From Puniceicoccales bacterium (GTDB lineage Bacteria > Verrucomicrobiota > Verrucomicrobiia > Opitutales > JAIRLG01), in contig JAITRB010000008.1 of NCBI GenBank assembly GCA_031288595.1, positions 1 to 32,000 on the forward strand: 32,000 nucleotides of DNA. Reading direction: 5' to 3'. The notes under the pieces are model-generated. The model made no database searches. It worked only from the letters and a program-made list of their open reading frames with translations, and had not been told where the DNA came from. Positions 1 to 32,000 of the stretch are shown piece by piece. Both the position numbers and the translations under genes were made by a program. The first letter of the stretch is position 1. The number at the start of each line of letters is the position of its first letter.

Positions 1-26
1 CAAAACATCCAGAGATGGCTCTCTGG
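1..26 (-). terminator. Possible intrinsic terminator downstream of the glycosidase gene
   Basis: On the minus strand, about 44 nt after the stop at 70-72, lies ccagaga-gcca-tctctgg (7-bp stem, positions 26 to 9) followed by atgttttg. A second hairpin, cctcgg(35-40)/ccgagg(55-60), lies between it and the stop. The window edge truncates the context. Confidence 0.3.
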
Positions 27-69
27 GATATTTCCCTCGGGAGTGACCCTTTCTCCGAGGAATGCTGGC

Positions 70-2514
70 CTAGCTTTTCCCGAATTCCCATAGTCCGACG
101 GACAGCGGCGGCAGGTGCAGGATGGACCCGGATATCAGGTAGAAGGAGTGCGATAGACCCGCCGGATCGAGGCGCTCGGTGTCGGCGATGGGGCGGAAGG
201 GGAGGGAGCCCAGTTCCCCCAGGTCGAAACGGCTCTCCTCCGGGTGAGGATTGATGGCGAAGAGGAGTTTTTCTGGGCCCAGCTCTCCGGAAGCGTTGAA
301 GAGCAGGGCGGAGGCGGAATTATTTCCCAGCGCTGGATAGGAGCGGATGTAATGGCGGGAGGGACGCCGGGGAAGGCGCCAGAGCCGGCCGATGGGGGAC
401 TGCCGGTAGCGCGACCACTGGCAAAAATATTCCCTCGTGCCGGAAAAGAGTCGGGCGCGCTGGTAGTCCAGGGCATTGAGTTCGGGATTCTGGTAGGTGT
501 TGCGGACCCCGCTCTTGGAGTGGAGAAAATCCTGTCCCGCGGCGAACATCGGGATGCCGATGCTGGCGAAGAGCAGGGCGATGGCGAGATGCGTGCGGCG
601 GCGGTCATTCGGGGTCGGAATGCGGCCGTCGTGGTCGGCATTCTCCGTGATGCGATCGATCCAGCTGTGATCATCGTGGGAGGCGATGTAGTTGACGCTC
701 TGGGCGGGAAATCGGGAGCGGTACTTCAGCGAGCCTCCCATGAAGTACTCCAGTCCCTCGCGATTGCCATTTCCCCAAACGTAGTTGGCGATGAAGTCCC
801 TGTACTCATCGTTCCAGGACGCGAAGCCGGTCGTGCGCATCGCATGTCCGATGTGCCCCCGAAAGCTCCAGGGCTCGGCGATGAGGATGATGGAGGGCCG
901 GATGGCCTTGAGCCGCTCCTCAATCGCCCGGAGGCAGTCCGTCCCCAGCAGCTCCGCCAGGTCGAAGCGGAAGCCGTCCACCCCATAGGCCCTGACCCAG
1001 TGCTCCAAGCTGTCGAGAATCGCCCGCTGGGCCATGGGGGATTCGCTGCGAAAATCGTTTCCGCAGCCGCTGAAATTCAGGAGACTGCCGTCGGCAGCAC
1101 GGCGAAAGTAGTAGTCCTCATCGATGGGTCCATAGGGATTCGGTGAGCCGAGATGATTGTAGACGATATCCAGGATAACGGCCATGCCCAACGAGTGGAA
1201 CTTCTCCACGAGTTTTTGAAACTCGTCCACCTGAGTGCCCTCCTCGGGACAGGAGGCGTAGGCGCTGCAGGGGGAGAAGAAGTTCCGTGGCATGTAGCCC
1301 CAGGCGTAATCCTGGGCTTCGCGGTACTCGTATTCCGCCACCGGCTGCAGCTCCACTGCATTGACGCCCAGTTCTCGCAGATAACTGTGGGGATCGTCGA
1401 GCCATTCGCAAAATCCGGCGAAGGAGCGGCGCCTTTCTGCCGGAAAATTCTCGGCATGGGCGAGAAGGTCGCGCAGATGGATCTCCACGATTTGCAGGTC
1501 TTCCCAGGGCGATGGGCGGAAGTGAGCGGATTGGGAGAGCTGGAATTTCTGCGGCGGAAGGATGATACCGGGGCCCTGCGGCCCGCCCAATGCCCGGGCA
1601 TAGGGATCCGTTATCACCCTCTCTTCCCAAGCCTCACGGCCGTCGGCGGTGATCCGGCGCTGGCCGATGTGGTATTCGTAAAAAAATCCCTCCAGCGGGA
1701 GCGTCAGGGCGCCGAACCAAACCCCCGCCTCGTCCTGTTTCATCGGGCATGTGAGCCGGAGCTCAGAATGGGGATCTCGTAGCTGGAGCTCCACCTTCTG
1801 TAGCCGCGGGCCGAAGAGCCGGAACTGCGCCTCTTCCCCATCGAAGGAAAGGCCCATCGCCTGTTCGGACTGCATCCGGAGCAGGACCCGAGAGGAGTCG
1901 ATGGGCAGCGAGCCCCTTTTGTGCCTCCAGCGGAGATTCATCGGCCGCTGCAGCGGGAAGGGTTCATCGATGTGGAAACGGAAGAGCTGGTAGCCCGTGC
2001 GCTGCGGATGGTAGATGAAGTTGGCGATGCCGGCTGCTTCGGCGGATTGCAGGCAATTTTCCGGCAGTCGCGACCAATGGCCCTGGGGAGAGACGTATTT
2101 GAAGGACTGGCCATCCTGGAACTGATTGGGACTGAACTTCAAGACCCAGCAGAGCTCGCCGCAGACGATTTCCGGATGCAGTTGCCAGCGACAGCCCTCG
2201 ATTTCCGGTTTCCAGTTGTTGAAGTCTCCAGCCAGAAAGAAGCAGGAGGCCCCAGCCTCTTCCTGGGGAATCCATTCGGGTAGGAGGACGAAGGAGAGCA
2301 AGTGCCGATGGCGGTAGTAACCGGCACGCTTGGCCCATTCGAAGGGCGAGGGCCTTTCCAGATGAAAGGATACTTCTTCCTCTCCGAGGAAGAGTTCGAA
2401 GGGCGGTAAGCCGCTCTCCTGTACCTTCCAATCCTTCCGGAGAAGGATAAGTCCCTGCTGCCGTGTCTCCCAGAAAACAGACTGTATCTCCTCGCCGAGG
2501 CGGCTCTCATCCAT
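70..2514 (-). CDS. GH13 alpha-amylase-family glycosidase, pullulanase / glycogen-debranching type
   Basis: 814-aa ORF carrying the four GH13 conserved regions: VILDIVYNHL (I), GVDGFRFDLA (II), IAEPW (III) and NYIASHDD (IV). It also has a WGY motif (DYAWGYMPRNFFSP) typical of pullulanase/debranching enzymes, and an N-terminal extension of about 330 aa consistent with CBM/N-domains. Confidence 0.85.
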   Translation of the reverse strand: MDESRLGEEIQSVFWETRQQGLILLRKDWKVQESGLPPFELFLGEEEVSFHLERPSPFEWAKRAGYYRHRHLLSFVLLPEWIPQEEAGASCFFLAGDFNNWKPEIEGCRWQLHPEIVCGELCWVLKFSPNQFQDGQSFKYVSPQGHWSRLPENCLQSAEAAGIANFIYHPQRTGYQLFRFHIDEPFPLQRPMNLRWRHKRGSLPIDSSRVLLRMQSEQAMGLSFDGEEAQFRLFGPRLQKVELQLRDPHSELRLTCPMKQDEAGVWFGALTLPLEGFFYEYHIGQRRITADGREAWEERVITDPYARALGGPQGPGIILPPQKFQLSQSAHFRPSPWEDLQIVEIHLRDLLAHAENFPAERRRSFAGFCEWLDDPHSYLRELGVNAVELQPVAEYEYREAQDYAWGYMPRNFFSPCSAYASCPEEGTQVDEFQKLVEKFHSLGMAVILDIVYNHLGSPNPYGPIDEDYYFRRAADGSLLNFSGCGNDFRSESPMAQRAILDSLEHWVRAYGVDGFRFDLAELLGTDCLRAIEERLKAIRPSIILIAEPWSFRGHIGHAMRTTGFASWNDEYRDFIANYVWGNGNREGLEYFMGGSLKYRSRFPAQSVNYIASHDDHSWIDRITENADHDGRIPTPNDRRRTHLAIALLFASIGIPMFAAGQDFLHSKSGVRNTYQNPELNALDYQRARLFSGTREYFCQWSRYRQSPIGRLWRLPRRPSRHYIRSYPALGNNSASALLFNASGELGPEKLLFAINPHPEESRFDLGELGSLPFRPIADTERLDPAGLSHSFYLISGSILHLPPLSVGLWEFGKS

Positions 2515-2662
2515 GGGACTTCAGTCTGTAAAATTTTGTCCCAGCGTCGATGGCAAAGCAGATCTTCCGTCATCTGGAAGAGATGGTTTCCTGGAAAGAG
2601 ATTTCCCGCTGGGTAGTCCTCTTCAGTGGCAGCACCGGAGGGGACCGGCGTGTTCTGTGTTT

Positions 2663-2766
2663 TCGCCGCCTTTGGAGCCCAGAAGGGGCTCCGGCCCGCT
2701 GCGCGGGCCGCGAGAGAGGAAAATGAAAAAAGGTTTTTTCATTTTCCTCCCTCGCAAAGGCGGCGA
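2663..2766 (+). repeat. Cloverleaf-like structured intergenic repeat, copy 1 (+ strand reads arm-A-B-C-arm)
   Basis: Closing stem tcgccgcctttg (2663-2674) / caaaggcggcga (2755-2766). Hairpin A gagccc(2675-2680)/gggctc(2686-2691). Hairpin B ggcccgc-tgc-gcgggcc (2693-2709). Hairpin C 2712-2753 (gagagaggaaaatgaaaaaa / ttttttcattttcctccctc, one A.C mismatch). It lies between the dnaX stop and the glycosidase start. Strand convention for this family: + means the + strand reads A-B-C. Confidence 0.85.
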
Positions 2767-2775
2767 AGCGGAAGC

Positions 2776-4146
2776 CTAGGTATCGAACTTCAGCCGAAAG
2801 CGCTCGACGAGCTTCTGGCGCGTGGGGAGCGGGAGCTTGGCCAGCAGCTCAGAATCTAAGACCGGAGGGGAAATCCCCATTTCCGAATTCATTTTTCCCG
2901 ATGGAAGGGGAATCTTTTCCATTTCTCGGGAGGGTCGTTCCGGCAATGGGTCTCTCTCGGCGGAACTAGCGGGATGCATTTCCGGGAATGAAGAGATGGC
3001 CTCTTCTACCGGATGAGACGCTGGGGAGACATTTTCTTGCGAGCCGGCTCCGGAGAATACCCGCAAGCGGCGAAGCAAGTCATCCAGTCCTCTCATCTGG
3101 CAGGCTTCGATGGCCCGGAATAGGGCCATTTCGAAATTCACCTTTTCTGAAAGTCCAGAGCGTAGCTCTTCGCAGGACGAGGAAAGGCATTCCAAGACCT
3201 TGGCCAAGAGAGGGATGGATGGTTTTGGGAGAGAGCTTTGGGCCGAAGTGCTCTCCAGGAGCTGGGACTGCACCTGCTCACGCAGATCCAGGAGCAGCTT
3301 GGGAAAATCACAACCCCGAGCCTCCATCAAATCCGTCCAGTGCAGGATTTTTCGGTAATCCTCAGAGTAGATGCCCTGCAGAATTTCCTCCAATTCCTCC
3401 GTCGTGGCCAGGCCGTAGATCTCCAGCACATCTTTCCTGGAAATCGTCCCATCGCCGAAGCTCATCATCTGCTCCAGATAGGTCTGGGCATCCCTCAGGC
3501 TGCCGGCGGCGAGACGCGTCAGGGCCTCCAGGGCCGATGTTTCGACCGTTACATTTTCCTCCTCGGCAATCCGTTGCAATTTTTGGGCGATGAGGGTCGA
3601 TGGGAGCAGGTGGAACTCGAAGCGCTGGCAGCGCGAGGCGATGGTCACCGGAATTTTCGCCGCTTCCGTTGTCGCGAAGATGAACTTCACATGGGCCGGA
3701 GGCTCCTCCAGGGTTTTGAGCAGCGCGTTGAAGGCGGAGAGTGAAAGCATGTGAATCTCGTCCAGAATGTAGATTTTGTAACGACATTCGCCTGGTGTGT
3801 AGCGGCACTCCTCCCGCAGGGCGCGAATCTGCTCGACGGAATTGTTCGATGCCCCGTCGATTTCGATGACGTCGAGACAGTTACCCTCCAGAATGGCCCG
3901 TGTCAGGGGATCTTGCGGATCGGCCTGCAGCGAGGGCTCCGGCCGGGCATTGAGGGCCGCTGCCAGGAGGCGGGCCGTAGAGGTCTTGCCCGTCCCGCGT
4001 GGCCCGATAAAGAGAAAAGCATGGGCGATGCGCCGGCGCTCGATGGCCTGTGCCAGGGTTTTCACGATGTGCTCCTGGCCGACCAGTTCGGAGAAGCGCC
4101 TGGGTCTCCAGCGACGCGCGATGACCTGGTATTCGGATTCGGGCAT
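2776..4146 (-). CDS. dnaX: DNA polymerase III subunit gamma/tau
   Basis: MPESEYQVIARRWRPRRFSELVGQEHI..., Walker A GPRGTGKTS, DEIHML, and the clamp-loader SRC motif (TIASRCQRFEF). The track ORF (2776..4764) extends 200 codons upstream into the ABC-F gene, which is implausible. The ATG at 4146 is preceded by GGAGGAG with a 6-nt spacer. The ATG at 4161 (MEESIM...) is an alternative. Confidence 0.88.
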   Translation of the reverse strand: MPESEYQVIARRWRPRRFSELVGQEHIVKTLAQAIERRRIAHAFLFIGPRGTGKTSTARLLAAALNARPEPSLQADPQDPLTRAILEGNCLDVIEIDGASNNSVEQIRALREECRYTPGECRYKIYILDEIHMLSLSAFNALLKTLEEPPAHVKFIFATTEAAKIPVTIASRCQRFEFHLLPSTLIAQKLQRIAEEENVTVETSALEALTRLAAGSLRDAQTYLEQMMSFGDGTISRKDVLEIYGLATTEELEEILQGIYSEDYRKILHWTDLMEARGCDFPKLLLDLREQVQSQLLESTSAQSSLPKPSIPLLAKVLECLSSSCEELRSGLSEKVNFEMALFRAIEACQMRGLDDLLRRLRVFSGAGSQENVSPASHPVEEAISSFPEMHPASSAERDPLPERPSREMEKIPLPSGKMNSEMGISPPVLDSELLAKLPLPTRQKLVERFRLKFDT

Positions 4147-4183
4147 GATGGACTCCTCCATGGAAATCCACGGTGCCTTCGCT

Positions 4184-5986
4184 TCAAGATTTTTCCGAAT
4201 CCTCGATGGCATCGGCCATTGCCATCCACTGTGCCTCGAGCTTTGCCAAAAGCTCCTCCTGCTTATCCCATTCGGCCTGGGCCTGTGCTTCCCAGTTTTC
4301 CGCCAGTTGTCCCGAGAGCTCCAATTGCTTGGCCCGAAGCGATTCCATCTGCCGCTCCAGGTCTCCCAGTTCCTCGGCCGTATGGTGGCGGGACGGGCTT
4401 GTCGGCTTCGGGGAAGCGGAGGGAGATTTTTTCTGGAACAGGCTTTGGCGGTAGTCCTCCAAGTCCCCATCGTAGCGCCGGCACTGCCCGTGCTCGATGA
4501 GCCAGAGCTGCTCGCAGACCGCCTCCAATGTGAAGAAATCGTGGGCGACAAGGACGACCGCGCCGCTGTAGTCCTGCAAGGCCCGTATAAGCGCCTCCTT
4601 GGAATCGATGTCCAGGTGGTTCGTCGGCTCGTCCAGGAGTAGCAGATGCGGGGCATCCCGGGTGATGAGGGCCAGGAGCAGTCGCGTCTTCTCGCCACCC
4701 GAGAGCAATTCGATGCGGGTTTCCGCTCGCTCCTGAGTGAGGCCGAAGCGGGCGAGCTGGGCACGAATCTGCGCTTCGGAACAAGCGCTCAACACGGTGC
4801 CCATGGCTTCGACGGGAGTCTGTCGTAAAGGGAGGATTTCCGCGAGCTGCTGGGAGAAATAGGCCACCTTCAGTCCCTTCGCTCGTTCCCAGTGCCCCTC
4901 CTGCGGCTCCAGCTTGCCGGCCAGCAGTCGGGTCAAGGTGGACTTGCCCTGGCCATTCGCACCCAGCACGCCGATGCGGTCGCCCTGGTCGATGCGCAGC
5001 TCGAGATTTTCCAGGACAATCTCCGAGCCGTAGCCGACGCTGCCGCCCCGAAGTTTGAGCAGGACGCGGTCGATGGCGTTGGGCGAGGGGAAGGAAAATA
5101 CCGTCGCCACATCGGCTGCCGGTGGCGGGATGGCTTCCAGCCGCGCGAGCATTTTCAAGCGGCTCTGGGCCTGTTTGGCTTTAGAAGCCTTGTAGCGGAA
5201 GCGGTCGACGAAGGACTGGAGATGCTCGCGGCGCTTCTCCTGCTTCTCCCGCACCTTGCCCTGGGCAGCTCCCTGTGTTCGGCGAGTGAGCTCGAAGGTG
5301 TCGTAATTCCCGCTGTAAAATTTCATCTCTCCGCGATGGATGTGGAGGATGTGCGTGCAGAGGCGGTTGAGGAAATGGCGGTCATGACTGATGAGCAGGA
5401 GCGTCTGGCTCGCCTTGGCGAGATGATGCTCCAGCCATAGGGTAGTCTCGAGGTCCAGGTGATTGGTCGGCTCATCCAATAAGAGGAGTTCCGAGGGAGC
5501 GAAGAGGGTCGCGGCCAGGGCGACCCGCATCTGCCAACCACCGGAGAAGTTGGATAGGGGCTTGATGATCTCCTCCTGCGAGAAGCCGAGGCCATGCAGG
5601 ATTTCGGAGGCCCGGCTCTCGGCCCGATAACCGTCGATCATCTGGAGGCGGTCGCAGATTTCGGCAATTTTATCCGCATCTTCCTCCTCGTCCAGCGCCT
5701 TGGAAAGGGCTTTCCACTCCCCATCGGCCGAGAGGACGAAGTCGAGCAAGGCCTGGCTCTGGTCGCCGATTTCCTGCTCCACGCTCTGGACGCGCAGCTG
5801 CTTGGGACGGTCGATCCGGCCGGCGTCGAGCGGTAGCTCCCCCTTCAGCAGGCGAAAAAAAGTCGTCTTGCCGCAGCCGTTGTGGCCCACAACCCCAACT
5901 CTGGCCCCCTGTGGGATCGTGAACGTGGCATTCTCCCAGAGCGTCCGCTTCCCGATGGAATAGGCGATTTCCCGACAATTGATCAT
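4184..5986 (-). CDS. ABC-F family ATPase (two ABC domains, no TM domain, C-terminal coiled-coil tail; Uup/YheS-like)
   Basis: 600 aa. Two Walker A motifs (GHNGCGKTT, GANGQGKST), two signature motifs (LSGGWQMRVALA, LSGGEKTRLLLA) and two Walker B motifs (LLLLDEPTNHLD twice). The C-terminus is a charged helical region (ELGDLERQMESLRAKQLELSGQL...). GAGGG lies 5 nt upstream of the ATG. Confidence 0.9.
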   Translation of the reverse strand: MINCREIAYSIGKRTLWENATFTIPQGARVGVVGHNGCGKTTFFRLLKGELPLDAGRIDRPKQLRVQSVEQEIGDQSQALLDFVLSADGEWKALSKALDEEEDADKIAEICDRLQMIDGYRAESRASEILHGLGFSQEEIIKPLSNFSGGWQMRVALAATLFAPSELLLLDEPTNHLDLETTLWLEHHLAKASQTLLLISHDRHFLNRLCTHILHIHRGEMKFYSGNYDTFELTRRTQGAAQGKVREKQEKRREHLQSFVDRFRYKASKAKQAQSRLKMLARLEAIPPPAADVATVFSFPSPNAIDRVLLKLRGGSVGYGSEIVLENLELRIDQGDRIGVLGANGQGKSTLTRLLAGKLEPQEGHWERAKGLKVAYFSQQLAEILPLRQTPVEAMGTVLSACSEAQIRAQLARFGLTQERAETRIELLSGGEKTRLLLALITRDAPHLLLLDEPTNHLDIDSKEALIRALQDYSGAVVLVAHDFFTLEAVCEQLWLIEHGQCRRYDGDLEDYRQSLFQKKSPSASPKPTSPSRHHTAEELGDLERQMESLRAKQLELSGQLAENWEAQAQAEWDKQEELLAKLEAQWMAMADAIEDSEKS

Positions 5987-6104
5987 GGCGTCCCTCGACG
6001 ACAGCTCGAGAGCGTGAAATTAGGTCGCCAAGGCAAGAAAAATTTAAGAGGAGCTGCTTCATTCCTCAGGAAGCTGAGGAGCTGCTTCGTCATGAGCAGC
6101 TCCT
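5983..6104 (-). promoter_or_regulatory. Structured 5' leader of the ABC-F gene with a 36-codon uORF and SD/anti-SD repeats
   Basis: Minus-strand RNA reads AGGAGCUGCU (6104-6095), loop CAUGACGA (6094-6087), AGCAGCUCCU (6086-6077), a 10-bp stem. A second identical AGCAGCUCCU copy sits at 6058-6049. The palindrome cctcag-cttc-ctgagg (6079-6064) overlaps the first stem. A uORF starts at the ATG at 6093 (in the loop, AGGAG 6 nt upstream) and ends with a TGA at 5985-5983. That TGA overlaps the ABC-F ATG (ATGA). Confidence 0.3.
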
Positions 6105-6188
6105 GCTTTGGGTGGACTTAGTTCTTCTCATGAAAGTGCTGGTAGGCCCTCAAGAGCCGTTTCTGATCTTGGTATACTCTATAATAAT

Positions 6189-6216
6189 ATAATATATATT
6201 ATATACGGATCTTCAA
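6189..6216 (-). promoter_or_regulatory. Candidate sigma70-type promoter for the ABC-F leader
   Basis: On the minus strand: TTGAAG (6216-6211), a 16-nt spacer, then TATTAT (6194-6189). The -10 sits inside a 26-nt A/T-only tract (6180-6205) that holds several other TATAAT-like hexamers, so the exact -10 is ambiguous. Confidence 0.3.
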
Positions 6217-6323
6217 TTCTAAGTGTTTACGCCTGAAGTTTTTGCTGACGTGGGCAAAATTATCCATCGAGCTGCTGTGTATCGGCTGTATTTTGAACCT
6301 GGGCAATGCATCTCCCTGATTCA

Positions 6324-6864
6324 GATTGTGCTTAAAATGCTCACAGAAACACGCGTTTTAAAACTTTCATGCACAGGGGCTCGCCGCTCAAGTTGAGCTG
6401 CTAGGGATTCTTGGCGAGTAAGGAAGTTCCTTATTTCTTCACTGGCTCCGCCTTCCCCAAAGTCGCTTTCGAGAAAGGTTAACCAATCTATTTGAGGATT
6501 ATAGGCAAGAACGCTGGCTTTGGGGAAATATTCCGCCTTTTGAGAGCCCTGAATTTGCCCATCGAAGAACCTACGAAGAGTAGCCGTTCTTCATTTTAAT
6601 TGAGCGTCTCTTGCGCGAGCAAGTTCTAGGAGAAAAGGATAAAAAACACAAGACCAGTGGTGACCAGTGCCTGCACAGCGATAAAAGCTCTATATGAATT
6701 GTATCCATACCCTACATCCTTTCTTTAAGACCCTATTATTAACTTTCCCAAAGTCCAAAAAATGATCGCGCAGGAAACCCGCGAGATCATCAATGTTCTC
6801 AGAATTTCAGCTCATTTACATATCTCTTTTCCCTATCAGTCTTTCCAATTTTCATCAAAGTCAT
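6324..6864 (-). pseudogene. Apparent decayed gene of unknown family (frameshift plus two in-frame stops)
   Basis: One minus-strand frame is open from 6806 to 6324 (161 codons) except for an in-frame TAG (6692-6690) and TGA (6593-6591). The longest stop-free piece (6590-6324, 89 codons: RTATLRRFFDGQIQGSQKAEYFPKASVLAYNPQIDWLTFLESDFGEGGASEEIRNFLTRQESLAAQLERRAPVHESFKTRVSVSILSTI) has no ATG/TTG start and only a late GTG. A 21-codon ATG ORF (6864-6799, MTLMKIGKTDREKRYVNELKF) abuts it in a shifted frame. A tandem duplication gaccagtgGT/gaccagtgCC lies at 6652-6671. I recognise no family. Confidence 0.35.
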
Positions 6865-6954
6865 TTCGCTAAGATTAGGTATGCCTATCTTCTGAGACAA
6901 ATCGGTTGCGGCGGCAAGAGCTGCTGCTAACAGACTATCTAGTCAACTTAATTT

Positions 6955-7713
6955 TTAAACTTCTCCCTTTGCGAAGTCCTCTGCAAGGTAACGCCGGGCC
7001 CGTTCCAAGTCCTCCAGTGTGTCGATGCCCCTAGTGGGCTGAGTGGCCTCGAGGACATGGATACGATGGCCAGCCTCCAGGAACTGGAGCTGCTCCAGCT
7101 TCTCGGCCTCGGCGAGAACACCTCGGGGAAGATCGGGGAGCTTCCGCAGGAAGTTCTTGGTATAGCCGTAGAGACCGATGTGGGCCCAGAAAGTGTGCTG
7201 TGTTAGCCAGCACTTTTTCTCGACTCCGCGGAGGAAGGGAATCGGGCTGCGGGAGAAGTAGAGGGCCTGACGCTCCTGTCCCAGAACCACCTTGACGCGA
7301 TTGGGATTCTCCAGATCCGCCTCGGTGGAAATCCGATAGGCGGCCGTGAGGATGTCTCCACCGAAATCCTGGGCATGAGTTCTCATATCCGCCAGCAGTT
7401 TCGCGTCTATGAAGGGCTCGTCTCCCTGGACATTGAGGATGAAGTCGCCCCGAAAGCGCTCGGCGACAGAAGCGATGCGCGCCGTTCCGGAACAGCATCG
7501 GACATCGGTCATCCAGACCGTCGCGCCGAACTTTTTCGCCGTGTCCAGAATTTCCTCATGGTCGGCCAAGATGACGACTTCCTCAACACCCGGGAGGGCA
7601 GACGCGCGCTTCCAGGTGTGCTGGAGTAGCGGATGACCAGCCAAATCCAGCAGAAGCTTGCGCGGTAGTCGCGTGGAGGCGAAATGGGCCGGAATGGCGA
7701 TGGAGATTTTCAT
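6955..7713 (-). CDS. kdsB: 3-deoxy-manno-octulosonate cytidylyltransferase (CMP-KDO synthetase)
   Basis: 252 aa. MKISIAIPAHFASTRLPRKLLLDLAGHPLLQHTW... matches the KdsB N-terminal nucleotide-binding motif (IPAR..STRLP.K.L..i.G.P). NVQGDEPFI and the length are typical. Confidence 0.9.
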   Translation of the reverse strand: MKISIAIPAHFASTRLPRKLLLDLAGHPLLQHTWKRASALPGVEEVVILADHEEILDTAKKFGATVWMTDVRCCSGTARIASVAERFRGDFILNVQGDEPFIDAKLLADMRTHAQDFGGDILTAAYRISTEADLENPNRVKVVLGQERQALYFSRSPIPFLRGVEKKCWLTQHTFWAHIGLYGYTKNFLRKLPDLPRGVLAEAEKLEQLQFLEAGHRIHVLEATQPTRGIDTLEDLERARRYLAEDFAKGEV

Positions 7714-7918
7714 GCGCTGCCGCTGCGCCTAGGGCGATTCTCCCCAAGGGACCCCAGACCACTCGGCCAGAGACCTTATGTAAAGTCCGGGAGCCATTTG
7801 GAGCTAGAAAACAAGCCTATGCCTCGATGATTCTCCAGAAGACGGCGGCGCCCAGCTTCCTGCCCTCCTGCAGCATCGTCTAGAGCCGAGAATCGGTGGA
7901 AATGGGCCTAGAGGATCC

Positions 7919-8020
7919 CTAATTCCCCCACTCGCGCTTCTTGTGGCGATTCGCGCGCAGGCGCTTGCTGCGCTTGTGCTTGTTCATCTTCAGGCGGCGC
8001 TTCTTCTTGAGATTCCCCAT
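7919..8020 (-). CDS. bS22-type (AURKAIP1/COX24-like) small basic ribosomal protein, 33 aa
   Basis: Not in the ORF track because it is under 60 aa. Hand translation gives [33 protein letters not shown]. It has the same 33-aa length, MG start and K/R pattern as mycobacterial bS22 ([33 protein letters not shown], recalled from memory). No obvious SD. Confidence 0.65.
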
Positions 8021-8131
8021 GATTTCTGTGGCTCGGGTCACTGGAGCAGCATCGACCCGATGGGCGGGATTACAAGGGCTTCGGTGTTGGAAGTAAAGCT
8101 TTTTCCCATCGCTGAAAAAGATGCTCCGGCC

Positions 8132-9475
8132 CTAGAACTCATCCGCACCGCTGACCCGAGCGACCTGAACCCTGTAGCGCCAGCGCAGAATAAGGATCCG
8201 GATAAACTGATTCAGAAGGCCGAACTTCAGGATGATGACGGCGTGGGGGTGTGCCTTGTGCAGGAGAAAGTAGGAGGGAATGATCAGAAAGAAGAAATGG
8301 CTGCCGACGTTGACGCTCGTCAGGAAGGGCGTGTCCTTAAAAGCCGTCAAACTGTAGTGCAGTTGGTACCAAATCCCTTCCAGAAACGCGAGCAGGGAGG
8401 CCCAGGGCAGCATCTGTCGGAAGAAGGAGAAGATTTCCGTCTGCCCGTTCCCCATGAAGAAGCCGACGAATTCGCGGCAGAAGACCCAAATCAGAATGAG
8501 GAGAGACCCGTGCAGGAGGAAGCACAGCCGTACGGCCGCGGAGAGCGTGGCCCGAAGGGTTGCCGTTTCCTGTTTTTCTCCTAGAAAGTTGGCGATGAGA
8601 ACGCAATTCCCCTTGCCCAGGCTATCGCTGAGTGAGGACAGGATGCGTTGGAGGGAGAAGATGATGCCCATGGCGGAGAATTCGCTGAATGGGATACGGT
8701 CCGCAATGACCTGAATGATCCAGCACCAAGCGATCCCATTGATCAGAGTATTCAAGGAGGACGGCAGGCCGAAACGGGCATATCTCCAGCAGATTTTTGG
8801 AGAAAAGGCCGTGCAATCCGTGTGGAAGTTCTCGCGATTGTACCTGGAAAGAAAGATCGGGAGTACGAGCAATAAGCTGCAGACCTGGGCGACCAACGTC
8901 GCCAGCGCACAGCCCATCAATCCGCATTCGGGAAAACCGGCCTTCCCGAAGACGAGGGCAAGGGTCAGGAGGAGGTTGAGGCTGTGGCTGAAGATGAAGA
9001 GCAGTGGCATCGCATAGCTTATTTTCCTCCCCGTGAAGAAGGACCCGATGGCACCGAAGGTCGCGCAGTGGAAGGGCATCGAGAGAAAATATATCCGGAG
9101 ATAGGGAACCCCTTCGGTCAGAAGGTTTGCCGCGAGCAGATAGGGGACCGCTTGCCACAGGAGGGGGATGACCAGAAGGCCGATGCCCAGGGAGAGCCAG
9201 AGCATCTGCCAGACCGCTGGCCCGATTTGAGCGAACTGTTTCCTCCCGTTGTGGTGCCCGACGAAGACGCTTATGATGAAGATGAGGTTCAGGAGAGTGG
9301 ATTGCAATACCTCGTGCCACACGATGGTTCCGATGTGCGTATTGAACGCCATTGGTGAGTAGTGGGCCAGAACACAGCGCCCCGTCAGACTCAAGAGGCA
9401 GGTACTAGAAGAGGCCAGAATCAGTGGCCAGCTCAACGACCAGAGCTGTCGGGATACCTTTCTGTCAGAGGCCAT
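8132..9475 (-). CDS. MATE-family (MOP superfamily) efflux transporter
   Basis: 447 aa with about 12 hydrophobic segments. N-terminal LWSLSWPLILASSS, mid GLMGCALATLVAQ and IANFLGEKQ resemble the MATE consensus (P.i...l / G..GaalAt / vgq.lGa). GC is visibly lower than in neighbouring core genes. Confidence 0.72.
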   Translation of the reverse strand: MASDRKVSRQLWSLSWPLILASSSTCLLSLTGRCVLAHYSPMAFNTHIGTIVWHEVLQSTLLNLIFIISVFVGHHNGRKQFAQIGPAVWQMLWLSLGIGLLVIPLLWQAVPYLLAANLLTEGVPYLRIYFLSMPFHCATFGAIGSFFTGRKISYAMPLLFIFSHSLNLLLTLALVFGKAGFPECGLMGCALATLVAQVCSLLLVLPIFLSRYNRENFHTDCTAFSPKICWRYARFGLPSSLNTLINGIAWCWIIQVIADRIPFSEFSAMGIIFSLQRILSSLSDSLGKGNCVLIANFLGEKQETATLRATLSAAVRLCFLLHGSLLILIWVFCREFVGFFMGNGQTEIFSFFRQMLPWASLLAFLEGIWYQLHYSLTAFKDTPFLTSVNVGSHFFFLIIPSYFLLHKAHPHAVIILKFGLLNQFIRILILRWRYRVQVARVSGADEF

Positions 9476-9676
9476 AGGGAATCAACAAAAAGGGCACAAC
9501 TCTTTTGACATGACTCTCTGCTGCAGGAAGAAGAGATAAAGTCAACACATCTTCTCCGCAAATGCCTCGTCTAGCAGAAATTAGGAAGTATAATGGAAGC
9601 TTAAAGAATGCCTTCAATGTTCTCCGAGGCTATCGCCTAAATGGGAGTTTTCTTAATATCACGGCCAGGAGGTGAT

Positions 9677-11398
9677 ATGAAACAGAAATTCGCAGTTATC
9701 ACATTGCTCTGCAGTCTTTACGGCGCCGATCTCGCGGTCGCACAGAAAGAGGGACCTCAGGAACCTGGATCGCCTGAACGTTCCAGGAAAGTCCCCATTC
9801 CAGCTACCGCTACGAGAGCAAGGCCCGTCATACGGAGTCAAGGAACACGCGCACGCCCTACGGCTGCGACTCCTCAGCCACAAACGCAGGAACAGCCGCA
9901 TCGCAAGCGGCGGCACACAGAGAACTCCAAGCCCCAACAACAGGTCCCTGTTTTGCCGATGCCTTCGCCACGCCAGCAGGGAGCTGAATCGGCAGAAAGG
10001 GACCATCCAGCTCTAGCGCCACAGCCGAAACATCGCCAGTGCAAACACCGGCATTTTGTCTCTGGAGATCCTCCACAGCAAGGACAGAATTGTCTGGATG
10101 GAGGGGATTTACGGCGGGATGCTTCCGCGAGAAAAGCACCGGTGGCCCTATCTGCTGCGGCCAGCGCGTCGGTGGCCTTGGATGCTCAAGAGGAATCTCG
10201 TTTGCCAAGATTGGATCCACCGCAGAGTTCGCGGAGAAGGACCGAGGATCCAGGGCACAAGAATCGAAACAGAAATGTATTGGTGTCGGATCAAGAGGGA
10301 TCAGAGGAGGAGCAATCGCTCAGCGAAACATTTCCAAGGTCCCGACGAGGAAGAGCAGGATATTCAGAGGACTCGCAATTGGATTATCCCCCGGAGGGAG
10401 CTTTGCGCGCGGGTGCGTGTACACCTCTTGCCTTAAAAAAAGCAGAGGAGCAGCGACTAGCGCTTGATCCTTCCCTCTCTTCTGAGCCACTGAGATATAG
10501 GCCCGAGGCTCAAGATGATCTGGGGCAGGAAGAAGCTCTCATGGCAGAAGTAGCGCGAAGATCACGAAGACGGGTACGCGATGCGCAGCAAATAGCCTTC
10601 GGCTCTGAATCACAGCCGAAAAAATTGCCGCATCCCGGCAGGATAGGGGGCAGAAGACTGAGCCGGAAAAGCCTATATACCAAGACCTTTTGTGATCGAT
10701 TGAAACCTAACCTCATCCGGATCACGCAGCAGTGTATGCTGAACGGCTTCTCTGGGTTAATCGATGTCATCGTCAATAAAATCGAAAACGAGGGAGGATT
10801 AAAGGAGTTATCCCGGGGGGAATTTTTACTCGCCCATCTCAAACATGAAGAGACATTCGCTTACGTCCGCCGCATGGATCGCCCCGAAAATGAACAAATG
10901 GCACTCTATACCTACGCCGACGCCGTGTTGGCTTCAGATGATGGTTGGTTTAATAAAATCAAGCGCGACGTGCTGGATGCCATGATGCCTTACGTAGAGA
11001 TTTACAACGCTCTTGTGCAATTGTGCTCGCCAACAGACAGGATAGAGGAAACGCATTTTCTCGCCTATTTGGAAGCCTATCTCGATCCTATTTTCGATAC
11101 ACTACTGCCGAAAATCACCAATGCTGTATTTTCACTTGTGTCGGATACCCTTCATCCGCAGGGCTGTACCCTGTTCGGCAAATCGAAGCTCAGCTACAGT
11201 GAACGGGTACAGCTCGCCTCCGGTGCAGTAGATGTCTTAAAAGGGATATTTAAGAAAATCCTCAATGAGGATATCGTCGAGGGCATTAGCGGAATAGTCG
11301 GTGTGCTAATACCTCGTATGATGAATGAGCCAGTGCGGAGAGCCGCAGAACCTTCCGATACTGGACACATTCCCGTCCCAAGCTTTAGGGAAGATTGA
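9677..11398 (+). CDS. Hypothetical secreted protein: signal peptide, ~300-aa basic Pro/Gln/Ser/Arg-rich low-complexity region, unknown ~250-aa C-terminal domain
   Basis: The ATG at 9677 is preceded by AGGAGG (9667-9672). MKQKFAVITLLCSLYGADLAVAQ looks like a Sec signal peptide. The low-complexity N-terminal half is open in several frames. The C-terminal half (KTFCDRLKPNLIRITQQ...VLIPRMMNEP) is ordinary globular-looking sequence with no motif I recognise. The track start at 9641 is less likely. Confidence 0.65.
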   Translation: MKQKFAVITLLCSLYGADLAVAQKEGPQEPGSPERSRKVPIPATATRARPVIRSQGTRARPTAATPQPQTQEQPHRKRRHTENSKPQQQVPVLPMPSPRQQGAESAERDHPALAPQPKHRQCKHRHFVSGDPPQQGQNCLDGGDLRRDASARKAPVALSAAASASVALDAQEESRLPRLDPPQSSRRRTEDPGHKNRNRNVLVSDQEGSEEEQSLSETFPRSRRGRAGYSEDSQLDYPPEGALRAGACTPLALKKAEEQRLALDPSLSSEPLRYRPEAQDDLGQEEALMAEVARRSRRRVRDAQQIAFGSESQPKKLPHPGRIGGRRLSRKSLYTKTFCDRLKPNLIRITQQCMLNGFSGLIDVIVNKIENEGGLKELSRGEFLLAHLKHEETFAYVRRMDRPENEQMALYTYADAVLASDDGWFNKIKRDVLDAMMPYVEIYNALVQLCSPTDRIEETHFLAYLEAYLDPIFDTLLPKITNAVFSLVSDTLHPQGCTLFGKSKLSYSERVQLASGAVDVLKGIFKKILNEDIVEGISGIVGVLIPRMMNEPVRRAAEPSDTGHIPVPSFRED

Positions 11399-11543
11399 GC
11401 ACGGAAGACGGATGATGCCCGCTAGGCCTCCGGCTGAAAAGAGGAGAGAGGAGGAAAGGGATAAATTTAGAGGTATTCCCAGTTTAGTGGTGAGAGAAAA
11501 TCTGGACTTTAAGGCGTGAAGTGCCAACCTGGCGGCCAGTCGT

Positions 11544-12476
11544 ATGACCAAGGCCGCTTTTATCTTTCCTGGACAGGGGACGCAGGTACCCGGGATGGGA
11601 CGAGTCCTGTACGAAAATGTCCGGTCGGTCCGGAAGTACTTCGACGAGGCGAAGGAGCTTCTCGGCTATGACCTGATCCAAATCATGCGGGAGGGACCGG
11701 AGGAGCTTCTGAACGAAGGCCGGTACTGCCAGCCAGCGCTCTATGTCCATCAGTTCGCATTGGCGGTGCTCCAGAAGGAAATGCTGGCGATTACCTCTAT
11801 AGAACTGGGGTTGGCTTTCGGTCTGAGCCTCGGCGAACTGACGGCGTTGGCGATAGCCGGGGTCTATGATTTTGCAACGGGTTTACAGGTGGCCCACCGG
11901 CGGGGAATCCTCATGCAGGAGGCTTCGGAACAGAATCCAGGCGGGATGCTGGCGCTCTTGGGCGCTTCCCTGGAGGAAGTGCGCAAGGTCTGCGAGCAAA
12001 CCGGAGCCGAAATGGCCAATTTCAACACGCCGTCCCAGATTGTCCTGGCGGGTACGGTGGAAAATATCCGCGAAGCGGAAAAATTAGCCCATTCCCTTTC
12101 CTTTTCCCGCGTCGTCCCGCTCAAAGTAGCTGGAGCTTCACACTGCTCCCTGCTGAAAGAGGCCCGTCGGAAATTCCGCGATTATCTCGGGGAACTTAGG
12201 TTTAAAGCGCCTGAATTCCCTGTCATTCAAAACGTCGAAGCCGAGCAGACGATGGATCCGGAGAAAATTAAGGGAAATCTAGAGGCGCAGCTGACCTTGC
12301 CGGTGCTCTGGTGCCAGAGCATGCAGAGGGCCGCTGCGCTCGGATTTACGGATTTTTACGAATGCGGGGTCGGGAAAACACTCAGGGGTATGGTTCGGCA
12401 GATCGATCCACAACTGAGGGTGTTCTCGGTGCAGGAAGCCGATTTCGTCCCCAAGATGGCTGAATCGACCCGATGA
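11544..12476 (+). CDS. fabD: Malonyl-CoA:ACP transacylase
   Basis: 310 aa. FIFPGQGTQVPGMG N-terminal motif, active-site G-x-S-x-G (GLSLGELTAL), and QPALYVHQFAL. Confidence 0.9.
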   Translation: MTKAAFIFPGQGTQVPGMGRVLYENVRSVRKYFDEAKELLGYDLIQIMREGPEELLNEGRYCQPALYVHQFALAVLQKEMLAITSIELGLAFGLSLGELTALAIAGVYDFATGLQVAHRRGILMQEASEQNPGGMLALLGASLEEVRKVCEQTGAEMANFNTPSQIVLAGTVENIREAEKLAHSLSFSRVVPLKVAGASHCSLLKEARRKFRDYLGELRFKAPEFPVIQNVEAEQTMDPEKIKGNLEAQLTLPVLWCQSMQRAAALGFTDFYECGVGKTLRGMVRQIDPQLRVFSVQEADFVPKMAESTR

Positions 12477-12613
12477 AAACCCCGTCTCGCCGGACCCTGT
12501 GGACGCGCCGAATGGCCAAAAATCCCGGGAGACAGACGAGGTGTTCCGTCGGAATACCTCCGTCGCCCCTCCATGGGGCTGCTCTGTCGTCGCCTATCCG
12601 CAGCGTCTCTCCG

Positions 12614-13111
12614 ATGGGGAGCGTTCTGGGCATCGATCCTTCGCTGCGGGGGACGGGATTGGCGCTCGTGGAGCGCGATGCAGCGGGGGATTTTTCCCTG
12701 AAAAGCTTCGAGGTCATCGACCTGCGCTCCTCAGAAAGGGTTGTAGCGGACTGCCTATGCGCGATTTTCCAGAGGATGGGGGCCGTGATAGAACAGCACA
12801 AACCGGCGGCCGTGGCCCTCGAGCAGCCGATCCACGTTCAGAATGTGAAGACAGCTCAGTCCCTGGGAGCCGTGAGGGGGGTCATCTTGGTAGCCGCGAG
12901 GCTCAAAAATTTCACGATAGACGAATACCCACCCCTGCGGGTAAAACAGTCCATTTCCGGCTACGGCCGCGCGAGCAAGGAGCAGGTCGCCCGCATGGTG
13001 AAAGCCCTGCTCCATCTGCCGGAGAACTTGCCCCACGACGCGGCTGATGCCGCCGCCGTCGCGCTCTGCCATTTCTTTACCAGGGCCAGAGGTCTCCCTC
13101 TGACGGCCTAA
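12614..13111 (+). CDS. ruvC: Crossover junction endodeoxyribonuclease RuvC
   Basis: MGSVLGIDPSLRGTGLALVE matches the RuvC N-terminus (ILGIDPG...tG). C-terminal HDAADAAAVALCH matches the catalytic D/H region. The ATG at 12614 gives 165 aa, the typical size. The track start at 12473 adds 47 atypical residues and overlaps the fabD stop. Confidence 0.85.
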   Translation: MGSVLGIDPSLRGTGLALVERDAAGDFSLKSFEVIDLRSSERVVADCLCAIFQRMGAVIEQHKPAAVALEQPIHVQNVKTAQSLGAVRGVILVAARLKNFTIDEYPPLRVKQSISGYGRASKEQVARMVKALLHLPENLPHDAADAAAVALCHFFTRARGLPLTA

Positions 13112-13566
13112 TGCATCGCCTTCAGCCATTTCCTCGGATGAAAAGCACCTCATCGACCTCTTACAGAAGGATCCAAGATCCGCAGACTTCATTCCTGGGC
13201 ATCGGCACTGACCTCGTGGAGGTGGAGCGCATCGAATCTCTGCTCAAACGCTTCGGAGAATATTTTTTGAAAAAAATCTTCTCCCAGGAGGAAGTTATGG
13301 ACAGCTTCCGGCATCGGAATCCCCATCCCTCACTTGCGGCCCGTTTTGCCGCCAAAGAGGCCATGGCCAAGGCCCTGGGCATCGGCATCGGGGCCGAATT
13401 TTCCTGGTCATCGGCTGTTGTGGGGTTGAACGAAGGGGGGAAGCCCGAGATCTTCTTGGATGCTCTGGGGCAAGAAAAGACCCGGAGCCTCGGTGTGCGG
13501 CACATCGAATTGTCCCTGACCCACACCAGGGCTCTGGCGCAAGCAGTGGTCATCCTCGGCCGTTGA
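13111..13566 (+). CDS. acpS: Holo-ACP synthase (4'-phosphopantetheinyl transferase)
   Basis: GIGTDLVEVERIESLL, ARFAAKEAMAKALG and ELSLTHTRALAQAVVIL match the AcpS family. The ATG overlaps the ruvC TAA (TAATG). The N-terminal ~25 aa is longer than usual, so the true start may be internal (M10). Confidence 0.8.
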   Translation: MHRLQPFPRMKSTSSTSYRRIQDPQTSFLGIGTDLVEVERIESLLKRFGEYFLKKIFSQEEVMDSFRHRNPHPSLAARFAAKEAMAKALGIGIGAEFSWSSAVVGLNEGGKPEIFLDALGQEKTRSLGVRHIELSLTHTRALAQAVVILGR

Positions 13567-13612
13567 AACCGGAATGGACGGGATTGTCCTTCAGGAATGT
13601 CCGTCGGTCTTC

Positions 13613-13693
13613 GCTGTCTTTGCCCCATGAAAATGTCGATTTTCATGGGGCAGCTCGCGGCGCGAGCGGATTCCTCCGGAATCCAAAGACAGC
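13613..13693 (-). repeat. Cloverleaf-like structured intergenic repeat, copy 2 (+ strand reads arm-C-B-A-arm)
   Basis: Closing stem gctgtctttg (13613-13622) / caaagacagc (13684-13693). Hairpin C ccccatgaaaat-gtcg-attttcatgggg (13623-13650). Hairpin B gctcgc-ggc-gcgagc (13653-13667). Hairpin A ggattcc-tcc-ggaatcc (13668-13684). It lies between acpS and the thiamine pyrophosphokinase gene. Confidence 0.88.
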
Positions 13694-13751
13694 AAAGGAG
13701 CCCTTGGGAAAGGAAGCCCTCCTCATCCGCACAGAATTTTAGAATTTTCCG

Positions 13752-14402
13752 ATGATTTCATTTTCCAAAATCCTGCCGAATTGCCGTTCCGTGCTCTGTC
13801 TAGATGGGACTCTGCCCTATGGACATATCCGGCAGATGGGCCTGCCGATCCTGGCGGCTGATGGGGCAGCTAGCAAACTTATCCGACGGGGACTGGAGCC
13901 CTGGATGATTCTGGGGGACCTAGATAGCGTCGATCCTAAACTCCTCTCGGGACGAAATTCCTTGAAAATCTTCGACCAGAACCGGAGCGATTTCGAAAAG
14001 GCCCTTCATTTCGCCCAGGAGGCATCGCTGGTCCCAACAGCAGTGACCGGCATCGACGGCGGCTTCCTCGACCACGTCTTTGGGAATTTCAGCATTTTGA
14101 TTCAAACCCATTCGTGCTTCTTCAGCCGAGATATCCTGGGACTGCTGCTGGAGGGGGAGTTCCAGACCGACGCTCTGCCGCTCCATACGAAAATTTCCCT
14201 TTTCGGTGCACCCCAGTGTACGATTCGCTCCAGGGGTCTTCGCTGGGAGCTGCAGAGCCAGGAGCTCTCTTTTGGCAGGATGATGTCCCTCGGGAATCGG
14301 ACCTGCTCTTCTCCGGTCGAGCTGCAGGTATTATCCGGTAAAGCCCTGGTCTTCATCCATACGGAAGAGGTGCGTGATGCCGGCCATCCGTCGGATAGCT
14401 AA
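13752..14402 (+). CDS. Thiamine pyrophosphokinase
   Basis: 216 aa. ILGDLDS motif (GDxDS of TPK), followed by DQNRSDFEKAL (D.tD.ekAl). The size is typical of bacterial TPK. Confidence 0.6.
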   Translation: MISFSKILPNCRSVLCLDGTLPYGHIRQMGLPILAADGAASKLIRRGLEPWMILGDLDSVDPKLLSGRNSLKIFDQNRSDFEKALHFAQEASLVPTAVTGIDGGFLDHVFGNFSILIQTHSCFFSRDILGLLLEGEFQTDALPLHTKISLFGAPQCTIRSRGLRWELQSQELSFGRMMSLGNRTCSSPVELQVLSGKALVFIHTEEVRDAGHPSDS

Positions 14403-14442
14403 TGGTAGAGGAATAGAGGGATGGCCGATAAGGAGATGCTCT

Positions 14443-14544
14443 GGGGCCGCCTTTGCACCGGAGAGGGAAGGGAAAATTTTCCCTTCCCCCTCCGGTGACG
14501 CCCGCGTAGCGGGCGGGAGCCCGAAGGGCTCCAAAGGCGGCCCC
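14443..14544 (-). repeat. Cloverleaf-like structured intergenic repeat, copy 3 (+ strand reads arm-C-B-A-arm)
   Basis: Closing stem ggggccgcctttg (14443-14455) / caaaggcggcccc (14532-14544). Hairpin C 14456-14497 (caccggagagggaagggaaaa/ttttcccttccccctccggtg, one A.C mismatch). Hairpin B cgcccgc-gta-gcgggcg (14499-14515). Hairpin A ggagccc-gaa-gggctcc (14516-14532). Confidence 0.88.
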
Positions 14545-14658
14545 AAGCCCAGCAAGAAATGAGCCCATGGCCATGGTGGGAGTATCGCAGCGACAGTGGA
14601 AGGGCTGTGGCTTCCCGACTTCATCCACGGTATTGACAAAAATCGAGGCGACTCTCAT

Positions 14659-15855
14659 ATGGAGACCATGGAAGAGGGCGAAGCCATGGCGCTCCTCAGC
14701 CGCGGCACCGAGAGGATCATCGGGGAGGAAGCGCTGGCGGAGTATTTGGCGTCTACTCATCCCTTGACGATCAAATTCGGCGTTGATCCGACCCGACCCG
14801 ACCTGACCTTTGGACACCTGGTCATCTTCCATAAGCTCCGGCAGTTCCAGGATTTGGGCCACCGGCCCATCCTCCTGATCGGTGATTACACGGCGACCAT
14901 CGGCGACCCCTCCGGCCGTTCGGTGACCCGTCCCGTGCTGAGTCTCCAGGAGGTCGAGCGCAATGCCGAGACCTATCTCCAGCAGGCCTTTCGTGTCCTC
15001 GATCCCAAAAAGACCATCATCCGGCGCAACAGCGAATGGTTTGCCAAGATGTCCTTTGACCAAGCGCTGGGCCTGGCCAGAAAGATGACGGTGGCGCGCA
15101 TGCTCGAGCGCGACGATTTCCAAAAGCGCCATCGGGCAGGCAGTCCCATTTCCATCGTCGAGTTCCTCTACCCACTCATCCAGGGCTACGATTCCGTGGC
15201 GCTGGATTCGGATATCGAGATCGGCGGCAGTGACCAGCTCTTCAATATGTTGGTGGGGCGCGACTTGCAGCGAGAGGCCGGCATGCGGGAACAGGTGGTC
15301 ATCGGAATGCCGCTGCTGGTCGGCTTGGACGGAGTAAAAAAAATGTCCAAGAGCAGCGGCAACTACATCGCCTTCAACGATAGCGCCCGCGACATGTTCG
15401 GCAAGCTCATGTCCATTCCCGATACGGCGATGGAGAGCTATTACCGCCTGCTGTTGGGGACGAGTGAGGCGGAACTGCTTGCGCTTCGGGCCCTGCATCC
15501 CATGGAGGCGAAGAAGCAGCTGGCTAGCCGCCTGGTGAGCGAATTCTTCGACGAAGCTCAGGGAAGCAGGGAGCGGGCCGAGTTCGAGGCGGTTTTTTCC
15601 CAAAAGGCGCTGCCGAAGGACGTGCCCTGTTTTCGCTGGGAACAGTTGACGCGGGGCCAAGAGGCAGATATCGTCAGCCTCGTCCACTCCACGGGACTGT
15701 TCCTCAGCAAGAGGGAAGTTCGCCGGCTCCACGAACAACGGGCGATACGGGTGAACGGCGGCCCGTGGACCGAGAGGAGCCTGGACCATCCGCCAGAAGG
15801 AGAATCCTGGGTCATCCAGGTCGGCCGACACCAGTTCTTCAAGGTCGAAGCCTAA
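14659..15855 (+). CDS. tyrS: Tyrosine--tRNA ligase
   Basis: HIGH-type motif (TFGHLV), KMSKS motif (KMSKSSGN), GVDPTRPDLTFGH and a C-terminal S4-like domain. The start is uncertain: 14596 (track), 14659, 14668 and 14686 are all in frame. 14659 gives about 398 aa. Confidence 0.9.
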   Translation: METMEEGEAMALLSRGTERIIGEEALAEYLASTHPLTIKFGVDPTRPDLTFGHLVIFHKLRQFQDLGHRPILLIGDYTATIGDPSGRSVTRPVLSLQEVERNAETYLQQAFRVLDPKKTIIRRNSEWFAKMSFDQALGLARKMTVARMLERDDFQKRHRAGSPISIVEFLYPLIQGYDSVALDSDIEIGGSDQLFNMLVGRDLQREAGMREQVVIGMPLLVGLDGVKKMSKSSGNYIAFNDSARDMFGKLMSIPDTAMESYYRLLLGTSEAELLALRALHPMEAKKQLASRLVSEFFDEAQGSRERAEFEAVFSQKALPKDVPCFRWEQLTRGQEADIVSLVHSTGLFLSKREVRRLHEQRAIRVNGGPWTERSLDHPPEGESWVIQVGRHQFFKVEA

Positions 15856-15859
15856 AATC

Positions 15860-17971
15860 ATGCGCCCCTGCGATGTGAAACGCCTGCGGCGCTTTTTTCA
15901 GGATTATTTCAATGATTCTGGGCCTGGGTCCGAAGGAGGATCCCGGGGTCTTTTCAGGCAAATCCTCGTTCCGGACCCCGCTGTCGCCGCAGCCCTCAAA
16001 AAATTCCTCTGCCTTCTCCTCCTCTTTTCCCTCACCCGCCTCCTCTTTTTCTGTGTCCAGCACGATTACTTCGCCTCGCTGAGTTTGAGAGAAACGGTTT
16101 GCAGTTTCCTCTGGGGCGTCCGTTTTGACCTCTCCGTCGTCTCTTGGGTATCCCTTTTACTCTGGGGGCTTTGGGCATCCCCTCTGCCACTCAAGACCCA
16201 TCCGCTCATCCGGCGCCTAGCCGACCTGGGTCTCTGGTTCGCGGGTTCCCTGGCCCTATTGCCCAATATCGCCGATGCGAAGTACTTCTCCTTCAGCTCC
16301 CAGCGGATGACAGCGGACATCTTCCGGCAGCTGAAAACCCTGGCCGGAGAAGATGTCGGGAGTTATGGGGCGATACTTCGGGACTCCTGCGGCCTGTGGC
16401 TCCTATGGATTGTCCTCAGCATTTTTCTGGGAAATTTCATCAAGTGCCGGCACTTCGAAGAGGATTTGGCCTGGGCCCGTATACGGAGGGAAAGAACACT
16501 GCCCCGAATGGGCATTCGCTGTCTGAGCTTTGCGTTCTGGATCTGTATGTTGATTATCGGCTGCCGCGGCGGCCTGTGTGGACGGGTTCTGGATCCTCCC
16601 TGCGTCGTGCGCCTGTCCCAGCAGCCCTCAGGCGGGGTTTTGATGGGCAACTCGAGCTTCAGCATCCTCAAGTCTCTCGGCCGGAGACCCATCCGAAGCT
16701 TTCACTTCTTCGACAGCGCCGAGGAACTAAATGGGATCTACAGTCCCTTTCACGTGGCGAAACCCCAGAGTCCGTATTTCGGTCGCTACAAGGGCAAGAA
16801 TATCCTCATCCTCATCCTGGAGAGCTTTTCTGCCGAACATGTCGGGTTTCTGGACCGAGAATTCAAGGAGAAGCAGAGCGATTGCACCCCTTTTCTGGAC
16901 GCACTCGCCCAGCGCTCCCTCTGTTTCGATGGATTCGCCAACGGCAGCATTTCTCCCGATGGGCTGGTCTCCATCTTCTCCTCCATCCCCGCTCTACAGG
17001 GAATCCCTTACATACGCAGTTCTCGAGGGATTGCGAACCATATCGAGGGGCTCAGCTCTCTGCTGGCCAGGAGTGGTTACCACGACTCCTTCTTCTATGG
17101 GGGTAAGCGCTACTCCTGCGACTTCGACTGTTATTGGCGAAAGGTCGGGCTGAAGCGCTACTTCTGCGAGGAGAATTTTCCTCAAAAGATAACGAAGAAC
17201 ATCTACTCCGGTTGGGGCATTCACGACCTGGCCTGGCTGTCCTACGCGGCCGATGTGCTGTCTCGGGAACCGGAACCCTTCATCTCGGGGATCTTCACGC
17301 TCTCCTCACACCATCCCTTCGGAATTCCCAAGGGATTTGAGAATACTTTTCCCAGGGGTCGGCATCCCATCCAGGAGCTCGTGGCCTATGCGGACTATGC
17401 CCTGAAGTGCTTCTTCGAAAAGATCTCCTCCGAGCCCTGGTACAAAAACACGCTCTTTGTACTCGTTGCCGATCATACCTCTGGAGCGGTGGAGCCCTAT
17501 TACCATGGCCCCATCGGAAGCTTTTCGATTCCCATCCTCCTCTTCGATCCGGAGGGCCACCTTCCCCTGGAATGTGCCGGACAGCTGGCCCAGCAAATCG
17601 ACCTTTTCCCGACGCTCCTGCACCTTCTGGGTCATGCCGAAGCCCATGTGGCCTTCGGTCATGATCTCTTGGATGAAAAACATCCGCATTTCGCCGTGAA
17701 TTTTCGCCACGAAATCTACCAGTTGCTCGGCGATGACTACCTCCTGCAATTCGATGGAGAGAAGAGCATTGGTTTTTTCGACAGGAAAAAAGACCCACTG
17801 GCCCAGAGAAATCTCCTGTCAGAACCGCAATACGACGCGCTTCGGCGTTCGTATGAACGATGCCTTCAGGCCTTTCTGCAGCACTACAGCCAGGTATTGA
17901 CACAGGACACGCTGACGCTTGAGAACTGGATGAGGGCGAAGAATTCCAAAGCTTCGGGATTTACAATCTGA
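15860..17971 (+). CDS. LTA-synthase-family / sulfatase-like membrane protein (phosphoglycerol or phosphoethanolamine transferase type)
   Basis: 703 aa. An N-terminal multi-TM region is followed by an alkaline-phosphatase-superfamily domain: NILILILESFSAEHVGFL, WGIHDLAWLSY, TLSSHHPF, VLVADH. Confidence 0.78.
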   Translation: MRPCDVKRLRRFFQDYFNDSGPGSEGGSRGLFRQILVPDPAVAAALKKFLCLLLLFSLTRLLFFCVQHDYFASLSLRETVCSFLWGVRFDLSVVSWVSLLLWGLWASPLPLKTHPLIRRLADLGLWFAGSLALLPNIADAKYFSFSSQRMTADIFRQLKTLAGEDVGSYGAILRDSCGLWLLWIVLSIFLGNFIKCRHFEEDLAWARIRRERTLPRMGIRCLSFAFWICMLIIGCRGGLCGRVLDPPCVVRLSQQPSGGVLMGNSSFSILKSLGRRPIRSFHFFDSAEELNGIYSPFHVAKPQSPYFGRYKGKNILILILESFSAEHVGFLDREFKEKQSDCTPFLDALAQRSLCFDGFANGSISPDGLVSIFSSIPALQGIPYIRSSRGIANHIEGLSSLLARSGYHDSFFYGGKRYSCDFDCYWRKVGLKRYFCEENFPQKITKNIYSGWGIHDLAWLSYAADVLSREPEPFISGIFTLSSHHPFGIPKGFENTFPRGRHPIQELVAYADYALKCFFEKISSEPWYKNTLFVLVADHTSGAVEPYYHGPIGSFSIPILLFDPEGHLPLECAGQLAQQIDLFPTLLHLLGHAEAHVAFGHDLLDEKHPHFAVNFRHEIYQLLGDDYLLQFDGEKSIGFFDRKKDPLAQRNLLSEPQYDALRRSYERCLQAFLQHYSQVLTQDTLTLENWMRAKNSKASGFTI

Positions 17972-17994
17972 AAGAATTCTGCTAGAATAGGAGG

Positions 17995-18441
17995 ATGGAT
18001 TTGCATGAAAGGGAAGGGGATCGGAAATATCTATGCGGAAAGGAAAAGGCCGGGTTTTCTCTGATCGAAATTCTGATCGCGCTAGCCATACTGGCGGCCG
18101 TTTCGGGCATCGTCATCAGCAATCTGGACAAGATCTTTGGCAGTAGCCAGGAAAAGGTCGCCGAGCTCTTCGTCCGAGAGACTGTGCGGACTCCGCTGAT
18201 GTCCTACCGCATGAATGTCGGGCATTACCCCACGACGGACCAGGGATTGAAGGCCCTGATCAAAGCGCCGGAGGGCGTGGGACGCCGCTGGAAGGGGCCC
18301 TATGTCGACGAGCTGCCGCTGGACCCCTGGGGACGTGCCTACGAGTACCGTTGCCCAGGGGAACATAACCGCGATAAGTACGATGTCTGGTCATTGGGAG
18401 CTAAGGGCAATGGTGGCGGGGAGGCCATTGGTAACTGGTGA
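17995..18441 (+). CDS. gspG: Type II secretion major pseudopilin GspG-like
   Basis: Prepilin cleavage/methylation motif KAG|FSLIEILIALAIL. GspG body motifs are present: YRMNVGHYPTTDQGLKAL, WKGPYVDELPLDPWGRAYEYRCPGEHNRDKYDVWSLGAKGNGGG. AGGAGG (17989-17994) directly abuts the ATG at 17995, so the in-frame TTG at 18001 is an alternative start. Confidence 0.85.
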   Translation: MDLHEREGDRKYLCGKEKAGFSLIEILIALAILAAVSGIVISNLDKIFGSSQEKVAELFVRETVRTPLMSYRMNVGHYPTTDQGLKALIKAPEGVGRRWKGPYVDELPLDPWGRAYEYRCPGEHNRDKYDVWSLGAKGNGGGEAIGNW

Positions 18442-18455
18442 GGTCTTCTCCTCGA

Positions 18456-18917
18456 ATGGCCGAGAGGAAGCAGTCCCGCCAGGCATTTTCCGTCGCCGAA
18501 ATCCTGATCGTCCTTGCCATTTTTTCCGCGGTGGTAGGGGTTCTTATCACGGGCTTAGGCTCCCTGCAGAAGGGCTTTTCGCGCACGCTGGCGCTCCACG
18601 GAGAAGTGCAGCGGGCGATTCGCCTCGCCCGTTACCAATCGGGCAAGACGCAGGGCTCGGTTTTTATCTGGTACCCGTCGGACCACTCCTACCTCGGGAT
18701 TACGGACGACACGGGAAAGGAGTTGGAGAAAATCGAACTGCCGGATAAGCTAGCTTTTCAGTTCCTGGAGGTCGAGGCCAGTCGGGAATTGCCCTCGCTG
18801 CGCGTCGACCCCAGCGGTGTCCTGACACCTTTCCGCCTCGCCTATCGGGCCGAGAATCGGGAATTTCAGAACTATAAGGCAGATATCTTCAGCGGCCGCC
18901 TGGCTCTGCTGAAGTAG
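18456..18917 (+). CDS. Prepilin-type N-terminal domain protein (minor pseudopilin-like)
   Basis: MAERKQSRQA|FSVAEILIVLAIFSAVVGVL resembles the class III signal with conserved E+5. The rest has no motif I recognise. The track start is a GTG at 18438 overlapping the gspG stop. The ATG at 18456 is preferred. Confidence 0.55.
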   Translation: MAERKQSRQAFSVAEILIVLAIFSAVVGVLITGLGSLQKGFSRTLALHGEVQRAIRLARYQSGKTQGSVFIWYPSDHSYLGITDDTGKELEKIELPDKLAFQFLEVEASRELPSLRVDPSGVLTPFRLAYRAENREFQNYKADIFSGRLALLK

Positions 18918-19035
18918 GTAGGGGCGGAGTGGTTCCTGTCGTCTTCTCCCAATAGCTCAGATTGGCGATTTTCCAAATTTCGGAGAGCTTTTCTCAAATC
19001 CTGCAATCCAGGGGGCGGGAAGCTTTCGCCCTGCT

Positions 19036-19134
19036 GGGGCTGTCTTTGGCTCCCTTCGGGAGCGTCCGCGCAGCGGACAACGGCGCAGGACATGAAAACA
19101 GCGTTTTCATGTCCTGCGCCGCAAAGACAGCCCC
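19036..19134 (+). repeat. Cloverleaf-like structured intergenic repeat, copy 4 (+ strand reads arm-A-B-C-arm)
   Basis: Closing stem ggggctgtctttg (19036-19048) / caaagacagcccc (19122-19134). Hairpin A gctccc-ttc-gggagc (19049-19063). Hairpin B gtccgc-gca-gcggac (19064-19078). Hairpin C cggcgcaggacatgaaaac-agc-gttttcatgtcctgcgccg (19081-19121, 19-bp perfect stem). It lies in the convergent spacer between the pseudopilin gene and PFOR. Confidence 0.9.
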
Positions 19135-19182
19135 ACGCTCATGTCTTTTTCGATAGATTTTCTGAAGCAGCCACCTTTGACC

Positions 19183-22100
19183 TTATGAGGTCACCGACTG
19201 GGCCAATTTTTGGTAGAGCGCGTATTTGTCCCGAACATAGGCCTCTTCCTGCTGAAGAAGCTGCTCTGCACGTTCAGGATCCTGGCGCATCAGGAGATCA
19301 AAGCGCGTCTCGGCCGACCGGTATTCCCGAAGAGGAAGGCTGGGCTCTTTAGAATCTAGAACCAGGGGTGGCAGCTGCTGAGCCTTTCGCCGCGGGTCGT
19401 AGCGGTAGAGTGGCCAGTAGCCCGATTCCACCGCCCGTTTCTGTTGCTGCAGACTGAGCGAAAGCGGATAGCCGTGGGCGATACAGGGACAGTAGGCGAT
19501 GATGAGCGAGGGGCCGTCGTAGGATTCCGCTTCCCGAAAGGCGGTGAAGGTCTGGCTGTCCTTCGCCCCCAGCGCGACCTGAGCCACGTAGCAGTACCCA
19601 TAGCCCATGGCGAGGAGGCCGAGGTCTTTCTTGGGCAGCGCCTTACCGGCGGAGGCGAACTTGGCCACTGCTCCCGTCGGGGTCGCCTTCGACTGCTGTC
19701 CTCCGGTGTTGGAGTAGACCTCCGTGTCGAGCACGAGAACATGGACATTCCTCCCAGAGGCCAGGACATGGTCCAAACCGCCGTAGCCAATGTCGTAGGC
19801 CCAGCCGTCCCCCCCGACGATCCAGACACTCCTCTGGATCAAATTATCGGCCAGGCTCAACAGATAAACACTTTCGGGATCAGTTTTCCCCATCAGGCGC
19901 CGGCGGAGTTCCTGGATCTGGAGACGCTGTTCCTGGATTTCCGGCTCCGTTTTCTGGGGATTATTCAAGATTTTTCCGACGAAATCCTCGCCGAGGAGGG
20001 AGGCCTGTCGCCGGAGGAGCTCCGCTGCCATGGCTCGGTTTTGCTCGTACGCGGCGCGCAGGCCATAGCCGTATTCCGCATTGTCCTCGAAGAGGGAATT
20101 GCTCCAGGCCGGCCCACGCCCCATGGCATCGCTCGTGTAGGGCGTGGTCGGAAGATTGCCACCGTAGATGGAGGAACAACCGGTCGCATTGGCGAGGAGC
20201 AGGCGGTCTCCGAGGATTTGGGTCAGCAGCTTGAGATAAGGCGTTTCGCCGCAGCCGGCACAGGCCCCGGAAAACTCAAAGAGTGGCTGACAGAACTGCG
20301 AGGATTTGATATCCGTGGCTGACACGGGTGTCTGGGGCAGGTCTTGAAAATATCCGTAATGCTCCAGTTCTCGCTCGAAAACCTCTGCCTTTGGCATCAT
20401 CACCAGTGCTTTTTCCCCCCTCTCTGTCTTAGCCCTGACCGGACAGGCTTCGGCGCAGAGATTGCAGCCCGTACAGTCCTCCGGCGAGACCTGGATGCTG
20501 TAGGCATGGTGGGGATGCTCCCGGGAGCGAAAATCCACCGAGCGAAAGCCGGAGGGGGGGGCTTTCTCCAGCCTTTCCTTTGGAAAAAATTTCACCCGTA
20601 GGGCAGCGTGAGGGCAGACCGAGATGCATTTATTGCACTGGATGCAGATGGCCGGATTCCAGATGGGGATTTCCTCTGCGATGTTGTGCTTTTCCCAGTG
20701 GGACGTTCCCGTTGGCCAGGTACCGTCGACGGGTATCGCGCTGACGGGCAGCTCATCGCCGCGGCCAGCCAGCAGGATTTTCGTGACGTTTTTGATGAAC
20801 TCTGGCGCATCATCCGGAATCTTGTCCTGCAGGGGCATTCCATCGATGGGCTGTTCCGCCACCTTCACTTCTTCCAGCTGCTCCAGGACCAAATCCACCG
20901 CCTCGCCGTTTTTTTTCACCACCGCCTCTCCCTTTTTGCCATAGGTCTTGCGTATCGCTTCTTTGATCCGGGCCACGGCTTCCGCCGGTGGCAGGATTCG
21001 GGAAAGCGCGAAGTAGCCGACCTGCATGATCGTATTGATGCGGCCGCCGATGCCGACCTCCCGCGCGAGGTGATAGGCGTCGATGACGAAGAGCTTCATC
21101 TGCAGCGCCTGGAGCTTTTCTTGAAATTCCCTCGGCAGATGCGGCCATACCTTTCCTGCACCGTAGGGACTATTTAGGAGAAAAATCGTCCCCATCTTAG
21201 CTGTTGCGAGCACATCGTGGGTATGGACGAAGGAGAACTGATGGCAGCCGATGAAGTCTGCTTCCTGGATGAGATAGGGTGCCTCGATGGGCCTGGGACC
21301 AAAACGCAGGTGCGAAGTGGTCATGGCACCGGACTTCTTGGAGTCGTAGACAAAATAGGCCTGAGCGAAGTGCTCTGTCGCCTGCCCGATGATCTTGATA
21401 GTGTTCTTATTGGCACCAACAGTCCCATCCGAGCCGAGACCGTAGAAAATGCTCTCGTACACGGAGGGATCCTTGGGCCGAAACTGAGGGGAGTAGGATA
21501 AGGAGAGGTGGCTGACGTCGTCTTCGATGCCGACCGTGAAATGCGCCCTGGGAGACCCTCTTTTCAGCTCATCGAAGACCGCCTTCGCCATCGCCGGCGA
21601 GAACTCCTTGGATCCCAAGCCGTAGCGACCGGCGATGATTTTGGGACGGAAGTCATCCGATAAATGGCCCTCCTGCCGCCCCTCCTGCAGGGCCGTGACG
21701 ACATCCAGATAGAGCGGTTCACCTAGAGTACCCGCTTCCTTGCTGCGGTCCAGAACCGCGATGGAACGGATACTCGGCACCAGGGCCCGAAGAAAATCTT
21801 CCAGGGCAAAGGGCCGGTACATGTGTATCTGCAGGACGCCGACCTTCTCCCCTTCCTGCCGAAGGAATTTGGCTGTCTCCTCAAGGGTCTTGCAGCCGGA
21901 ACCCATGCAGATGACCACGCGCTCAGCCTCGGGATCGCCGCTGTAGCGGAAGAGCCGATACGTCCGCCCCGTCAGCTTGGCGAAGGAATCCATGAGGGAT
22001 TGCAACTGGGCAGGCAATGCCTGGTAGTGGGGATTCACCGCCTCGCGGCCCTGAAAGAAGACGTCGGGATTCTGGGCCGTTCCGCGGATGAAGGGATGCT

Positions 22101-22740
22101 CGGGACTTAGCGCACGCGAGCGGAAGGCGATGAGGTCTGCCGGATCGATCATCGCCTGCAGAACGCTATCCCCGAGTGGGCAGAAACTGTTGATCTCATG
22201 CGAGGTGCGGAAGCCATCGAAAAAGTGAAGAAAGGGGACGCGGCTGCGCAAGGTGGCGGCATGGGCGATGCAGGCCAAGTCCTGGGCCTCCTGCACCGAA
22301 GCGGAGGAGAGGAGAGCGAAGCCCGTCTGCCGGCAGGCCATGACATCCGAATGGTCGCCGAAAATCGACAGCGCATGCGTGGCCAGGCTCCGGGCCGCCA
22401 CGTGTAGGCAAAAGGCCTGCAGTTCCCCCGCAATCTTGTACAGCTCGGGGATCATCAGCAGCAGACCCTGAGAGGAGGTGAAGGTCGTCACCAGCGAGCC
22501 ACCCTGCAGTGCCCCGTGCATGGCTCCTGCCACACCGCCCTCGGATTGCATCTGGAAGACTTCCGGCACCTGTCCCCAGAGGTTCGGCCTACGGCCCATG
22601 GCCCATTCATCGCAGTGTTCGGCCATCGGCGATGAGGGGGTGATGGGGTAGATGGCCACCAACTCGCTGAGCCGATAGGCCACATCGGCTACCGCTTCAT
22701 TGGCATCGGCAATCCTATACGGACGATCGTTCTTTTCCAT
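19183..22740 (-). CDS. nifJ: Pyruvate:ferredoxin (flavodoxin) oxidoreductase, single-polypeptide type
   Basis: 1185 aa, the canonical length. Two 4Fe-4S ferredoxin motifs (CIQCNKCISVCPH, CTGCNLCAEACP), a TPP-binding region (GGDGWAYDIGYGGLDH) and CAGCGETPY. Confidence 0.95.
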   Translation of the reverse strand: MEKNDRPYRIADANEAVADVAYRLSELVAIYPITPSSPMAEHCDEWAMGRRPNLWGQVPEVFQMQSEGGVAGAMHGALQGGSLVTTFTSSQGLLLMIPELYKIAGELQAFCLHVAARSLATHALSIFGDHSDVMACRQTGFALLSSASVQEAQDLACIAHAATLRSRVPFLHFFDGFRTSHEINSFCPLGDSVLQAMIDPADLIAFRSRALSPEHPFIRGTAQNPDVFFQGREAVNPHYQALPAQLQSLMDSFAKLTGRTYRLFRYSGDPEAERVVICMGSGCKTLEETAKFLRQEGEKVGVLQIHMYRPFALEDFLRALVPSIRSIAVLDRSKEAGTLGEPLYLDVVTALQEGRQEGHLSDDFRPKIIAGRYGLGSKEFSPAMAKAVFDELKRGSPRAHFTVGIEDDVSHLSLSYSPQFRPKDPSVYESIFYGLGSDGTVGANKNTIKIIGQATEHFAQAYFVYDSKKSGAMTTSHLRFGPRPIEAPYLIQEADFIGCHQFSFVHTHDVLATAKMGTIFLLNSPYGAGKVWPHLPREFQEKLQALQMKLFVIDAYHLAREVGIGGRINTIMQVGYFALSRILPPAEAVARIKEAIRKTYGKKGEAVVKKNGEAVDLVLEQLEEVKVAEQPIDGMPLQDKIPDDAPEFIKNVTKILLAGRGDELPVSAIPVDGTWPTGTSHWEKHNIAEEIPIWNPAICIQCNKCISVCPHAALRVKFFPKERLEKAPPSGFRSVDFRSREHPHHAYSIQVSPEDCTGCNLCAEACPVRAKTERGEKALVMMPKAEVFERELEHYGYFQDLPQTPVSATDIKSSQFCQPLFEFSGACAGCGETPYLKLLTQILGDRLLLANATGCSSIYGGNLPTTPYTSDAMGRGPAWSNSLFEDNAEYGYGLRAAYEQNRAMAAELLRRQASLLGEDFVGKILNNPQKTEPEIQEQRLQIQELRRRLMGKTDPESVYLLSLADNLIQRSVWIVGGDGWAYDIGYGGLDHVLASGRNVHVLVLDTEVYSNTGGQQSKATPTGAVAKFASAGKALPKKDLGLLAMGYGYCYVAQVALGAKDSQTFTAFREAESYDGPSLIIAYCPCIAHGYPLSLSLQQQKRAVESGYWPLYRYDPRRKAQQLPPLVLDSKEPSLPLREYRSAETRFDLLMRQDPERAEQLLQQEEAYVRDKYALYQKLAQSVTS

Positions 22741-23039
22741 GATTTTTCAGCCTTCCAGAGGGAGCCGATACCCGCCATGAAGCGATTTTGTCCCCATCGG
22801 TCAAGGGAATGAAATCGGGTCCTTCTTTTGTCCCTTTTAAGTGGGGAGCTTCCCGATAACTTGAAGCGGCTGAGCGAGCCGTTGCGATTCGAAGTTGGGA
22901 GATGGGAGTTACCCGGCCTATGGGCGGCTCTGATGGAGCTCATGGAGCTGCCCAGCGTGTGCGCAGTACCTGCCGGAGAGCAAAGGGGGAGCTGGCGCCA
23001 TCCGTAGCTTTCTATTGGCAGGACCTGGGTGTGTCCGGT

Positions 23040-23136
23040 CATCGCCTTTGCGTTCCCTGCAAGAAAAGGGGACTTTTGCTTGCAGGGAACGCCGCCTGCA
23101 TCGCAGGCACGAGCCCGAAGGGCTCAAAAGGCGATG
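23040..23136 (-). repeat. Cloverleaf-like structured intergenic repeat, copy 5 (+ strand reads arm-C-B-A-arm)
   Basis: Closing stem catcgcctttg (23040-23050) / caaa(a)ggcgatg (23125-23136, 1-nt bulge). Hairpin C 23051-23091 (cgttccctgcaag..aaaa-ggggac-tttt.g.cttgcagggaacg). Hairpin B gcctgc-atc-gcaggc (23094-23108). Hairpin A gagccc-gaa-gggctc (23111-23125). It lies between the tsf stop and the PFOR start. Confidence 0.85.
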
Positions 23137-23347
23137 CCCCACCGCTCAAACGAACGATAGAATCCCCAAACAAGCCCGCTTTCTATCTTCCATAAGTCCT
23201 GACGCTGCTCCTGCCCTAAAAGCCGTTCAGCGATGGGCCTTTGGAATCTCAAAGGCCGTGGCATTCCTCGGCACAGTTAGCAAGGCCCTTAATAATCCTT
23301 CGAATGATCCGGATGCCTCATTTTGGGAAGCGAAAGCTGCGAGAGCA

Positions 23348-23938
23348 CTATTCACCTAATTGGTAGCGGACAAAGCGGCCGATGCGGATGTTTTCGCCGA
23401 TGCGGGCCACGACGGAGGCTAGGTGCTCCTCAAGGCGAATGTCCTGATTGCGCGCGAAGGGCTGTTCGAGGAGGCAAACCTGGCTAAGCCACTTGTCTAT
23501 CTTGCCCTCCACGATTTTTTCGACGACGGCTTGCGGCTTGCCGGCCACCTGGGCGTTGGCGATTTCCCTCTCCTGATCGATGACGGGCTGAGGAACGGAG
23601 TCACGGGAAAGGTAAAGCGGATTCGAGGCCGCGATGTGCAGGCAGATGTCCGCTGCCAGCTCCCGGAAATCCTCATTCCTCGCGACGAAGTCCGTCTCGC
23701 AGTTCAGCTCCAGGAGAACACCGATCCGTCCGCCGTTATGGACGTAGGACTCGATGATGCCGGCATGTGTTTCCCGACCGGCCTTTTTTGCAGCCGTTGC
23801 GGAGCCCTTTTTCCGGAGCAGGATGATGGCCTCTTCGATGCTGCCCTCGGCTTCGCCCAGCGCCTTTTTGCAGTCGACGAACCCAGCTCCACTGCGCCGT
23901 CTCAATTCATTCACCTTCGCTGCTGTGATCTCTGACAT
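23348..23938 (-). CDS. tsf: Translation elongation factor Ts (short form)
   Basis: MSEITAAKVNELRRRSGAGFVDCKKALGEAEGSIEEAIILLRKKG is the canonical EF-Ts UBA-like N-terminus. It sits immediately downstream of rpsB, the conserved rpsB-tsf pair. Confidence 0.92.
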   Translation of the reverse strand: MSEITAAKVNELRRRSGAGFVDCKKALGEAEGSIEEAIILLRKKGSATAAKKAGRETHAGIIESYVHNGGRIGVLLELNCETDFVARNEDFRELAADICLHIAASNPLYLSRDSVPQPVIDQEREIANAQVAGKPQAVVEKIVEGKIDKWLSQVCLLEQPFARNQDIRLEEHLASVVARIGENIRIGRFVRYQLGE

Positions 23939-23957
23939 CTCAATGCTCCTCCTCGAT

Positions 23958-24746
23958 TTAAATGTCCGCCTCTCCCTCGATTTTCACCGCATCCGCTGCG
24001 TCGGAAACGATGGCTTCTCTGCTTGGAATTGTCTTCAACTGTCGGGATTCCCTCTTTTTTGCCTCGAAGAGCGCCTGCCCTCGTTCGATGGCCTCGACCA
24101 AGCAGGACAGGAGCAGCTGGATCGAGCGGGCCAAATCGTCGTTGGCGGGGATAGGATAGGTCACGAGCTCTGGATTCGAATTCGTGTCGACCAGCGCCAC
24201 GACGGGAATGCCCAGGCGCCTTGCCTCGGCGACGGCGATGCTCTCCTTGTAGATGTCGACGACCAATAGGGTGGATGGCAATTGGGTCACCTCGACGAGG
24301 CCCTCGAAGCTGCGGAAGAGGCGGGCCATTTGGCGGCGGATAACTGAGGCTTCCTTTTTCAACATGGCGTCGAGGGAGCCGTCCTCCTGCATCCGGAGAT
24401 AGTGGCGGTACTTGTTGAGGCTGCGATGAACGGTTTCGAAATTTGTCAGGCAACCGCCGAGCCAACGGTTGGGCACGAAGGGCATGTGAACCGAGCGGGC
24501 GGACTCGCGAACCGCCTCCTGGGCCTGTGCCTTGGTGCCGACAAACCAGATGCTCTGACCGCTGGAGGCGGTTTTTTCGAGAAAATCGCATGCCTTTTGC
24601 AATTGCCCCAAGGTCTTTTCCAGGTCGATGATGGAAAGGCCGCCGAGGCAGCCGTAGACGAATTTCTGGGACTTCGGGTTCCAGCGACGCCGCTGATGGC
24701 CGAGGTGTACTCCTGCCTCGAAGAGGTCCTGTATTGTCACGTTCAT
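23958..24746 (-). CDS. rpsB: 30S ribosomal protein S2
   Basis: MNVTIQDLFEAGVHLGHQRRRWNPKSQKFVYG is the canonical uS2 N-terminus. 262 aa. Confidence 0.95.
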   Translation of the reverse strand: MNVTIQDLFEAGVHLGHQRRRWNPKSQKFVYGCLGGLSIIDLEKTLGQLQKACDFLEKTASSGQSIWFVGTKAQAQEAVRESARSVHMPFVPNRWLGGCLTNFETVHRSLNKYRHYLRMQEDGSLDAMLKKEASVIRRQMARLFRSFEGLVEVTQLPSTLLVVDIYKESIAVAEARRLGIPVVALVDTNSNPELVTYPIPANDDLARSIQLLLSCLVEAIERGQALFEAKKRESRQLKTIPSREAIVSDAADAVKIEGEADI

Positions 24747-24897
24747 AGATACTCCGTACCCTCGCGGGCCTTGGATGGAAACATGGGTTGAAGGTTGAGG
24801 CTCTCTTCATGAGGGGAGAAGTTCCCTTGGCAAGTTCTTTCTTGACAGAGGATTGTTCGAGGAGGGGTTGGGTAGAAAGGTGGCTGGGAGGTCAGTC

Positions 24898-24992
24898 GGC
24901 TGTCTTTGCAGAGCAGGGTATGAAAACAGCGTTTTCATGCCCTGCTCTGTCGTCCGCTGCGCGGACGCTCCCGAAGGGAGCCAAAGACGGCC
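24898..24992 (-). repeat. Cloverleaf-like structured intergenic repeat, copy 6 (+ strand reads arm-C-B-A-arm)
   Basis: Closing stem ggctgtctttg (24898-24908) / caaagacggcc (24982-24992, one T.G pair). Hairpin C cagagcagggtatgaaaac-agc-gttttcatgccctgctctg (24909-24949, one T.G pair). Hairpin B gtccgc-tgc-gcggac (24952-24966). Hairpin A gctccc-gaa-gggagc (24967-24981). It is an inverted near-twin of copy 4. Confidence 0.9.
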
Positions 24993-25029
24993 CTGCAAAG
25001 ATCCCCCTCATAGACATTCTCACCGCTCT

Positions 25030-27618
25030 TCAGTCAAGCACCAGGTTGAGAAGTTTCTGCGGGACCCAGATGATGCGGCGAATCGTCTTCTCGTCGAGGT
25101 AGGGGCGCAATTTTTCCCTGGCCAGAGCCGCCCGTAGGGCTTCTTCCCGACTGCAGTTCAGGGGGAGATCCAATTCATCCCTCGGCTTGCCATTGACCAT
25201 GAGGACGATGCGGCCGCGCTCGGCGACGAGGAGTTGCGGGTCGAATCGCGGCCATGGGGCCTTGCTGATGCTAAAAGTCTCCCCTAAACGACTCCAGAGC
25301 TCCTCGGCGATGTGGGGGGCGAAGGGGGCCAGGAGCTGGAGGAAGACCTTGGCCGAATGCCGGCTGAGGGAGGAGGAAGTGGCCCCATTGACGAAGATCA
25401 TCATCTGGGAAATAGCCGTGTTGAAACGCAGCTGCTCGATATCCTCCGTCACCTTGCGAATCGTCTCGTGTAGTCGGGGAAGCAGAGCCTCGTCGTCTTC
25501 TTCGGCCCAATCCTGTCCCATTCCATCGTCCTGAATGAAGAGCCGCCATACCTTTTTTAGAAAGCGGGAGCAGCCCTCGATGCCCTGGGTATTCCAGGGC
25601 TTCATCGCGTCCAGAGGACCGAGAAACATCTCGTAGAGCCGCAGCGTATCGGCCCCATGGCTTCGGATGACTTCGTCCGGATTAACCACATTACCACGGC
25701 TCTTGGACATTTTACTGCCGTCCTCGCCGAGGATAATGCCCTGATGGAAGAGATGTGGATAGGGTTCGGGCCTGTCGATGGCGGCGATGTCGAAGAGGAA
25801 GCGCTGCCAGAACCGAGCGTAGAGGAGGTGTAACACGGCATGTTCCGCTCCGCCGATGTAGAAATCCGGACTGCCCCAGTAGTGCAGGCTTCCGGGGTCG
25901 ACCGGCGCCTGTAGATCGTGCGGACTGAGGTAGCGCAGGTGGTACCAGCAAGAACCGGCCCACTGGGGCATCGTGTGGGTCTCCCGTCTGGCGAAAACCC
26001 AGTCCTCACCCGAGGGGATGTCTTGGCTCTGTGGCCGAATCTCCCCTGTCCGGAGATGGACCAGGATTTCGCAGAAATCTTCAGCCCTCCTCAGCGGACT
26101 TTCGCCCTGATCCGAAGGCTGGTAGGATACCACCGGCGGCAACTGAAGCGGCAGCTCCTTCGAGCTCAGGGGGATGGCGATCCAGGTGATGTCTCCCTCC
26201 TGGTAGGAGATGGCCTTGGAAGGAAGGAATTCCCTGAAGTATAAATCGGGCAGGCTTAGAGCTCGCTCGTAATCCCCTTGCTGGATCCAGAAAATGGGAA
26301 TCGGTTCCCCCCAGTAGCGCTGTCGAGAGAAGAGCCAGTCGCGCAATTTGTACTGCACGCAGGCCTTGCCGCGGCCCAGGGCTTCCAGCTGTGCCGTGAT
26401 CTTCTGCCGCGCCTGCGCCGAATCCAGGCCATTGAAGGCTTCGGAATGAAAGAGGATCCCGTCGTCGCAGAAGGGGAGCTTGCAAGCCGTCTCGTCTCCC
26501 TTTGGGACTGGCTGGATGACGGGAAGGATGGCCAGTCCGAATTTCTGGGCGAAGGCGAAATCCCGCTCGTCATGGGCCGGAACCGCCATGACGGCGCCGC
26601 TGCCATAGCTCCCGAGAACGTAGTCCGCGACCCAGATGGGAATGTTTTTCCCCGTCAGGGGATGGATGGCCTGGGCCCCGCTGAACACACCGGTTTTTTC
26701 CCGAGCCAGGCCACCGCGCTCCAAATCGCTCTTCCGCCGGGCCCGCTCGATATAATCCTCCACCTCTCCGCGCTGGGCCGCACTCGCGAGGATCGGCAGC
26801 AGCGGATGTTCCGGTGCCAGAACCAGGTAGGTCACCCCGTAAATCGTGTCGCAGCGGGTCGTGTAGACGGCCAGCGAATCCACCCGTCCCTCGATGTCGA
26901 AGCGGATCTCCGTCCCCTCCGAGCGACCGATCCAGGCCCGCTGCTGCTGCTTCGTCGACTCCGGCCAATCCAGGGCATCGAGGTTCTCCAAAAGCCTGTC
27001 GGCGTAGGCGGTGATGCGCAATATCCACTGGCGCAGATTGCGCCGTTCTACCGGATGATTCCCGCGCTCGGAACGGCCGTCGATGACCTCCTCATTGGCC
27101 AGCACGGACTTCAGCTCAGGGCACCACCAGACTGGCCGCTCATCCACATAGGCAAGACCTTGCTTGAAGAGTTGTAGGAAAATCCACTGCGTCCAGCGGT
27201 AGTAGTCCGGATCAGTCGTATTGATCTCGCGCTCCCAGTCGATGGCAAAACCCAGGCGGCGAATCTGTTCCCGAAAATGCCCGATGTTCTGGGCGGTATT
27301 GATGGCCGGGGCCTGGCCGGTGAGAAGGGCATGCTGCTCGGCCGGAAGACCGAAGGCATCCCAACCCATTGGGTGCAGGACGTTATACCCGCAACTCCAC
27401 TTATAACGGGCCAGGATATCGGAGGCGGTATAGCCTTCCGGATGTCCGATATGCAGCCCGGCACCCGAAGGGTAGGGGAACATATCGAGAACGTAGTACT
27501 TTTTCTTCCCGCAATCGATGGGTTCCGTCGCGAAGGTCTTCTCCTCTAACCACCGCGCCTGCCAAAAGGCCTCAATTTTTTGGAAATCGTAAAATCCGCC
27601 ATCGCCGTGCGCTTTCAT
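25030..27618 (-). CDS. leuS: Leucine--tRNA ligase
   Basis: 862 aa. YVLDMFPYPSGAGLHIGHPEGY (HIGH region), KMSKSRGN (KMSKS), and a CP1 editing-domain insert. The length is typical of bacterial LeuRS. Confidence 0.95.
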   Translation of the reverse strand: MKAHGDGGFYDFQKIEAFWQARWLEEKTFATEPIDCGKKKYYVLDMFPYPSGAGLHIGHPEGYTASDILARYKWSCGYNVLHPMGWDAFGLPAEQHALLTGQAPAINTAQNIGHFREQIRRLGFAIDWEREINTTDPDYYRWTQWIFLQLFKQGLAYVDERPVWWCPELKSVLANEEVIDGRSERGNHPVERRNLRQWILRITAYADRLLENLDALDWPESTKQQQRAWIGRSEGTEIRFDIEGRVDSLAVYTTRCDTIYGVTYLVLAPEHPLLPILASAAQRGEVEDYIERARRKSDLERGGLAREKTGVFSGAQAIHPLTGKNIPIWVADYVLGSYGSGAVMAVPAHDERDFAFAQKFGLAILPVIQPVPKGDETACKLPFCDDGILFHSEAFNGLDSAQARQKITAQLEALGRGKACVQYKLRDWLFSRQRYWGEPIPIFWIQQGDYERALSLPDLYFREFLPSKAISYQEGDITWIAIPLSSKELPLQLPPVVSYQPSDQGESPLRRAEDFCEILVHLRTGEIRPQSQDIPSGEDWVFARRETHTMPQWAGSCWYHLRYLSPHDLQAPVDPGSLHYWGSPDFYIGGAEHAVLHLLYARFWQRFLFDIAAIDRPEPYPHLFHQGIILGEDGSKMSKSRGNVVNPDEVIRSHGADTLRLYEMFLGPLDAMKPWNTQGIEGCSRFLKKVWRLFIQDDGMGQDWAEEDDEALLPRLHETIRKVTEDIEQLRFNTAISQMMIFVNGATSSSLSRHSAKVFLQLLAPFAPHIAEELWSRLGETFSISKAPWPRFDPQLLVAERGRIVLMVNGKPRDELDLPLNCSREEALRAALAREKLRPYLDEKTIRRIIWVPQKLLNLVLD

Positions 27619-27680
27619 GGTGCAGATCTCTCTGATGTCATCCGATGGATGAGGCGAGGAGCTATTCCAATCCTTTCGCC

Positions 27681-28913
27681 CTAGGATGAGGGATGCTTAA
27701 CGGGGATCTGCTTCAGGTAATTGGCGAAGGGCAAGCCCTCCTCATCCCTCAGCTCGGGATTACCCTGGATGAGAGGCAGGGCATACCTTGAAAAAATAGG
27801 CTGGACGTGGCAGGCATCTTCCTCCAACCAGTTGAGGGGAAATGCTTTTTCCGACTGGATGACATTCGACAGGTCCGTGAGGTCGTACTTCACGCCGTAG
27901 GAATTCCCCTCTTCCCGCAGGAGTGTCAGCATCTGTCCCGAATGCCCCTCGATGGCCCACCGTACCGCCTGGCGACCTCCGCCAAAGGCCTCTGTCAGGT
28001 CCGTCTGGGAGGCCCAGTGGGCCGCTGCTCCCTGGGTCGCGCCCAACGAGATGACGCGGACGGGCACATTGAGCTCGGCGTTGATCATGGCCTTCAGGAG
28101 GCTGCCTGCGCCGGCCATCGCCGCAGGAAAATCCGCCTTTGAAATGATGGAATTTCCCTCGGCATCGACGATGCCCTCGGCGACGACGAGGAGGCAGTGA
28201 TTCAAGGACTGCAGGACGGTCTGGACGTCATTGAGCAGCTGCTCCTTGGAAAAGGCCACCTCCGGCAGATAGAGGATGTGAGGAGCATCCTCCGGATGAT
28301 TCGCTCTCTTGGCCAAAGAGGCGCCGGCGGCCAACCAACCCGTGTGCCGTCCCGCGACCTCGACCACCGACACGAGGTGGGGAAGTCCAGAGGAGAGTCC
28401 GTCCATGGCCACTTCCCGCACCGTCGTGGCGATGTACTTCAATGCACTTCCGTAGCCCGGGCAATGATCGGTCACGGCGAGATCGTTGTCAATGCTCTGG
28501 GGAAGCCCCATCGTCTGCAGCGGCCAGGCCTGTTCCTGGGCATAGCTGTGGAGGCGGAAGAGTTCTTCCTGCGCCGAGCGGTCACCGATGCTGAAGAAAT
28601 AGCGGATGTGATGATTTTTTAAAACTTCTAAAATGCGCGGAAAATCCTCCGCCTTCGAGGGACTGCGCGGCCCGAGGCCGAGGGCCGCACCGGCCCTCGT
28701 CTTCAGGGCCCGAATATTCTGCTGCGATTCGGCGGCCAGGTCGATGAAATGCCCCCCCAAAATTCCAGAAAATCCCCGCAATCCACCGTAAATTTCCCCG
28801 ATGCATTCGTGGTCTAGGGCCTCGGCGATGATACCGCTGAGACTCGCATTGCTCGCACAGGAAGCACTGCCGGACTGTATCACCAATAAATTGCCGCTCG
28901 CCATCGTTTCCAT
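27681..28913 (-). CDS. Phosphofructokinase-family protein with degenerate catalytic motifs (function uncertain)
   Basis: It aligns by eye to E. coli PfkA motifs: SIDNDL (TIDND kept), VVEVAGRHTGW (MGR becomes AGR), LPEVAFS (PEVEFS kept). Other motifs are degenerate: QSGSASCASNAS for SGGDAPGMNA, FSIGDRSA for IGGDGS, and LGATQGAAAH for LGHIQRGG. The start was chosen at the ATG at 28913 (METMASGNLLVIQSG), preceded by a purine-rich GAGAGAAG. 28976 and 28904 are alternatives. Confidence 0.75.
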   Translation of the reverse strand: METMASGNLLVIQSGSASCASNASLSGIIAEALDHECIGEIYGGLRGFSGILGGHFIDLAAESQQNIRALKTRAGAALGLGPRSPSKAEDFPRILEVLKNHHIRYFFSIGDRSAQEELFRLHSYAQEQAWPLQTMGLPQSIDNDLAVTDHCPGYGSALKYIATTVREVAMDGLSSGLPHLVSVVEVAGRHTGWLAAGASLAKRANHPEDAPHILYLPEVAFSKEQLLNDVQTVLQSLNHCLLVVAEGIVDAEGNSIISKADFPAAMAGAGSLLKAMINAELNVPVRVISLGATQGAAAHWASQTDLTEAFGGGRQAVRWAIEGHSGQMLTLLREEGNSYGVKYDLTDLSNVIQSEKAFPLNWLEEDACHVQPIFSRYALPLIQGNPELRDEEGLPFANYLKQIPVKHPSS

Positions 28914-29068
28914 ACGCTTCTCTCTTTGTAGATTTTCTGTAAGGGGAAAGCTGCTCTTTTTGGGAGGTGAAAGCAATCTAAAAACGGTCAGAGGGCCTTC
29001 GGGGTCTGTGAAAATTTCTCAGCGATTTCTGTTTGAAAATTTTTTACGGACTGCTAGATAAAAATTCC

Positions 29069-29692
29069 ATGAGAGGAGAGGAATCTGGAGACCAAAGCCC
29101 GAAGGGCGTATCGGGGATGGACGCTGACTTCCGGGATGCATCGCGGAAATCCGCAGCTCCTACGGCGGAGGAGCTGGGCGCTGCGGCCGAGGGGATGGGC
29201 TCCCAAGGAATGCCTGTTTCTCCGGAGGAGAGGAAGTACCTGGCCGCCTATGTCCAGCTACAGGCTGATTTCGAGAATTTCAAAAAGCGGGCCGCACGGG
29301 AGCGGGAGGAATGGCTCAAGCTTTCCAATCGCCGGCTCATCGAGGAACTGCTGACCATCGTCGACCATCTCGACCTCGCCCTGCAGTCGGCCAAACCCGA
29401 AGATGAGAAGGGACAGCAGATCACCCAGGGCTTCGCGATGATCGTCGGGCAGTTTAAAAAGCTACTGGCCGAGCAGGGTTTGGTCGAAGTGGGGAAGGTC
29501 GGAGAGCCCTTCAACCCCAGAGATCACGAAGCGGTGGGTCAGAGCACCCATCCGACGGTCCCCATCGACCATATCTGCCAGCTCGTCCGGCCGGGCTATC
29601 GACTCCACGACTTCACCTTACGCCCCGCCTCGGTCATCGTATCCCATGGCCCAGAAAGGGAAAACAAGCCGAAGGAGGAAGTCCTCTCATGA
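29069..29692 (+). CDS. grpE: Nucleotide exchange factor GrpE
   Basis: [21 protein letters not shown] and the C-terminal [12 protein letters not shown]...[17 protein letters not shown] are GrpE hallmarks. The start is uncertain (29033, 29069 or 29117 in frame). The stop overlaps the dnaJ ATG (ATGA). Confidence 0.85.
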
Positions 29693-30855
29693 GTGCAGCC
29701 GAGGATTATTACGGGCTCCTGGGGGTATCCAAAACGGCGACGGAGGACGAGATCAAGAAGGCCTATCGGAAGATGGCCGTCAAATACCATCCGGATAAGA
29801 ACCCGGGCGACAAGAATGCCGAGGAGAAGTTCAAGAAGATCTCAGCGGCCTATGAGGTACTCCATGACCCATCCAAACGCGCGGCCTATGACCGTTACGG
29901 AGCGGCGGCCTTCGATCCCCAGTCAGGTGGCATGGGCGGAGCGACCCGAGGAGGATTTCAGGGAAGCTTTCACCAGGAATTCGGAGGATTCTCCAATCCT
30001 TTTGATATTTTCCGCGAGGTCTTCGGCGGGGGCATCGGCGAGTTCTTCGGCGGCGGCCGTTCCCACCGCAGTGGCTCCCGCTCCTCATCCGGAGCTGACC
30101 TGCGCTACGACCTGGAAATCACGCTCCTGGAGGCCTTTCGTGGGGTCGAGAAGACCCTAAGTTACCACCGCCATGTGGCTTGTACCCATTGCCATGGCAG
30201 TGGGGCGGAGAAGGGCTCTTCGCGTACTACCTGCGCGACCTGTCGAGGTTCGGGCTGTGTCACGACCTCCCAGGGCTACATGACGATTCAGCAGAGCTGC
30301 CCGCGCTGCCAGGGTCAGGGAGTGGTGATCGAAAAGCCCTGTCCGCACTGCTACGGCGAGGGAAGGGTCGTGGAGTCGACGACGACGAAGGTTCGGGTAC
30401 CGGCCGGGATCGATTCCGGCATGCAGCTGCGCCTAGCAGGCTTCGGCGAGGTTGGGGAGCAGGGTGGGACTGCGGGCCATCTCTATGTGCGGGTAGAGCT
30501 AAAGGAGGACAAGCATTTCGAACGCCATGGAAATGACCTGCACTGCCGCGTGTCTCTGCCCTTTTCTTTACTGGTTCTCGGCGGCGAGACGAATATCGAT
30601 ACCATCGACGGCCAGGCGATTTTGAAAATTCCGGCCGGCACGCAGGCCGAGAGCGTCCTGCGCGTCCGTGGGCAGGGAATGCCCATTCTCGAGCAGGGCG
30701 GTGCTCGGGGAGACCAGCTCGTCCACGTCGCCGTCGAGGTGCCGAAGAAATTGACCCATGAGCAGCGGGAAAAGCTAGAGGCCTTCGCCCAGGCCTGCAG
30801 CTCCTCTTCTAAAAGTAGCTTCTTCGACCGCCTCCGCGGCAGCTTCGGCCTCTGA
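29689..30855 (+). CDS. dnaJ: Molecular chaperone DnaJ (type I)
   Basis: J domain with HPD (DYYGLLGV...[10 protein letters not shown]), a G/F-rich linker, and four CxxCxGxG zinc-finger repeats ([32 protein letters not shown]). Confidence 0.95.
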
Positions 30856-30912
30856 GACCGGGTTAGGGGAGAGATCCTGCTCCATGGGAGATCTTGCTTC
30901 TTTCAAGGGGGC

Positions 30913-31006
30913 GCTGTCTTTGGATTCCGGAGGAATCAGCCCGCTGCGCGGGCTCCAAGGGGAGAAAAAGGAAAAACTTTCCTTTTTCTCCCCTTGCAAA
31001 GACAGC
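30913..31006 (+). repeat. Cloverleaf-like structured intergenic repeat, copy 7 (+ strand reads arm-A-B-C-arm)
   Basis: Closing stem gctgtctttg (30913-30922) / caaagacagc (30997-31006). Hairpin A gattcc-gga-ggaatc (30923-30937). Hairpin B agcccgc-tgc-gcgggct (30938-30954). Hairpin C caaggggagaaaaaggaaa-aac-tttcctttttctccccttg (30956-30996). It lies in the convergent spacer between dnaJ and the TPR-like gene and is followed by A7. Confidence 0.9.
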
Positions 31007-31046
31007 AAAAAAATAGCCCTAGAGATACTTTTCCCCCGAGAAAGAC

Positions 31047-31739
31047 TCAGGCCATCGCCGGCAGGACGAGTTGCTTCTGAACGGCTGCCGCGAGTTCGCG
31101 AATTTCCCCTAGGGTTTCACCCATAGATTCCGTTTCTTTTCCGAGATCGAGGTAGCTCTGTTCCGCTTCATTCAGAAGAGACAGCGCGCGCTCGAAGTGC
31201 TGCGCATCCCTGTGACATTCGGCCGCAGATAGCAACAAAATTGGATTTTTGGGAAAGAGATTGATGAGGAAGTCGTAGATTTTTGCAGCGGCCCCGATAT
31301 CCTCGTTAGCCAGATCCTCCGCCAACATCACGTAGGCATAGAGATTGGGCTGTCCGTCGTTGGAAAAAAGGGACAGCCATTGGAACAGCTTTCCCGATAG
31401 CTCCGCCTTTCCCTGCTGCAGCAGGGCCTCTGCTTCCTGCTCCAGAGCGGACACCTCTTCCTCGGAAAGGGACTGAAGCGCGGCCTCTATTCCTTCCCTT
31501 TCGAGAACCTGGAAAATCTTAAGGCCGATGCTTTGGAATTCCTCCTGCCGCAGAAGGTGCTGCCAGGCATCCCGATAGGCGCGTTGCGACTGTTCCAGGG
31601 CCCTTTGCAGAGCCGGCTCTTCCTTTTCCGGAAGGGGGATTCTCCGCAGCATAGCCTCGATCCCAACCCCAAAGGCCTCCATTAGCTCCTCCCAGTTCGC
31701 CTCCCCATCGTGCCCAGGTTCCCCTTTTTCCCTATCCAT
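31047..31739 (-). CDS. TPR-like helical-repeat protein (weak resemblance to LcrH/SycD-type chaperones)
   Basis: The start is taken at the ATG at 31739 (MDREKGEPGHDGE...), giving 230 aa. The track start at 31937 would translate straight through repeat copy 8. The C-terminal half has TPR-like A/L/Y spacing. NPILLLSAAECHRDAQHFERALSLL resembles the PRFPFHAAECLLQ segment of SycD/PcrH (recalled from memory). Confidence 0.5.
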   Translation of the reverse strand: MDREKGEPGHDGEANWEELMEAFGVGIEAMLRRIPLPEKEEPALQRALEQSQRAYRDAWQHLLRQEEFQSIGLKIFQVLEREGIEAALQSLSEEEVSALEQEAEALLQQGKAELSGKLFQWLSLFSNDGQPNLYAYVMLAEDLANEDIGAAAKIYDFLINLFPKNPILLLSAAECHRDAQHFERALSLLNEAEQSYLDLGKETESMGETLGEIRELAAAVQKQLVLPAMA

Positions 31740-31750
31740 AACGGAGATGG

Positions 31751-31779
31751 ATTCTAGAAAAAATGTTCGTTCTTGGCAA
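31751..31779 (-). promoter_or_regulatory. Candidate sigma70 promoter giving a near-leaderless transcript for the TPR-like gene
   Basis: On the minus strand: TTGCCA (31779-31774), a 17-nt spacer, then TAGAAT (31756-31751). The -10 ends 11 nt before the ATG at 31739, implying a 5' UTR of only a few nt. No SD is present. Confidence 0.4.
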
Positions 31780-31844
31780 AGTAAAAATGGAGAGATGCGT
31801 CGGGGTCGATGGGACAGGAGAAATAGAGAGGGATAAGGGAAGCT

Positions 31845-31934
31845 TTCCCGCTGTCTTGGAATCCCTTTGGGATTCGCCCGCTTCGCGGGCCGCAGGGAGG
31901 CCGCTCCGCGGCCTCCCTGCCAAGACAGCGGGAA
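31845..31934 (+). repeat. Cloverleaf-like structured intergenic repeat, copy 8 (+ strand reads arm-A-B-C-arm)
   Basis: Closing stem ttcccgctgtcttgg (31845-31859) / ccaagacagcgggaa (31920-31934), 15 bp. Hairpin A aatccc-ttt-gggatt (31860-31874). Hairpin B gcccgc-ttc-gcgggc (31876-31890). Hairpin C gcagggaggccgc-tcc-gcggcctccctgc (31892-31920). This is the only copy whose hairpin C is entirely GC-rich. Confidence 0.88.
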
Positions 31935-32000
31935 CACAGCAAGCCCGGAGGATCCGTGGGGCTGGGGGATACCAACCCTCAGGCATTTGGGTGCTCGGAG

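What the first reader, a model, noticed from the sequence alone, without database searches (positions are those of the whole stretch)
2663..31934. Dense family of intergenic elements with a conserved cloverleaf-like four-way-junction fold and pervasive compensatory variation
Eight elements of 81-104 bp share one architecture. They lie at 2663-2766, 13613-13693, 14443-14544, 19036-19134, 23040-23136, 24898-24992, 30913-31006 and 31845-31934.

Architecture:
- A 10-15 bp closing stem built on GC(Y)G(Y)CTTTG ... CAAAG(R)C(R)GC encloses three hairpins in a fixed order.
- Hairpin A has a 6-7 bp stem and a 3-5 nt loop. Variants are gagccc/gggctc, gctccc/gggagc, gattcc/ggaatc and aatccc/gggatt.
- Hairpin B has a 6-7 bp GC stem and a 3-nt loop, around gcccgc-NNN-gcgggc.
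- Hairpin C has a 12-21 bp stem, usually with an AT-rich tip such as catgaaaa/ttttcatg.

The sequences of the closing stem, A and C differ between copies, but both halves change together. For example, gctgtctttg/caaagacagc becomes gccgcctttg/caaaggcggc or atcgcctttg/caaaggcgat. The fold is therefore conserved, not the sequence.

The copies occupy about 2.4% of the window, roughly one per 4 kb. All sit in intergenic spacers and none interrupts a recognisable gene. Both orientations occur (4 and 4 on the + strand). No target-site duplication is visible.

Many loops are GNA/TNC triloops (gaa, gca, gta), and GNA triloops are known to form very stable DNA mini-hairpins. The few mismatches do not consistently favour one strand: T.G pairs lie on the + strand in copy 6, while A.C mismatches lie on the + strand in copies 1 and 3. 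I therefore cannot say whether an RNA or single-stranded/cruciform DNA is the selected form.

I do not recognise the family as REP/BIME, ERIC, BOX, Correia/NEMIS, a CRISPR repeat, a tRNA or a known riboswitch.
Basis: seen in the sequence. Interest (0 to 1): 0.88.

Follow-up and report, generated by a model that had tools for sequence, protein, structure and literature searches.

The report
Cloverleaf palindromic DNA repeats, REP-like
The window, from an uncultured termite-gut Verrucomicrobium (Puniceicoccales), carries eight copies of a previously undescribed ~100-bp nested-palindrome repeat that folds into a four-armed cloverleaf on either strand; it behaves like the REP/REPIN-type "junk-or-domesticated" repeats of other bacteria rather than like a new RNA gene.

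Summary
All eight elements fold, on either strand and with RNA or DNA parameters, into a closing stem plus three hairpins (z -8.5 to -13). A covariance model finds exactly these eight in the window.

The family is absent from Rfam, tRNA scans, plasmid and phage collections. I found it only in a small clade of termite-gut Puniceicoccales genomes, at about one copy per 4 kb.

Across 45 copies, 97% of stem positions are Watson-Crick and 34 of 36 pairs show changes on both sides. Copies at the same site in a sister species show fully compensated double substitutions in hairpin C.

The evidence points to a DNA-level palindrome, not a strand-specific RNA:
- G.T and A.C mismatches are equal (23 vs 22).
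- G.U intermediates are almost absent.
- Hairpin tips occur flipped inside otherwise co-oriented copies.
- One copy has lost hairpin C.
- Orientation relative to genes is mixed.
- Neighbouring copies are inverted in 8 of 9 cases.

There is no target-site duplication. Sites and orientations persist between species whose housekeeping proteins are only 72-88% identical.

Best reading: a new, unusually shaped REP/BIME/REPIN-like repeat family sitting at operon ends. The mobilising or binding protein and any RNA-level role are not identified.

The parts
2663..2766 (+). Element e1. It reads A-B-C on the + strand. P1 is TTCGCCGCCTTTG/CAAAGGCGGCGAA; A is GAGCCC..GGGCTC; B is GGCCCGC-TGC-GCGGGCC; C is a 22-bp stem. 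It lies 9 nt downstream of the dnaX stop, between two minus-strand genes.
   Evidence: Folds. Covariance-model hit of 95.5 bits. Gene context.
13613..13693 (-). Element e2. It reads A-B-C on the - strand and is the shortest copy (C stem 14 bp). It lies between acpS and the thiamin pyrophosphokinase gene. The same spacer is empty in relatives L002 and L241.
   Evidence: 73.3 bits. Empty sites.
14443..14544 (-). Element e3, between the thiamin pyrophosphokinase gene and tyrS. Copies lie at the same site and in the same orientation in L239 (TyrRS 85% identical) and L002 (74%). The site is empty in L241 and L001.
   Evidence: (100.4 bits).
19036..19134 (+). Element e4, in the convergent spacer between a pilin-operon gene and the PFOR gene. 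A copy at the same site in L242 has identical P1, A and B stems. Its hairpin C differs by 3 compensated double substitutions. The site is also filled in L243 and empty in L240.
   Evidence: (94.1 bits).
23040..23136 (-). Element e5, between tsf and the PFOR gene. A copy at the same site in L242 has 3 compensated double substitutions in hairpin C. A copy lacking hairpin C lies after tsf in L274.
   Evidence: (84.7 bits).
24898..24992 (-). Element e6, 38 nt downstream of the leuS stop and upstream of rpsB. It belongs to the same subfamily as e4. The site is filled, in the same orientation, in L274 (LeuRS 74% identical), but by a different subfamily.
   Evidence: (76.1 bits).
30913..31006 (+). 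Element e7, in the convergent spacer after dnaJ. The site is filled, in the same orientation, in L274.
   Evidence: (84.7 bits).
31845..31934 (+). Element e8, a variant with CTTGG/CCAAG at the junction and a GC-rich 13-bp hairpin C. It lies upstream of a TPR-protein gene on the minus strand and beyond a promoter-like site at 31779-31751.
   Evidence: (78.9 bits).

Best explanation
The elements are a lineage-specific family of interspersed nested palindromes. They are selected and maintained as DNA, and are comparable in kind to REP/BIME/REPIN repeats. They are carried by a small clade of termite-gut Puniceicoccales.

**What is shown.**
- Each copy is a perfect four-way junction on either strand.
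- The inner closing stem, with CTTTG/CAAAG at the junction, and the two short GC hairpins A and B with TNC/GNA triloops are conserved in sequence.
- Hairpin C is a variable arm that only has to stay a hairpin.
- Copies sit in spacers between transcription units, in both orientations.
- Copies often occur as inverted neighbours.
- Copies lack target-site duplications.
- Copies keep their site and orientation across deep species divergence.

**What is inferred.**
- The conserved P1+A+B module is the recognition site for a trans-acting protein that binds or mobilises the folded single strand or cruciform. Candidates are a RAYT/HUH-type or a junction-specific enzyme. None was identified.
- The arms of hairpin C are kept complementary by selection for hairpin formation together with DNA-level arm-to-arm templating. 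That templating would be template switching at quasi-palindromes or repair within the hairpin. It also explains the flipped tips, symmetric indels and the loss of C.
- Because the copies lie in 3' untranslated regions and the fold is strand-symmetric, they probably also act as transcript-end hairpins (stabiliser or terminator) in whichever orientation they are transcribed.
For: **Fold and family.** The fold and its significance are. The covariance model finds 8 of 8 copies in the window and 45 in about 150 kb of clade loci. It finds 0 in 732 kb of decoy loci from other taxa, 0 in 261 kb of viral decoys, and 0 in 23.5 kb of a relative with 62% PFOR identity.

**Pairing.** 97.2% of stem cells are Watson-Crick paired and 34 of 36 pairs vary on both sides. 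There are 321 two-sided cells against about 20 one-sided (G.U) cells.

**No strand asymmetry.** There are 1695 Watson-Crick pairs, 23 G.T, 22 A.C and 7 other mismatches. Relative to local transcription in the window, 2 mismatches would be G.U and 4 would be A.C.

**DNA-type rearrangements.**
- The tip of hairpin C occurs as ATGAAAGCTCCCGCTTTGCAT or as its reverse complement in co-oriented copies.
- The hairpin A loop occurs as TTC or GAA.
- One copy lacks hairpin C (L274:9731-9791).

**Constraint.** Window and L242 elements are 88% and 82% identical. PFOR 4-fold sites are 74.7% identical, and flanks are 43-56% identical against 48% for shuffles. P1, A and B of e4 are unchanged. Each hairpin C has 3 compensated double substitutions, half of them of transversion type.

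**Persistence and turnover.**
- Site and orientation are kept in 8 of 8 same-site comparisons, including 5 at 72-74% protein identity.
- Empty sites exist in other relatives.
- No target-site duplication.
- Neighbours sharing a spacer are inverted in 8 of 9 cases.

**Sequence similarity among copies.** One subtype of 15 copies averages 86% identity. The window copies average 59%.

**Precedent.** REPINs have conserved ends, a variable hairpin spacer with common compensatory changes, and long vertical persistence (PMC3116915; bioRxiv 10.1101/2021.07.10.451892, abstract listed). Template switching can create and maintain perfect hairpins (PMC8794818).
Against: - No partner enzyme was found. The neighbouring genes are all housekeeping. 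A tblastn with RAYT and IS608 TnpA sequences recalled from memory gave nothing below E=0.4 in 186 kb. This is a weak negative, because whole genomes could not be searched.
- No direct evidence of mobility was obtained, such as a filled and an empty site with alignable flanks.
- The asymmetric three-hairpin interior is unlike any REP or REPIN.
- Occupation of the same operon-end sites across deep divergence, together with the lack of canonical terminators (23 found against 21.7 expected), is equally what a host-beneficial RNA or terminator element would show.
- At three shared sites the distant relative carries a different subfamily. Common descent at those sites therefore rests mainly on orientation (5 of 5, p about 0.03).
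Restriction to this clade is therefore not proven.
Confidence: 0.6

Rival explanations
1. The primary selected form is RNA. The element is a cis-acting transcript-end structure: a factor-independent or bidirectional terminator, or a 3'-exonuclease block. It works in either orientation because both strands give the same four-way fold. Multiplication as DNA is secondary.
For: - 7 of 8 window copies lie downstream of a stop codon, 6 of them within about 60 nt (e5 is 212 nt from tsf). Both convergent spacers are filled and neither divergent spacer is.
- The sites after leuS, tsf, dnaJ, the PFOR gene and the TPK gene are occupied in species with only 72-88% protein identity.
- Canonical hairpin-plus-T-run terminators are not above chance.
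- RNA folds are very stable.
- The elements are more conserved than their flanks.
Against: - There is no wobble signature. G.T and A.C counts are 23 and 22, only about 1% of cells are one-sided changes, and A.C outnumbers G.U on the transcribed strand in the window.
- No T-run follows any hairpin.
- Flipped loops and tips, and a copy lacking hairpin C, are tolerated.
- Two or three copies can share one spacer, and two copies lie in a divergent spacer in L243.
- A purely structural RNA role does not explain the sequence conservation of P1, A and B.
Confidence: 0.25
2. It is a conventional MITE. The closing stem is a terminal inverted repeat recognised by a DDE transposase of an autonomous IS in the same genomes, and the internal hairpins are incidental.
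For: - The size (81-120 bp), the 10-15-bp terminal inverted repeat and the intergenic, multi-copy distribution fit.
- IS5-like elements and their MITE derivatives occur in the same genomes.
Against: - No target-site duplication in 0 of 46 copies.
- The IS5-like terminal repeat (GGTGTCGTCAAAA) is unrelated to P1, and that IS has in one case inserted beside a broken copy.
- The outer P1 varies with compensation.
- Sites persist across deep divergence and internal stems are conserved far above flanks, unlike decaying MITEs.
Confidence: 0.08
3. They are independent small RNA genes (tRNA-like or regulatory sRNAs), or known recombination sites such as integron attC.
For: The shape is cloverleaf-like. 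Structure is conserved while sequence varies, as in attC sites.
Against: - No tRNA or tmRNA and no Rfam match, even at E<=10.
- No unpaired conserved core, and both strands fold equally.
- No integrase or cassette array. The neighbours are housekeeping genes in both orientations.
- No GTTRRRY core sites.
Confidence: 0.03

Closest known systems
REPINs / REP-RAYT systems (Pseudomonas, enterobacteria)
   Same: - Short extragenic palindromic repeats at high copy number.
- Fold as single-stranded DNA hairpins.
- Conserved end modules with a variable hairpin spacer, in which compensatory changes are common (PMC3116915).
- No target-site duplication.
- Long vertical persistence at fixed sites (bioRxiv 10.1101/2021.07.10.451892, abstract listed).
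- Inverted arrangement of neighbouring units.
   Different: - A REPIN is two inverted copies of one REP forming a single long hairpin. Here the interior is asymmetric, with three different hairpins in a fixed order A-B-C that form a four-way junction.
- No RAYT gene was found in the DNA available.
- The host phylum (Verrucomicrobiota) and the sequences are unrelated.
BIMEs (bacterial interspersed mosaic elements) of E. coli
   Same: - Mosaic of several short GC-rich palindromic units between genes, at the ends of transcription units.
- Neighbouring units alternate in orientation.
- From established knowledge, BIMEs have roles in mRNA 3'-end stabilisation, attenuation, and binding of gyrase and IHF.
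   Different: - BIME units are not enclosed by a common closing stem and do not form a single junctioned fold.
- There is no sequence similarity.
Structured bacterial MITEs (Correia/NEMIS, ERIC, bcr1, RPE; reviewed in PMC3184786)
   Same: About 100-150-bp intergenic repeats with terminal inverted repeats and stable predicted folds. Some are co-transcribed and affect mRNA stability (from established knowledge).
   Different: Those elements have target-site duplications and/or recognisable parent IS ends, and they fold as one long imperfect hairpin. Here there is no duplication, no parent IS, near-perfect Watson-Crick stems and a four-way junction.
Quasi-palindrome template-switch mutagenesis (PMC7202029; PMC8794818)
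   Same: It is a mechanism, not a family. It copies one arm of an inverted repeat onto the other. This would give instant 'compensated' changes of any type, symmetric indels and loop inversions, as seen in hairpin C.
   Different: It explains how perfect pairing is maintained. It does not explain why the family exists or spreads. It was not demonstrated here.

Membership tests
REP/REPIN-RAYT | Short extragenic palindromic repeat present in many copies, in both orientations | tested here: met
   8 copies in 32 kb, and about 1 per 4 kb in loci chosen by gene rather than by element. All copies are intergenic. Orientation is 4 + and 4 -.
REP/REPIN-RAYT | The unit is two inverted copies of the same REP, separated by a spacer, forming one long hairpin | tested here: not met
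   The interior is asymmetric. Hairpins A, B and C differ from each other and always occur in the same order, forming a four-way junction.
REP/REPIN-RAYT | Conserved ends and a variable hairpin-forming spacer with compensatory changes | tested here: met
   P1, A and B are conserved. Hairpin C is variable but 95.5% paired, and all 11 of its modelled pairs vary on both sides. Same-site copies show compensated substitutions.
REP/REPIN-RAYT | A single-copy RAYT (Y1 HUH transposase) gene flanked by the repeats | tested here: inconclusive
   No HUH-like hit in 186 kb of clade DNA, using query sequences recalled from memory. Pfam on neighbouring genes shows only housekeeping functions.
REP/REPIN-RAYT | Long-term vertical persistence at orthologous positions | tested here: met
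   The e3-e7 sites are filled in the same orientation in relatives with 72-88% protein identity, in 8 of 8 comparisons.
MITE | Terminal inverted repeats | tested here: met
   P1 has 7-18 perfect bp.
MITE | Target-site duplication flanking the element | tested here: not met
   0 of 46 copies have a 2-, 3- or 5-nt duplication and 1 of 46 has a 4-nt one.
MITE | Ends match those of an autonomous IS in the same genome | tested here: not met
   The only IS seen is IS5-like (DUF4096 + DDE_Tnp_1). Its ends are GGTGTCGTCAAAA, unrelated to P1. Only partial genomes were examined.
Any Rfam RNA family / tRNA | Match to a curated covariance model, or to the tRNA cloverleaf with conserved D/T loops | tested here: not met
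   0 matches at gathering score. At E<=10 only two chance-level matches overlap elements, to eukaryotic miRNA and CyVA-1 models, at 19-22 bits against thresholds of 41-87. ARAGORN finds 0 genes.
Intrinsic terminator | GC-rich hairpin immediately followed by a T/U run | tested here: not met
   No element has such a tail. Terminator-like sites in the window number 23 against 21.7 expected.
Integron attC | R''/R' core sites (RYYYAAC/GTTRRRY), cassette array, adjacent intI | tested here: not met
   No such cores in the sequences. The neighbours are housekeeping genes in both orientations and no integron integrase is present in the window.

The most novel reading that the evidence does not exclude
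The elements are a new class of vertically inherited, domesticated DNA elements. Their single-stranded or cruciform four-way junction, which mimics a Holliday junction and has a conserved TTT|G at the crossover, would be the substrate of a so-far unrecognised junction-specific recombinase, nuclease or binding protein. That system would mark nearly every operon boundary in these symbiont genomes, for example as topological or termination insulators. Hairpin C would be kept perfect by an active arm-copying mechanism.
Probability: 0.18. Interest if true: 0.75.

Novelty: new variant of a known kind. Interest (0 to 1): 0.5.

Why it matters
- It adds a structurally distinct member to the poorly understood REP/REPIN/MITE world: a junctioned cloverleaf instead of a simple hairpin. 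The host is a phylum and habitat (Verrucomicrobiota of termite guts) where no such repeats have been described.
- The family offers an unusually clean natural example of hairpin arms evolving by perfectly compensated changes, flips and symmetric indels without any RNA-type wobble signature. This bears on how much 'covariation' can arise from DNA-level processes rather than from selection on RNA structure. It is a caveat for RNA-motif discovery pipelines.
- Practically, the repeats break metagenome assemblies of this clade, because contigs end inside copies. The covariance model could serve as a clade marker.

Tried and rejected
- **Rfam and tRNA.** Rfam at gathering score and at E<=10, and ARAGORN, gave nothing relevant.
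- **Plasmids and phages.** blastn of e4 against both collections gave no match.
- **Collection scans.** The metagenome scan returned only chance inverted repeats. The genome scan gave true members only in three Puniceicoccales MAGs. Two viral-contig scans returned 29 chance matches and 0 covariance-model hits.
- **Source contig.** Looking up the window's own contig by exact protein failed three times. The remaining ~20 kb of the 52.8-kb contig could not be read.
- **Gene calling.** A crude ORF-based gene caller for context statistics was abandoned as unreliable at this GC content. Contexts were taken from Pfam-supported genes and supplied gene calls instead.
- **IS5 hypothesis.** The idea that the elements derive from the IS5-like element seen in relatives was rejected, because its terminal repeats are unrelated.
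- **In-gene insertion.** The idea that copies in L058 are in-frame inserts in genes, like RPEs, was rejected. Pfam domains start well downstream of the copies, so the long ORFs are N-terminal over-extensions.
- **HUH transposase search.** tblastn with remembered RAYT and IS608 TnpA sequences gave no hit. This is a weak test.
- **Literature.** Searches for this family found nothing.

Full report
**1. What is there**

- With RNA parameters, each folds on both strands into a closing stem (P1) around three hairpins. MFE is -51 to -90 kcal/mol, z -8.5 to -13.1, and no shuffle folds as well.
- DNA parameters give the same structures.
- Reading A-B-C, the orientations are e1 +, e2 -, e3 -, e4 +, e5 -, e6 -, e7 +, e8 +.
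- The junction is nearly perfect, with 0-2 unpaired bases between arms.
- The P1 pattern is not expected by chance: 0.00 matches in shuffles.
- Nearly all the strongest inverted repeats of the window lie inside these elements.
- A covariance model (R1, built from 38 copies) recovers exactly these eight in the window and nothing else.
- The eight copies are only 59% identical to one another on average.

**2. Host and context**

The genes of the window are housekeeping genes. They include a pullulanase-like gene, dnaX, an ABC-F gene, kdsB, fabD, ruvC, acpS, a thiamin pyrophosphokinase gene, tyrS, an LtaS-like sulfatase gene, pseudopilin genes, the PFOR gene, tsf, leuS, pfk, grpE and dnaJ.

Their closest relatives are MAGs named Puniceicoccales bacterium (Verrucomicrobiota). 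The window lies on a 52.8-kb contig that is also deposited at NCBI.

The elements lie between transcription units.
- Both convergent spacers are filled (e4, e7).
- Neither divergent spacer is filled.
- Five copies are between co-directional genes, mostly 9-60 nt after a stop codon.
- Relative to the local mRNA, three copies are antisense and two are sense.
- Canonical hairpin-plus-T-run terminators are not enriched: 23 found against 21.7 expected.

**3. Distribution**

- Rfam (gathering score and E<=10) and ARAGORN give nothing.
- Plasmid and phage collections give no blastn match.
Only loci from three termite-gut Puniceicoccales MAGs (Ct408_bin121, Pcl387_bin38, Pcl387_bin136) contained true three-hairpin elements.
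- The model finds 0 hits in 732 kb of the other 100 loci and 0 in 261 kb of viral decoys.
- Loci fetched through orthologous proteins, not through the element, show copies in relatives down to about 70-74% protein identity: L002, L001, L242, L243, L274.
- No copies appear in L244 (62% PFOR identity, 23.5 kb), L240 or L241.
- In these gene-selected loci plus the window, density is about one copy per 4 kb. L058 holds eight copies in 8 kb.
- Several contigs of relatives begin or end inside a copy: L239, L071 and L058.

**4. Covariation**

On the model-guided alignment of 45 copies (A6):
- 97.2% of stem cells are standard pairs, against 76.5% in column shuffles and 37-52% with slid partners.
- 34 of 36 pairs change on both sides.
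- There are 321 two-sided cells but only about 20 one-sided (G.U-type) cells.

Two caveats apply. The alignment is fitted to the structure, and copies fall into subfamilies. For example, GCTGTC closing stems go with GATTCC, GATCCC or GCTCCC hairpin A, and GCCGCC goes with GAGCCC. So cells are not independent events.

Independent support comes from copies at the same site in the sister organism of sample 3300042618, whose PFOR is 87.5% identical.
- For e4, the P1, A and B stems are identical. For e5 they differ only by a 1-nt indel in P1 and one uncompensated change in B.
- Hairpin C of e4 and of e5 each carries three fully compensated double substitutions, half of them of transversion type, plus one or two uncompensated changes.
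- Loops change freely.
- The elements are 88% and 82% identical. PFOR 4-fold degenerate sites are 74.7% identical. The flanking spacer is 43-56% identical, the level of shuffled sequence (48%).

**5. RNA or DNA?**

Several observations argue that the conserved object is the DNA palindrome rather than one transcribed strand.
- (a) Over 40 copies there are 1695 Watson-Crick pairs, 23 G.T on the A-B-C strand, 22 A.C (which are G.T on the other strand) and 7 other mismatches. A functional RNA strand should tolerate G.U and purge A.C.
- (b) Relative to the mRNA strand in the window, the mismatches are 2 G.U and 4 A.C.
- (c) In otherwise co-oriented copies, the tip of hairpin C occurs as ATGAAAGCTCCCGCTTTGCAT or as its exact reverse complement (L001, L084:807, L098:2662, L073). 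The loop of hairpin A occurs as TTC or GAA. These are inversions between the arms of an inverted repeat.
- (d) Between same-site copies a stem can gain one base pair symmetrically: hairpin A in L239 compared with e3.
- (e) L274:9731-9791 is a copy that has lost hairpin C entirely.
- (f) Orientation relative to genes is mixed. Two or three copies can share a spacer. Neighbours within a spacer are mutually inverted in 8 of 9 cases (coordinates).

One strand-linked feature does exist. The triloops of A and B are TNC in the A-B-C reading and GNA on the other strand in about 60% of copies.

**6. Mobility and persistence**

- There is no target-site duplication.
- P1 has no similarity to the ends of the only IS seen in the clade, an IS5-like element. 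In L243 that IS sits against a broken copy.
- Evidence for spread is indirect. A subtype of 15 copies at unrelated loci is 86% identical. Sites filled in the window are empty in some relatives: the e2 site in L002 and L241, the e3 site in L241 and L001, and the e4 site in L240.
- Conversely, the e3, e4, e5, e6 and e7 sites are filled in the same relative orientation in all eight comparisons, five of them at 72-74% protein identity.
- At the e4, e6 and e7 sites the distant relative carries its own dominant subtype rather than the window's subtype. This suggests either within-genome homogenisation (gene conversion) of resident copies or repeated insertion into the same permissive spacers. The orientation agreement (5 of 5, p about 0.03) favours homogenisation.

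**7. Interpretation**

The combination of features is that of REP/BIME/REPIN-type repeats:
- extragenic position and high copy number;
- a strand-symmetric perfect palindrome;
- conserved end modules and a variable hairpin arm with compensated changes;
- inverted neighbours and no duplication;
- long vertical persistence.

For REPINs, a variable spacer that must form a hairpin, with common compensatory changes, is already documented (PMC3116915), as is persistence over millions of years (abstracts).

The differences are real. The interior is asymmetric (three different hairpins in a fixed order), the fold is a four-way junction, and no RAYT was found. The RAYT test is weak, because only 186 kb of clade DNA was available and the queries were recalled from memory.

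I therefore file it as working like a REP/REPIN family. I do not file it as a member of that family.

The perfect pairing of hairpin C is best explained by selection for hairpin formation combined with arm-to-arm templating. That means quasi-palindrome template switching (PMC7202029) and the demonstration that template switching can create and maintain hairpins (PMC8794818). This step is inferred, not shown.

A secondary RNA-level role as transcript-end hairpins is plausible from position. It cannot be excluded as the primary role (rival, 0.25).

**8. Verdict**

- The family is new and clade-restricted as far as the searches reach.
- The kind of element is known and the architecture is a new variant.
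- Interest is moderate (0.5).

The main open points are the partner protein, direct evidence of mobility, and whether the host uses the elements at operon ends.

Noticed in passing
window 5987-6954: An ORF-poor island of about 970 bp with 42-46% GC in a 58-63% GC context, between the ABC-F gene and kdsB. It has no ORF of 60 aa or more, no Rfam match and no copy of the element. It may be a decayed foreign gene or an unannotated non-coding locus.
   Followed up: partly
window 22771-22819 (minus strand), upstream of the PFOR gene: A block of about 45 nt (CGATTTCATTCCCTTGACCGATGGGGACAAAATCGCTTCATGG) is almost identical in the 88% relative L242, while the rest of the 600-nt spacer is unalignable. 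It is probably the PFOR promoter or leader. It contains a TTGACC hexamer.
   Followed up: no
L058:3509-3594: A different 86-bp perfect four-way palindrome: closing stem TCCGGCGATCC/GGATCGCCGGA with three unrelated hairpins. It lies directly beside two copies of the family, giving three junctioned elements within 400 bp. It may be a second family of the same architectural type.
   Followed up: no
Ct408_bin121, Pcl387_bin136 and J42596 loci, e.g. L065:150-191, L073, L243:7650-7698 (alignment A7): The dominant subtype in these genomes carries a conserved, non-palindromic extension on the A side (..GCCATTTTNGAGCACCGTCTCCG, then 8-12 nt, then GGCG) just outside P1. The repeated unit there is therefore longer and asymmetric. 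The window copies lack it.
   Followed up: partly
L243:66-911 and 8961-9106; L082:1298-1345 and 1540-1566; L274:12731-13579: An IS5-like IS (DUF4096 + DDE_Tnp_1, ends GGTGTCGTCAAAA, CTAG target) and a 146-bp MITE derivative occur in the relatives. In L243 the IS abuts a half-copy of the element (CGCAAAGGCGGTAAACC at 912-928). In three Ct408 loci an element with identical flanks sits between two such IS/MITE ends.
   Followed up: partly
L274:9731-9791: A 61-bp copy after tsf keeps P1, A and B but has lost hairpin C.
   Followed up: yes
L239:1-84, L071:1-81, L058:7953-8000: Metagenome and MAG contigs of this clade repeatedly start or stop inside a copy. The repeats therefore fragment assemblies, and the sequence at such ends is unreliable (for example, the hairpin C of L239 is imperfect).
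   Followed up: no
window 23911-24810 vs 23958-24746 (minus strand): The longest ORF upstream of tsf (299 aa) has no Pfam hit, although relatives annotate ribosomal protein S2 there. The overlapping 262-aa ORF in another frame is probably the real rpsB. This illustrates spurious long ORFs at this GC content.
   Followed up: no

Follow-up and report, generated by a model that had tools for sequence, protein, structure and literature searches.

The 32,000-nt stretch of Puniceicoccales DNA analysed here, referred to as the window, contains exactly eight copies of a structured palindrome according to our covariance model R1 (Table 1). We focused on copies 4 and 6 (W4 and W6), which a repeat finder lists as an inverted pair (I1) of 96 nt with 88% complementarity. 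W4 lies between two convergent genes, one at 18456-18917 (+) and PFOR at 19183-22740 (-), and W6 is flanked by leuS (stop at 25030) and rpsB (start at 24746), both of which are on the - strand. The two copies are paralogues in a high-copy family of palindromic, almost exclusively intergenic DNA elements of about 90 bp (range 77-115 bp).

Table 1. Family members in the window and the parts of copies 4 and 6 (positions counted from the first letter of the window; CM, covariance model score).
Feature	Position	Strand	Remarks
Family member 1	2665-2764	+	closing stem GCCGCCTTT; CM 80.5 bits
Family member 2	13613-13693	-	missing from the orthologous L047 site; CM 77.4 bits
Family member 3	14446-14541	-	CM 87.3 bits
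Copy 4 (W4), whole element	19036-19134	+	A-B-C order on + strand; CM 90.3 bits
W4 closing stem, 5' arm GGGGCTGTCTTTG	19036-19048	+	partner 19122-19134 (CAAAGACAGCCCC)
W4 hairpin A, GCTCCC-TTC-GGGAGC	19049-19063	+	
W4 hairpin B, GTCCGC-GCA-GCGGAC	19064-19078	+	triloop type C-GNA-G
W4 hairpin C	19081-19121	+	19 bp, all perfect; loop AGC at 19100-19102
Family member 5 (W5)	23041-23135	-	downstream of tsf; orthologues L055:6019 and L072:1578; CM 78 bits
Copy 6 (W6), whole element	24898-24992	-	A-B-C order on - strand; CM 81.9 bits
W6 hairpin C	24909-24949	-	loop 24928-24930, AGC on + and GCT on -
W6 hairpin B	24952-24966	-	identical to W4 hairpin B
W6 hairpin A	24967-24981	-	identical to W4 hairpin A
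Family member 7	30913-31006	+	between convergent dnaJ and TPR gene; CM 95.4 bits
Family member 8	31850-31929	+	upstream of TPR gene; CM 76.5 bits

Hairpin C of W4 reads CGGCGCAGGACATGAAAAC-AGC-GTTTTCATGTCCTGCGCCG and is separated from hairpin B by the linker aa, and that of W6, as the reverse complement, reads CAGAGCAGGGCATGAAAAC-GCT-GTTTTCATACCCTGCTCTG. Direct reading and alignment confirmed the preliminary description of this pair in three respects: hairpins A and B are the same in both copies (30/30 nt), three base pairs of hairpin C are swapped with compensation (pair 2, G-C to A-T; pair 4, C-G to A-T; pair 10, A-T to G-C), and the hairpin-C loop is AGC in W4 and GCT in W6 when read in A-B-C orientation, so that both are AGC on the + strand. 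The two loops are exact reverse complements. The description had also reported one uncompensated change in hairpin C that stays G.T-compatible and one closing-stem change that keeps a wobble. Both changes exist (pair 11, C-G to C.A, and a single T to C in the closing stem), but the wobble reading is correct for the + strand only. These two non-Watson-Crick pairs of W6 are G.T on the + strand and C.A mismatches on the - strand, the strand that reads A-B-C and is the sense strand of the flanking leuS and rpsB. In 1,000,000 simulated trials, seven random substitutions over 38 stem positions gave at least three compensated pairs with a probability of 8e-5. On each strand of both copies, the closing stem and all three hairpins are predicted with RNA as well as DNA parameters (z from -8 to -13.7).

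Beyond the window, covariance model R1 identified 133 elements in related Puniceicoccales DNA totalling 549 kb, and a structural parse yielded 109 well-formed elements. There were zero matches in 18 unrelated loci and zero in more distant Puniceicoccales sequence (58 kb). Viral contigs contained no element, the one match there covering two closing-stem 10-mers with nothing inside, and when metagenomes were scanned for the subfamily's A/B core, two chance matches were returned, both without an element. The family is confined to a single uncultured Puniceicoccales lineage (Verrucomicrobiota). None of its elements matched Rfam, either at the gathering score or at E<=1, and the family is without a counterpart in Rfam or the literature searched. 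Its density is approximately one structured palindrome per 4 kb sampled, where the related loci were chosen for containing elements; such dense palindromes had stayed unannotated in a lineage known from metagenome bins only.

Either strand of the element is predicted to fold into a four-way junction that leaves hardly any linker unpaired. A closing stem of 10-18 bp (10 bp, lengthened by 3-8 bp in most copies) surrounds the mini-hairpins A and B of 6-7 bp each and the long hairpin C, which spans 26-52 nt, is variable in sequence and is often a perfect palindrome. The loop-closing pair is C-G in 106/109 A hairpins and 103/109 B hairpins, and the 3-nt loops of A and B are mostly GNA or the complement TNC, with the two frames about equally common. 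Among DNA mini-hairpin motifs, d(GCGNAGC) and C-GNA-G stand out for their unusual stability (PMC13037366, PMC3201870). That a closed four-way junction should carry C-GNA-G in two of its arms suggests a putative DNA-structure ligand. Kissing between the A and B loops was rejected, as the A loop is the reverse complement of the B loop in 6/109 elements where 6.9 are expected. The frames of the A and B loops are correlated (Fisher p=0.005), which may be phylogenetic.

Maintenance of the stem is strongly supported across the family. Standard pairs fill 97.9% of the modelled cells in the 133 members, compared with 77% after shuffling and 39-50% when the partners are slid, and compensatory changes occur in 28 of the 33 modelled pairs, although these pair counts are somewhat inflated because the alignment (A3) had itself been built to fit the structure. 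For hairpin C, 25 independent nearest-relative comparisons revealed 38 compensated doubles and 27 singles, where we estimate that independent substitution would give about 2 doubles. Transversion-type changes make up 18 of the 38 doubles and 4 of the 27 singles (Fisher p=0.008). In the five-member subfamily to which W4 and W6 belong, compensatory change is seen in 5/19 hairpin-C pairs. The preliminary description had proposed that its reading would be contradicted by uncompensated changes as frequent as compensated ones together with a fixed loop orientation, and half of this is borne out: the two kinds of change are about equally frequent within the five members. This parity within five members leaves stem maintenance unrefuted.

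W4 has orthologues at L055:2127-2219 and L072:5372-5464. No change was found over 50 core stem positions while the flanking genes are 85.6% identical. Between genomes with a gene divergence of about 15%, the closing stem and the stems of A and B are invariant. Evolution of hairpin C is rapid but proceeds via compensated changes, two of which can be followed in steps: A-T > A.G > C-G and T-A > G.A > G-C. The window genome carries A-T and T-A, L055 the intermediates A.G and G.A, and L072 C-G and G-C; therefore at least some double changes were not simultaneous. The family also displays presence/absence variation, as the elements at L047:2938 and L072:5583 are missing from relatives; the surrounding intergenic DNA at these sites and at the L047 site that lacks member 2 is unalignable and exact insertion boundaries are not readable. 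Near-identical copies have flanks unrelated to each other. Two related contigs terminate within approximately 110 nt of an expected element position.

One explanation for this constraint is that a transcribed fold is selected, acting as a non-canonical terminator, an mRNA 3'-end stabiliser or a multi-copy small RNA. This would agree with the very strong covariation, with the stable RNA folds (z from -8 to -13) and with the location of the elements: by our own codon-model gene caller, 105/109 are intergenic, and their median distance past a stop codon is 151 nt. However, several observations make an RNA-level element unlikely. The A-B-C strand carries 48 G.T pairs and its complement 43, hairpin C has 49 G.T-type and 51 A.C-type positions, and wobble pairs account for about 1% of all pairs on both strands equally. 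The intergenic contexts are tandem (56), convergent (19) and divergent (15), so elements also occur in promoter-side regions. In the tandem contexts element orientation along transcription is 24:32, with no preference, and G.U pairs show no sense-strand enrichment (26 sense vs 19 antisense, a test of modest size); neither the sense G.U tolerance nor the fixed orientation of a strand-specific RNA constraint was observed. Both non-Watson-Crick pairs of W6 are C.A in the mRNA sense, and there is no Rfam match even at E<=1. An intrinsic terminator role was rejected: there is no U-tail, no terminator-like site ends at any element, and flank polarity is reversed, since either strand is T-rich (U-rich) ahead of the element and A-rich after it (downstream A/C-rich, T-poor). 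An orientation-independent RNA role may be conceivable because palindromes fold alike as RNA in either orientation; mRNA 3'-end protection, proposed as a role for REP sequences, would be one example.

The equal treatment of the strands, the lack of orientation bias, the absence of a U-tail, target-site duplications or an Rfam match, and the lack of a linked transposase in the loci sampled therefore point to a DNA-level REP/MITE-like repeat rather than an RNA gene. We consider it reasonably probable that the family is a dispersed structured repeat of this kind, constrained in its DNA hairpin structure, with the W4/W6 swaps as its ordinary products. We hypothesize that what is constrained is the DNA itself, in its inverted-repeat or hairpin structure (as hairpins or a cruciform, on both strands), or, in a minimum version, a fold that is functional in both orientations, rather than a single strand of transcribed RNA. 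A putative structure-specific protein would recognise the conserved core of closing stem, A and B, and arm C would need only to stay a hairpin. The element would be dispersed, gained and lost between relatives and retained at many orthologous sites, in the manner of REP/BIME or MITE-type repeats. The W4/W6 swaps would then represent mutations in one arm followed by matching changes fixed by selection, possibly assisted by arm-to-arm templated correction, and the hairpin apex would occasionally invert between its own arms, which may or may not underlie the GCT loop of W6.

Like REP/BIME/REPIN sequences, the family is palindromic, extragenic, high in copy number and present in both orientations, with species-specific subfamilies at conserved genomic positions and a proposed action on single-stranded or structured DNA. 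A REP is a single imperfect hairpin of 20-40 nt that carries an unpaired 5' tag, GTAG or CGTC, and frequently occurs in inverted dimers (PMC3733652), whereas the element described here is no short tagged palindrome but a closed four-way junction of about 77-115 nt with three internal hairpins. RAYT-mobilised repeats typically flank a cognate Y1 (RAYT) transposase gene in their genome. A RayT-like Y1 transposase, multi-copy and widespread, lies beside rpsB in Puniceicoccus vermicola. This protein has no tblastn match in approximately 570 kb of element-bearing loci (from partly sampled genomes) and no element was found in RayT-carrying loci, which gives a RAYT link no support in the DNA sampled.

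Exchange between copies is another explanation that we regard as possible but doubtful: gene conversion or recombination would import ready-made hairpins or modules from other perfect palindromes. Core modules are indeed identical over many loci of one genome, the ratio of transitions to transversions is unlike between doubles and singles, and the orthologous leuS-rpsB, dnaJ-downstream and TPR-upstream sites in L073 and L074 carry other, genome-specific subfamilies. However, no donor copy with the W4 arm CGGCGCAGGAC was found in the 32 kb sampled of the window genome, and the stepwise intermediates exist. Further, exchange shifts the perfection of the donor palindromes to another copy, where it still needs explaining.

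A purely mutational origin appears less likely again. Here, template switching within or between strands, by foldback copying of one arm from the other, would create both the paired changes and the loop inversions, and structure would not be under selection. Quasipalindrome correction, template-switch mutations and inversions of hairpin loops have been described (PMC8794818, PMC5453318), and template switching with loop inversions and multi-base compensations is in print (PMC8794818). It could explain compensation of several bases in one step as well as loops that are exact reverse complements. The three double changes of W4 hairpin C come without a mismatch, while mismatches are present in its relatives, and transversions among the doubles are far above the prediction from singles. 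The clearest example is L015:2666, the single unambiguous inversion of a whole hairpin C, in which the 4-nt loop changes from TCCC to GGGA, a 1-nt bulge moves to the opposite arm, and the distance is 11-13 in the same orientation and 4-7 when flipped, which is the footprint of a template switch. This one clear case indicates that inversions occur, but rarely. The bimodal loop orientation relative to the A-B order that would have indicated palindrome-mediated template switching was not seen: in the subfamilies with an asymmetric marker orientation is nearly fixed (12:1 and 6:0), and among related pairs 79 have the same orientation, 15 are flipped and 35 are ambiguous. A templating or foldback mechanism, as suggested, may have acted on occasion, as at L015:2666, but a purely mutational account is opposed by the fixed orientations and by the mismatched A.G and G.A intermediates of L055, which persist across speciation. 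Moreover, 100% conserved core stems at 85% gene identity require selection or homogenisation beyond repair bias.

For W4 and W6 themselves, the flipped loop stands as an observation but not as proof of an inversion. All orientation comparisons inside their subfamily are ambiguous, and the hairpin-C distance between the two is 9 in the same orientation and 7 flipped. The W4 orthologues have loops GGC (L055) and GCC (L072), and a chain of single substitutions, AGC-GGC-GCC-GCT, would account for the loops equally well, its intermediates being those observed. The C.A mismatch at pair 11 of W6 recurs, identically oriented, in L055, so that a flip would have involved no more than the loop. Template switching is not needed to account for W4 and W6. 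The family comprises more than 100 paralogous hairpins and an orthologous series with both strands equally constrained, and it therefore provides a natural test bed for selection-driven compensation versus template-switch correction; it already displays stepwise transversion compensation via persistent mismatches alongside one clean hairpin inversion.

It seems improbable that the family is a classical MITE, in which the closing stem would serve as the terminal inverted repeats of a non-autonomous element derived from a DDE insertion sequence. The elements do have terminal inverted repeats (10-18 bp), are small and dispersed with unrelated flanks, and differ in presence between relatives. However, direct repeats at the boundaries are at the shuffled expectation, with none of 2-3 nt and one of 4 nt where 0.4 are expected. 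The only insertion-sequence remnant seen in the sampled loci (L073:12731-13579) was rejected as a parent because its ends do not match those of the element. The retention of elements at orthologous sites, where they undergo compensatory evolution, is also atypical of MITEs. Correia, ERIC, Nezha and pneumococcal BOX elements likewise measure about 100 bp, carry terminal inverted repeats, are predicted to fold strongly and are dispersed between genes, and BOX is similarly modular. The present family differs from these in its lack of target-site duplications and of a parent insertion sequence in the sampled loci, and in its hypervariable, perfectly paired arm and core stems that are 100% conserved between diverged genomes.

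It is equally improbable that the family is a new class of chromosomal four-way-junction element whose variable arm is actively re-templated by a dedicated structure-specific enzyme, for instance through nicking at the junction or loop and hairpin-primed resynthesis. Such re-templating would maintain a perfect palindrome in the arm while introducing diversity block by block and now and then a flip, and the compensated swaps would mark an enzymatic process and not selection on point mutations.

Among other structured DNAs, the terminal repeat of parvoviruses such as AAV has a closing stem around small palindromes and flips and flops at about 50:50 by hairpin-primed replication. Our elements also enclose palindromes of variable orientation, but they are chromosomal and internal, and the two orientations are not of comparable frequency, being near-fixed per subfamily. 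Integron attC sites, which work as folded single-stranded DNA, similarly conserve structure above sequence, whereas R/L boxes, extrahelical bases, a cassette array and uniform orientation are absent here. Rickettsia palindromic elements (RPE) are palindromic repeats inside genes and differ in architecture and host lineage; the resemblance is in palindromy and in one copy, L041:1209-1300, which lies in frame within mutL and is the only clear intragenic case among the 109 elements.

Copies 4 and 6 belong to a lineage-specific, four-armed, REP/MITE-like family of palindromic repeats, of which we found no description in the literature searched, and the constraint on this family is symmetric on both DNA strands. 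Reading the two copies directly and then aligning copy 4 with the reverse complement of copy 6 bore out everything that the preliminary description had said of this inverted pair. Hairpins A and B consist of the same 30 nt in both copies. In hairpin C, going from copy 4 to copy 6, three pairs are replaced on both arms (G-C to A-T, C-G to A-T and A-T to G-C) and a single change, at one pair of copy 6, affects one arm only. The closing stem of copy 6 carries one T to C difference, and its hairpin-C loop, GCT, is the exact reverse complement of the AGC loop of copy 4. The pair corresponds to inverted repeat I1 of the repeat finder (96 nt, 88% complementary). Both strands of both copies give the identical predicted fold of a closing stem and three hairpins under RNA and DNA parameters, with z-scores of -8 to -13.7. 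In a million simulations that placed seven stem substitutions at random, the fraction with three or more compensated pairs was 8e-5. Copy 6 has two non-Watson-Crick pairs, which are G.T on the + strand only; on the - strand, the sense strand of the neighbouring leuS and rpsB, they are C.A mismatches.

Coordinates of the window elements, of the parts of copy 4 and of elements at corresponding sites in related loci (L numbers)
Feature	Locus	Position	Strand	Sequence and basis
Element 1	window	2665-2764		
Element 2	window	13613-13693		
Element 3	window	14446-14541		
Element 4 (copy 4)	window	19036-19134	+	
Element 5	window	23041-23135	-	
Element 6 (copy 6)	window	24898-24992	-	
Element 7	window	30913-31006		
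Element 8	window	31850-31929		
Copy 4 closing stem arms	window	within 19036-19134	+	GGGGCTGTCTTTG/CAAAGACAGCCCC; direct reading
Copy 4 hairpin A	window		+	GCTCCC-TTC-GGGAGC; direct reading
Copy 4 hairpin B	window		+	GTCCGC-GCA-GCGGAC; direct reading
Copy 4 linker between hairpins B and C	window		+	2 nt; direct reading
Copy 4 hairpin C	window		+	19 perfect pairs, loop AGC; direct reading
Copy 4 orthologue	L055	2127		
Copy 4 orthologue	L072	5372		
Element 5 orthologue	L055	6019		
Element 5 orthologue	L072	1578		
Element at shared site	L073	7976-8074		
Element at shared site	L074	9730-9827		
Element at shared site	L073	1613-1711		
Element at shared site	L074	2909-3008		

GCTGTCTTTG or its complement is found at 11 places in the window, where 1.9 would be expected, and eight elements there have the same architecture. 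A scan for the pattern GCTGTCTTTG-N55-85-CAAAGACAGC in one genome per species returned 68 loci, about 50 of which belong to the Puniceicoccales metagenome bins JAITKE, JAITIW and JAIRRP; the others were isolated chance matches in unrelated taxa. Parsing yielded 109 well-formed elements, every one in the window or the Puniceicoccales loci, and a covariance model (R1) was built on 74 of them. R1 recovered exactly the eight window copies with no extra match and found 133 copies in 549 kb, with no match in 18 unrelated loci, in 58 kb of more distant Puniceicoccales, including Puniceicoccus vermicola, or in viral contigs. The family is therefore real, dense and confined to one lineage. Its density is about one element per 4 kb of sampled DNA, which outside the window is an upper estimate because the related loci were fetched for containing elements. 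Rfam gave no match at the gathering score, nor with the limit relaxed to E<=1. The catalogued superfamilies of REPs consist of one hairpin each, with a GTAG or CGTC tag (PMC3733652), an organisation that differs from the four arms seen here.

The elements are 77-115 nt long (median 93). Their closing stem is a conserved 10-mer with the variants GCTGTCTTTG, GCCGCCTTT, GCTGCCTTTG, GCYGGCTTT and ATCGCCTTT, mostly lengthened by a further 3-8 bp that differ by subfamily. Linkers measure 0-2 nt, which closes the fold into a four-way junction. Hairpin A is a palindrome without gaps or mismatches in 104 of the 109 elements and hairpin B in 100, and the loops of both are almost always of 3 nt and closed by a C-G pair (106/109 in A, 103/109 in B). 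The complementary loop types GNA and TNC are about equally common (37/41 in A, 37/42 in B), and d(GCGNAGC) is frequently present verbatim in hairpin B; d(GCGNAGC) and C-GNA-G are unusually stable DNA mini-hairpins (PMC13037366, PMC3201870). Among the 109 elements the A and B loop frames are correlated (GNA/GNA 21, TNC/TNC 21, mixed 19; Fisher p=0.005), which may reflect phylogenetic non-independence, and the strand carrying GNA is independent of the A-B-C order. Hairpin C (26-52 nt) has a hypervariable sequence, and 46/109 copies of it are perfect palindromes without gaps. Its 5' arm is 71% purine, with more than 50% purine in 96/108 arms; pyrimidines predominate on the 5' arm of the closing stem (28% purine). 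ATGAAA lies close to the hairpin-C apex in 31 of the 133 copies of the structure-fitted alignment A3, and across these 133 members TGAAA is found 37 times at 1-5 nt from the apex on the 5' arm, where 3.2 occurrences are expected. Both the TGAAA enrichment and the purine/pyrimidine bias of the arms are strand-symmetric.

Pairing in the stems is kept by paired change, in line with one of the two readings that the preliminary description had offered for copies 4 and 6. Family-wide, in an alignment that had been fitted to the model, 97.9% of cells are standard pairs, against 77% when shuffled and 39-50% with slid partners, and changes occur on both sides at 28 of 33 modelled pairs. For hairpin C, 354 pairs were unchanged in 25 independent nearest-relative comparisons and 38 were compensated doubles, where independent substitution would by our own estimate produce about 2; of the single changes, 23 were transitions and 4 of other kinds. 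An RNA selected on one strand is expected to tolerate G.U and to avoid A.C on that strand, and RNA families show such strand-specific constraint. The pattern is absent from the family counts: the A-B-C strand carries 48 G.T pairs and the opposite strand 43, hairpin C has 49 G.T-type and 51 A.C-type positions, wobbles on sense and antisense strands stand at 26 and 19, and wobble pairs make up about 1% of all pairs. It is mainly for this reason that we would see the constraint as acting on the DNA palindrome, or else on a fold functional in either orientation.

These changes can also be followed among orthologues. The window is syntenic with two loci of the JAITKE bin, L047 and L055, at 78-88% nucleotide identity and with L072 at 85-88%; L055 and L072 share about 91% identity with each other. 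Read set SRR14710895 contains a contig of 99.8% identity. Between copy 4 and its L055 orthologue there are 0 changes at 50 positions of the closing, A and B stems, against 85.6% identity in the flanking genes, and the adjacent intergenic DNA cannot be aligned, so that the core is either strongly constrained or homogenised. Hairpin C changes faster than the core: of its 19 pairs in the five-member subfamily, 10 are invariant and 5 compensated, one copy has G.U at 1 further pair, and the remaining 3 include mismatches in some copies. Copy 6 is nearer than copy 4 to the orthologues of copy 4, with the arm CAGAGCAGGG and a C.A mismatch at pair 11 in common; copy 4, which has three double changes and lacks mismatches, is therefore the derived one. 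Pair 12 of hairpin C is A-T in copies 4 and 6, A.G in L055 and C-G in L072, and in the element downstream of tsf, hairpin-B pair 5 reads T-A in the window, G.A in L055 and G-C in L072. On the tree (W,(L055,L072)), where W is the window genome, compensation at these two pairs is a stepwise transversion.

Elements are also gained and lost: window member 2 is not in L047, L047:2938 is not in the window and L072:5583 is not in L055. In the more distantly related L073 and L074 (RpsB 80% and 76% identical) the leuS-rpsB, dnaJ-downstream and TPR-upstream sites hold other, genome-specific subfamilies, the L074 leuS-rpsB element in opposite orientation, an arrangement that resembles enterobacterial REPs, which are species-specific yet occupy conserved sites. 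Both L055 (end, 7682) and L072 (start, 1) break within ~110 nt of the expected copy-6 orthologue, L055 ending ~80 nt before the site and L072 beginning 108 nt upstream of rpsB; it is possible that the repeats break short-read assemblies.

Template switching can yield both multi-base compensation and loop inversion (PMC8794818), and foldback templating had been offered alongside selection in the preliminary description. In its favour are the three doubles and perfect stem of copy 4, an inverted hairpin in L015:2666 and the contrast between compensated doubles, 18/38 of which are transversions, and visible singles, 23/27 of which are transitions (Fisher p=0.008). This contrast would be explained equally well by faster removal or completion of transversion mismatches; it would also fit the acquisition of already palindromic stretches from other copies, and the present data do not separate the three. 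As the sole cause of the compensated changes, however, template switching sits poorly with the persistence of mismatched intermediates, a fixed orientation and absolutely conserved core stems.

Loop orientation bears on the same question. In A-B-C orientation the hairpin-C loops of the subfamily are AGC (copy 4), GGC (L055), GCC (L072), GCT (copy 6) and TGT (L056:7023). AGC/GCT and GGC/GCC are reverse-complement pairs, yet only one base separates GGC from GCC, and single substitutions link AGC-GGC-GCC-GCT into a chain with all intermediates observed. The pair-11 mismatch is oriented alike in copy 6 and L055, and any inversion between copies 4 and 6 would, judging from these loops and arms, be limited at most to the loop and the perfectly paired apex. 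Within their subfamily every comparison is ambiguous between same and flipped (differences <3 nt). A bimodal loop orientation, which had been named as the sign of palindrome-mediated template switching, was not seen: among 129 related pairs family-wide, 79 clearly favour the same orientation, 15 the flipped one and 35 are ambiguous. Nearly all flipped pairs come from L015:2666, whose hairpin C as a whole reads as the reverse complement of that of its 12 relatives (loop TCCC to GGGA, 1-nt bulge on the opposite arm) with A and B loops as in the relatives; a second marked subfamily gives 6:0. Hairpins therefore do invert between their own arms, though rarely; stem maintenance is strongly supported, while the data speak only faintly for a flip-flop of the loop.

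With genes called by a codon model trained on long ORFs of the same data, 105/109 elements fall between genes. Tandem regions account for 56, convergent ones for 19 and divergent ones for 15, about in proportion to the abundance of each type (143, 32 and 33). Where the flanking genes are in tandem, the A-B-C order follows transcription in 24 elements and opposes it in 32. Terminators carry a U-tract; none of that type was found 3' of the elements, and the flanks on both strands are T/G-rich upstream and A/C-rich downstream, the reverse of a terminator. MITEs carry target-site duplications, of which none were found at the elements. The flanks of near-identical copies are unrelated, so these are dispersed repeats rather than segmental duplications. 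One member (L041:1209-1300, JAITKE010000008.1) lies in frame within mutL (ORF 577-2622) at about aa 211-241, between the ATPase (aa 26-120) and DNA_mis_repair (aa 250-366) domains, with MutL_C at aa 497-595, and may be likened to the intragenic, translated RPE palindromes of Rickettsia. Elements at L035:477-570 and L006:7699-7794 overlap the predicted ends of called genes, the former spanning the last ~20 codons and predicted stop of a 2.4-kb gene.

A RayT-like Y1 transposase of 318 aa is encoded near rpsB in P. vermicola (L077:2105-3061); that genome has many diverged copies of it, and it recurs widely across metagenomes from marine and other sources. A tblastn search with this protein found no homologue in ~570 kb of element-bearing loci, and RayT-bearing loci of another Puniceicoccales bin hold no family element. 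An IS remnant in L073 was rejected as a source, its ends being unrelated to the element, and neither line of search identified a mobilising enzyme. In a related Puniceicoccales bin without the repeat family (L076, JGI 3300042605), a type III secretion cluster and two very large ankyrin-repeat proteins adjoin leuS-rpsB-tsf, which suggests a host-associated lifestyle.

Other repeats were observed in the related loci. L047:7030-7140 (reverse strand; JAITKE010000053.1) holds a different multi-hairpin palindromic element, missing at the orthologous window site 7760-7876, with a closing stem GGCGCGATGGCC/GGCCATCGCGCC, internal hairpins that include GGCCCCTTTGC-GAA-GCAAAGGGGCC and, again, the CTTTG/CAAAG motif; more than one family of multi-hairpin palindromes thus seems to exist in these genomes. 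L055:930-1093 is a tandem array of ~35-45-nt units (...GAAAAATTCC..AGC..GA.GGAA...) between two genes that in the window lie merely 11 nt apart (17927-17938). Finally, L047:4450-4981 exceeds window 9914-10043 by ~400 nt that contain an internal direct duplication of ~190 nt (CACTGGAAAGCATGGAGTCACTCATATACAGCGATTCCGAT... twice) and fall within the window's one long ORF (9641-11398).
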